The notes under the pieces: model-generated | What the model was told of the DNA's origin: nothing | The model's input: the letters and a program-made list of their open reading frames with translations, nothing else | The model's database searches: none | Shown: positions 1-44,693 of the stretch, one piece after another | Position numbering within the stretch: position 1 is the first letter of the stretch | How the letters are laid out: every line of letters begins with the position of its first letter | Assembly (NCBI GenBank): GCA_036172245.1 | Contig: JAYWIR010000026.1 | Coordinates: 2,976,001 to 3,020,693, forward strand | DNA length: 44,693 nucleotides | From: Raillietiella orientalis | Lineage: Eukaryota | Direction of reading: 5' to 3' | Program-made: the position numbers and the translations under genes

Positions 1-3000
1 AATGACGAATTAACTCGGGCCTGTCCAAAAAGGCCATAGAGGCTGGATAAAGGGCTACGCAATCCATAATGCGGCCCTGGTCCGGTTTACTTCTCAGCAC
101 ATTACTTCTTTGGAGCCTTTTCAAGCCCCGAATGGATCGGGCTATTATTTTCCGGTCATTCTCGCGGAGAGTCCTATTGGAAAGTTGGATGGATACTTTG
201 CTTGCTCGAATAGACCACTGTAGGTTAAGCCTCTTCGAGGCTTCGCGAGCTCTGGACCAATAGTCGTTGGGGTCTCCCGACTGTCGATGAAAAGGAGGGT
301 CAATGTCTTCGCTAATATAACCGGATATTAAGGTGTCAGACGGTTGTTGTCGCACCTTCCTCCGGACAGTTTTATTCAGAGAGGCACAGGCCATCTCTCT
401 TATGGTTAGGTCAGGGCGTGTCAGTATTTTAAACGCTAAATCAATGGCCATAATATCGGCCTCTTCGGCGAGGATCATCAGCCCTAGACCACCATATCTC
501 TGAGACCCGTAGAGATACTCTGTGGAAGAGGCTCTGGTCAGCAGGAGAATGTCCTTCTTCAAGGTTTTCTTAATTACTTCATCCAGGTCGCTCCAAAAGC
601 CCCTGGGCTTAGAGCCCATCCGCATGGAGTGGATGAAGGATGGAAAAATAAACGTTTTTAATGCATCTAGCGTTTGCCACGGAGCTAGTGGTGCCTCCAG
701 GATTTTGGCAACGCTGGATCGGATGTCGGCTTCAAGCGCATCACGGTGGATGGCATCGAACCCAATCGGCTTCCCCAGGTAGCTGTAGGTGCCAACGTCT
801 GTGAGGGCGGGCAAGAGCTCACCCGCCACTCGGAATCGTTGGCGTCCAACAGTTCTTGGGGTGCTCGGATCGTACTGAAACGATGCACACTTCTTGGCAT
901 TAATTGACAAACCGAGTCGAGATGCCATTGCGCTAGCACAATCAAGTGCTTTTTGAAGTTCAGCCGCATCCTTTGCTAATATGACTAAGTCATCTGCGTA
1001 GGCTAACAGATTAGCTTTAGGCACTTGGCTCTTGATGCATACACAAAGAGGCTCTAATGTGATGTTAAATAGCAAGCTTGATAGAGGGCAACCTTGCTTG
1101 TCCCCCCTTTTGAGGGGAATGGGCGCTGATAGCCCTTCTTTGGTAACAATCCGGGTGGTGTTCCCGGAATACATCTGGCAGACAAGCTCTGCAAACTTTT
1201 CACCAGCATTTGCGCTGTGAAGTGTGCTTAGCAGCTGCGAATGGGGGACCGTTGCAAAAGCATCTTTAAGGTCCAACCAAGCAATATTTATGAATTGATG
1301 GTGACGTTTACAGTATTCCATCTGGTGTCTAAGCATGAAATTATGCTCCATAACACCGTCATATGGAAGAAAGCCCTTCTGGTGCGGGCCAAGAATCCTG
1401 TTTGCCGAGATCCAGTCGCGGAGTCTTCTGGCGAGGCATTTTGCGAATATTTTTCCAATAGTCCGGCTAATGGCTATTGGCCGAAAGTGTGCGGGATCTT
1501 CGCTTCTTACTGCAGAATTTTTTGAGATTAGCGTCGTCCTCAATTCCTTCCATTCGTGGGGAATGCGGTGGTGTGCCAAACAGATGTTAAATATCGCTTT
1601 TAGAAACCGACACTCTGAATCGAGTTTCTGAAAGGCAGAGTAGGGGATACCATCCGACCCGGGCGCCGTGTCTTCACACTGTCGGAGACAATTGGCGATT
1701 TCAGGGGGAATCAAAGGGAGACATATCCACTTGCGCTTCCGTTGATCCTTCCACGGGGTCCCACGCCACGGAGCGAAAGTCGGGACGAGCCTTAAACAGC
1801 TCCTTGAAATATAGTTCGACACGCTCAGGGGATGCCTGGCATTGTACTTGGTTGCCGTCCAAGATATGCCTGATCGCCCTTCGGCGATTCCTGCCGTACA
1901 TCCTCTGCAGCGACTTAGCAGACACACTTAGTTGCCGGTGTTCTTGGGTTGGGGGGGTGAAGAGACGTAGTTTGAGGATGTTTCTGATCGCGTCATAAGC
2001 GGCATTCAGCTCCTTCATTGCTAGCTCCCAATGCTCCATGGAAGTTTTCCGTGATTCTAGGTCTTCAAGGAATCGTGTTGTTTCCTCAAGCGAGCTTGTA
2101 AAGTTTTTTCTTGCTTCCCTCTCGGCTCCTCGATACGACGCTCCCGAGCAGCCGTCAACTAACGCATTCGGGAACCCATATCCACGCGAGCTTTCTCGCT
2201 CTCCATTACGGATGGCGTAATCGCGGGAGTTGAGAGCGGGGGGAGGGCTCTTTCCCGGCGGGTCGCCCTTACGCCTCATCCTCTGTCATAAGTCGAAGGA
2301 GCAATCGCTACGATGGCGACGTAATAGGGTCGTACGCCGCACGCTCGCGTGGGTGGGAGTTGTCGCCGGAGTTCCTTCCCAGAGACCTTGTTGGCACCCC
2401 TTCTAGCTTCACTTTTGGTTCTTTGGTATGGTGCCCTCACGCATACGCTAGCTAATGCGCGTGCGGACCCACTACCAGGGAAGTTCTTTCGTTCATTCTC
2501 ACGATGGGTATCGAGGAAAGAGTTGAGGGAGCCAGAAGGGCTATCTCCCGACGAGCTGACCTCACGTGTTAACTTTTGCCTTAGGTCAAAGGGGCCGTCA
2601 CTACGATGGCGACGTAGTGGGGCCACACGACACGCGCTCGCGGGGGCGGGGAATGTGGCCGGCAGTTCATTTCTTTTACGCGGCTTCTTAACGTTCTTTC
2701 TATTTTCATCCTCAGCTTCTTGAAATGGTGTCTTCGCGCATACGCTGTTTAACGCGCGTGAGGGCCCATCTCCGCGGGAGTTTTCTTGTTCTCCCATATA
2801 AAGGGCATCATAACGAGAGCTGAGGGCGAGGGGAGGATTCCTTCTCAGGGGGCAATCTTCACGTGCTATCCTCCGATTGTAGTCATTGGTATCATTGCTG
2901 CGGTAGCGCCGTGAAGAGACCGTGCGCCACTCGCTCGTATGGTCAGGACTTGTTGAAAGGGCCGCTTCTCCTGCGCGCGGTTCGGTGGGGCTCAGCTGCT

Positions 3001-3800
3001 GATCAGTTCGAAGTACGTTCTCAGCTGTTTGTTGGCCCCGAAGACCACGCGTGTATCTTCTCTCGGCGGTCCTGTTAATGGCGTCGTGCCAACGGGCGTG
3101 GTTCGCCAAAGCTTTTTTGTTTAAGAAGGTCTGCCCACAGTTCCGTTCCGGACATGGAAACGGGACAGGCGGCGCAGTTGGGATGATCCTCAGAGCACAT
3201 CGGTGGCGTCAGACTGGGTTAGGAATGGGGACATCACATTTCCTGCATACTAAACGCGCATCTTGCACGGGTATCCAGTGGGATGTCCTAATGTGGCGCT
3301 TCAGTGAACCGACTGTGCTCTTAGTTTGGTGAGTCGAGGTGCTCCATCTGCACCTTGGTAGAGGGCAGGCTGAACAGCTAGGCGTAGGATAATACACAAG
3401 CAGCACGTCGTCTTGTGTCAGCGTGGAATCTACGCGATCAGGTATTCGCGGCGCCAAAGGTGCGGGATCGAGGATTATCGGCCGAACGCGACCTTCTCGC
3501 TGCGTTTCTACTTGCTTAGAGAGTACACTTACTATCGGCTCCTCGAACGGGAGTCTTTTTCTGCCACCGTTGGCTCCGGCTTTCTTCTGGTGGAGATTTT
3601 TCTGGCGCGGCCCCTTTTTCTTCGCGACTCCTTCCTCCACTGACCGAATGTATGCCGGGTGGACGGAAGTGGGCGAGGGGGGAGAACAGGGGACGACCAC
3701 TGCGATAGTTTTCATAGGGGAGAGCTGCTCTAGTATGTCTAATCCAATTTGCGACGGTGACGCAACAGTAAGGGTACAGTGGCTGGAGGGCATTAAATTT
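1..3800 (-). mobile_element. Decayed R2/NeSL(Utopia)-like non-LTR retrotransposon; 3' part lies beyond the left edge
   Basis: Minus-strand fragments in order: C2H2-type fingers (CPLPRC...SLKRHIRTSH...CRKC; FPCPERNCGQTFLNKKALANHARWH, ~3090-3385), LQRMYGRNRRRAIRHIL, GSDGIPY (~1650), AWLDLKDAFATVPH (~1240-1285), KQGCPLSSLLFNI (~1060-1100), LAYADDL (~985-1005), PLAPWQTLDALKTF (~650-695), WSRAREASKRL (~230-260). Stops and frameshifts present; 5' boundary approximate; clade call is from motif recall only. Confidence 0.8.
2100..2915 (-). repeat. ~295-bp (~98-aa) degenerate tandem repeat, ~2.7 copies, between the zinc fingers and RT
   Basis: ctacgatggcgacgta at 2308 and 2601, variant ctgcggtagcgccgt at 2898; each protein unit starts RR(Y/H)RS(N/D) and contains AL(S/N)S or SLNS and (R/N)AL..(V/G)C. 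Confidence 0.75.
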
Positions 3801-5529
3801 ACCAACTGCGCGAAGCCGATGAACAAAATTTTACAGTGCGAATGACGGGTTGCAAAGCAGAAAGGGTCTGTCCAAGCAGTGGAGAAGGGTTCTTTTAGCA
3901 ACTCGCAAATGATGCTCGACCCTGAACTCTCAAGACCTGGCGTATTACCAGCAGGAAGAGTTCGATTTATTTGGTAAAGTCGGCAAACCCTCGAATAAAT
4001 ACGCAAAAATATGGAAAACTGCCAAAATGAGCCAGAACACTTGACCAAATGTGCAAAAGTACATTGCTTATCTCAGAAACCCGACTTTTAAAGTCAAACA
4101 GTCGAATCCATCAACAAAGAGGGGGATAAGAACACAAAAACCGATTCATCAACGTCCTTCTGGCAAGACTGGCTGCTTAAGAAAAGACCAGAAGAGCAAT
4201 CTCACAAGTTTCAAGTTTTCTGTCTCCAGGACGACTCCTGCACCAATCATGCAACGCAAAGTTAATCAGTTGGTATCCCAGCGACTCCGTTATTCCTGCC
4301 GTATTCCTAGAAGATCAGATACTCAGGTTCTTTATCTGCAAGCGCTGAAACGAGTACAGAAAAAAAGCAATACTTCCCTCTACGGAGGCTCGAAGCTGAT
4401 AATGCATGCTTCAATGAGAGAAGTAATCAGCCACTGCTGTCATCACCAGCAACCAGGTTCCCTTTGTGCTTCACGAAACGCTCAGACTTCAACAACTGAA
4501 GGGAGCGTTGAGTATGTAACAAAAGCTTCCTGGCGGCGGGTAAAAGGAGTACATGAAAAAAAAGAAGTTACGCTGTCCCTTGTGACCGACGTGCGAATGC
4601 TGCACAGAAGGAAGCCCTCGAATCGACCTAGCAGAGATCCTCATTCCTCCAAAAAACCACCATCGCAACAAAACTGAAGACTTTCAGAGGTTTTTGACGA
4701 CTATCCAGAGGCAATTCACAATGACAAATCCCTGAAGCATTGGACATTTCCAACCCCTGGTCAGTAATCACTCCTCGAGAAGCGAGGGCAACGGATGCGG
4801 CCTGAGACGATATGCCAACGGACATCATTGTTTACACAGCGACACTTCCGTTACCTTCTGTATTCCCGTTGACCAACGCTGTATTTAATGAAGAACTTCT
4901 ACAAGTCGGCACAAAACATTGGTCCCAAGAATCGTTTCAAAAATATACTTAATCCACTGTGAGGTAGATTTCTAATGCAGACCTGACATGTGACCATAGA
5001 CGATGGTTTCTTGTGAAACCATACGGGCACCCATCGAAAAACCCACTAGTCGGTGTAGGCAAAAATTTGCCGCTGCGATTCCTCCCCACGAATAACAATG
5101 ATGAAATGGCTGTCGGCGGAAGCACAAGAGCGAAAAAACAGCATCAGCGGATGCCAGCCCATTGAGAACAAACCGCAAGCAAAGCGCAACCGCGAGGACT
5201 AAAAATTCTTCCTGAGGACTGAAGAACCTTTTTCAAAATGCCATCCGCTTCGCATAGTTGCGTCTCTTCCAGATCATGCAGAGAAGCGAGAAAGCGTATA
5301 TGAGAAAGAAGCAGCCTCCGTCCGCCAGAAACCTCAGACTCTTAGTGGTAAAGTAGGAAAGACGACTTTGCTGTGACGTGTGCGTGCAGCGGCACTTTCC
5401 CCTCCAGGAGAAATTAAAGACGCTGAAATACTTGGCAGTGTCCACCTTTCGAAATGACTTCCCCGTGAGCACCGAGAAGTCTATGGTTCCACTGTATGCA
5501 CTCTTTTCCTCAAGTCCCATAAGGGGTGA

Positions 5530-6360
5530 ATGAATTTATTTTCTTTTATCATTCACTCTATATATCGATGCATTCATTTTCTCCAATCATTCAACCTGGA
5601 ATTCTTTTTCGTGAAATTAACACTCAGGTTCATCACACTTGGGGAACTGAACCTCGTTTATACCTGGACGTTGTCCTCAATCCTTCTCAGGATATGTCGT
5701 AGTTCCAGGCCTGTACTCTTCCACAGTTTCTTACGCCGGTCTACTTCTGGATAAGCCCTTTCAGGATTTCCATCGGAGATACGGCGGTGCTGGTGGTCTC
5801 CAGCTTCCACAATTGCACATAGATGGCGGTGATGAAGAGGGTGATGGTCAACCTAACCATGGGATTGTAATAGGGAACGTTCGCTTTCCTTGGAACACGC
5901 CTGCTAAAATTCCCATGGTCTATGTGATGAACAGCCCGATTACCCTTTTAAGGGCGTGCCACTCGTGGCATAGTGGGACAGATGAAGACGGGGAGACTTG
6001 CATCCTTGTCTCCACATGCTTTGAAGGCCTCATCCCCTCTTCGCCCGTGAAACCCTTCTTGGTTGTCACACAAATTTCCTCCATGATCAAACAACAGTGA
6101 CAAGTCACTCTTAGAGAGCGTCGTGCCGATCGCCAACAGCTTTATCTCAGCACTCCCGTGACGATCAGCGGCTTCTTGGAGGGCATTGGTGTCTTTTTCC
6201 TATTCGACTATTACTCCGCATTGGTTTCCCTTTGTTACCCTAGAACGCACGTAGATGCTGTGGTTTTTCCACACCTCATAGTTTCTATGAATCTTCCAGT
6301 TATCCTGTCAATGGATCGTAGCACTCAGGAGCATTAAAGGTACTTACATTGTCTCCATTA
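5530..6360 (-). pseudogene. Highly decayed 3' fragment of a different LINE ORF2 (zf-RVT-like C-terminus)
   Basis: Frame-jumping translation gives KACGDKDAS..VFICP..EWHALKRVIG and later RRKKLWKS, followed by an A-rich 3' end with AATAAA (~5536-5541). Confidence 0.35.
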
Positions 6361-6377
6361 TTTAGCTGCTTGTAGGG

Positions 6378-7592
6378 TTTTTACCAGGGAAAGCCAGGGC
6401 TTTTATTACGAAAAAAAATGGATTGACGAAAGTCGATCCCACATGAGGCGGTGGGCAACGCAATCTATTATTAAATAGAAGAAGGTCTACCTTTCCCCGC
6501 AATCTGCACAATGGACATCCATTCTCCCGAATGCCCAGTGTGAGAAGCGTGCTCTGCTTAAAAGTCCCCAATGGAGCAGAAGCAACGCCGTCTCCTGCCA
6601 CTGCAGGGGAAGGGTGCCGTTTTCCCAAGACGCTGGGGGCCGCTCCACCTCCTCTGGAGGTATATCGAGAAGCTCACCCCAGCACACAATTCCATTCGGC
6701 AAGACACTCGAGGTTGCATCGTCCGCTAGTTCCCAAGACGTCCACGCCTTTATAGGTATTCTCCTGCCTCCGATGAGGCAAGTCACTTCCCACGATGCCT
6801 CCTGTTGGCTGTCCCTGGCTTCTCTGAGGGAAGGCAACACGGGGGTAAGGGGGATGAAGGAAGCATACAGAAGTTTCTGTGAGTTCGAAACGATTTCCTG
6901 CAGTGGCTGGTCAGCGTACCTGCCTCGACGGAGGCAGGTACGCTGACATCGCTGGAGCTGACATCGCTGGAGTTGTTGATTATGCCCCCACGTCGAAACG
7001 GACTCCTGGAGCCAGGTAGTTTTGTGCGCGGGAACGCAGAAGATCCACGTGTTGTTCTTCACCAAGGCAACCAAGTCGCGTAGCTCAAAGCCACTATTGT
7101 CATGACTACGGTCGTTAGCCACTAGGAATGCGATCAATTCGGTAGCAGACGGTTACCCTATTGGCAAGGAGTCTTGTAAGCGCGCACAATGACTCTGTCC
7201 TTTTTCTTGCCAGCAGGGAGTGTTAGAGAATTTGCAGCTGCAGCTCCATGCCCTCCATCCTCAGAAAGTCCAAGCGACCGTCCCTTAGTTGAGCGCAAAG
7301 CTCTTTTAATCGGAAAAAGACCTCCCTGTACCCCAAAGCGCTTTTCTTATGAGGCCCCTTGTCCGTGTACTTACTTGACGAGAAAGTGTGAACACAAAAA
7401 GCAGGGAGCGGAGAAGGGTGGCCACAAAAGCGTTCCCCGCCGAGCCCCGTCCCGGCAAGAGGAAGTTGCCTTCCCGGAACGGGCCAATCGCCAGCTCTAC
7501 TTACTTTAGACGACCTGACCAGGCTTCAGACGGGTAGAAGTCCCTCAACGGAACGTCAAGGTACTACAGGTACCTAGCCGTGGGGATCCCTG
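6378..7592 (-). mobile_element. Element H: old 5'-truncated, internally deleted L1/Tx1-like copy (E-like C-terminus)
   Basis: GIPTARYL...VELAIGPFREG near 7590-7470; WGELLDIPPEEVERPPASW...WQETALLLLHWGLLSRAR...CADCGER (ORF 6487..7137); degenerate family terminus AATAAAAG-CCCTGG-CTTTC-CCTGG-TAAAAA at 6378-6407. Confidence 0.75.
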
Positions 7593-9663
7593 AGCGGTAT
7601 TTCGCCGCAGCGTTTATCATAAAAACAAACCTTAACAAAGACGTGCAATGGCTGGACCATTGCGCCAGCAACGCAGGAAGAAACACAGAGCCTGCCCGGT
7701 CACCTGTTCGCAGACCGGTACGGTCCACCATGGCAACAAAGGGAAGGAGGAAAAAACAAAAAAACAAAACAAAAAGAAAACAAAAAATGGGAAGGTACGG
7801 GAAGGGATCACTGTAGCTGGTGGGGCTGTTTCATCCTTTCCAGGATGCTGGCAAGCTCTTTCTGCATCCCGGGATCCAGGTATGGCCATCGCGACGCCCT
7901 CCTCGAGAATAAGACGGCGCCCTGGATGGCACCCTTGTCGCGTGGTACTCTCGTAGACGTGCTCCACGCGGCGACGATCCCGCGAAGGCAGCACAGGGTC
8001 GCTATCGAGCCTGCTGGCCGAAGGGAGTCGGCAACAAAGAGGGCTTTAAGAGCGTCCCTGGGGCTGCTGCAGGGGATTATGATGGCCGCGGCAAAGCATA
8101 ACCAACGGGGCCGAAGGGCAACACAATCCACAAGCTGGTTGGGGAAGGAATCCCGTTCCCCACACCTGACACATTTGGGGTCCATTGCACCCCAGGTCCA
8201 GTGGTGTCGGCAAGCGTTGCAGGGGAGTCCCTGGTGTTGCAACAGGAGTGCCGAATCCTGCCATTTTAAGGGGAGGTGGAGGTGTTCATCAGCACTTCTA
8301 GAAGCTCCCGCCAGCGCAAAAGTCCAATAAGGGTGGTAATCCGGGCCGCAGTATCGCAAACAATGCCCGTTTTCCATTTCCCCAACTTTTTCTCCGCACG
8401 AGAGACTTCCGCAACAACTTCCCATACCGCCGCAGTGTTGCTGTTCAGTTGGTCTACGAGGGAAAACAGCATTGCAGCGAGGGGAGTTTTCCTCGCACAT
8501 GCTCGTTTTTGAGGATTCTACAAGATCGCCCGGAGCGTGAGGCGGTGGTTGCGCGCAAGCAGTTGTATCCGATGTTGCACGGCGCGTTGCTCGTTACTCC
8601 TCTTCCACGTGTAAATGGTTTCCTGGAGCCAGGCTGTTCCGTTAACAGGGCGACAGAAGAGCCATCCCGCGTTCTTCTTCATCAGATCAGCCACTCTCCG
8701 CAGCTGCAACCCGCAGTGATCAACTTGGCGGCGACGACGGAGAGCAAGGAAGGATGAGAGTCTCACTTTGCCTGTTGCCTGTTCGACGAGGAGACTTGCG
8801 GGCTCGCACCAGCCGCTACTACAATACTTAGCTACTAGGGCGAGTAACCGAAACCCGAGCTTAAGCTCCAGCCGCTCCAGCGTCAGGAGGCCGAGCTCGC
8901 CGTTACTACGCGGAGCGCTCAAGTCCGAAAGCCGGACTCGAGCCCTCACTCTACCCCAAAGGGCAATCCTTAGGAGGTCCTTCGTCCGCTTTTTAGTCTC
9001 TGTGGTGAGGGGACAAACAAAAAGTAGGGAACGAAGGAGGGGGGCTGAGAACGCGTTCAACACTGCGGCCCGCCCCGGCAGGAAAAATCTGCGGCCTTGA
9101 AACGAGCCGATCGCAATCTCTACCTTCTGAAGGCAGCTGGATCACGCATCCGAAGGAAGAAAATCCCCCATCGGTACACTGAGGTACTTGAAGTAACGTA
9201 CCGTGGGGATACCCGAACAGACCCAGTCCGGCTGCCCTGCCCACGCCGCACCGATTGGCATGACGGACGACTTCGCCCTGTTCACCTTTAGCCCAATTCC
9301 CCGACTTAGCAGGTCAAAGGAACTCCTCGACCGCCGATGACGGGGTGGACATAGGGAGCAGCAGCAGAAGGTCGTCCGCGCATGCTGACACCGCAGGCGT
9401 ACCGAGACAGTCGCGTGGCAGGTGCGCTAGAGTTTCCCTGTACGCTCTCAGTAGCAACTCGAAGTAGGTACTAAAGAGCTAAAGACTCAGGCTGTCTCCC
9501 TGCCGTATACCGCGTCGCACCGGTACGCCCTACACGGTGTGTCTACTGAAAAAGATCTGGATGGGCGCGTCGCTCCAGCGGTATCGCAGGTAGGTCAGCA
9601 AAGAGACCGGGAAACCCAAGCGTGACAGGAGCTCCAGCAGGAGCCTCTAATGTATAATAGAAT

Positions 9664-9664
9664 G

Positions 9665-9698
<34 letters not shown>

Positions 9699-9699
9699 T
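9664..9699 (+). repeat. A28 tract flanked by GCTT direct repeats inside the F RT
   Basis: GCTT(9664-9667)-A28(9668-9695)-GCTT(9696-9699); the equivalent site in G (cataaagcattcg, ~39003) is uninterrupted. Confidence 0.8.
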
Positions 9700-9764
9700 T
9701 ATGCAAATCGACTGCGACTGCGAGGGCTCCCTCCCTCCCAACCATCCCGCTCCCAAGCGGCGCA

Positions 9765-11484
9765 CCGGTTCTCCCTGCTCCATGTTTTCCGATTCCGATA
9801 CAGGCCTCATCTGGACGGGTAGACAGGTATCTGCTACCTGCAATTCCTCCTCCATGAGGTCCGATTCGTTGGCTGGGCTGGTCGGTGGAAGGAGGAGGTC
9901 GTCAGCTTCCTGCTCCCCCTCCATCGTGGTTGACAGCTGCTCGGTCGCGGGGAGTGGGATATTCCCTTCCTCCGTTCTCACTCTACCGGCTTTCCCTCCG
10001 GCTACTGATGCGTCCCCCTTCTCCTTCTTGGTCGAGAGTCGCCGCCTCGGATTCTTGGACTTGAGTCCCGTCTTCTTTGGAGGCGCCTCCGCGGAGGAGG
10101 ACGCACTACCGGCATTCGGATCAGCATCACCTTCAGGTGCCTTCACCGCGGCCGGTCTTCTTACGGCTTTTCGTGCCGGAATCTCGCGGCCGACGAGTTC
10201 GGCCTCCAGCTCTTCCGCCGCCTGTTCGAAGGCGGCGTCCTCGATTACGGGCAGCGCATCGCACGGCTCCTCTGTTTCCAGAGAGAGTTAGCCTTCGAGA
10301 ATCTCTGCTTCCGCGCAAACGAGGCGGAAGTTGTTTCCTTCGGTGGCGACCTCTAAGGCCCCCATGCGCTCCAAAGTAACCGAGCATTCGCGAAGTAATG
10401 CGCGGCGCTCTCTGTTATCCAAAGATTTTGCCACTGGCTCCGCTTTCGTGCCTTCGGTTTTGTTTGGTATTTTTGGCTCAACTGTCCGCCAGCCCTTGTT
10501 CTCACCAGAGACTTCGGGAGTTTTCTCGACCGGCGTTTGCTGAGAGGGTTTGGGGTCTGGATTCTGGGTACGCCTTGCTGTAGCCACTTCAGGCTTTGAC
10601 ATTATTTCCGCGCGTTTTCCTTGAGCCTTTTTCAAAGCAAGGGAAGCCGGAATTTCGCGTTTTGTGCTCACTTTGCGGAGGAGGCCCTTTTCTCCGCATG
10701 ATAAACACTGGATGTGCGGGCTACGTTTTATCAGGTGCCCTGTGGCATCGCAGTGTCCACAGTACTTGGGTTTCCCTACGTACCAGACATCTACCTTTTC
10801 GTTGGTGATGTCCAGCTTGTGGGGTAACCCACCGTTTTCATTCATGGTTACACGCTCTGCGGCCATGCCACTAAGCAGCCTTCCATAGATCTTGTAGACC
10901 TTGGGCTTGAACCAGACCGCGTGTACCGTGCCGTATTGGCTGAGTGCCTCCTGCACGTTTTTTGTCGACATGCGGAGAGTAACTCCCTTGAGGTGCGCTA
11001 CTACGGAGCGGTTCTCAGTAACAGGGAAGAGGTTTCTGCCTTCCAGCGTAATGGGGAAGTTCAGCAGGAGTTGAGCCAGGCTTGCATCCTTGCAAGTCCA
11101 ATCCAACCGCTGACCCCCACTAAGAACGGAAAGACCTTCCAGCTCTTCTTCCTTAACGTTAAGGCGCTGCAGCTCCCTTTCGAAGTTGCGAGTGGTGTTG
11201 CCAACAAAGATATTGCCTACCTTATAGATTAGGGACGACTTATACCCTTGCTCCTTATATGCCGATTGTTCGGCCATGGCAGCAGCGGATGGTGCCGCAG
11301 CCACGGCGCTCCAAGTCCACGTCGTGGGCGAGGATGGCTCGGAGGGGTCGGTTGCACCCTTTTTCAAGGGGACCGATGCCCTCGCCTTCGTGGGGGCGAT
11401 CGTCCCCACCACCATGGGTTGGGGAGAGGAACTAGCCTCTCCTACTCCAATATCCATCGCGGTGTCCGCAGGCACTTCTACCAT
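9765..11484 (-). pseudogene. F ORF1 (RRM-like region plus CCHC knuckles), premature stop at 10288
   Basis: LPHKLDITNEKVDVWYVGKPKYCGHCDATGHLIKRSPHIQCLSCGEKG (both knuckles damaged). Confidence 0.85.
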
Positions 11485-11589
11485 GGTACATCGACGATGT
11501 GCCATACACACTCACAAATGAAACGAAAAAGAAAAGCTTCCCAAACTGGAGCGGTCGGAGTGCAAGAAGAACACGTCCACCACCCTTCG

Positions 11590-12033
11590 ACGAGGAAGAT
11601 CGTGATAGCCAAGGAGTTTAAACTTTGCCTGCTCTTAGGGGCGTGCTGCACGCAAAAGGTGCCGATCGAGTTGTGATCCGCAATGCGCGCGCGCAACTTG
11701 ATGAAAGGACACTCGGAAATGGGGGACAGCATCAAATTCGTTTCCCTTGACCACGACCTGTGTACTCGGTTTGGTAAACGAGGAAGGCTTCCGTCGACGC
11801 TGTCCGACCATTTCCGTCTGAAGTTCGATGTCTGGCTACGCTATAAGGGACCCCCATCCAGAGCGTGGCGCCTACCGGGGGATTGGACGAGGCTCCCAGG
11901 TGCGGCAGATTATCTCCGTCAATTCCTGAGAGGCGTATTCTCCGGAATCTCGAGGATTGGGACGTCTTCAAGCTTTCGGTCCGCGAATTCTGTGAGGATT
12001 TTCCTATGGGTGGACTTCCCCACGGATTTTGGG
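11590..12033 (+). pseudogene. Element D left piece: decayed APE C-terminus and linker
   Basis: AMRARNL...LSDHFRL...WRLPGDW...SVREFCEDFPMGGLPHGF, ending at the GF(G) codons. Confidence 0.8.
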
Positions 12034-15000
12034 TTGCCCCCCGGGTGGGCCCGAAGCGTTTATTATTAAAACACTACAATAACGTGGTATCAGGCTCCAC
12101 TAACAGCCACACAACACCGGACCTGCCGGGATGCCGGGACGCAGCCCGGCGTGGCACTCTTCGACAGCGAAGGGGGATGGGGTAAAAACAAAAAGCAAAA
12201 ATAAAAACAAAAAGAAAACAAAAAGAAGTTGGAGGGCAAGGACGGGATAACAGTTCACGGGTTGGAGGAACCATCCGTTGAAGGAAGTTCTCAAGGTCCT
12301 TCTGCATAATTGCCAGCAGGGAACATCCATCAGCTCTCCGCATGAAGCTGATTGCATACAGGGAGACTTCCCCCTCGTTTATGTCCCGATCATCGTTGTT
12401 TGGCATCGCTCCAGGCCGCCACGATGCGTAGGACGAAACAAAGTGCTGCGTGGGCTGCGACAGGTTGCAGGGCGTTCCGCACGACGAGGAGGCGGAAAAC
12501 GTCTCTAGGGGTGCTGCCCGTCGGGAGACCCAGGGTCGACCCAAACCGTTCCCAAAGGGGTCCAAGGGCAGCACAATCCACAAAAAGTTGGAAGAGCGAT
12601 TCCCGCTCCCCACATCTGGCACATGCAGGATCCACAGCTCCCCTTGTCCAGTGGAAGCGGCGCGCGTTGCAGGGTAGACCCCAGTGCAACAGAAGCAACG
12701 CCGACTCTTGCCACTCAAGGAGCAGAATCCTGGATTCTAACATAAGCGGGGGCCACTTCAGCACATCCATGGGAATATCGAGTAGCTCGCCCGATCTCTG
12801 TATTCCTCGGAGCTGAACGATCGGGGTCGTGGCGTCGGCAAGTGATCCTGTAGTCCAGCCGCTCGTCAACTTCTCGCGTCCCTCGATGCAGCAGGAGACT
12901 TGCCACCTTGGCGTCCGGCTGCTGTGAAGTGCCCTTATCAGGAAGAACAGCGCCGTAGCTAAACAGGTCGTCTCTGCCCACGTGCTTCTTGCTGGACTCT
13001 CCAGGAGATTCCGCAGCGTGCAGTAAGCGTAGGGGCTGCATCGGAGACGATTCCACGTCTCGTGGTTCCTCTGGTTAAAGACTGCCCACGTACCAATATT
13101 CTCTTCAAGCAACGCGGGGGAGTTGGCGGGGCAGCAAACCATCCACCTGTTCTCCTTGGCCAATGTTGCCATGCGCTCGAGCAGTAGGCCGCATATTCGC
13201 ATCTTCCGGCCACGGCTCAAAAGAAAAGACGCGAGTCCATCGCACCGGGACACACGGCTGGCAAGGAGGCGGGCCGGAGTGCACAGAAGGGTGCTCCACA
13301 TCTACGCTGCGATGGCGAGGGTTCGCCACCGCAGCTGCTTCTCCACGCGCTCCAGCGTCAGGAGGCCAAGACCGCCGTCCAGACGAGAAGCGCGCAAGTC
13401 CTTCAAAGGGACTCGGGGCCCCCCCTTGCCCCAAAGGGCGATACGGAGGAGGTCCTTTGTCCTCTTCTTGGATTCCACGGTGGAAGGGCAAACAAAAAAC
13501 AAGGGGCGAAGGATGTGGGCCTCAAAGGCGTTCCTAACCGCGGCCAGTTCCGGCAAGTGAAACTTACCTTCGAGGAACGGGCCGATCGCCGTCTCGACTT
13601 TTTGGAGGCAGCTGGAACACGCTTCCGCAGGGGAGTAGTCCCCCAACGGCACACCAAGGTACTTGAAGCACCTCGCCGTGGGGATCCCCAGACGGACCCA
13701 GTCCTGCTGCCCTGCCCACGCCGCACCTATTGGCACAACCGACGACTTCGCCCTGTTAACCTGCAGTCCGGTCCCGCGGCTGAGCAGATCGAAGAAGTCT
13801 CCGACCGCCTTTGCCGGGGTGGACATCGGCAACAAAAGCAGAAGATCGTCGGCGTACGCTGCTACGGCGGGCGTGCCGGGGCACGAGCTCGGCAAGGGGG
13901 CCAAAGTCACCCTGTACGCTCTCAGCACCAACTCAAAGTAGGTGCTAAAGAGCAGGGGACTGAGGCTGTCGCCCTGCCGTATGCCCCGCCGTACCGGCAC
14001 GCCGTACGCCATTTGACCTCTGAAAGAGATATTGATCAGCGCGCTGCGCCAGCAAGAGCGCAGGTAGGTCAGTAGGGAGGGAGGGAAGCCCATGCGTCCC
14101 AGGAGCTCCAGCAGGAGATCCTGGTCCAAGCAGTCAAACGCTTTGTGCAGATCGACTGCGATCGCTAGGGCTCCCTTCCCCACCTGGGAGTCCTGTCCCT
14201 GCCCGGCTGACGCCCCCAAAGCGGGGCTGCCAATCCTTCCCTCTTCCTTTTCTTCACTAGTCTGCACATGAAACCATGTGCTCGCGAAGAAGAGGTGGCC
14301 TCCATACTTCGCCCTGGAACAGCGTAAGTCTACTCCGGGCTAATTATGGAATTGGCCACCTGCCCGAGACGCGAAGCCCACAGTCCGGCGATCAACTTGG
14401 CGTCCGTGTTCACAATTGTGATCGGACGCCAGTTGCTGAGTTCCCTGAGGTCTCCTCCTTTCGGAAGGAGCCTCACTCTGGCTGACCGAAACGAGGCGGG
14501 TACATCGCCTTCATCTCGGATCAGCCTTGTCAACTCAAGCACCAGGAGTGCCAACTCTGCCGCGAAGCATTGAAAAATCTCCGCAGGCAGGCCGTCTTCC
14601 CCTGGTGCTTTCCGCCTCTTGAGCCTTTTGATACCGGCGAGAATTTCGCCGGTGGTAAAAGGCTCGTCGAGGCTTTCCTTCTCCTCCTCCCCTATTGCCG
14701 GGGCACCGTTCGGAAGCAAGCGCCAAGAGGTATCTTGGTCCGGGGGCGCCCTGGCGTAAGGGAGGAATGAAAACGCCGCACGAGGTGCCGTATTCTAGCC
14801 GGAGCCGAGTGCTCCCGGCCCTGGTCGTCCAGCAAGCTGGCCGATCCGGATTGCCAGGCTTGACGTTCGGCCTCGGCTCGGTACTCTGCCAGGCGACGGA
14901 CATTGGGGGTCCTCTCGTACCGGCGGGCTTGTAAATAAGCCCTATGGTTCCGAGCCCCCTACCCAAATCCGGGGGGCAGGCGGTGCAGGGGAAACTCCTC

Positions 15001-15383
15001 GCAGAACTCGCGGACCGAGGCCTTGAAGAGGTCCCAATCCTTGAGACTGCGGAGGGTGACGCCTCTCAGGAATTCGCGAAGGTGTTCCTTCGCACCTGAG
15101 AGTCGCGTCCAGTCCCCCGGCAGACGCCAATCCCTGGATGGCGGTCCTTTGTCGCGAGGCCGCATCTCGAACATTAGCCGGGAATGGTCCGACAACGTCG
15201 ACACAACCCTCCCCCGTTTGCCGACGCGTGAACACAGGTCAGCGTCCAGGAAGACGTGGTCGATGCTGCGGACCATTCCTTTCTCACCCGCGAACAAGTT
15301 GCGCGCACGCATGGCGGCGCACAACTCGTTCATCGCGTTCTCTTGTGTTTCTGGCTCACCTGTTAGCAGACGGAGATTGAAAT
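12034..15383 (-). mobile_element. Element A, 3' part (APE C-terminus, RT, zf-RVT, 3' UTR)
   Basis: FNLRLL...SDH, KAPGEDGLPAE, WRPITIVNTDAK, VDLHKAFD, GIRQGDSLSPLLF, AYADD, KYLG, CARCGERES; terminus AATAAACGC-TTCGGG-CCCA-CCCGGG-GGGCAA at 12034-12064; several lesions. Confidence 0.9.
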
Positions 15384-15696
15384 TTATCACCCGGTCACGC
15401 CGGGGCGTTTATTAATAATAATAAACTGGTCAGGGACAATGTCCCCAACCAAGAGAACGACAGAGAACATAGAAAAATTACCGGCACGCAGGCCTGGTAA
15501 ACAAACCGCTCGCAGCGTGGGGGGAATGAGGGGAAACAAACAAAAATCAAAAACTGGAGGGAAGGGTAACGGGTTTTTGGTTAGGCTCCGTACTCACGGG
15601 GATTCATACGATGAGCACCTAAAATGTTCCGGAGCCTATGGGGACGCGGGTGTAAAAAGAAAATACAAATTTAGTTTATGGAGGGTAGGGCAATGA

Positions 15697-18600
15697 TCAC
15701 CGGGTTGGCCGCTGATGATGGTGTGTAAACCGGCGGTGTATTGCGGCGAGATTCCTCTTTGTCTCCTCTGTCAAATGAGGCCATCTAGCGGATGCTCCCA
15801 TGTAGAAGGATGCTTTGCTGATTACCTCTTGGTGCTGTCCGTTGATTACCAACGCCTGGCGGACGGAAACTATCGCGCGTATGCAACCGATGGTTGCAAT
15901 CCTTGCGCTTAGTGAAAGCCTGCTCGGCGTGAAGAATCGTCGCAGCAAGTCTCTTGCGGTGTCCACGGGATGCAATAGTGCTGTTGCTGCCTACGCCACA
16001 GTCCTTGTAGGACACCGCAGTCCAGAAGTAGGTACGGAATCGACTCCGTGGATCCGCACCGAACGCAGTTCGCAGACGCAAGTCCCCCGGAGTCACGATG
16101 CCAACGCTCGTTGCACTGAAAACCCCAGTGAACGAAAAGCAGCACGGCTTGTTTCCAAGCAAGGGGGAGCAGCGAACTGTCCATACACTGTGGAGGGACT
16201 ACAAGTTCTTCGGGGGTGACAGCAAGTTCTTCTGCCCACCGGAGGAGTCCCTTTGCAGTAACACGAGGAGTGGCGGCGTCCGCCAACTCACTTGTCTTCC
16301 AGGTGCCAAGGAGTTTGGTTCTTCCCGCTATCGTGCAGGAAAACTCCCACCTCGCCGGTTGGTAACTGTCGTTTCTTGCCCTGAGGGCAGACAGCGCTGC
16401 GGCAAGAGGCGTGGCAGCCAGGGTAGAAAACTTCACCTCGTACTGCAGTACTTCTTCCAAGGATCGTGGAAAAAATTGGCGCAGGGGGCGAAGATCTTCA
16501 GGGCGTATTCCTTGGAACGCCGCCCAGGATTCAACAGACTCCTGGCGCCAAGCTTCAAAGTTCATTGGGCGGCAGGAGATCCAAGAGTGTGCTTCCAGAA
16601 GTGCGGTCAACTGCCGCAATGGAAAACCGAAACCCCGCTTTCTGTATTGAGTGCCCGGCAAAAGCGAGAGAAATCCTCCGCTGCCGGCGCATCTCCGCAG
16701 GAGAATGCGAGCTGGCACACACAGGGGGGATGTCCATAGCTGGGCACACAGTGCCAGCAGTCGGAACTGCACCTGCAGTCCGATTCGCTCCATTGTCAGG
16801 ATACCCAAACCGGCATCCCGACGCGGAGCTGACAAATCTTTAAGGCGGATCCTGGATCTCGCCGGACCCCAGAGAGCGTTCCTGAGCAGGCGCTTAGCCC
16901 GCTGTTTTGCCGCATAGGGGGGGTCCAAAACAAAAAACAGGGGACGAAGGAGGGGGGCCACAAAGGTGTTCCAAATAGTCGCCCGTTCCTGCAAGGTAAA
17001 CTTGCCGTTAAAGAACGGGCTGATGGCCAACTCTGCTTTCTGAAGACAGTCCGCTCACGCTTCGGCTGCGCCGAAAGCGCCCAACGGAACGCCAAGGTAC
17101 TTAAAGTACCCGCCCGTGGGGATCCCCAGGCGGATCCAGTCGGACTGCCCCTCCCACGACGTACCCACAGGAACGACCACGCTCTTCTCTCTGTTCACGC
17201 TCACGCCCGCTCCCCGACGAATCAGGTCGAAAAAATCCTCGACACTGGACGCCGGGGTGGACATGGGGAGCAGAAGAAGCAGGTCATCAGCGTAGGCGGC
17301 CACGGCAGGCGTTCCCGGGCAGGAGCTTGGCAAGTGAGACAGCGTCAGCCTGGATGCTCTTAGCACCAACTCAAAGAAGATGCTGAAGAGCAACGGGCTT
17401 AAGCTGTCGCCCTGTCGGATGCCCCTACGAACGGGAATACCATACACGCGGCAGCCGCTGAAAGTAATGCAGGTTAGCGCGTGGCGCCAGCACACGCGCA
17501 AATACAGCAGGAGTTGCGCCGGGAACCCAAGGCGTTCCATAAGCTCCAAAAGCAGCTTCTGGTTTACGCAGTCGAACGCCTTGTGGAGATCGACCGCGAC
17601 CGCCAAGGCACCTGGCGTTCCCTCCTGCCGTCGGCGCCTGTTCTTTTTGCCTGCAACAGTGACTTTCGCAGCAGCTTGGCTTTGCTGCGCCACAACTTCC
17701 TGCAGCTGCATCCATGTACGCGCGAAAAGGATGTTCGCCTCCATGGATCGTCCCGGAACCGCGTAGGTTTGTTCCGGGCTCACCACAGATTCCGCGATTC
17801 TTCCTAACCGCGCGACCCACAGATTGGAAAACAACTTGACGTCCGAGTTCACCAAGGTGATCGGACGCCAGTTGTTAAGTTGGCGCAAGTCTCCGCCTTT
17901 CGGCAGGAGACGCACCTTCGCTGAGCGGAAGGAATCAGGGACATTCCCGGATTCACTCATCAGCGTCGCGAGTTTAAGCATCAAGGGAATGAGCTCCACT
18001 GCAAAGCACTGATGAAACTCTGCAGGGAGCCCATCCTGGCCTGGCGCCTTTCGTCTCTTCAGCCCAGAGATGGCGGACGAAAATTCATGCGCCGTGAAGG
18101 GCTCGTCGAGACGTTCGCGTTCCTACTCGCCGACAACACGAGCATCCTGAGACAGGAGTATCTCAGAAAGAATATCCTCCGTCGGGGATTCCGCGTAGAG
18201 CGAGGAGTAGTAGCGTCTCACAATGCGGCGTACTTCGGCTGGGGCCGAACATTCCTGGCCCTTGTCGTCCAACAGGCATGCTGCTCCGGACTGCCAGACC
18301 TGGCGCTCGGCCTTCGCCTTGTACTCTGCGAGACGCCCGACATCCGCGCGTCTCGAAAACGTGCGGGCCTGCAGAAAGTCTCTACTGTTGGCCACGCCCT
18401 CTCCGAAACCGCGTGGAAGCCGGTGCAAGGGGAATTGGCAACAGAACTCGCGGACAGATCTTTTGAGATCGTCCCAGTCCGCAAGTTCTTGAATGGCAAA
18501 GCCTCGGAGGTATCCACGTAGATGCTCCGCAGCCTACGGTTGGGTAAGCCAATCCGCCTGCATCCTCCAGTTTTGCAACGGAGGTCCCCTGCCTGGCGGA

Positions 18601-19289
18601 AGGATCTCAAACTCCAACCTGTGGTGGTCAGAAAGCCTAGTCAACAATCTTCCTCTCCTACCCACACGCGAATGCAGGTTTTCATCCAGGAAAACGTGAT
18701 CGAGCGATCTTTCCATTCCAGGTTCGCTGACCGTCAAGTTGGCAACGTGCACGGACGCGCACATCTCGATGGGAAGCGCGCGCTCCCTCGGGCGGCTCCA
18801 ATCGTCGGAGAGCAGGCGGACGTTGAAGTCCCCAGCGACGAGGTGCGCCACTTGGAAGCCGGAGTTGTTGAGCCACTGGCTCTGCACCTCACCAAAGAAA
18901 GCTACTCTTTCTTCGAGGTAGCGAGAGCCACTCGGCGCGTAGACGTTCGTAACGACGAGATCGATGGACTCGGACCACTTGATGACAAGCTGGCATATCC
19001 GTCCGTTGTCATCGAAACGAACACTACGCACCGCTTCCGCCATTTTTCCTCTTACGAGGAACGCGACGCCGCACGTGTGTGCGCCGCCGCACCGCCAATG
19101 TAGCCTTCCGCCTGCGCGCTCCTCGATTTCGGCTGCCTGCTCGTCGGAGATTACGTGAATCTCCTGCAGCAGCGCGAGTTCGAAGGGGCGCAGTGCGTTG
19201 GCTACTAATCGCCTCTTCTCGTCGTTCTGCAGTCCGTTCACGTTCCAACACGTTACGGACAGACGACGAGAAGACGCGATTCCCCGCAT
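15697..19289 (-). pseudogene. B ORF2 (APE-RT-zf-RVT), frameshifts and stops
   Basis: MRGIASSRRLSVTCWNVNGL..LLQEIH..NVYAP..AGDFN..SLDHVF..SDH; RT with GIRQGDSLSP and YADD; CVRCGSTESIPYLLLDC. Confidence 0.9.
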
Positions 19290-21233
19290 TACTGCTGGGA
19301 AGGTGGCGGCTTCTTGCTCGCTTTATCCGGCGAGCAGACGGCGAGCAGCACGACTGGCTGGAGGGGACGGTCGCCACCGTCCTCTGTCGTGCTGCATGCA
19401 TGTAATGCCTCCACGCCAGGCTGAACCCCGTCGGGTTTCGTGGAGACTTCGCGTTGCTTCGCGGCGAGCGTTGCCTGGCTGCCTACTTTTGATCGGCGCG
19501 CACACGCTTTCGAACGAGTTGTCCTCGTCTCGGTGATCGGAACGGCATCCATTTCGGAGTCCGACCGGCGCATGTTCGATCGGGTTTCGGCCTTCCGCAA
19601 AGCAGTGACAGGTTCTGCTGGATTGACAGCTGTCCTGTTTTCGTTTTCCGTCACCAGAGCATCGCTTTTGGTGACGGCTGCTTTCCCGGCGCGCGCGTTT
19701 TCAGCGTGCTCACGCGCAATTGCACGAGGGACCTTTGCTGAAGTCTTCTTTACTTCATTACGGTTCCTCACTTCGCGTGGCGCCGCAAATGGAGATTGTG
19801 CTCCATGGCCATCTTTGAAGCCATCCGCGTCTTTGGACGGGAGCACTTTCGATGGCTCCGACACGCTCGTCATGGACGCTGCTTTCGGAAGGGCTTTTAA
19901 TCCCTTCGTTGGCATGGCATCCGCGCCAGTCCAGAGCTTGCTCTCCGACTGCGACGGCGTGAGATTTTTCTCCGCTTTCGCGGTGTTGGATCGCGACGCG
20001 GATTTTTTTTTGCCGACTTTCGAAGTCGACACGGCGCAACCCTTCTTACCCGATTTGGGCTTCTCAGCCACTGCAGGAGGTGAAGGAATGGATCTGACGG
20101 TACTGGAAGTGTCCTTACCGCCGTTGTCCATTGGCGTCCCCGCCGGTTGCTCGAACTCCGAGAGAGCCTGCGTGCTTGGGAAGGACACCTATTGCGCCTA
20201 GGGGGACTTACCATTGCCCCGGATTCCCCGCACCCTTTCTTTTCGGCTCCCCTGCCGCGAGAGGGGGTGCGCAGGGCTTTGCGTGCGAGGTTTCCTGCTG
20301 CTTTGGGGCGACATTCCGCCTCGCGTTTTTACCGAATTTCTGCCGTGGGGTCTCCAGGTTTTTCGCAGATTTTTTCTTTTTATCCGCGCTTTGTTTTCCA
20401 GGATGGAGCTCCGCGGCTGCCTTTTTTCGCATGAGATCCGGGCAATTTTTCAATTGGTGCCCGGATAGTTTGCAATAACGGCATTTTCCAGAGGGGCATT
20501 TATCCAAACAATGCCCCTCCTTCCCGCATTGCTCGCACGTTTTTACTTTGCCCACGAACCACAGGTGAACGACCGTGTCTTTCACCTGTAGTTTCGTGGG
20601 CAGCAGACGGCGGTCCGGCATTGTAAGCCGGACTCCAGCGACTCCGCTGTGTATGGACGAGAAGTTCTTGAGGTTGCTACGCACCCTCCACAGCGCATGG
20701 ACCGTGGCGAATTTTGCCAACGCGTTCCGAATATCAGTATCGGAGATTTCCGACTCGATGTCGAAAATCTCCACCACAAATGAGTCGTCCATGGCGGCCG
20801 GGAAGACCTTCTGGCCACGGATCGACAGCGGGGTGCGCAGCAAGCGTTGCACAAGTGCAGCGTCTTTGCAACGCACCTTGAAATAGCCCATGTCTTTTAC
20901 GGGCATAATGGCGAGAAGGTCCTTCTCCCGCACGCCAACACGGGTCAGTTCATCGTTGAACTGATTCCCGTCGCGCGCAGAAAGAAAACCACTCACCTTA
21001 TATCGGAGAGCAGGTCTATAGCCTTGGGCTACATATGCCCGCAACTCCGACTCGTCGAGTGGTTTCCCTTTGACGGCTGCTGTGGCAGCAACGTCAGCAA
21101 AACCCCTCTCCATTGGCGAGAAAGACGAGGTGGAGGCGGCCGTCGGTTCCGCGATTGCAGATCCAGATGCTGTTCCTCCAACTTCAGTAGCTTCAAGTTG
21201 GGTCGACATCGTCGTCAAAATGTACAACGCCAA
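19289..21233 (-). pseudogene. B ORF1 (RRM-like region plus two CCHC knuckles plus long basic/disordered tail), broken near 20190-20215
   Basis: CEQCGKEGHCLDKCPSGKCRYCKLSGHQLKNCP; ORFs 20208..21233 and 19289..20188. Confidence 0.85.
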
Positions 21234-21270
21234 GATGAAGCGGATGAAAGCACGGAGACGAGAGCGAAGA

Positions 21271-21287
21271 AAAACACGTCCGCACTC
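21271..21287 (-). promoter_or_regulatory. Conserved 5'-terminal motif G(A/G)GTG(C)GGACGTG(T/C)TTT (representative copy)
   Basis: GGACGTG within ~7-11 nt of the 5' end in A, B, C, E and F; variants in G (GGACAGG) and J (CGACGTG). Confidence 0.55.
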
Positions 21288-21296
21288 GATTGAAAT

Positions 21297-23606
21297 CTCC
21301 CGCTATCAGGTGAGCCTTCCGCACGTTCGTGTCCGCCAGCCAGTCGCGCTTCAGGGAATCCAGCAGCCTGGTACGGTCGCTGTATCCCTGTTTACCGCTG
21401 GGGGCGTACACATTCGTGACGATCAATTCGATCGAGTCGGACCAGTTGAGAATCAGCTGACCGACCCGACCGTCGTCATCGAAGCGCACGCCCTTCACGG
21501 CCGCGTCGATGGCCGGCTTCACGAAGAACGCGACCCCGCAGGTGTTGCGGAGGCCGCACCGCCAATACAGCCGACCCCCCGCGATCGTCTCGATCTCTTG
21601 GGCGTCTGCCGCGGTGATCACGTGGATCTCCTGCAGCAGGGCCAGGTCGAGCTCACGCAGGGTGTCGGCCGTATCTCGCCTGTTACCGTCGTCGCGCAGC
21701 CCGTTGACGTTCCAACAGGCGGCGCGAATCCGACGGCGACTGGCGAGCCCAGGTGTTCTTCCTGGGAAGATGGCGATGCGGCGTCCGCCACCTGTTGGGG
21801 CGGGACGCTAGGTGGAGGAGGAGGGTCAGGCGCTGCGTGCACCTGGTCCCCCTCCTCCATGGGCAACGGCGCGTCGAGGGGGTCACCCTTAAGTGGGGTG
21901 GCGCCTACCTGTTGGCCCTCCTCCATGGGGGCGGGCTGTTCAGGCTCGGCGACTGCAGGGAGGACTTCGCCCCCCTGCTCACCCTCCTCCATGGGGGTGG
22001 CCGGCTCGACGGCTTCCGAACGTTGGAGTTCCCCCTCCGGGATTCCCACGCCACCGCTACCTTCCTGCTTCTCCTCCTCGCTGGTGGAAGGGAGGCGCCT
22101 CCTGGGTTTCTGGGACTTGCGTCCCGACTTCATGGGGGGTGCCTCCGAGGAGGAGGATGCACTTCCGGCCCCCAGGTCCGACTCACCTGTGGGGGCCTTT
22201 TTCGCGGGAGCCGGCCTTCGCACGGCCTTGCGTGAGGGGTTCTCACGCTCCGCCAGCGTGGCCGCGAGCTCCTCCGCCGCCTTTGCGAACGCGGCGTCCG
22301 CAGTGTCGACCGGCGCGTCGCGCGGCTCACCCTCTGTGTAAACAGAGGGTTCGCCGTCGCCAACCTCGGGCGCGGCGGAAACGGCGAGGGAAGGCTCGTC
22401 GCCCCGGGTGGCAATCTCGGGAACGGCTATGCGCTCCAGTGCTACCGTACACTCCCGCATGGTCTTAGAGCGCGGCCCAGGTTTTTTCACCTTGCCGGCT
22501 GTCTTTTTTACCGCTTTCGCGGGTTCCGCGGGGTGCACCTTTTTCTCCTTCCTGGCCTTGACCAGCTGCCAGCCGTCTTGGACTCCCGTATCTTCGGAGG
22601 GTTTTTCTTCCGACGCCTGTGTGGGAGGAACAGGGGCTAGCGGCTGCTGCCGGCCAGTATCTCTTTTTGGTCTTTCGACCAGTTTACTGCGTTTTGCCTG
22701 TGCTTTTTTTGCAGCAGGCGGCACCGGAGTGGGGCGTTTAGGGCATACGCGGCGTACGTGGCCCTTCTCCCCGCATAAGTGGCACACAATGTTCGGGCAC
22801 CGCTTGCGCAAGGGTCCTACTGCATTGCAGTAGCCACAAAAGCGGGGTTTCCCCACGTACCAGAGGTCTACGACTTCGCCATTGACCTCTAGTTTGTGGC
22901 GAAGCCCACTCTCGTTCACCGTCACGCGCGCGGCGGCCTGCCCTCCGAAAAGGCTATCGTAGCCATCGAAGATTGTGGCCTTTGGCCAAAGCGCGTGAAC
23001 ATTCCCGTACTTTCTTAACTGATCACCAGCCGCAGACCGCGTCATGCGGCTGGTGATCCCTGTCAGATGGACCACTACGGAGCGGTCCATCGTGACTGGT
23101 AGGATCTTGCGTCCGTCCACGTTCAGCGGGGTGGTTATCAAGCTTTGCGCCAAGGTGATGTCCTTGCAGACAACCTCAACGCGCTGACCCCCGCTTAGCA
23201 CGGAAAGACCGTCAAGGACCTTTTCCAACACGTTGGCGTTCTGCAGCGCTTTCGAAAAATCGCGTGCAGTTCGCCCGTCAAAGAGATTGCCTACCTGGTA
23301 AACCAAGCTGGGCTTGTACCCAGCTGCCCGGTAGGCCGCCATCTCGGCCATGGTTTCAGCGCTCGGCGCGGCCACCATGGCGCTCCAGCTCCTCGCCTTG
23401 AGCGGCGAGGGCGATTCCGGGGCGGACGCCCCTGATTCTGTAGGCTGTGGGGGTGGGCAAGCCTCCATCACACCTACCTCCATCGTGGTGTCCTCAGGCA
23501 TCGCTGCCATCGGACACCAACGATGTTCCGCACTAAACAACACAACAAAAAACCGCTTCCTGTCGACTCACTCGGGAGCGAAGGAAACACACGTCCACTC
23601 GCCAAG
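21297..23606 (-). mobile_element. Element A, 5' part (5' UTR, ORF1, N-terminal APE up to GDFN)
   Basis: Near-identical by eye to C 26960-29269; the APE is cut at AGDFN by B. Confidence 0.92.
21618..23510 (-). CDS. A ORF1 protein (gag-like, RRM-like region plus CCHC knuckles), open reading frame
   Basis: Uninterrupted ORF from MAAMPED; FCGYCNAVGPLRKRCPNIVCHLCGEKGHVRRVCP (first knuckle H>P relative to C). Confidence 0.85.
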   Translation of the reverse strand: MAAMPEDTTMEVGVMEACPPPQPTESGASAPESPSPLKARSWSAMVAAPSAETMAEMAAYRAAGYKPSLVYQVGNLFDGRTARDFSKALQNANVLEKVLDGLSVLSGGQRVEVVCKDITLAQSLITTPLNVDGRKILPVTMDRSVVVHLTGITSRMTRSAAGDQLRKYGNVHALWPKATIFDGYDSLFGGQAAARVTVNESGLRHKLEVNGEVVDLWYVGKPRFCGYCNAVGPLRKRCPNIVCHLCGEKGHVRRVCPKRPTPVPPAAKKAQAKRSKLVERPKRDTGRQQPLAPVPPTQASEEKPSEDTGVQDGWQLVKARKEKKVHPAEPAKAVKKTAGKVKKPGPRSKTMRECTVALERIAVPEIATRGDEPSLAVSAAPEVGDGEPSVYTEGEPRDAPVDTADAAFAKAAEELAATLAERENPSRKAVRRPAPAKKAPTGESDLGAGSASSSSEAPPMKSGRKSQKPRRRLPSTSEEEKQEGSGGVGIPEGELQRSEAVEPATPMEEGEQGGEVLPAVAEPEQPAPMEEGQQVGATPLKGDPLDAPLPMEEGDQVHAAPDPPPPPSVPPQQVADAASPSSQEEHLGSPVAVGFAPPVGTSTGCATTVTGEIRPTPCVSSTWPCCRRST

Positions 23607-23823
23607 GGTTTCGGCGTTGCCACCCGGGTACGCCCGGGGCGTTTATTGATAAACTTTACATGCGTGGTACAAGGCCCCACCACGGCCGTAAACACAGGAC
23701 CTGTCATGACACCGGGACGCAGCCCGGCGTGGCACTCCCCGACAGCGAAGGGGGATGGGGATGAGACAAAAAGTAAAATAAAAAAAGAAACAAACAAAAA
23801 GAAGTTGGAGGGCAGGGAAGGGA

Positions 23824-26800
23824 TCACTGGTCGCTGTGGGGCGGGCCCATCCGTCGAACGAAGCCCTCGAGGTCAGCCTGCATATTCCCCAGTTGGGGCC
23901 ATCCGGCAGCTCTTCGCAAGAAGCGTTTGGCATACGGGATGACATCCCTCGCCTGTGGACCCACTCCTTCGTTGTTGGCGTCGCTCCATGCCGCCACGAT
24001 ACCACGGACGCAGCACAAGGCTGCGATGGCTGCGGCTGGCTGCAGTGCGTCCTTCACGAAGAGGGGCCGAAGAACGTCTCTGGGGGTGCTGCCCGTAGGG
24101 AGCCCGAGGGTCGTCCCGAACCGTTCCCAAAGGGGTCGGAGGGCAGCACAATCCACAATAAGGTGGGGAAGCGACTCCCGCTCCCCGCACCTGGCACACG
24201 CAGGATCCACAGCCCCCCTCGTCCAGTGGAAGCGGCGCGCGTTGCAGGGTAGACCCCAGTGCAACAAAAGCAACGCCGACTCTTGCCACTTGAGGGGCAG
24301 GATCCTGGATTCCTTCATCACCGGGGGCCACTTCAGCTCATCCCTGGGGATGGCGAGCAGCTCGCCCCATCTTAGTAATCCTCGCGGCTGGACGCTCGGG
24401 GTCGAGGCGTCGGCCAGTTCTCCTGTTGTCCAGCCGCTGATCAACTTCTCCCGTCCCTCGATGCAGCAGGAGACTTGCCACCTTGGCTTCCGGGTGCTGT
24501 GAAGTGCCCTCCTTAGGAAGGGTAGCGCCGTAGCTAGGCAGGTCGTCTCTGCCCACGTGCATCTTGCTGAACTCTCCAGGAGATTCCGCAGCGTGCAGCG
24601 GGCGTAGGGGCTGCATCGGAGACGATTCCACGTTTCGTGGCTTCTCTGGTTGACTACTGCCCACGTTCCAATATTCTCCTCCAGCCAGGCGGGGGAGTTG
24701 GCGGGGCAGCAAACCATCCAGCTGTTCTCCTTGGCCAATGTTGCCATGCGCCCGAGCAGTAGGCCGCATCTTCGCATCTTCCGGCCACGGCTCAGAAGAA
24801 AAGACGCGAGTCCATCGCACCGGGACACACGGCTGGCCAGGAGGCGGGCCGGAGTGCACCAAGGGGTGCACCACATCTTCGCTGCGATGGCGAGGGTTCG
24901 CCACCGCAGCTGCTTCTCCAGTCGCTCCAGCGTCAGGAGGCCAAGACCGCCGTCCCGACGCGGAGCGCACAAGTCCTTCAGTGGGACTCGGGGCCTCCCC
25001 TTGCCCCAAAGGGCGATACGGAGGAGGTCCTTCGTCCTCTTCTTGGATTCCACGGTGGGGGGGCAAACAAAAAGCAAGGGGCGGAGGATGGGGCCGCGAA
25101 GGGGTTCCAAACCGCGGCCCGTTCCGGCAAGTGAAACTTGCCTTCCAGGAACGGGCCGATCGCCGTCTCGACTTTTTGGAGGCAGCTGGACCACGCTTCC
25201 GCAGGGGAGTAGTCCCCCAACGGCACACCAAGGTACTTGAAGCACCTCGCCGTGGGGATCCCCAGACGGACCCAGTCCTGCTGCCCTGCCCACGCCGCAC
25301 CTATTGGCACAACCGACGACTTCGCCCTGTAAACCTGCAGTCCGGTCCCGCGGCTGAGCAGATCGAAGAAGTCTCCGACCGCCTTTGCCGGGGTGGACAT
25401 TGGCAACAAAAGCAGAAGATCGTCGGCGTACGCTGCTACGGCGGGCGTGCCGGGGCACGAGCTCGGCAATGGGGCCAAAGTCACCCTGTACGCTCTCAGC
25501 ACCAACTCAAAGTAGGTGCTGAAGAGCAGGGGGCTGAGGCTATCTCCCTGCCTTATGCCCCGCCGCACCGGCACGCCATACACCTTTTGACCGCTGAAAG
25601 AGACGGTAATTATCGCATTCCGCCAGCAAGAGCGCAGGTAGGAAATCAGGGAGGGTGGAAAGCCCATGCGACCCAGGAGCTCCAAGAGAAGTTCCTGGTC
25701 TACACAGTCGAACGCCTTGTGGAGATCGACTGCGAGCGCTAGGGCCCCCTTCCCCGCCCGGGGGTCCCTTTCCAGCCCGGCTGGCGGCCCCAATGTGGGG
25801 TTGCCGACTTTCCCTATCCCTTTCTTCTCTCTTCTCTGCAGGTGCACCCATGTGCTTGCGAAGAAGAGGTTGGCATCCATACTTCGCCCGGGAACAGCAT
25901 AAGTCTGCTCCGGGCTAATTACGGATTCTGCCACCTGCCCCAGACGCGAAGCCCATAGCCCTGCGATCAACTTGGCGTCCGTATTCACGATCGTGATCGG
26001 ACGCCAGTTCTTTAAATCCCTCAGGTCTCCCCCTTTCGGCAGGAGCCTCACTCTGGCTGACCGAAACGAGGCGGGAACATCGCCTTCGTCTCGGATCAGC
26101 CTGATCAACTTAAGCAGCAGGGGTGCCAGCTCTTCCGCGAAGCTCTGAAAGAACTCCGCGGGCAAGCCATCTTCCCCTGGAGCTTTACGCCTCTTGAGCC
26201 TTTTGATACCGGCGAGAATTTCGCCGGTGGTAAAAGGCTCGTCGAGGCTTTCCATCTCCTCCTCCCCTCTTGCCGGGGCGCCATCCGGAAGCAAGCGCTG
26301 AGAGGCGTTTCGATCCGGGGGCTCCCTGGCGTAAAGGGAGGAATAGAAACTCCGCACGAGATGCCGTACCGACGCCGGGGACGAACATTCCCGGCCTTGG
26401 TCGTCCAGCAAGCTGGCCGACCCGGATTGCCAGGCGTGGCGTTCGGCCCCGGCGCGGTACTCGGCCAGGCGACGAACATTAAAGGTTCTCGCGTACCTAC
26501 CAGCCTGTAAATAGGCCCACTGGTTGCGAGCACCCTTGTTGAATCCGGGGGGCAGGCGATCCAGGGGGAACTTCTCACAGAACTCGCGGACCGATTCTTT
26601 AAAAAGGTCCCAGTCCTGGAGATTCCGGAGCGTGACGCCTCTCAGGTATTCGCGAAGGTGTTCCTTCGCACCTGAGAGTCGCGTCCAGTCCCCCGGCAGA
26701 CGCCAATCCCTGGATGGCGGTCCCTTGTCACGAGGCCGCATCTCGAAAATTAACCGGGAATGGTCCGACAACGTCGACGCAACCCTCCCCCGTTTGCCGA

Positions 26801-27419
26801 CCCGTGAACACAGGTCAGCGTCGAGGAAGACGTGGTCGATGCTGCGGACCATTCCCCTCTCACCCGCGAACAAGTTGCGCGCACGCATGGCGGCGCACAA
26901 CTCGTTCATCGCGTTCTCTTGTGTTTCTGGCTCACCTGTTAGCAGACGGAGATTGAAATCTCCCGCTATCAGGTGAGCATTCCGCACGTTCGTGTCCGCC
27001 AGCCAGTCGCGCTTCAGGGAATCCAGCAGCCTGGTACGGTCGCTGTATCCCTGTTTACCGCTGGGGGCGTACACATTCGTGACGATCAATTCGATCGAGT
27101 CGGACCAGCTGAGAATCAGCTGACCGACCCGACCGTCGTCATCGAAGCGCACGCCCTTCACGGCCGCGTCGATGGTCTGCTTCACGAAGAACGCGACCCC
27201 GCAGGTGTTGCGGAGGCCGCACCGCCAATACAGCCGACCCCCCGCGATCGTCTCGATCTCCTGGGCGTCTGCCGCGGTGATCACGTGGATCTCCTGCAGC
27301 AGGGCCAGGTCGAGCTCACGCAGGGTGGCGGCCGTATCTCGTCTGTTACCGTCGTAGCGCAGGGCGTTGACGTTCCAACAGGAGGCGCGAATCCGACGGC
27401 GACTGGCGAGCCCAGGTGT
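23824..27419 (-). CDS. C ORF2 APE-RT-zf-RVT (~1200 aa), one frameshift near 25092, no AUG start
   Basis: ORFs 24978..27284 and 23824..25458 join; motifs WNVN, QEIH, NVYAP, GDFN, IDH, SDH, PGEDG, WRPI, DLHKAFD, RQGDSLSP, YADD, YLG, CARCGERESLPHLIVDC. Confidence 0.88.
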
Positions 27420-29172
27420 TTTTCCTGGGAAGATGGAGATGCGGCGTCCGCCACCTGTTGGGGCGGGACGCTAGGTGGAGGAGGAGGGTCAGGCGCTGCG
27501 TGCACCTGGTCCCCCTCCTCCATGGGTAACGGCGCGTCGAGGGGGTCACCCTTAAGTGGGGTCGCGCCTACCTGTTGGCCCTCCTCCATGGGGGCGGGCT
27601 GTTCAGGCTCGGCGACTGCGGGGAGGACTTCGCCCCCCTGCTCACCCTCCGCCATGGGGGTGGCCGGCTCGACGGCTTCCGAGCGTGGGAGTTCCCCCTC
27701 CGGGATTCCCACGCCACCGCTACCTTCCTGCTTCTCCTCCTCGCTGGTGGAGGGGAGGCGCCTCCTGGGTTTCTGGGACTTGCGTCCCGACTTCCTGGGG
27801 GGTGCCTCCGAGGAGGAATATGCACTTCCGGCCCCTAGGTCCGACTCACCTGTGGGGGCCTTTTTCGCGGGAGCCGGCCTTCGCACGGCCTTGCGTGAGG
27901 GGTTCTCACGCTCCGCCAGCGTGGCCGCGAGCTCCTCCGCCGCCTTTGCGAACGCGGCGTCCGCAGTGTCGACCGGCGCGTCGCGCGGCTCACCCTCTGT
28001 GTAAACAGAGGGTTCGTCGTCGCGAACCTCGGGCGCGGCGGAAACGGCGAGGGAAGGCTCGTCGCCCCGGGTGGCAATCTCGGGAACGGCTATGCGCTCC
28101 AGTGCTACCGTACATTCCCGCATGGTCTTAGAGCGCGGCCCAGGTTTTTTCGCCTTGCCGGCTGTCTTTTTTACCGCTTTCGCGGGTTCCGCGGGGTGCA
28201 CCTTTTTCTCCTTCCTGGCCTTGACCAGCTGCCAGCCGTCTTGGACTCCCGCGTCTTCGGAGGGTTTTTCTTCCGACGCCTGTGTGGGAGGAACAGGGGC
28301 TAGCGGCTGCTGCCGGCCAGTATCTCTTTTTGGTCTTTCGACCAGTTTACTGCGTTTTGCCTGTGCTTTTTTGCAGCAGGCGGCACCGGAGTGGGGCGTT
28401 TAGGGCATACGCGGCGTACGTGGCCCTTCTCCCCGCATAAGTGGCACACAATGTTCGGGCACCGCTTGCGCAAGTGTCCTACTGCATTGCAGTAGCCACA
28501 AAAGCGGGGTTTCCCCACGTACCAGAGGTCTACGACTTCGTCATTGACCTCTAGTTTGTGGGGAAGCCCACTCTCCTTCACCGTCACGCGCGCGGCGGCC
28601 TGCCCTCCGAAAAGGCTATCGTAGCCATCGAAGATTGTGGCCTTTGGCCATAGCGCGTGAACATCTCCATAGTTTCTTAACTGATCACCAACCGCAGACC
28701 GCGTCATACGGCTGGTGATCCCTGTCAGATGGACCACTACGGAGCGGTCCATCGTGACTGGTAGGATCTTGCGTCCGTCCACGTACAGCGGGGTGGTTAT
28801 CAAGCTTTGCGCCAAGGTGATGTCCTTGCAGACAACCTCAACGCGCTGACCCCCGCTTAGCACGGATAGACCGTCAAGGTCCTTTTCCAATACGTTGGCG
28901 TTCTGCAGCGCTTTCGAAAAAGCGCGTGCAGTTCGCCCGTCAAAGAGATTGCCTACCTGGTAAACCAAGCTGGGCTTGTACCCAGCTGCCCGGTAGGCCG
29001 CAATCTCGGCCATGGTTTCCGCGCTCGGCGCGGCCACCATGGCGCTCCAGCTCCTCGCCTTGAGCGGCGAGGGCGATTCCGGGGCGGACGCCCCTGATTC
29101 TGTAGGCTGTGGGGGTGGGCAAGCCTCCCCCACACCTACCTCCATCGTGGTGTCCTCAGGCATCGCTGCCAT
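27281..29172 (-). CDS. C ORF1, one frameshift near 28370
   Basis: ORFs 28300..29268 and 27281..28201; CGYCNAVGHLRKRC and CHLCGEKGHVRRVC knuckles. Confidence 0.85.
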
Positions 29173-29269
29173 CGGACACCAACGATGTTCCACACTAACC
29201 AACACAACAAAAAAACCGCTTCCTATCGACTCACTCGGGAGCGAAGGAAAAACACGTCCACTCGCCAAG

Positions 29270-29685
29270 GGATTCGGCGGAGGGCTGAGGAACGACCGGG
29301 CATACCACCACGCCCGTCTTTACTCTAGGACTCCCGATGTGCGACGCCTGGCGGAGTATAAAGCTGGGGCTGAGCGACAGACCTGGCAATCCGGGTCGCC
29401 CAGCCTGCTGGACGCCCAAGGCCAAGAATGCTCAGCTCCGGCGAGAATAAACCGCATCCTGCGGGACTATTACTCCTCCTTGTACGCGTGTAGAACAACA
29501 GAGAACGCCGTGGCGCAGCGCTTGCTGCCGCAAGGCGCTCCCGCGCTGCAAGAGGAGCAGGCACATGTACTCGCGGAGCCTTTCTCAATGGCAGAGATCG
29601 TCTCCGCCATCGGAAAGCTCCGAAAGAGAAAAGCACCAGGGGAAGACGGTCTGCCCGCGGAGTTCTACCAAGGCTTCCTGGCGGA
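29270..29685 (+). pseudogene. Element D right piece: linker and start of RT
   Basis: GFGGGLRNDRAY...RRLAEY...YSSLY...KAPGEDGLPAEFYQGF, collinear continuation of the 11590-12033 piece. Confidence 0.85.
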
Positions 29686-29800
29686 TCCGGGTGTGAACAA
29701 TCCGCCGCCTGAGAGGGTGGACGTGCTTTTGTGGTGCTCAGCGTTTTTCTCGCGAGTGTTTTCGGAGTTTACAGCTGTGAGCGGTTGTTCCTGGGCAGAG

Positions 29801-31468
29801 ATGCCCGAGGACGCCGCAAAGACAGCGGAGGGGGGCGAGCGAGCCTCGTCCCCCCAGCCCATGGATGTGGGGGCCATCTCCCCCACGGAATCGTCCCCCG
29901 CCCCGGCGAGGGCTTGGAGCGCGGTGGTGGCGGCGCCTGCGCCGCCCCCCGCAGAGGAACAGCGGGCTTACATGGCCGACGGATACAACCCGGCCCTCCT
30001 GTACAAGGTAGGTGGCCTGTACTCCCCCGCGGTTTTGCGGTCGTTCGCGGCCGAGTTCAAGAAATTGAAAGTCCCGGAGGACGAAGTCCTCGGACTTTCG
30101 GTTAGGAGTGGCGGGCAGCTGGTTGAGCTGAACTGCAAGTCTGCAGGGATGGCTCAGCAGCTGCTCCGCCTGCCGGTGACCGTGAACTGGAGAAGGATCT
30201 TCCCGTTCACGGCGGACAACTCCATCGTGGTGCATTTGACCGGCATAACGATGCGCATGGCGAAGAGCGCCGTGCGAGAATCGTTAGAGAAGTTCGGGAC
30301 CGTTCACGCGTTGTGGGCAAAACCCAATGTCCTGGGTTACACCAGAACATTTAGTGGTTACGCCGCTGCGCGTGTGACGGTACGTGCCGAGGGTGGGCTA
30401 CCCCACAGACTGCAGGTCGGGGAGGAGGAGATCGACCTGTGGTATGTGGGGAAACCCGTATACTGCGGCTTTTGCCAGGTGTCGGGGCACCTGAAGAAGA
30501 AATGCCCCAACATCGTGTGCTTGGGCTGTGGAGAGAAGGGGCACATCAGGCGGATGTGCCCGAACCGAAAAAGGTCCGTTCCGTCAGGCGCGAGAAAGGA
30601 TGAGACGCCGAAGGAAAAGGACCGAAGCCAACAACTGGCAGAACCCCGCCCTGCCGACCAACCCGCTACTCAGGCATCCACCAGCGAACAACCAGCTGGA
30701 GAAAGCGCCGAGAACGAGGAAGGTTGGCAAAAGGTAGAAAGGAAGTAGCCCCAGAAGAAGGAGGCAAAAAAGATAAACAAGTCGGCGCCGAAAAAGCAGA
30801 AACCGGTCGTCCGCGCTTGTACGGTGAAGATCGAACGCGTCTCGATCGCCAGAGCCGTAAAGAAAGTAACGGTAAAGGCGATCGATACCGTCGATCCTGA
30901 GCCGGTCGTGCCCGCAGTGACGTCACCATCAGCTGACGACAATGCCGTTCCGGCATTGCCAGCGAAGGACGTCTGCGCGCCGATCGATGAAGCCGCCCCT
31001 GTCGCGCCTGCGCAAAGCGTCGGTGCGGAAAGCGAGGAGGCGGCGCGCATAACGGACGCGACCTTCGCGCAAGCCGCGGAAGAGCTGGCAGCCATGTTAC
31101 GGCAGCCTGCCAAGGCCGAGAAGAAGGCCTTGAGACGACCGGCAACGGTGAAGGGCCCGGAAAATTCCGAGTCCGAAACCGAAGCCGGTTGCTCTACTTC
31201 CGCAGCCGTGCCGAAGAGGAAAGCTGGCAAGAAGGCCGGATGCCCGAGACGTGTCGCCTCCTCCCAAGTGGAGGAGCCCATGTCCTCGGGCACGGAGGAG
31301 GAGGCAATGTGCGTCGCGTCACGCGAGCCTTCTCCCGTCCGCGCCTCGGAAGCCAGCGCAATGGGAGTCGCTGCTGACGACGTGCTCCCGTGTGAGCAGC
31401 CGACCGTCGTCACGGCCGCCAACGAGCCGCCTCCCGAAAGGGAGCAGGCCGCCTCCACCCCACCATAA
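29801..31468 (+). pseudogene. E ORF1, interrupted at 30746-30748
   Basis: YCGFCQVSGHLKKKCPNIVCLGCGEKGHIRRMCP; C-terminal part in ORF 30824..31468. Confidence 0.85.
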
Positions 31469-31476
31469 ATACACCA

Positions 31477-34400
31477 ATGCGTGGGCTCGCCTTCTGCCGC
31501 CGCTTGCGCATCACCTGTTGGAATGTCAACGGGTTGCGCGACGGCGGAAAGAGGCGAGATGTAGCCGCCATACTGCGAGAATTCGACCTGGTGCTCCTGC
31601 AAGAGACGCACGTTCTCCGACCGGGAGATGTCCAGGAAATCGAAAGAATCGCGGGGGGGCGGCTACTGTGGAGGAACGGAACGGACAACTCCTGCGGAGT
31701 GGCCTTTCTGCTAAAGCCAACCGTCGACAACTCACTGCGCAGTGCACGGTTCGACGGGGATGGTCGAGTTGGGCAGCTTGTGTTCAAGTGGTCCGACTCG
31801 ATCGACCTCGTAGTCACGAACCTGTACGCTCCGGTGAGCAGCCACAGGGCCGAGGAACGCACTGCGTTCTTCGAAACCTTGCGGCGAGACTAGTTGGCCG
31901 AAGCAGGCGTGCGAAGGGCGCACCTCATTGCGGGCGATTTCAATCTCCGCCTGCTGGCAGGTGCGCCCAGCGGACGAGCACAGCTGGTCAACGAGTTGTG
32001 CGCAGCCATGCATGCGCGCAACCTGTTGGCCGGCGATGCCGGGAGAGATCGGAACATCGACCACATGTTCCTCGACAACCACCTGTGCACGCGGGTGGGA
32101 ACTCGAGGAACGCTCCCGGCAGAGCTGTCCGACCATCCACGGCTCGTGCTCGAGTTACATCCGCGCAATAAGGGCCCTCCCCTGAAAACAAGGCGCCTGC
32201 CAGGGGATTGGTTGCGCCTCGCAGGAGCGGCGGAACATCTACGCTGTTTCCTGCGAGGATTCCAGATTCAGACGCTCGCGGACTGGGACGAAATGAAGTG
32301 CTCAGTCCGTGAGTTTTGCGACCAGTTTCCCCTGGAACGTCTTTCGCCGGGCTTCGGTGATGGTGTCAGGAACGAGCGGGCGTACCTCCAGGCGCGCCGT
32401 TATTCCCGGCGTCCCGACGTCCGTCGCCTGGCTGAATTCAAGGCTGAGGCGGAGAGGCAGGCCTGCCAGTCAGGCTCGGCCTGCCTGCTGGATCATCAGG
32501 GCCAAGAACGCTCCAGCCCAGCCCAGGTAAGCCGCATCGTGCGTTGGTTTCATTCCTCCTTGTACGCGCCACTAACTCCTGAGCGCCATTTCGTGCAGCG
32601 CCTGCTGCCGGATGGCGCTCCCGCGCTCAAGGAGGAGGACCGTTCCAGATTGGCGGAACCGTTCACGATGGCGGAGATCATCTCCGCCATCAACAGGCTC
32701 AAGAGAAGGAAGGCACCAGGGGAGGACGGCCTGCCTGCGGAGTTCAACCATCGCTTCGCGCCAGAGCTGCCCCCCCTGGTGCTCAGGTTAAGTGCGCTGA
32801 ATCGCGAACACGGCGAAGTTCCCGCCTCGTTCCGGTCAGCTAAAGTACGTCTCCTGCCGAAGTCAGTAGACTTACGCAACATTGGCAACTGGCGTCCCAT
32901 CACAGTAGTGAATGCGGACGCAAAGTTGTATGCCAAGTTGTGGGCTGAGCGTTTGGGGCGGGTGGCCGCTTCCGTGGTGAGTCCCGAGCAGACCTATGCT
33001 GTTCCCGGACGAACCATGGAGGCCAACCTGCTCCTCGCCAGCTCATGGTGGCAGTTGCGACAACGCGTTGCACAGGACGGTCAAGGGAGCCTCGCGCCCC
33101 CTCTGACCAAGAAGATCGGGCAGAGGGTGGGATGGACTCGGCGGGAGCCTTTGCCGTCGCGGTCGATTTGCACAAAGCATTCGACTGCGTCGACCAGGAT
33201 CTCCTTCTGGAGCTCCTGGAACGCATGGGTTTCCCTGCCGTGCTTCAATCTTACCTGCGCTCCTGCTGGCGCAACGCGTCAATCAATATCGGTTCCAGCG
33301 GCCGGCACGTGTACGGCGTGCCCGTACGCCGCGGCATCCGGCAGGATGACAGCCTGAGCCCCTTGCTCTTCAGCATCTACTTCGAGTTGGTGCTGAGGGC
33401 ATACAGGGTAACTCTGGCAACCCTGCCGAGCTCGTGTGTTGGCACTCCTGCCGTGTCGGCCTATGCAGACGATCTTCTGCTGTTGCTTCCCGGGTCCACC
33501 CCGGCGTCGGCGCTCGAAGATTTCTTTGAGTTGCTGCGCCGCGGGACGGGCCTCGAGGTGAACAGAGAGAAATCCACAATCGTTCCTACATCACCACTAC
33601 TTTCAAACAATACGGCGTGGGCCGGACGGCCAGACTGGATCCGCTTGGGGATCCCCACGGGCAGGTGCTTCAAGTACCTTGGCGTTCCGTTGGGGGACTT
33701 CTGCGTTGCCGAAGCCTGGTCCGACCGTCTCCAAAAGGTGGATTTGGCGATCGGCCCGTTCCGGAACGGCAAGTTTTACTTGCAGGAGCGGGCCGCGTTG
33801 TGGAACGCGTTCGCGGCCCCCCTCCTTCGCCCCTTACTTTTTGTTTGCCCCGCCCCTCTTATCATACAGAGACGGACCAAAGCCCTCTTGAGGACTGCCC
33901 TTTGGGGCGCAGCGAGGTCGCGAGTCCGATTGAAAGACTTGTGCGCTTCACGCAGGGATGGTGGCTTGGGCCTCCTTACGTTGGAGCGCATCCAACTTCA
34001 AATAACAATTCGAAAGTTAGCCCTTGCGGCTAGCTTATGGATGACGCCATTGTGCGATCCGGCACGGCTCCTCGCCAGAAGAGCGACCGGCTGCGAAGGA
34101 TTGTCCTCGATCCTCGTGGCCTACCAGCGCAGCCTCTCCAACTGTGGTTCCGATTTGCGCCAGATGGTCGCCCTGATGAGGGAGAATACCTGGATCTCCT
34201 GCATCCCCGCGAACTGCACTGCCTGGCTTCAGGAGTCAGCTTCCGCGTGGGCTAAGATCAACGGAACGAGCGAGGCGGAATACAACTGCCTACGACGAGG
34301 ACCGTACGCTCGACAGCCGCTGCAGGATATTATCAACACGCCCCGGAAGTTTCTGTGGGCTTCTTTCAGCCCCCTTGCCCCCGTTCTGTCCTCCCTGAAA

Positions 34401-35078
34401 AACAGTAGGAGCAGCAACGAGCTGGCATCGTGGGAAGTGTCCTGCCTCATCCGAGGCAGGAAAAAACCTTTAAAGGCGTGGACGACTCGGGAGCTCACGG
34501 ACGCTGCCACCCCGAGCGTCCCGCCTCACGGACTTGCGCGCTGGGGAGAGCTGCTCGCAATACCTCCGGAGGAGGTGAAGTGGCCCCCAGCGTGTTGGGA
34601 TTGCGGCACACTTCCGTTGAAGTGGCAGGAGACGGCGTTGCTATTTCTGCACTGGGGACTGTTAAGCAGAGCACGCCTGTCTCACTGGACACTGGGGAAT
34701 GTGGATGCCCGCTGTGTCGAGTGCGGAGAAAGAGAAACCTTCCCGCATCTCACCCTCGAGTGTGTCGCCCTGGATGGACTCTGGAGTCGAATCGCCCCAA
34801 TCCTCCATCTTCCAGTAGGCGACCCTAAGGAAATTTACCGTCGCCTCTTTCTGCGTGACGGCCTGCGCCCCGCTGCGTCTCTAGCAGTCCTCTGCTGCGT
34901 GCGCGGCATTGTGCAAAGGTGGCACGCCAGAAGAAGAGGCCCAAGATGCAGGGACGCCATCCACTGGACGACGATCTCTCTAGAGACGGCGACAAGGTGG
35001 CGTCTACCTTTCAGAGTTAAAACAGAACTTGACTGCATCCTCAACAGGATGCGGAGGACCGACCCAGGCGCTCAGTGA
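31477..35078 (+). pseudogene. E ORF2 APE-RT-zf-RVT; W>TAG at 31891 and a frameshift near 33100
   Basis: MRGLAFCRRLRITCWNVNGL; GDFN; SDH; VDLHKAFD; YADD; CVECGERETFPHLTLEC. Confidence 0.9.
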
Positions 35079-35302
35079 TCCCTTCCCTGCCCCCTTCCTC
35101 TCCCCATACAACTGTTTCCCTCCCCGTTATCTCTCTTTTTGTTTGTTTTTGTTTTAGTTTTCCCTTCCCATGCGCCTCGGGAATTGACCTAACCGGTGAA
35201 TGCACCGGCAACCGATACGTCAACTAAGGTGGGAAAACCAAGTGTTTCCCACAATCAACGTTTGAAAGACTTTATTATCTAATTTTTGTAGAAAATTAGA
35301 AT

Positions 35303-35332
35303 AATAAATGCCCCGGCATATCCGGGTGGCAA
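35303..35332 (+). terminator. Family 3' terminus: poly(A) signal plus GC hairpin (representative copy)
   Basis: AATAAA 35303-35308; CCCGG/CCGGG stem 35312-35326; same layout at 6378, 7594, 12034, 15384, 23617, 41087 and 41150. Confidence 0.7.
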
Positions 35333-35587
35333 ACTTCGGCTGCAGCCGAGCATTCCTGGCCAGCGTCATCGAGCAGACAATTTGCTTTAAACTTCCAAAC
35401 CTGGCGCTCAGCCCTGGCCTTGTACTCCGCCAGACGCCGGACGTCCGGGCATCGGGAGAAAATACGCGTCTTCAAATAGGATCTGCTGTTCGCGACACCC
35501 TCCTCGAAGCCGCAAGGAAGCAAGTGCAAGGGGAACCGGCAGCAGAACTCGCGGATCGTTCTTTTCATTTCGTCCTAGTCCTCGAGC
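35333..35587 (-). pseudogene. K: B-like ORF2 linker fragment hosting E and G (other scraps at 41117-41150 and 29694-29708)
   Basis: LED*DEMKRTIREFCCRFPLH...GVANSR...QECSAAAEV; 41117-41150 supplies the upstream YLLGFVISEL and 29694-29708 the downstream RRIV. Confidence 0.8.
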
Positions 35588-38500
35588 GAGAGCGGACAGG
35601 CTTTTGTTTCGCTCTTGAGCGTTTGTGGTTTTATTTTTTTTTCTTTTTTTTCATGGTGTGCCAGTGGATTCGGTGGTGGCTAGGCAGCAATGCCTGGGAC
35701 CACCACCAATGTTAAGGAGGGGGCGACGTCTATGTCGCCTCCTGAATCAATGGATGTGGGGGCAACCGCCCCCACAGAAGCGACTCCCTCGCTAGGGAGA
35801 AGCTGGAGTTCCGTGGCTGCGGCGCCAACGCAAGCGGCTGCGGCTGAATTAAAAGCCTACCTGAAGGTGGGGTACAATCCCCCTCTACTCTACAAAATAG
35901 GCAACCTTTACTCCTTTAATAGTGCACGCGCTTTCTCGAAAGCGATGCACTCCTTCAAAGTACCACAGGAGGAGCTCTTGGCGATGACCATCAGGAGTGG
36001 TGGACAGTACGTTGAGGTGATTTGCAAAGAAGCAAGTCTTGCCCGACGTTTGCTCCGTACACCTGTTCCTTTAGGAAATCGCCAGCCCTCCCCTTCAGGG
36101 AGGATAGACCTATCGTGATCCACCTCCTCGGAATAACCTTCCGGATGGCCGAAGAGGCTGTCCGAAGAAAACTAGTTAAATTTGGAACTGTCCACGCGTT
36201 GTGGAAAAGGCCTACTCCGTTTTGGGTGTACGATCTCCTGAATTCCGGTATGGCTTCCGCGCGCATCACGGTCCGCGCGGGTTGCTCCCTACCTAACAAG
36301 CTGGAGATCAACGGCGAACCCGTTGACATCTGGTATGTCGGTAAGCCGCATTTCTGCGGGAATTGCAGCACTTCAGGTCACCTGAAAAAAAGATTCCTTC
36401 ACTTTCAGTGCAAGCAATGCAAGCAATCCAGGCACACACTTCCAGTGTGCACATAAAATGAAGTCCGCGTCGCGTCCGCACGGAATGCGAAGAAGCGCGC
36501 GGCGAGAAAAAGACGCATTCAGGCAGCCCAAGAGAGAGCTGCCTCTCGAAAAACAACTATCGTGCTCCAGGTGAAGGTCAGCTAAGAGATCTTGGATAAC
36601 TCGGACAAGGTCGAGGAGAACGGCCAGGAACCTGGATGGCAGGTAGTGAATACCAAGAGGCAGAAAAGCCTTAAGGAATCAAAAAAAAATGTCGCAAAAC
36701 GCAGCGAGAATTTGCCGCGTCGCGAAAATATCAAATGCTGCTCTGTCGTCATCAAGCGCATTCCTGCGGTCGAAAAGAGCGGCAAAAATGCACTCGTCGC
36801 TGCCGACTCTCAGCCCTCCGGCAAATTAAAGCCGGAAGCTATCGACCCGGCGGAGGCGTTCGTCGTCGAACGCATGCTCGACGACGTCGCCTTTGAGCGA
36901 GCGGCGTAGGAGCTCGCTGCGTCCTTGCAGCATCCCCTTAAATCCTCGAAAAAGGCCTTAAGGCGTCCGACCTCGATCAAGAAGTCGGAGATTCCGAACT
37001 CTGACGCAGAGGCGGAAAACACAGCCTGCGGCATCGCGTCCTCCCGCCCGAAGGCCAATCGCACGAAGAAGGCTACCCGCAAAATTATCCAGTCCGTGGA
37101 AAAGGAAGAGATAATTGAGGGAAGCGAGCGTGCGAATAAAGTGGGGAACTCCGGGGACTCTCCTCGAGAGGTAACTTCACGCTGTGACCCCGGAGGGAGG
37201 GAAGGGTAGAGTCTCTGCCCCAGATGCTTCAAGTGCCTGAGATGGCCGCGGTACACTTACTCGTCCCTCCCACGTGTCCGTTGACGTGCTGCAACGCCAC
37301 GTTCCCAGCCTTAATACCGGGAATAGCCTCTTGCCGCCGTCTGCGAATTGCCTGTTGGAACGTCAACGGGAGAAGCGAACACGGCAAGAGACGAGACGTG
37401 GCCCCCACCCTGGCATCGTTCGACCTGGTGCTGCTGCAAGAGATCCACGTGATCTCCGCAGATCAAGCAACGGAGATCGAGCGTATCTCAAGTGGACGGC
37501 TGCTGTGGCGTTGCGGCACCGTTAAATCTTGCGGTGTCGCGTTCCTGCTTCGTCCAGCTGTTGAGGCTGCGGCAAAGGGCGTACGGTTCAACAGTGCAGG
37601 TCGCGTCGAGCAGTTGACCATCAGGTGGTCCGACTCCATCGATCTGGACATAACCAAAGTGTACGCCCCTAGCGGCAGGGACGCGCAAAGGGCAAAGGCA
37701 AGGAGAAATTTCTTCCTTACCCTGAAACGCGAATACCTGGACGAAGCGGGAGTGCGCAAAGCGCAAGTAATCGCAGGTGACTTTAACCTGCGCCTGCTGT
37801 CAGGTGCGTCCGACACAGTTCGGGACCGCGTGAACGAGCTGTACGCAGAGATGCGCACACGCAACTTGTTTGCGGGAGATCCGGAAATGGCCGACAGCAT
37901 AGATCACGTGTTTCTTGACCAGCACCTATGCTCACGCGTGGGCAGGCGCGGCAAGTTACCGTCGGAACTGTCGGACCATGACCGGATCGTACTCGAGGTG
38001 CGCCCACGCGATAGGGGTCCGCCGTCATCTGCGTGGCGCTTACCGGGGGACTGGCTGAAACTTACGGAAGCCGCGGATTATCTCCGCGTATTCATACGAG
38101 GTTTCAGCTTGCAGACGCTTCAGGAATGGGACCGCTTCAAGCAATCGGTCCGGAATTTTTGCGACGAGTTCCTTATGAACCTCCTGCCTGCCGGGTTTGG
38201 TGAAAGCGTGCGTAACGAGAGATGGTATTTACAATCTCGATGTTACGCGCGAACACCAGACGTACGCAGGCTAGCCGAATACAGTGCGGGAGCCGAGAGG
38301 CAGGCGTGGCAATCCGGGTCGGCCAGCTTACTGGACGACCAGGGTTCGGAGCACTCGGCCCCCGCCCAGGTAAAAGGCTTATTAAAAAAATTCTATTCCT
38401 CCCTGTACGCGCGCGCTCCACCAACGGGATGTCTCGCGACTCCTTCTTCCGGAAGGCGCTTTGGCAATCGGGGAGGAAGATAGAAAGACCCTCGACGAGC

Positions 38501-41116
38501 CTTTCACGATGGGCGAGATCATCTCGGCCATCGGAAAGCTCAAGAGGCGGAAGGCTCCAGGGGATGACGGCCTGCCAGCGGAATTTTTTCAATGTTTCGC
38601 GGCAGAGCTCACTCCTCTGGTGAAGAAACTCACCTTGCTGTTCCGCGAAACGGGCGACGTCCCCGCCTCGTTTCGTTCGACAAATGTGCGTCTCCTCCCT
38701 AAGGGAGGAGACCTTCGGAGCATGAGCAACTGGCGGCCGATTACCGTGATAAACGCGGACGCCAAGTTGCTGGCGAAATTGTGAGCTGAACGCCTGGGGC
38801 GGTTAGCGAAAAGCTTCATTAGCCCGGAGCAGACATATGCTGTTCCCGGGCGGAGCATGAATGCCAACCTGTTCCTCGCAAGCACCTTTTTCGCGCTCGA
38901 ACAGGAAAAGTTCAGGATGGGCGACCGGACTTCCGGAATGTCCGCCGCTAGGAAACGGGATGGTTGGGGGGAAAGGGAGCCCTCGCAGTCGCAGTCGATT
39001 TGCATAAAGCATTCGACTGTGTCGACCAGATGCTCCTCCTGGAGCTCCTGGAACGCTTGGGCTTCCCGGTCTCTTTGCTGACATACCTGCGATCCTGCTG
39101 GCGCAACGCGCTCATCCAGATTTTTTCAGTGGACACACCCTGCTCGGCGTACCTGTGCGACGTGGCATACGGCAGGGAGACAGCGTGAGTCCCTTGCTCT
39201 TCAGTACCTACTCCGAGTTGGTACTGAGAGCGTACAGGGAGACTCTAGCGCAACTGCCGCGCGACTATCCCGGTACGCCCACGGTGTCAGCATATGCGGA
39301 CGACCTACTGCTGCTGCTCCCTATGTCCACTTCGGCATCGGCGGTCGAGGAGTTCTTCGACCTGCTAAGTCGGGGAACCGGGCTTGAGGTGAACAGGGCG
39401 AAGTCGTCTGTCATGCCAATCGGTGCGGCGTGGGCAGGGCAGCCGGACTGGGTCCGTTTAAGGATCGTCACGGTACGGTACTTAAAGTACCTCGGTGTAC
39501 CCATGGGTGATTATCTCCCTTCGGATGCGTGGTCCAGCTGCCTTCAAAATTTAGAGACGGCGATCGGCCCGTTCCATGGACTCAGGTTTTTTCTGCCGGA
39601 ACGGACCGCGGTGTGGAACGCATTCGTGGCGCCTCTCCTCTGTTCCCTGCTTTTTGTTTGTCCCCCCACCACAGAGACTAAAAAGCGGACGAAGGACCTC
39701 CTAAGGATTGCCCTGTGAGGTAATGGGAGGGCTCGAGTCCGTCTTGAGGACTTGAGCGCTCCGCGTCGGGACGGCGGTCTCGGCCTCCTGACGCTAGAGC
39801 GGCTGGAGCTCCAGCTCCAGTTTGGGTTACTCGCCCTAGTGGCGAAATATTGGAGTAGCAGTTGGTGCGAGCCCGCACGTCTCCTCGTCGAGCAGGCTAC
39901 AGGCAAGGTGGGACTGTCTTCCTTCCTTGCGCTCCGTCGGTGCCGCTAAGTCGGTCACTGCGGTTTGCAGCTACGGAGAGTGGCTGACCTGATGAGGAAG
40001 AACGCAGGATGGCTCTGCTGTCGCCCCGTTAACGGACCTGCATGGCTGCAGGAAACGGTTCAGACGTGGGCGAGGAGCAACCAGCAACGCACCCAAGAAG
40101 GGCAGAGACAATTCTTCCCCGTAATTACCGCCTGACGCTCCGGAAGGTCCTGGAGAACCCCCAAAAACGAGCGTGGGCAAGAAAAACTACCCTCGCTGCA
40201 ATGCTGTTTCCGCTCGCGGAACATTTAAACGGCAACAGTGCTGCGAAATGGGATGTTTTCGTAAAAATCTCCGGTACGGAGAAAAAGATCGGAGAATGAA
40301 ATCGGGAATTCTCTGCGATACCGCGGCCCGGACTACCACCCCTATTAAACTTTTGCGCTAGGGCGAGCTGCAAAATGTTCCGCGCGAGCAATTAAAGTGG
40401 CCCCGGTGCTGATGATTTCCACCCTCCCCTTAAAATGGCAGGAGCCGGCGCTCTTGTCGCTGCATTGAGGACTCCCCTACAACGCCCGCCGACACCATTG
40501 GACCTGGGAAGCGGTGAGCCCTAATTGTGCGAGGTGTGGAGAACGGGAGTCCCTCACGCACCTCCTTTTGGATTGTGTGGCTCTTCGGCCCCTTTGGAAC
40601 CGTTTTGCCGCGGCAATCGGTAACCCCTGTGGCAACCCCAGAGACGCAATCAGATCCCTCTTCGTTTGCGACGTCCTTCGTCCCTCGGCCGCGTTAGCAG
40701 CTCTGTGCTGCTTTCGCGGGATCGTCGCTGCATGGAGCAAAGCAACGGGAGGACCTCGCGATAAGGGTGCCGTCCAGTGCGCAGCCGAATTTATGCGAAC
40801 GGCGACAGGATGGGCCCATCTGGAATCAAACATCCAAAAACAGCTTGCCGGCATCCTGCAAAGGATGTAACGGCCCCACAGCAGACTGTGATCCCTTCCC
40901 GTGCTCCCCAGATCTTGATATTATATATTTTTTTTTTTTGTTTAATTTTTTGTTTTGTCCTTGGCCCCTCTGCTGTCGTGATGGACCGTGCCGGAATACG
41001 AACCGGTGAGCCGGCAGGCTTAATTTTGTATACCAGTGCGTCGCCGGACCACCTGGTCAGACACCAACGTTTGTTTTATCCTAAAGAATAAACGCCCCCA
41101 CGCAACCGGGTGAAAA
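35588..41116 (+). mobile_element. Element G: full-length decayed L1/Tx1-like copy, 6-bp TSD
   Basis: TCGAGC at 35582-35587 and 41117-41122; starts GAGAGCGGAC; ORF1 from 35690; ORF2 ~37314-40891 with many stops; 3' AATAAACGCCCCCACGCAACCGGGTGAAAA. Confidence 0.9.
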
Positions 41117-41149
41117 TCGAGCTCACTTATAACAAAGCCAAGGAGGTAC

Positions 41150-43297
41150 ATATGCCGGGGCATTTATTATTCTAATTTTTTACAAAAATTTGATAATAAA
41201 GTCTTTAAAAAGATGTTTTCTGTATGGAAACACTGGGTTCTCCCATCTCGATCGACGTGTCGGTTGCCGGTGCATAGACCGGTTAGGTCCATTCCCGAGG
41301 CGCATGGGAAGGGAAAACTAGAACAAAAACAAACAAAAAGAGAGATAACGGCAAAAGAAACAGTTCTATGGGGAGAAAGGGGGACAGGGAAGGGATCACT
41401 GGGCGCCTGGGTCGGCCCTGCGCATCCCGTTAAGGATGCAGTCAAGTTCGGTTTTTATTGTGAAAGGTAGACGCCACGTTGTCGCAGTCTCTAAAGAGAT
41501 CGTCGTCCAGTATATGAAGTCCCTGCATCTTGAGCCTCTTCTTCTGGTGTGCCACCTTTGCACAATGCCGCGCACGAAGCAGAGGACTGCTAGAGACGCA
41601 GCGGGGCGCAGGCCGTCACGCAGAAAGAGGCGACGGTAAATTTCCTCAGGGTCAACTACTGGAACATGGAGGATTGGGGCGATTCGACTCCACAGTCCAT
41701 CAAGGGCAACACACTCCAGGGTGAGATGCGGGAAGGTTCCTCATTCTCCGCACTCGACACAGCGGGCATCCACATTCCCCAGTGTCCAGTGACACAGCCG
41801 TGCTCTGCTTAACAGTCCCCAGTGCAGAAATAGCAACGCCGTTTCCTGCCACTTCAACGGGAGTCTGCCGCAATCCCAACACGCTGGGGGCCACTTCACC
41901 TCCTCCGAAGGTATTGCGAGCAGCTCTCCCCAGCGCGCAAGTCCGTGAGGCGGGACGCTCGAAGTGGCAGCGTCCGTGAGCTCCCGAGTCGTCTATGCCT
42001 TTAAAGGTTTTCTCCTGCCTCGGATGAAGCAGGACACTTCCCACGATGCCCGCTCGTTGTTGCTCCTAGTGTTTTTTAGAAAAGACAGAACGAAGGCAAG
42101 GGGGCTGAAAGAAGCCCACAGAAACTTCCAGCGTGTTCATAATATTCTGCAGCGGCTTACGAGCGTACGGTCCTCGTCGTAGGCAGTTGTATTCCGCCTC
42201 GCTCGTGCCGTTGATCTTAGCCTACGCGGAAGCTGACTCCTGGAGCCAGGCAGTGCAGTTCGCGGGAAGGCAGGAGATCCAGGTATTCTCTCTCGTCAGG
42301 GCGACCATCTGGCGCAAATCGGGGCCACAGTTGGATAGGCTGCGCTGCTAGGCCACGAGGATCGAGGACAATCCTTCGCAGCCGGTCGCTATTCTGGCGA
42401 GGAGCCGTGCCGGATCGCACCATGGCGTCATCCTTAAGCTAGCCGCAAGGGCTAACTTTCGAATTGTTGTTTGTAGTTGGATGCGCTCAAACGTGACGAG
42501 GCCAAAGCCACCATCCCTGCGTGCAGCGCACAAGCCTTTCAATCGGACTGGCGACCTCGCTGTGCCCCAAAGGGCGGTCCTCAAGAGGGCTTTGATCCGT
42601 CTCCGTATGATGAGAGAGGCGGGGCAAACAAAAAGTGAGGGGCGAAGGAGGGGGGCCGCGAACGCGTGCCACATTGCGGCCCGCTCCTGCAAGTAAAACT
42701 TGCTTTTCCGAAACAAGCCGATCGCCAACTCCACCTTTTGGAGATGGTCGGACCAGGCTTCTGCAAAGCAGAAGTCCCCCAACGAAACGCAAGGTACTTC
42801 AAGCACCTGCCCGTGGGGATCCCCAAGCGGATCCAGTCCGGCCGTCCGGCTTACGCCGTATTGTTTAAAAGTAGTGGTGATGTTCCAACGATGAAAGATT
42901 TCTCTCGAATCACCTCGAGGCCCTTCCCGCGGCGCAGCAACTCAAAGAAATCTTCGATCGCCGACGCCGGGGTGGACTCGGGGAGTAGGAACAGAAGGTC
43001 GTCGGCGTAGGCCGACACGGCAGGCGTGCCTGCACACGAGCTTGGCAGGGTTGCCTCAGTCTCCCTGTGTGCCCTCGGCACCAGCTCGAAGTAGATGCTG
43101 AAGAGCAAGGGGCTCACACTGTCACCCTGCCTTATGCCACGGCGAACCGGCTCGCCGTACATGTGTCGGCCGCTAAAAGAGATGTTCATTAGAGCGAAGC
43201 GCCAGGAGGGGCGCAGGTAAGCCCGGAAGACGGCCGGGAATAACAAGCATTCCAAGAGCTCCAGAAGGAGTTCCGGGTCGACGCAATCGAACGCTTT
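41150..43297 (-). mobile_element. Element I: E-subfamily copy (RT from KAFD to 3' UTR) with the terminal hairpin cut in half
   Basis: Closely similar to E 33175-35321 in inverted orientation; ends AATAAATGCCCCGGCATAT; ORF2 stop 41396-41398. Confidence 0.9.
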
Positions 43298-44693
43298 ACG
43301 TCGGCTACAGCCGACGTGTTTCCTCGGTGCTCCTTGTGCCGGGAACCGTCTCTAGGTGTAGGATTCGTGTGTGGTGGTGGTCGATCACGCAGCAATGCTT
43401 GACACGACCACCAGTGCGTGTCAGGGGGCGGTGGCAACGTCGCCTCCTGAAGAAATGGAGTGCCACGTGGCGGCGGCAACTTCGCCTATAGAGAAGGTGG
43501 AGTGCCAGGAGGCGGCGGCAACGTCGCCTTCAGTGGCGAAGGAGGTGGGGGCGTTCTCCCCCACAAAACCGTTCCCCGCTGCAGCGCGGGAGTGGAGCGC
43601 CCTCGTGTCGGCGCCATCGCCTGCAGCCGCGGCGCAATTATCTGCCTATGTGGAAGAGGGGTATAACCCATCACTATTCTACAAGGTAGGAAATTTGTAT
43701 TCTGCTGAGAGTGCGCGCGCCTTCCCGAAGGGGATGCGCGCTCTCGATGTTAAAGAGGAGGAGCTCTGCGCTATGACCATTCGTAGCGGGGGGGCAGTAC
43801 GTAGAGGTGATCTGCAAACATGCAGATCTGGCCCAACGTCTGCTGAAAACCCCCGTGGTAATGGAGACACGCATGCTCCTTCCCGTTACGGCGGACCACA
43901 GTATGGTGGTCCACCTTTTAGAAGTTACCGCGCGGATTCGCAAAGAACAGTTACGCGCCGCGTTGGGAAAAGAAGGCACGGTCCATGCAGTATATACCAA
44001 GTCCAGTCCTTTCGAGGACTATACCACAGTTCAGTGCGGCCTCACTGCTGGCCGTGTAACCGTTCGGAAGGGCTCTACTCTTCCCCACAAACTAATGGTC
44101 GGAGGAGAAAGCGTCGACCTCTGGTACGTGGGGAAGCACAAATACTGTGGCTTCTGCAACACGTCGAGACACCTCAAAAGGAGGTGCCCCAACGTACAGT
44201 GCCTGGTATGCGGGACAATGGGCCACACAAAGGAAGTGTGTCCACAATCCGCTGTGCGCGTGGTTTCCGCGAGGAACCTTAAAAAACGAGCGCCGCTGCT
44301 ACAGAAAAAACTGGCGGCGAAGGCTGCCGCTCGAGCTGTGCCACCCACTCCCGTGGTACAGGGCTCAACCGACACTCCGGCAACGAATGTCGAAAAGATC
44401 GACAAAAGTGGTCAGGTGTCGGAATCGAAAGAAGTCACAGCGAAAAAGAAAAAAAAGACGAAGAAAAAACGACAAATTGAAAAAAAGCTCGCCTACCAAA
44501 ATAAAAAACAGCAGGTTAGCGAGAATTTAAAAGAATGCAGCGTCCTCGTTGAGCGCGTCCCCGCCGAACGCCGCAAGGTAGAAATCGCTGCTACCGACAA
44601 GCAAACCACTGTTGAAAATGGCAACAGCGTGGGGATCGAACCGGCGGAAGCGTCCGTCATCGAGACCGTGACCGATGACGCCGCCTTCGAGCG
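43298..44693 (+). mobile_element. Element J: 5' end and frameshifted ORF1, runs off the right edge
   Basis: 5' CCGACGTGTTT; WSALVSAPS...GYNPSLFYKVGNLYS; LPHKL...VDLWYVGKHKYCGFCNTSRHLKRRCPNVQCLVCGTMGHTKEVCP. Confidence 0.85.
43415..43545 (+). repeat. ~42-bp (14-aa) tandem repeat x3 at the J ORF1 N-terminus
   Basis: CQGAVATSPPEEME / CHVAAATSPIEKVE / CQEAAATSPSVAKE. Confidence 0.75.

Follow-up and report, generated by a model that had tools for sequence, protein, structure and literature searches.

In several green algae, centromeres are nested clusters of LINEs. Zepp, of Chlorella vulgaris and Coccomyxa subellipsoidea C-169, and ZeppL, of Chlamydomonas and its relatives, are L1-type LINEs that form such clusters. 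In C-169, one nested Zepp cluster per chromosome is described, 1.5-42.3 kb in size and richer in G+C (61%) than the genome (53%) (PMC3446292). Existing copies are described as the target of Zepp, which yields tandem arrays, and Chlamydomonas centromeres are reported to be marked by ZeppL (PMC8226300, PMC9940879). ZeppL regions are further stated to be bound by CENH3 (10.1101/2025.03.28.645958). The ORF1 of C-169 L1/Zepp elements is reported to lack a zf-CCHC and to be HTH_1-like (PMC5203782). Here, we describe a LINE cluster that appears to find its closest known counterpart in these Zepp/ZeppL nested centromeric clusters of green algae, and which is most likely a further family of the same kind. 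We propose that one LINE family of the L1 superfamily formed the cluster by repeatedly inserting into, and next to, copies of itself, directed at the level of region or chromatin in a Zepp/ZeppL-like manner, a reading to which we assign a probability of roughly 60%.

The cluster occupies positions 6377-44693 of the window, the whole 44,693-nucleotide stretch of DNA that was analysed. A single LINE family of the L1 superfamily fills it from one end to the other, with 12 copies or fragments (Table 1), or with 11 if E2 and E3, which may be one element with an internal deletion, are counted together. Using tblastn with the ORFs of one near-complete copy, we found a common element plan in every stretch of this region, and self-blastn of the window returned 58 matching pairs. 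A Pfam scan of 35 ORFs recovered RVT_1, Exo_endo_phos and zf-CCHC across the region, with zf-RVT below its cut-off, and no further transposon domain; neither Pfam nor tblastn revealed a second repeat family inside 6377-44693. The pieces adjoin one another, leaving a few tens of bases without assignment at the joints. The sequence-only reading, an earlier annotation of this DNA, had proposed that some 38 kb belongs almost entirely to one superfamily with no unique host DNA between copies, and both points are borne out. At the left edge, the tail of E1 meets a non-LINE spacer, and G+C is 58.5% in the cluster versus 46.6-51.7% to its left. The spacer holds no recognisable gene, and in the window we detected no telomere repeats (8 motifs tried), no host gene or rRNA, no Rfam family and no tRNA (ARAGORN). 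An R2-like element, distinct from the cluster family, lies directly outside the cluster edge, and none lies within the block. Five of the 12 copies are full-length (Z, Y, D and G among them), and all five carry frame breaks or stops, the reference copy Y having one frame break in each ORF. The CpG observed/expected ratio is about 1.0 overall (0.79-1.11 by piece) and transitions/transversions are about 1.1-1.2, with no transition excess, so that these values give no sign of methylation-driven or RIP-like decay.

Table 1. Copies, pieces and target sites of the LINE cluster, from left to right in the window.
Feature	Position	Strand	Basis or remark
E1, 5'-truncated copy, RT RLGIP to tail	6377..7593	-	tblastn; tail AATAAAAGCCCTGGCTTTCCCTGGTAAAAAC; junction translation
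E2, 3' part of G-lineage copy, 78-80% identical to G	7594..9796	-	blastn, tblastn
E2 tail hairpin, adjoining E1	7618-7594	-	junction translation
A28 run in E2 at HKAF codons, GCTT on either side	9668..9695	+	
E3, 5' UTR, ORF1 and linker of a copy	9797..11588	-	5' start GAAGGGTGGTGGACGTG at 11588
E4, left half of host fragment, from just upstream of GDFN to ...LPHGF	11589..12023	+	
9-nt target, third copy (CCAAAATCC), directly past X tail	12024..12032	-	
X 3' part, from GDFN through the tail; identity to Y 87.4%	12033..15383	-	
Z, full-length, 5904 nt, a lineage of its own, inside X with the same orientation	15384..21287	-	
X 5' part: 5' UTR, 649-aa open ORF1, ORF2 start to GDFN	21288..23605	-	
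9-nt target, second copy (GCCGAAACC), boundary of Y tail and X 5' start	23607..23615	-	
Y, full-length, 5653 nt	23616..29268	-	used as reference
9-nt target, first copy (GCCGAATCC), just upstream of Y 5' start	29270..29278	-	
E4b, right half of E4 host fragment, GGLRNDRAY ... APGEDGLPAEFYQGF	29279..29672	+	right boundary approximate
K piece c, about 40 nt, RRRIVH..., K beyond D	29673..29712	-	left boundary approximate
D, full-length, 5622 nt, nested antisense in K, without duplication	29713..35334	+	
K piece b, endonuclease-RT stretch, ends ...SAAAEV	35335..35587	-	
G, full-length, 5529 nt, many stops, nested antisense in K	35588..41116	+	
K piece a, 33 nt, from G tail to severed H tail	41117..41149	-	
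H, D-lineage copy, RT KAF to tail	41150..43297	-	tail severed in hairpin loop at K
I, another copy, represented by its 5' end and ORF1, leaves window	43298..44693	+	adjoins H at HKAF

The elements are about 5.6-5.9 kb long (full-length copies 5529-5904 nt) and consist of a CCHC-bearing ORF1 followed by an ORF2 with an APE-RT-CCHC arrangement. ORF1 encodes two CCHC knuckles (zf-CCHC 25.1 bits against a Pfam cut-off of 20.8), and Pfam found no HTH_1 in it at E values up to 0.01. In ORF2, an N-terminal APE-type endonuclease (Exo_endo_phos, E 8e-11 to 1.5e-12) precedes the RT (RVT_1, E down to 4e-22), and junction translations contain the GDFN, SDHS, HKAF and YADD motifs. Past the RT, the ORF2 of Y has a C-terminal Cys/His motif, CARCGERESLPHLIVDC (CX2CX7HX4C); the zf-RVT scores of 25.1 bits in D and 17.9 in Y are both below the Pfam cut-off of 27.5. 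Among solved structures, in which LINE-1 and R2 are the only LINE groups represented, the best relative of ORF2 is human LINE-1 ORF2p (E 4e-51, versus 5e-15 or weaker for R2 proteins). This supports membership in the L1 superfamily, as judged from sequence similarity, and agrees with the L1-superfamily part of the earlier assignment to an L1/Tx1 clade. The nearest named ORF2 relatives are weak and mixed, coming from Xenopus, legumes and Closterium at 22-29% identity.

L1 tails are poly(A); not all L1-clade families have one. The elements here do not have such a poly(A) tail: all eight 3' ends carry the AATAAA-hairpin that had been recognised as the 3' terminus of the family, followed by 2-5 terminal A with no long poly(A). 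The H tail is severed in the hairpin loop, and in the E2 tail GATAAA replaces AATAAA and the terminal GGTG..AA is missing. One stem pair in E2 is changed on both sides and pairing in X is kept through G-U, in a set of seven tail sequences that is too small for a covariation test of the hairpin. Hairpin stability in the seven tails is not above that of shuffled sequence (z +0.37 to -1.28). Same-family sequence lies next to 7/8 tails, the exception being E1 with its spacer, and three tails are directly adjoined by another copy in the same sense. We interpret the A28 run in E2 as an insertion of poly(A) alone, in antisense orientation to its host. Transcripts would be cleaved and polyadenylated about 25-30 nt past AATAAA, and reverse transcription would begin at the very start of the poly(A), which would explain both the short A-tails and an insertion of A28 alone. 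A search of metagenomes with the tail motif AATAAAYGCCCCGG-N4-7-CCGGGTG returned two loci, neither with LINE similarity by tblastn or blastn, and we regard these as chance matches; in viral contigs, none of eight ORF2 pattern matches was confirmed.

Three nested insertions are clean. Z lies in X and is flanked by a 9-bp target site duplication (TSD), and K contains both G, whose TSD is 6 bp, and D, which has no TSD. Z corresponds to the insertion previously proposed at GDFN with TSD GATTGAAAT. It splits X at ...IAGDFN / LRLL, and the duplication, ATTTCAATC at 21296-21288 and 15383-15375, reads GATTGAAAT on the + strand. A contig from another public sequencing run joins 15374 to 21288, with nine letters fitting both sides. 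The insertion of G in K with TSD TCGAGC is likewise found, at 35582-35587 and 41117-41122, and the element placed between AEV and RRIV of K is D (29713-35334), which parts ...SAAAEV from RRRIVH without duplication. The two elements thought to interrupt a host at GFG are X (with Z inside it) and Y, which lie head to tail between ...LPHGF of E4 and GGLRNDRAY of E4b, two + strand fragments that are contiguous on the ORF2 plan. The host reading frames resume exactly on the far side of Z, D, G and the X-Y pair. Two other junctions, I/H and E2/E1, are abutments with one flank visible. The E2 tail adjoins E1 at R-S-GIP, as the suggested abutment at RLGIP implied, and the 5' end of I adjoins H exactly before KAF; this last junction had been called an insertion at HKAF, of which the position stands while the insertion is unproven, as the window ends first. 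The block was also shaped by rearrangement, since the E4b/K junction is tail-to-tail and the breakpoints of E4, K and E2/E3 are unaccounted for by plain insertion. We rejected twin priming for the tail-to-tail joint, as the segment order does not fit that model.

One 9-nt site appears to have been used twice. Three copies of this target are found around Y and X (Table 1), the pair around Y matching at 8/9 positions and the pair around X at 6/9. In a tree of the eight tails the branch length is 0.035 for Y versus 0.125 for X, and the arrangement fits insertion of X first and of Y later at the same site. X is 97.6% identical to Y in its 5' part and 87.4% in its 3' part, and the 5' part looks converted from Y, probably in one event of gene conversion between neighbours. 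The tail tree resolves four lineages; identity within the lineage shared by D and H is 90-92%. The comparison of Y with the 3' part of X gives a dN/dS of 0.25 over 618 codons and of 0.40 over 420, and the lineages therefore diverged while active. Four lineages thus diverged under purifying selection, and all are present in one block.

This anatomy fits a family accumulating in and beside its own copies. Under the reading we prefer, one LINE family would have inserted repeatedly, through target-primed reverse transcription, into or directly beside its earlier copies, with later deletions or rearrangements and probably the one gene conversion between neighbours. The family, or else its host, would steer new copies to the locus through a cue in the region or its chromatin and not through a strict DNA motif, since nothing is shared among the target sites ATTTCAATC, TCGAGC, GCCGAAWCC and GCTT. 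The presence of four selected lineages and a single repeat type in the block favours such family-specific accumulation over a general repeat graveyard, and the family may be using its kin as a safe harbour. Of the two ideas in the sequence-only reading, the other one, a piRNA-cluster-like trap, is the less probable: piRNA-cluster-like loci gather many repeat families, whereas 6377-44693 holds one and shows no sign of methylation-type decay.

The rival that survives best, though we consider it unlikely, is a passive graveyard, in which LINEs insert at random, persist only in a gene-poor, low-recombination stretch where they are harmless, and become nested by chance. Target sites that lack a common motif, full-length copies that all carry frame breaks or stops, and rearranged junctions that reveal a reshaped block all agree with such a history, as do position and orientation biases that are not robust. 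Seven of the eight nested or abutting-5'-end events are antisense (7/10 including two same-sense tail abutments), so that the earlier statement that most insertions are antisense is accurate as a description; as a bias within this single window it is not significant (p 0.07 to 0.34). Similarly, 6/9 mapped events fall within about 650 nt, from endonuclease to RT, and the positional bias against random expectation that the same reading raised ranges in this window from p 0.006 with all nine events to 0.24 with one event per host. A graveyard would, however, be expected to collect several repeat families, and 38 kb contain one; the R2-like element sits outside the edge and is absent within the block. 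Chance also has to account for one 9-nt site used by two elements and for HKAF codons broken in two different host copies (E2 and H) no more than 1 nt apart.

Repeated use of these two sites, the 9-nt target and HKAF, could instead reflect sequence-specific self-targeting, in which a lineage's endonuclease, or RNA-DNA pairing with a resident copy, would pick sites in the ORF2 of kin. The X/Y lineage would prefer the PGFG codons and another lineage the HKAF codons, with RNA pairing giving the antisense bias. We find this improbable. It draws on X and Y at one site with the 9-nt target in three copies, on the coincidence of the I/H abutment and the A28 insertion at the same HKAF codons (p 0.03-0.06), on the 7/8 antisense events and on the naive clustering (p 0.006). 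Yet in X, Y, Z, D and G, the five other copies in which this stretch is preserved, the homologous PGFG site is free of insertions, the sites of different elements are otherwise unrelated in sequence, and the clustering is gone when one event per host copy is counted. The triplicated 9-mer could also be, in part, the common 5' end of X and Y, because the 5' part of X looks converted from Y. A comparably doubtful version has new copies homing to kin through the resident copies themselves and not through chromatin, as a form of RNA-guided or homology-guided self-targeting by LINEs, in a host that may not be a green alga. In this scheme, base pairing between the element's RNA and a resident copy would displace the sense strand, and a nick in that strand would supply the primer, so that new copies would lie antisense to the host. 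Each lineage would have its own preferred ORF2 site, and spots would recur, as with PGFG used by X and then Y and HKAF in E2 and H.

That similar repeats were wrongly joined and the junctions are unreal is highly improbable: misassembly is common in repeat clusters and chimeric joints at conserved RT motifs occur in contigs of one sequencing run, but Z and G have clean TSDs, host frames are unbroken across Z, D, G and the X-Y pair, and two independent-run contigs extend beyond Z, one of 3755 letters running through Z to 30 letters past its 5' junction and one of 1040 letters reaching 19 letters past its 3' junction, both short of the 31-letter bridging threshold. One DNA sequencing run, and no RNA run among those listed, contained left-flank words, the DNA run 7% of them. 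Compared with 4001-24000, the DNA run yielded, at 90-99% identity, relatives of both the X/Y lineage and the Z lineage, with hardly any unique flank, and no usable independent flanks among the matches listed; several of its joints at conserved RT motifs we read as chimeric contigs. A weak joint in this run (depth 2, side 21) sets a tail of Y type and a 5' end of Z type 15 nt apart and is not relied on here.

A further family of this kind would give one more case for comparing the ways in which retrotransposons find, build or maintain centromere-like loci. What sets it apart from Zepp is a different ORF1, the coexistence of four lineages and the large number of full-length copies. A genome-wide test of targeting could use the clean junctions as markers, namely the TSDs of 9 and 6 bp, the twice-used site and the insertion of poly(A) alone. 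Were the host something other than a green alga, the phenomenon would have a broader range than is documented at present.

Several other LINEs and retrotransposons share parts of this behavior. Tx1-clade LINEs, members of the L1 superfamily, combine APE-RT with a CCHC-bearing ORF1 and insert into particular repeats at defined sequence targets. The family described here has the same APE-RT and CCHC-bearing ORF1, but its target sites lack a common motif. HeT-A/TART in Drosophila and GilM/GilT in Giardia are telomeric LINEs in head-to-tail arrays, and DIRS-1 of Dictyostelium is self-nesting and centromeric; all are known for building up solely beside or within existing copies of themselves, in a single type of chromosomal location. 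The head-to-tail joints Y-X, E2-E1 and H-K resemble the telomeric arrays. The cluster differs from these systems in that the window contains no telomere repeat, orientations are mixed and the element belongs to a different clade.

Zepp, which the sequence-only reading had named, is the right comparison, the likeness being drawn between published descriptions and the anatomy of the cluster in one window. As in the Zepp/ZeppL systems, the element is L1-type with a gag-like ORF and an RT ORF (PMC3446292, PMC8226300, PMC9940879, PMC11005252), copies are nested in and tandem to earlier copies in a near-pure cluster, and tens of kb are occupied almost entirely by one family without satellite DNA. 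The cluster is a local G+C peak (58.5% versus 47-52% here, 61% versus 53% in C-169), and its size of at least 38.3 kb lies inside the 1.5-42.3 kb range given for C-169 (PMC3446292). The differences, again relative to what these sources describe, are in the element and its copies. ORF1 here has two CCHC knuckles and the C-169 L1 ORF1 is described as without zf-CCHC (PMC5203782), so the element is not Zepp itself. Elements are 5.5-5.9 kb compared with more than 8 kb for ZeppL-1_cRei, 5/12 copies are full-length where Zepp arrays are described as mostly 3' ends, and four diverged lineages coexist where Chlamydomonas is described with one ZeppL family (PMC9940879). As the cluster would work in the manner of Zepp/ZeppL clusters, which mark centromeres, the locus may be a centromere.

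The window switches sharply in composition and content at 6377, and from there to 44693 it holds copies of one LINE family only, at 58.5% G+C. Pfam returned RVT_1, Exo_endo_phos and zf-CCHC in the 35 ORFs scanned, with zf-RVT under its cut-off, and found no further transposon domain in them; self-blastn of the window gave 58 pairs at 64-98% identity. The copies number 12, or 11 should E2 and E3 belong to a single element with an internal deletion. Both ends are present in five (X, Z, Y, D and G), and none has intact ORFs; the least damaged, Y, has one frame break per ORF. Searches of the spacer to the left found no recognisable gene, rRNA or tRNA. The R2-like element beyond it has an RT 34-42% identical to animal R2-type proteins; no APE domain was found in it, and its upstream ORF carries a C2H2-like CxxC...HxxxxH stretch.

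Features of the window, with LINE copies and fragments numbered from left to right
Feature	Order	Position	Strand	Description
R2-like element		2 to ~4072	-	distinct non-LTR retroelement; continues past left window end
Spacer		4101-6376		2.3 kb; 46.6% G+C
E1	1 (leftmost)		-	RLGIP to tail
E2	2		-	~100 nt upstream of HKAF to tail
A28 run		9668-9695		in E2 RT at HKAF codons; GCTT on each side
E3	3		-	5' end through linker
E4	4		+	fragment
X	5	12033-15383 (3'), 21288-23605 (5')	-	two parts
Z	6		-	within X
ORF1/ORF2 overlap, X		21618-21807	-	
Y	7	29268 to 23616	-	
ORF1/ORF2 overlap, Y		27284-27470	-	
E4b	8		+	
K, short piece	9		-	
D	10		+	
K, second piece	11		-	
G	12		+	
K, third piece	13		-	
H	14		-	KAF to cut tail
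I	15 (rightmost)		+	5' end; continues past window

We used Y (5653 nt) as the yardstick for element anatomy. The 5' ends share a UTR start motif, which reads GAGTGCGGACGTG in Z, GAGAGCGGACAGG in G, GAGGGTGGACGTG in D, GCGAGTGGACGTG in X and Y, and GGTGGTGGACGTG in E3; GGAC is present in six of seven, the exception being I (CCGACGTG). ORF1 encodes two CX2CX4HX4C knuckles followed by an extended tail rich in Pro, Glu and Ala; its frame stays open over 649 aa in the X 5' part but is broken in Y. In copy I, the N-terminal part of ORF1 contains a 42-nt unit repeated 2.5 times (43427-43529). The ORF2 frame overlaps the last ~190 nt of ORF1 and lacks a nearby ATG at its beginning, so ORF2 may be produced by frameshifting or by some other non-standard mechanism. 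ORF2 encodes an APE endonuclease (landmarks GDFN and SDHS), an RT (HKAF and YADD) and a CX2CX7HX4C motif. At the 3' end, (A/G)ATAAA is followed by GC, a short hairpin of the CCCGG/CCGGG type, TG and 2-5 A; a long poly(A) is lacking. Among solved structures, human LINE-1 ORF2p is the best match to ORF2 (E 4e-51, vs 5e-15 for R2 proteins). One metagenome protein and a 132-aa fragment are each 71% identical to ORF2, and, that fragment apart, the 148 matches listed besides the metagenome protein reach at most 39%. Next among these, after P0001 and the 132-aa fragment, rank P0062 (5500 aa), P0063 (3503 aa) and P0061 (1555 aa, seven matched stretches), very long predicted proteins that each match over multiple stretches; possibly these are fused gene models that span LINE clusters of other genomes.

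Several of the junctions resolve into insertions of one copy in another. Z splits X between GDFN and LRLL, with ATTTCAATC at both flanks; a contig from another run unites both sides of X without Z, leaving nine shared letters, as expected of a relative that Z never interrupted. G lies in K with TCGAGC at both flanks, and D also lies in K, which reads ...SAAAEV up to D and RRRIVH... after it, with the frame kept and zero duplication. E4 ends in ...LPHGF and E4b starts with GGLRNDRAY, matching LPPGFNKGARNQWAY of Y; the two are halves of one plus-strand copy, and between them stand Y and X (with Z inside), head to tail and antisense to their host. In three cases a same-sense copy follows directly after a tail (Y to X, E2 to E1 at R-S-GIP, and H to K), the tail of H being cut within its hairpin loop at K. 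Three joints go beyond simple insertion (E4b/K, tail to tail; the left end of E4 with the 5' end of E3; and E2/E3), so deletions or rearrangements must have contributed as well. The block is a real self-nested LINE cluster, as the sequence-only reading had it; its family identity and nesting are beyond doubt.

X and Y record a more involved history. The 9-mers before Y, between Y and X, and after X are GCCGAATCC, GCCGAAACC and CCAAAATCC; the pair around Y agrees at 8/9 positions and that around X at 6/9, and in the tail tree the branch of Y is shorter (0.035 vs 0.125). Most simply, an insertion of X was followed by a later hit of Y on the same 9-nt site. X is also a mosaic relative to Y: its 5' part is 97.6% identical to Y 26951-29268 and its 3' part 87.4% identical to Y 23616-26959, and the switch coincides precisely with Z, a pattern that suggests gene conversion of the X 5' part from Y, its tandem neighbour, halted by the nested Z. 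Such conversion may have carried the middle 9-mer along too, a caution on the X-first order.

The same reading had also proposed that insertions favor certain ORF2 positions and the antisense orientation, and here the numbers are less firm. Six of nine mapped events fall in ~650 nt between endonuclease and RT (p 0.006), but three of the six lie within the single small fragment K, and with one event per host copy the clustering is no longer significant (p 0.24). Seven of eight are antisense (p 0.07); counting X and Y once gives 6/7 (p 0.125), and including same-sense abutments gives 7/10 (p 0.34). The target sites, namely ATTTCAATC, TCGAGC, GCCGAAWCC, GCTT and the blunt site of D, lack a common motif. 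At the HKAF codons, the 5' end of I adjoins H immediately before KAF, and the A28 run of E2, which resembles a retrotransposition product made of poly(A) alone, lies 1 nt from the position of that break (p 0.03-0.06 for the coincidence). Within the window, the recurrent-site and antisense preferences are hints and not established patterns.

Directed accumulation is argued for by the presence of a single family inside the block and a different element just outside. In the tree, the eight tails sort into (X,Y), (E2,G), (E1,(D,H)) and Z; these four lineages are 51-69% identical to one another over the last 1.7 kb. Between Y and the X 3' part, dN/dS is 0.25 (618 codons) and 0.40 (420 codons), so the lineages diverged as active elements and not as decaying relics; against the putatively converted X 5' part it is 0.67 (298 codons). 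That several active lineages ended up in one block suggests a common property, either of the family or of the locus. The block is repeat-dense, and with CpG observed/expected ~1.0 and transitions/transversions ~1.1-1.2 between copies, it bears no trace of methylation-driven decay. Contigs of a public DNA run (X1) include X/Y- and Z-lineage relatives at 90-99% identity across window 12700-24000 (summed depth 10-30), with the unique left flank all but absent, so the same lineages live in another sample or strain.

Nested clusters of this kind are reported for the L1-type LINEs of green algae. Zepp clusters of Coccomyxa subellipsoidea C-169 are described as 61% G+C against 53% for the genome, without satellites and probably centromeric (PMC3446292), and Coccomyxa centromeres as ~23 kb on average (PMC11005252). 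The related ZeppL-1_cRei is reported to mark all Chlamydomonas centromeres (PMC8226300; PMC9940879), with CENH3 binding to ZeppL regions (10.1101/2025.03.28.645958). Our block spans at least 38.3 kb and resembles these in its size, its purity, its G+C peak and its architecture; by analogy it may mark a centromere. Going by the published descriptions, the family is not Zepp itself: its ORF1 has two knuckles, whereas the cited account gives C-169 L1 ORF1 as lacking zf-CCHC (PMC5203782); its elements are shorter than ZeppL as described (10.1101/2025.03.28.645958); and the block holds four lineages and many full-length copies. Most likely, copies of the family insert preferentially into their own cluster, as those of Zepp and ZeppL do, and the family is probably a further member of the kind already known from them.

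Follow-up and report, generated by a model that had tools for sequence, protein, structure and literature searches.

L1-group retrotransposons of Raillietiella orientalis with an AATAAA-hairpin 3' terminus and no poly(A) tail

Nested LINE copies at a contig end

We analysed a 44,693-nt stretch of the Raillietiella orientalis genome (the window), which is the end of a contig (C26) and consists mostly of nested LINE copies (Table 1). The genome has Wnt genes, and a RuBisCO small subunit was not found, as expected of an animal. The insertion point of the full-length element B is the endonuclease region of element A. The 3' end of B reads AATAAA-CGC-CCCGG-CGTGA-CCGGG-TGATAA, exactly as claimed by an earlier reading made from the letters of the window (the sequence-only reading), and is followed by the target duplication ATTTCAATC. 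Because ATTTCAATC is repeated at the 5' side of B, the hairpin and the six-base tail are part of the element. Rfam and tRNA scans gave nothing at gathering score, and the hairpin is not a small-RNA target. In addition to the predicted GC hairpin (P2), fold prediction yields a helix (P1), missed by the sequence-only reading, in which GTTTATTA pairs with TAATAAAC, the latter arm taking in AATAAA; the fold of the 50-nt end of B has a z-score of -2.44. A composite-element reading of the shared B/A junction was dropped, since the A/C flanks are unlike (89-98%), and is also countered by L010, a B copy truncated independently at that very site, and by tandem B copies.

Table 1. Elements, termini and junction features in the window.
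Feature	Position	Strand	Basis or description
Element B, full length, 5.9 kb	15384..21287	-	endonuclease and RT frames (Pfam), junctions
B 3' terminus	15384..15413	-	AATAAA, CGC, GC inverted repeat with 5-nt loop, 6-nt tail TGATAA
Predicted hairpin P2 of B, CCCGG-CGTGA-CCGGG	15390..15404	-	fold prediction
Predicted helix P1 of B	15407..15426	-	GTTTATTA (15426-15419) pairs with TAATAAAC (15414-15407)
3' copy of the 9-bp target duplication of B, ATTTCAATC	15375..15383	-	junction comparison
5' copy of the 9-bp target duplication of B, ATTTCAATC	21288..21296	-	junction comparison
Element A, split by B	12034..23600	-	junctions
A terminus	12064-12034	-	stem changes found in that single copy only
Element C, head-to-tail upstream of A	23617..29263	-	Pfam, junctions
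C duplication, ~16 bp	29279-29264 and 23616-23601	-	junction comparison
C terminus, 6-bp stem	23647-23617	-	sequence
Unoccupied B target within C	26959-26951	-	sequence
E terminus	35303..35332	+	long AU-rich predicted helix including AATAAA just before; z -3.58
Decayed terminus (F of the sequence-only reading)	7588..7618	-	GATAAA, GCGG/CCGC stem, altered tail
Decayed terminus of internally deleted E-type copy	6378..6407	-	inferred from sequence comparison
Degenerate terminus H	41087..41116	+	predicted P1 with one G-U pair
Half terminus I	41150..41168	-	3' arm and tail gone
Old family K terminus	5505..5540	-	AATAAA, other C-rich/G-rich hairpin, then AAA

The terminus strings that the sequence-only reading gave for C, E and A also match the DNA. 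The G-U pairs of the A stem are present, albeit as a single-copy state and not as a subfamily variant. The degenerate ends at 6407 (-) and 41087 (+) are probably those listed as G and H, and the half end at 41168 (-) is that listed as I. The 6407 end appears to be part of an internally deleted E-type copy; it was rejected as a family of its own, as 20 relatives (of 40 listed) run on as ORF2 or UTR with no terminus. For F, the claimed GCGG/CCGC stem is there, but AATAAA is not: this apparent C-G to G-C swap belongs to one copy, in which hexamer and tail are mutated as well, and its ORF2 relatives keep CCCGG/CCGGG. Seemingly compensatory CCTGG/CCAGG look-alikes (30355, -) were dropped because they lie antisense within ORF1 and share both flanks. 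The K terminus at 5540 (-) had been overlooked.

Several further features of the window are of note. Elements C and A stand head-to-tail (12034-29279, -) at one antisense site of another family, and their outer flanks differ, which suggests recombination between host copies. In full-length elements, GGACGTG occurs 4-13 bases in from the 5' end (21287-21275, 23600-23590 and 29263-29253, -); the motif resembles a downstream promoter element, and transcription would then start in the target DNA upstream of the element. A stretch of 28 A with GCTT on both flanks (9668-9695, +) lies within the aa-588 target site described below, a few bases in, is oriented like the insertions of groups 8 and 11, and is possibly poly(A) copied at that site. 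Positions 1700-4700 hold non-LINE frames with no Pfam match, including a direct duplication of ~270-290 bp (2227-2494 and 2520-2791).

A conserved 3' terminus without poly(A)

For sampling independent of the stem, the search was anchored on the C-terminus of ORF2; it covered 625 kb of cluster DNA, selected for its many B and A/C ends. The terminus was found at 94 of 111 anchors, compared with 3 of 330 shuffles. The 17 anchors lacking it comprise three degenerate ends, which were added back to give 97 ORF2-anchored ends, two copies of family K, one anchor at the sequence edge, and others that appear to be interrupted by other elements or not to be 3' ends. In the window, 5 places matched a loose pattern, one of them within an ORF, as 7 overlapping rows (shuffles: mean 0.76, with 7 reached in 1/100); two patterns run over the 210-Mb genome gave 156 and 96 matches against 0 in reversed controls. 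Three locus pairs with identical element end and flank (L033/L034, L039/L040, L168/L170) are probably segmental duplications, not separate insertions.

None of these ends carries a poly(A) tail: the longest post-stem A run is at most 6 in the 97 ORF2-anchored ends and at most 3 at 60 pattern loci, in keeping with the claim that only a few A's follow the stem. Long tails on young copies elsewhere, which would have spoken against this claim, were absent from the B copies checked. At A/C-pattern ends, a C directly follows the tail in 28/30 loci. Between 10 groups, the 30-nt terminus is 82% identical, compared with 57% for the adjoining 3' UTR. The sequence-only reading had also raised the prospect of SINEs sharing the tail; among 9 short-homology loci chosen from 30, we found no shared non-L1 head and saw no SINE partner.

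Target duplications, 9-17 bp long, fix the position of the 3' end. A full-length 5' junction was resolvable for 19 of 93 termini, five of which are uninformative tandem arrays; in all 14 informative junctions, the tail comprises six bases (13 directly, one after a one-base register shift). The same length was obtained for 12 5'-truncated copies, many of them in unrelated DNA, and for one further full-length copy, three of these 13 additional junctions being ambiguous by one A. No extra bases or 3' transduction were detected at any resolved junction. With loops of 4, 5 or 6 bases, the distance from AATAAA to the end varies from 23 to 25 bases, whereas that from stem to end stays at six, as determined by duplication for 5- and 6-nt loops and by target register for the 4-nt loop. 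Thus, of the claim that loops vary while the stem and its spacing from AATAAA are kept, the first part stands, and the constant distance is instead that between stem and end. The six-base tail across loop lengths is the strongest support for copying that starts at a fixed position relative to the hairpin, as the sequence-only reading had proposed. The terminal bases are usually YAA, and the ends mostly YAA or RAAA. A-free tails are weakened as proof against poly(A)-derived A's: TGAGGT occurs in one copy, and TGGCAT may owe its last bases to the target.

Clustering on the upstream UTR gave 35 groups, 13 of them multi-copy; RT identity among the six main groups is 59-82%. Setting aside tied positions in small groups, the majority stem is CCCGG/CCGGG in 13/13 multi-copy groups. 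As a consequence of this invariance, the five core P2 pairs show no covariation at the family level (13 multi-copy groups), contrary to what the sequence-only reading would lead one to expect. For the copy-level count, 94 copies were used, the half end, one mis-registered copy and F being left out; stems are perfect in 59/94 and imperfect in 35/94. The two kinds of change are equally frequent (C>T 17, G>A 17), as neutral decay would give; among the 94 copies there is no bias to pair-preserving changes, and the lone double change is not compensatory. A sixth pair closing six-base loops is G-C in groups 1 and 10 and A-U in group 11. Together with free loop variation and the conservation of the terminus, this difference lends indirect support to a structural role of P2. 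Family J (L061, L068, L071, L073) combines the exact hairpin and loop of B with an A/C-like UTR and the target motif CTCCC, so that loop identity alone cannot define a family.

In many copies, AATAAA is predicted to pair with an upstream U-rich arm. We tested P1 as pairing of AATAAAY with the upstream U-rich stretch: helices of at least 5 bp occur in 62/97 copies, which are not independent of one another, versus 15.8% of shuffles, and pairing exceeds shuffles (p<=0.05) in 6/13 multi-copy groups and 14/35 groups. G-U substitutions occur in groups 6 and 8, and the closing pair shows a C-G/U-A swap in group 2. The AATAAA arm shows no covariation at the family level; AATAAA is the majority state in 13/13 multi-copy groups (with ties in two) and stays even where P1 is weak or absent, namely in groups 9 and 12 and in part of group 10. 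Thus, the hexamer would be selected for more than pairing and, as some families lack P1, this helix is probably an accessory or alternative fold. By analogy with HIV-1, in which a hairpin over AAUAAA represses polyadenylation (PMC2645353), P1 could tune RNA processing.

Family K is a young, abundant and very divergent LINE with at least 40 matches at 94-100%; its loci include 5505-6200 (-) of the window and C26:161369-167067, and it has recurring target sites in other repeats. Its RT is 32-35% identical to that of the main clade, of which K is the sister in a quick tree (support 98). In 20 copies examined (of 40 listed matches), the hexamer is AATAAA (18/20) or AATGAA (2/20), followed in 20/20 by a C-rich/G-rich predicted hairpin of unrelated sequence and 2-4 A; none of the 20 has poly(A). 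The 3' flank is one of a few recurring targets. That K keeps the hexamer and has the hairpin replaced suggests that the former might be bound by a host factor and the latter by a co-evolving element factor.

Target sites and the start of copying

B targets one codon of the A/C endonuclease domain. Among the first 30 of 96 loci picked by the end alone (one being the window copy), 26 are B and carry the same end, with 17 at the A/C site, 4 in tandem and 5 elsewhere, all starting with A-Y-T-T or a one-base variant. Most families have their own fixed site in the ORFs of relatives: insertions of other groups are found repeatedly at group-specific positions of ORF2, for the most part antisense (~aa 285, 311, 502 and 588 in the frame of C), whereas insertions of groups 3 and 5 are scattered and the A/C target is looser, with just a short C-rich motif kept. 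The B target is an imperfect palindrome (window 26935-26980, -), and an inverted copy of the upstream target is present at the L010 5' junction and in the L072 and L088 3' flanks, as would result from fold-back and extension of the cut top strand.

The first base of the target duplication is C in A/C, J and K, and T in several families. Since most duplications do not start with A's, pairing between primer and poly(A) is not possible. In human L1, priming is described as efficient with as few as 4 matched bases, end mismatches being tolerated only if nearby matches compensate (PMC3649969). In these elements, RT would thus either prime without pairing or use RNA that carries read-through flank.

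We lean towards a reading in which ORF2p binds the predicted hairpin as a ruler and starts RT at stem+6, while AAUAAA serves host processing. The hexamer would be kept for host cleavage and polyadenylation, with the cut at or beyond the tail; ORF2p would recognize the shared stem and the family-specific loop, by analogy with ZfL2; and, once the endonuclease has nicked the family target, copying would begin internally at stem+6, so that poly(A) or read-through flank on the RNA would not be copied. Several points count against such a ruler. As the P2 core shows no covariation, sequence-only recognition fits too; stems are imperfect in 35/94 copies, in which pair-preserving changes are not favoured; the YAA ends are also those expected from cleavage at YA and copying from the first added A's, and the two apparently A-free tails are weak; and the predicted pairing of AAUAAA in many families would, by analogy with HIV-1, hinder the poly(A) signal. 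A rival is a precise poly(A) site, which we regard as rather unlikely: the host would cut at YA in the tail, the hairpin would set the distance from AAUAAA, and RT would start at the tail/poly(A) junction and copy just the first one or two A's. The prevalence of AATAAA in all multi-copy groups and in K, ends placed 23-25 bases past the hexamer start, a distance that a folded hairpin would make independent of loop length, and the requirement of SART1 for poly(A) in accurate starts (PMC7265360) are all in line with this; however, variable numbers of A would then be expected, whereas 28/30 A/C ends show no extra A, and primers from duplications starting with C or T cannot pair with poly(A) (cf. 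PMC3649969).

The ruler could coexist with read-through, in which the RNA would run into the target duplication of the donor and pair with the nicked strand. This pairing would set where copying starts as well as the first 4-5 bases of the target; the hairpin would be a tag for binding, and P1 would dampen cleavage at AAUAAA. We rate read-through as improbable, even though off-target B copies (L062, L090) differ in the bases before the nick but retain A-Y-T-T behind it, J keeps CTCCC in 4/4 and A/C-pattern loci keep C-N-N-C in 28/30. Most copies sit in their own target, so that the flank would supply matching bases, and R1Bm is said to require target sequence downstream (PMC7265360). However, A/C and J sites are C-rich before the nick too, as endonuclease recognition alone would give, and the resolved junctions show no 3' transduction. 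We place little credence in a non-polyadenylated RNA that ends by itself at stem+6, protected by the hairpin and copied from its very 3' end, with AAUAAA a mere part of a structural helix; the absence of poly(A) at every end and the excess, G-U substitutions and swap of P1 agree with it, but the AATAAA arm does not covary and the hexamer is also kept in groups with little or no P1. If the motif reflected no more than common descent or a palindrome of the DNA, RNA structure playing no part, this would account for the invariant core stem, with its palindromic CCGG, and for the neutral look of copy-level changes. This reading seems very remote given that the terminus is far more conserved than the adjoining UTR, that loop sequence and length and the sixth pair vary, and that K has a predicted hairpin of other sequence at the same place.

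A wider proposal, which we consider unlikely as a whole, is an animal L1 that dispenses with poly(A) priming and combines the hairpin ruler with donor-flank pairing, each family inheriting part of its target specificity from the site that its parent occupied. If true, it would describe a web of families, each knocking out one codon of a relative.

Relation to known LINEs

Judged by its proteins, the lineage belongs to the L1 group (L1/Tx1) of non-LTR retrotransposons. One frame of C contains an AP-type endonuclease (PF03372, aa 32-237) and, behind it, an RT (PF00078, aa 574-750); compared with solved structures only, the RT matches human L1 ORF2p best (E 4e-51, against 5e-15 for R2), with L2, RTE and CR1 not among the matches. 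The ORF2 C-terminus has a zf-RVT match just under the cut-off (E 2.8e-5) with invariant C, C, H, C columns, separate ORF1 frames carry CCHC knuckles, and many copies are 5'-truncated. The genomic 3' poly(A) of mammalian-type (relaxed) L1 is absent from the 97 ends and 60 loci, whereas target-specific insertion, a trait of Tx1 proper, and a conserved 3' sequence with a predicted stem-loop, a trait of stringent-type LINEs, are both present. The quick tree, built without named Tx1 families, groups the lineage and K in a clade of their own. The best database protein match is an unnamed protein (P0008; 71% identical), the other 41 of 42 being 22-32% identical. In other organisms, an ORF2 C-terminal scan gave no relatives, and an RT scan gave 80 distant loci of at most 41% identity, with the terminus motif in none. 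In literature outside most subscription journals and Repbase entries, we found no paper on the lineage or its terminus.

Mammalian L1 primes on poly(A), and an L1 ancestor recognizing a specific 3' structure is a proposal that rests on plant and algal cases. The contrast drawn by the sequence-only reading between poly(A)-primed L1 and stem-loop LINEs omits stringent L1-clade lineages, namely monocot 1a (LINE1-1_ZM with ZmSINE2/3) and Chlamydomonas L1-1_CR (PMC3472496, PMC3747384). These lineages share with the elements described here L1-clade membership and an inferred required 3' sequence. Monocot 1a has, as here, a conserved 3' end (~45-50 nt) with a predicted hairpin; however, its stem covaries and its loop and flank are conserved, whereas in the present elements it is the loop that varies, the stem being invariant. 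L1-1_CR carries a terminal poly(A), and each of the two known lineages has SINE partners; the present elements are from an animal host and have no tail, and no SINE was seen at 9 loci. The table of Ohshima lists no 3' repeat for 9/233 flowering-plant and 5/15 green-algal L1 families (PMC3472496, PMC3747384), so that tail-less L1s are not unheard of.

In ZfL2-1, ZfL2-2 and UnaL2, ORF2 binds the 3' stem-loop, with general recognition of the stem and specific recognition of the loop (PMC4176376), which is the likely working model here; however, those elements are of the L2 clade, whereas the present RT is nearest to human L1 ORF2p, and UnaL2 ends in TGTAA repeats (PMC3747384), unlike the present termini, which lack a terminal repeat. 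Tx1-Mar, Tx1-9_AMi and Tx1-8_Crp are likewise L1-group LINEs that prefer other transposons (PMC4494074), although the targets listed for them comprise DNA transposons, LTR elements, microsatellites and small-RNA genes instead of fixed codons in sister LINEs. Zepp of Coccomyxa C-169 also forms GC-rich clusters of nested LINEs (PMC3446292), as one self-nested family with one cluster per chromosome, whereas here there are many families, sites and clusters. R1Bm and SART1Bm resemble the present elements in being site-specific, with a recognized 3' UTR and an accurate start (PMC7265360), but are of the R1 clade, and SART1 copies keep a poly(A) of ~20 bases.

Thus, the R. orientalis elements are an L1-group case from an animal. 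Their many families have no poly(A) tail, share a start that is exact to the base and offer natural variation in the loop, the six-base tail and the target, which makes them a direct system for studying how an L1-type ORF2p picks its RNA and start site without poly(A). Builders of LINE-based insertion tools might also take an interest in the clean 3' junctions and the short target motifs. Stringent plant and algal L1s are known; what is new is an animal L1-group variant with a tail-less hairpin end.

Follow-up and report, generated by a model that had tools for sequence, protein, structure and literature searches.

How is the second open reading frame (ORF2) of an L1-like retrotransposon translated when no AUG is present where it begins? 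This question is raised by the window studied here, the last 44.7 kb of a contig (210-Mb assembly), which is filled with nested APE-type LINEs. Five ORF1/ORF2 junctions are found in it: those of copies C (27419), A (21756) and B (19289) on the minus strand and those of copies D (31477) and E (37314) on the plus strand. All features of A, B, C and F (the remainder of A) described below are on the minus strand. The junction sequences are as reported in an earlier note on this DNA, with TCC CAG CAG TAA TG in B (19300-19287), TCC CAG GAA AAA CA in C and TCC CAG GAA GAA CA in A. In both A and C, ORF1 overruns into ORF2 for 46 codons, including the altered stop, up to a TGA (27281-27283 in C, 21618-21620 in A), and ORF2 is in the -1 frame, starting with ACA CCT GGG at 27419 and 21756, respectively. 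The G_GAA_AAA sequence of C is also present as described (27425-27419). From these features it had been proposed that the subfamily has lost its ORF1 stop, and has switched from stop-start coupling either to -1 frameshifting, generating an ORF1-ORF2 fusion, or to non-AUG initiation.

Copy C (23617..29269) is a full-length L1-like LINE of the AUG-less subfamily AC1 and is dead, having 1-nt deletions near 28369 (ORF1) and near 25093 (ORF2); L135, in which ORF2 is intact, is 97.8% identical to it. Its ORF1 (27419..29172) has its Met at 29172 and CCHC zinc knuckles, and reads AAA where the family has the stop codon TAA (27421-27419); the run-on over the APE start (27281..27421) is caused by this private stop loss. 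ORF2 (23824..27419), with APE, RT and zf-RVT regions, starts with ACA at 27419-27417, in the register of the ATG of the sister families, and its first ATG is codon 171 (26909). The frame is closed upstream by an in-frame TAG (27471..27473), separated from the ACA by 17 sense codons (about 16 had been claimed) without an ATG; this TAG is present in AC1, AC2 and family G and absent in family H. The 5' part of copy A (21288..23606) has its ORF1 Met at 23510, GAA at the position of the stop (21758-21756) and the ACA of ORF2 at 21756, and it is cut near APE codon 156 by copy B (15384..21287). Copy B belongs to a TAATG family (junction 19291-19287), and its insertion into A/F has duplicated 9 bp (15375-15383 and 21288-21296). 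The 3' remainder of the A element, F (12017..15383), is a mosaic: some stretches are 6% and others 14-24% from the AC1 reference copy, a pattern suggestive of exchange between subfamilies by recombination. At the left end of the window, an RT-encoding frame of another element, at least 642 codons long, runs off the sequence (2-1927, minus strand).

As judged from the ORF2 domains, the ORF1 zinc knuckles and the target duplications, A and C are L1-like, APE-type non-LTR retrotransposons, probably of the L1/Tx1 group. The Pfam domains Exo_endo_phos and RVT_1 are found on the ORF2 of C, zf-RVT is found on the sister copy D (below its cut-off), and zf-CCHC is found in the ORF1 of C, upstream of ORF2. 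The top ORF2 homologues have all three ORF2 domains at 22-35% identity, and the best PDB matches are human L1 EN and ORF2p. Only distant relatives, of at most 35% identity, are obtained in this homologue search, and the trait is not traceable by it into other organisms. Near-duplicated target 10-mers flank 11 of the 11 full-length AC1 copies printed, which is a mark of retrotransposition; in the window, the target-like 10-mer at 23607..23616 is common to the 3' end of C and the 5' end of A, and occurs also at the 5' end of C (29270-29279). The single 3' ends of B, D and E in the window are at other targets than those of AC1.

The junction census separates the two losses seen in A and C. When searching with a junction pattern in which the five central bases are free, 103 exact matches are found, and the 100 listed comprise 96 with TAACA, one with TGACA, one with TTACA, one with GAACA (copy A) and one with AAACA (copy C). 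Among these 100 of the 103, ACA is present in all, ATG in none and a stop in 97. The earlier note had advised checking whether copies of this type lack both the stop and the ATG; this is borne out for the ATG (0/100 listed) and contradicted for the stop (kept in 97/100 listed). With a TAANN pattern and up to two mismatches, 465 matches are found, 99 of the 100 listed having TAACA, and the 30 nearest loci are all TAACA except A and C themselves. The contrary possibility, that most copies have TAATG, is not what is observed either, as the TAATG pattern has one match genome-wide (up to one mismatch), which reads TAATA. A wider-lineage pattern, built on one divergent TAACA copy, has 183 matches, the 100 listed including 82 with TAACA, 8 with TAGCA and none with TAATG; its two-mismatch class includes AC copies, so that it overlaps partially with the AC set. 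Reversed-pattern controls for the junction, TAANN, TAATG and wider-lineage patterns have no matches. The stop loss is private to A and C, and the AUG loss is general in the lineage. The register of the SART1-type UAAUG overlap is kept, but as UAACA, with UAAUG itself being found in the sister families of B and E.

The lost stop and G_GAA_AAA, on which the frameshift reading was founded, are private to dead copies; this reading is left unsupported, and the ORF1 run-on as a subfamily trait is rejected by the same census. The suggestion that A and C descend from one mutant is not upheld, because they have different bases at the lost T and are not closer to each other than other AC1 pairs, sharing 5 derived alleles over ~2,320 sites (median 3, maximum 17 among 171 AC1 pairs). 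The TAA is kept in L141 and L139, the closest fetched relatives of C. That the same base is struck twice in two adjacent copies remains a coincidence, with an assembly error near the contig end as a possible alternative.

Two further candidates were considered at the junction and rejected. An ATA overlapping the stop is discarded as a start codon, as the commonest variant has GTA and others have TTA or CTA at this position. Copy E, reading TAATA (37312-37316), is discarded as the representative of a second AUG-less family, as its TAATA is private and ATG is present in 25 of the 29 family-E regions, the family having TAATG. The TAGCA junctions (8/100 listed; L212-L216) are a variant of family G with a shared diagnostic upstream base; they were considered as a sign that codon 1 might be free (ACA or GCA), and the 5 copies fetched of the 8 listed all break within 200 nt of the junction.

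The position of the AUG loss in the wider lineage is seen when comparing the 186 distinct junction regions in the fetched loci, which fall into 14 clusters. The AUG clusters have TAATG (B, E and three small ones), TGATG (two), TAG, 5 nt and ATG (one) or TAA, 8 nt and ATG (D). The sister families thus keep stop and start together by different junctions, as predicted for coupling. In one sister family (L171:290-310 and four other cluster-1 copies) the ORF1 stop is shifted two codons upstream and is still beside the start (TAG, 5 nt, ATG). The 20 wider-lineage matches that were fetched define the families G and H, and AC, G and H are mutually 76-83% identical. The first 600 nt of ORF2 were used for a maximum-likelihood tree with 42 rows, all from elements of this genome (at most 3 per AUG cluster, one misassigned row omitted, midpoint root). 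Here the 15 AUG-less rows of AC, G and H are on one side of a branch with support 98/99, and the 27 rows of 11 AUG-family clusters are on the other. By this tree, the AUG-less families form one clade, and as AUG states are found on all other branches, a single AUG loss would be the simplest reading. The subfamilies AC1 and AC2, 7-13% apart, both have TAACA. Judged by these divergences, the AUG loss is natural and fixed and has survived ~20% divergence.

The AUG-less reading frame nevertheless appears to have remained functional. When full-length ORF2 is checked in the AC copies, it is open for 1198 codons from the ACA in 4 of the 60 fetched AC-junction loci, the first ATG being codon 171, and in both AC1 and AC2 the majority frame is without a stop over 1198 codons; both ORFs are intact in none of the 60 fetched AC loci. 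The first majority ATG is codon 171 in AC, 79 in G and 178 in H. The motifs NVNG, QE, NVY and GDFN, which align with the human L1 endonuclease, precede codon 171, and NVNG and QE precede codon 79, such that an AUG-initiated product would lack the endonuclease active site. For codons 1-78, the majority-codon dN/dS is 0.23, 0.14, 0.18, 0.13 and 0.08 for five family pairs (p 0.02 to 1e-9), where the pairs are not independent, transitions are weighted 3:1, and the 15, 8, 8 and 4 copies used were picked for being unbroken. In the +1 and +2 frames over the same codons, dN/dS is 1.06-2.09, which is neutral. A neutral dN/dS of 1.1-1.8 is likewise obtained between families for the ORF1 run-on frame, which in family G is closed after 11 codons. 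This codon comparison shows purifying selection on the part of ORF2 that precedes every majority ATG; together with the position of the motifs, this implies that translation had to begin upstream of any AUG. The alternative half of the original proposal, a switch from stop-start coupling to non-AUG initiation, is therefore favoured, the AUG loss being fixed in a monophyletic lineage of three families whose AUG-less N-terminus is constrained by purifying selection.

The resolution of these tests is set by the number of differences. In codons 1-9 alone, no pair has more than 1 nonsynonymous and 2 synonymous differences (p >=0.2), too few for detecting protein selection. For the fixed differences between AC1 and AC2, dN/dS is 0.18 in ORF1 and 0.34, 0.24 and 0.34 in ORF2 codons 1-170, 171-500 and 501-1198; the private-mutation control is 0.51-0.63 across regions, and the 0.34 of codons 1-170 is not significantly below its control of 0.55 (Fisher p 0.39), which is itself below 1. 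A hairpin overlaps codons 4-27, and part of the low dN/dS, as well as of the covariation described below, could be a shared constraint.

This downstream hairpin (27339..27409) is predicted to start 10 nt after the start position. In the region +10 to +80, z-scores of -4.0 to -7.0 against codon-preserving shuffles are obtained for 12 of 12 representatives, and four later folding windows are weaker (z +1.0 to -4.5). In 14 representatives, 91% of the cells pair and 5 of the 16 pairs are changed on both sides; the covariation score is reached by none of 500 shuffles, a control that takes no account of relatedness, and RNAalifold gives a small covariation term (-0.21). According to these predictions, the hairpin is conserved with compensatory changes. 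Folding the sequence 3' of the junction, as had been advised, thus gives a conserved predicted structure, which is weakened in C by private substitutions (-28 versus -51 kcal/mol). It is also present in the AUG families and therefore does not single out a mechanism. The motif TTCCCAG also precedes the stop in AUG and AUG-less families alike, in an alignment that leaves out the families cl4 (3-nt deletion) and cl13. At the end of ORF1, a further hairpin is predicted (27444..27471), and a hairpin of different sequence folds here in most sister families. The upstream UGGGA motif of calicivirus TURBS is absent at the junction in the alignment. A small hairpin CCCAGG/CCTGGG (27411..27429), which would hold the stop and the ACA in a 7-nt loop, was rejected as a conserved element, having no covariation support across families in either register.

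The reading that best accommodates these observations, to which a probability of about 0.62 is assigned, is that stop-restart coupling of the SART1 type has become AUG-independent, with the restart at or beside the ACA. A and C would then be dead copies, each with a lost ORF1 stop, from a lineage whose ORF1 stop overlaps the ACA, and the ancestral UAAUG coupling signal would have been kept, with its UG changed into CA. In this scheme, ORF2 would be made from the full-length RNA through termination-reinitiation: after finishing ORF1 at its stop, ribosomes would resume in the -1 frame, on the ACA or next to it. They would probably be aided by the hairpin 10 nt downstream, which may hold the ribosome at the site. 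As about one ORF2p is reportedly made per RNA (PMC4091050), a weak start may be sufficient. Two positions distinguish ACA from AUG, which is described as generally the most efficient codon for reinitiation (PMC10275272). A stronger form of the proposal is more tentative: it is possible, though somewhat less likely than not, that the RT/endonuclease gene of this clade no longer uses any initiator-like codon, hairpin-held ribosomes resuming one base back on ACA, possibly without initiator tRNA. If this is true, the AUG-independent translation of human L1 ORF2, itself unexplained, has an evolved counterpart in this clade, for which the matched TAATG and TAACA sister junctions are natural controls.

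It is also conceivable, but unlikely, that ribosomes scan ~27 nt after the stop and restart at a near-cognate AUH codon, codon 10, generating a shorter N-terminus that begins with the first beta-strand of the endonuclease. In all AUG-less families, codon 10 (27390..27392; ATT in C) is ATT, ATA or ATC, a single mismatch away from AUG, and it is located just before the WNVNG motif that aligns with human L1 EN; the AUG sisters have Leu or Val at this codon, with Ala in one copy. However, its three-way synonymous variation is equally well explained by plain conservation of Ile, it is within the long hairpin, and codons 2-9, which would be left out, retain the G-L/I-A-S/C-x-R-R peptide of the sisters with synonymous GGG/GGA and CGG/AGG changes (not significant). 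A restart at codon 10 is, moreover, the same kind of event as the restart at the ACA, at another codon.

A -1 ribosomal frameshift, or a bypass, at or just before the ORF1 stop, with the stop serving as a pause and an ORF1-ORF2 fusion as the product, is improbable. It would agree with ORF2 being in the -1 frame, which is open for at least 17 codons upstream, and with the strong hairpin that begins 9 nt after the stop, within the usual spacing of a 3' stimulator (5-9 nt downstream), but a conserved X XXY YYZ site is missing, G_GAA_AAA being present in 1 of the 100 copies listed. The pre-stop codon varies across the lineage (GAA, GAG, GAT, GAC, AAA, GCA), and re-pairing of its commonest form, GAG, on GGA would probably be poor. 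The -1 frame upstream of the ACA is neutral (dN/dS 1.0-2.0; 16-17 codons, low power), the CCCAG motif and the hairpin are also present in TAATG families, which need no shift, and an extended ORF1/ORF2 overlap is not found, the stop being kept in 97 of the 100 copies listed. A precedent for such a shift does exist in the L1-like TRE5-A and TRE3-A (PMC5911963).

Splicing is quite improbable. TTCCCAG|G could be a 3' splice site by which a spliced RNA joins an upstream ORF1 exon with its AUG to ORF2, as a pyrimidine run and CAG are present 7 nt before the start position in all AUG-less and most sister families and a phase-1 join would be in frame. Nevertheless, a spliced RNA keeps its 3' end and should leave spliced copies, and no match to an intact downstream junction with foreign upstream sequence is found (exact match; ~40% estimated sensitivity per copy). 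A break at that AG is seen in none of the 60 fetched copies, the motif is shared by TAATG families, and family H has a weak tract.

That the ORF2 of this lineage is untranslated, its copies being made in trans by AUG-bearing sister families, would agree with the lack of copies with both ORFs intact (0/60 fetched) and with the breaks near the junction in 5/5 fetched TAGCA copies, but is highly improbable given the purifying selection on all ORF2 parts on branches inside the AUG-less clade, the majority frame open over 1198 codons in two subfamilies 7-13% apart, and the AC1 copies with their own target duplication.

Termination-reinitiation at the ACA can be compared with several known systems. 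In SART1, a telomeric non-LTR retrotransposon of Bombyx mori, UAAUG coupling needs a downstream structure (PMC5972666, PMC10275272, PMC3894237). In the present junction, the ORF1 stop and the ORF2 start position overlap in the register of SART1 (UAAUG exactly in the sisters B, E and others), and a structure, here predicted, is likewise found downstream. It differs in that ACA replaces AUG across the clade and that ORF2 has zf-RVT and matches L1 ORF2p. The translation of human L1 ORF2 is AUG-independent, but needs a completed upstream ORF (PMC4091050), and AUG mutants of mouse L1 are described as still retrotransposing, at reduced rates (PMC13705589). These elements also have an L1-type APE-RT ORF2 behind an upstream ORF, which can be made without an AUG (PMC4091050, PMC13705589, PMC5972666). 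In the mammalian case, however, the mutants are engineered and the natural AUG is kept behind a 63-nt spacer, whereas the loss described here is natural and fixed and there is no spacer.

In Dictyostelium, TRE5-A and TRE3-A are reported to use a -1 frameshift for ORF2, and NLTR-B has an RT ORF without a start codon (PMC5911963). These are likewise L1-like, with ORF2 in the -1 frame or without a start codon, but the lineage described here has a one-base overlap at a kept stop and no conserved slippery site, and its sisters show an AUG ancestor. The termination-reinitiation of caliciviruses, which depends on TURBS, also has a stop-start overlap, and near-cognate starts are tolerated at reduced efficiency (PMC10275272); unlike there, the best-conserved structure here is downstream. 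The consulted part of a frameshift review (PMC5009743) holds no closer case, frameshift, reinitiation or readthrough are raised as possibilities for Paramecium elements (PMC5405496), and the start of LINE ORF2 translation is referred to as an open question (PMC3894237). No natural LINE clade fixed for an AUG-less stop-start overlap was found in a literature search that had most subscription papers and the Repbase notes outside its scope. What would be new here is a LINE termination-reinitiation that is naturally fixed without an AUG across a clade, the coupling itself being already known.

AUG-independence has so far been shown with engineered L1 mutants (PMC4091050, PMC13705589). The sister junctions with TAATG, TGATG, spaced stop-start and TAACA, all on one hairpin scaffold, are a natural experiment. 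An ATG-based annotation would label the whole TAACA lineage as defective, and lone decayed copies, such as A and C, can imitate a frameshift site.

Some features of the insertions are also observed. The target of the AC1 copies is the ORF2 linker ('LPxGFG' codons) of a related LINE, where they are found in antisense orientation with ~10 bp duplicated; head-to-tail tandems of AC1 are frequent at the duplicated linker target (29270-29279 and 23607-23616 of the window; L122, L127, L129, L136). Family B has one fixed insertion site in the AC endonuclease domain, with a 9-bp duplication (window; L121-L180); this site was read in 39 loci, and in 6 of them it is directly followed by the 5' end of B. 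The 3' ends are without a poly(A) tail; a short GC-rich inverted repeat comes after AATAAA and directly precedes the target (23617-23650, 15384-15415, 35300-35335).
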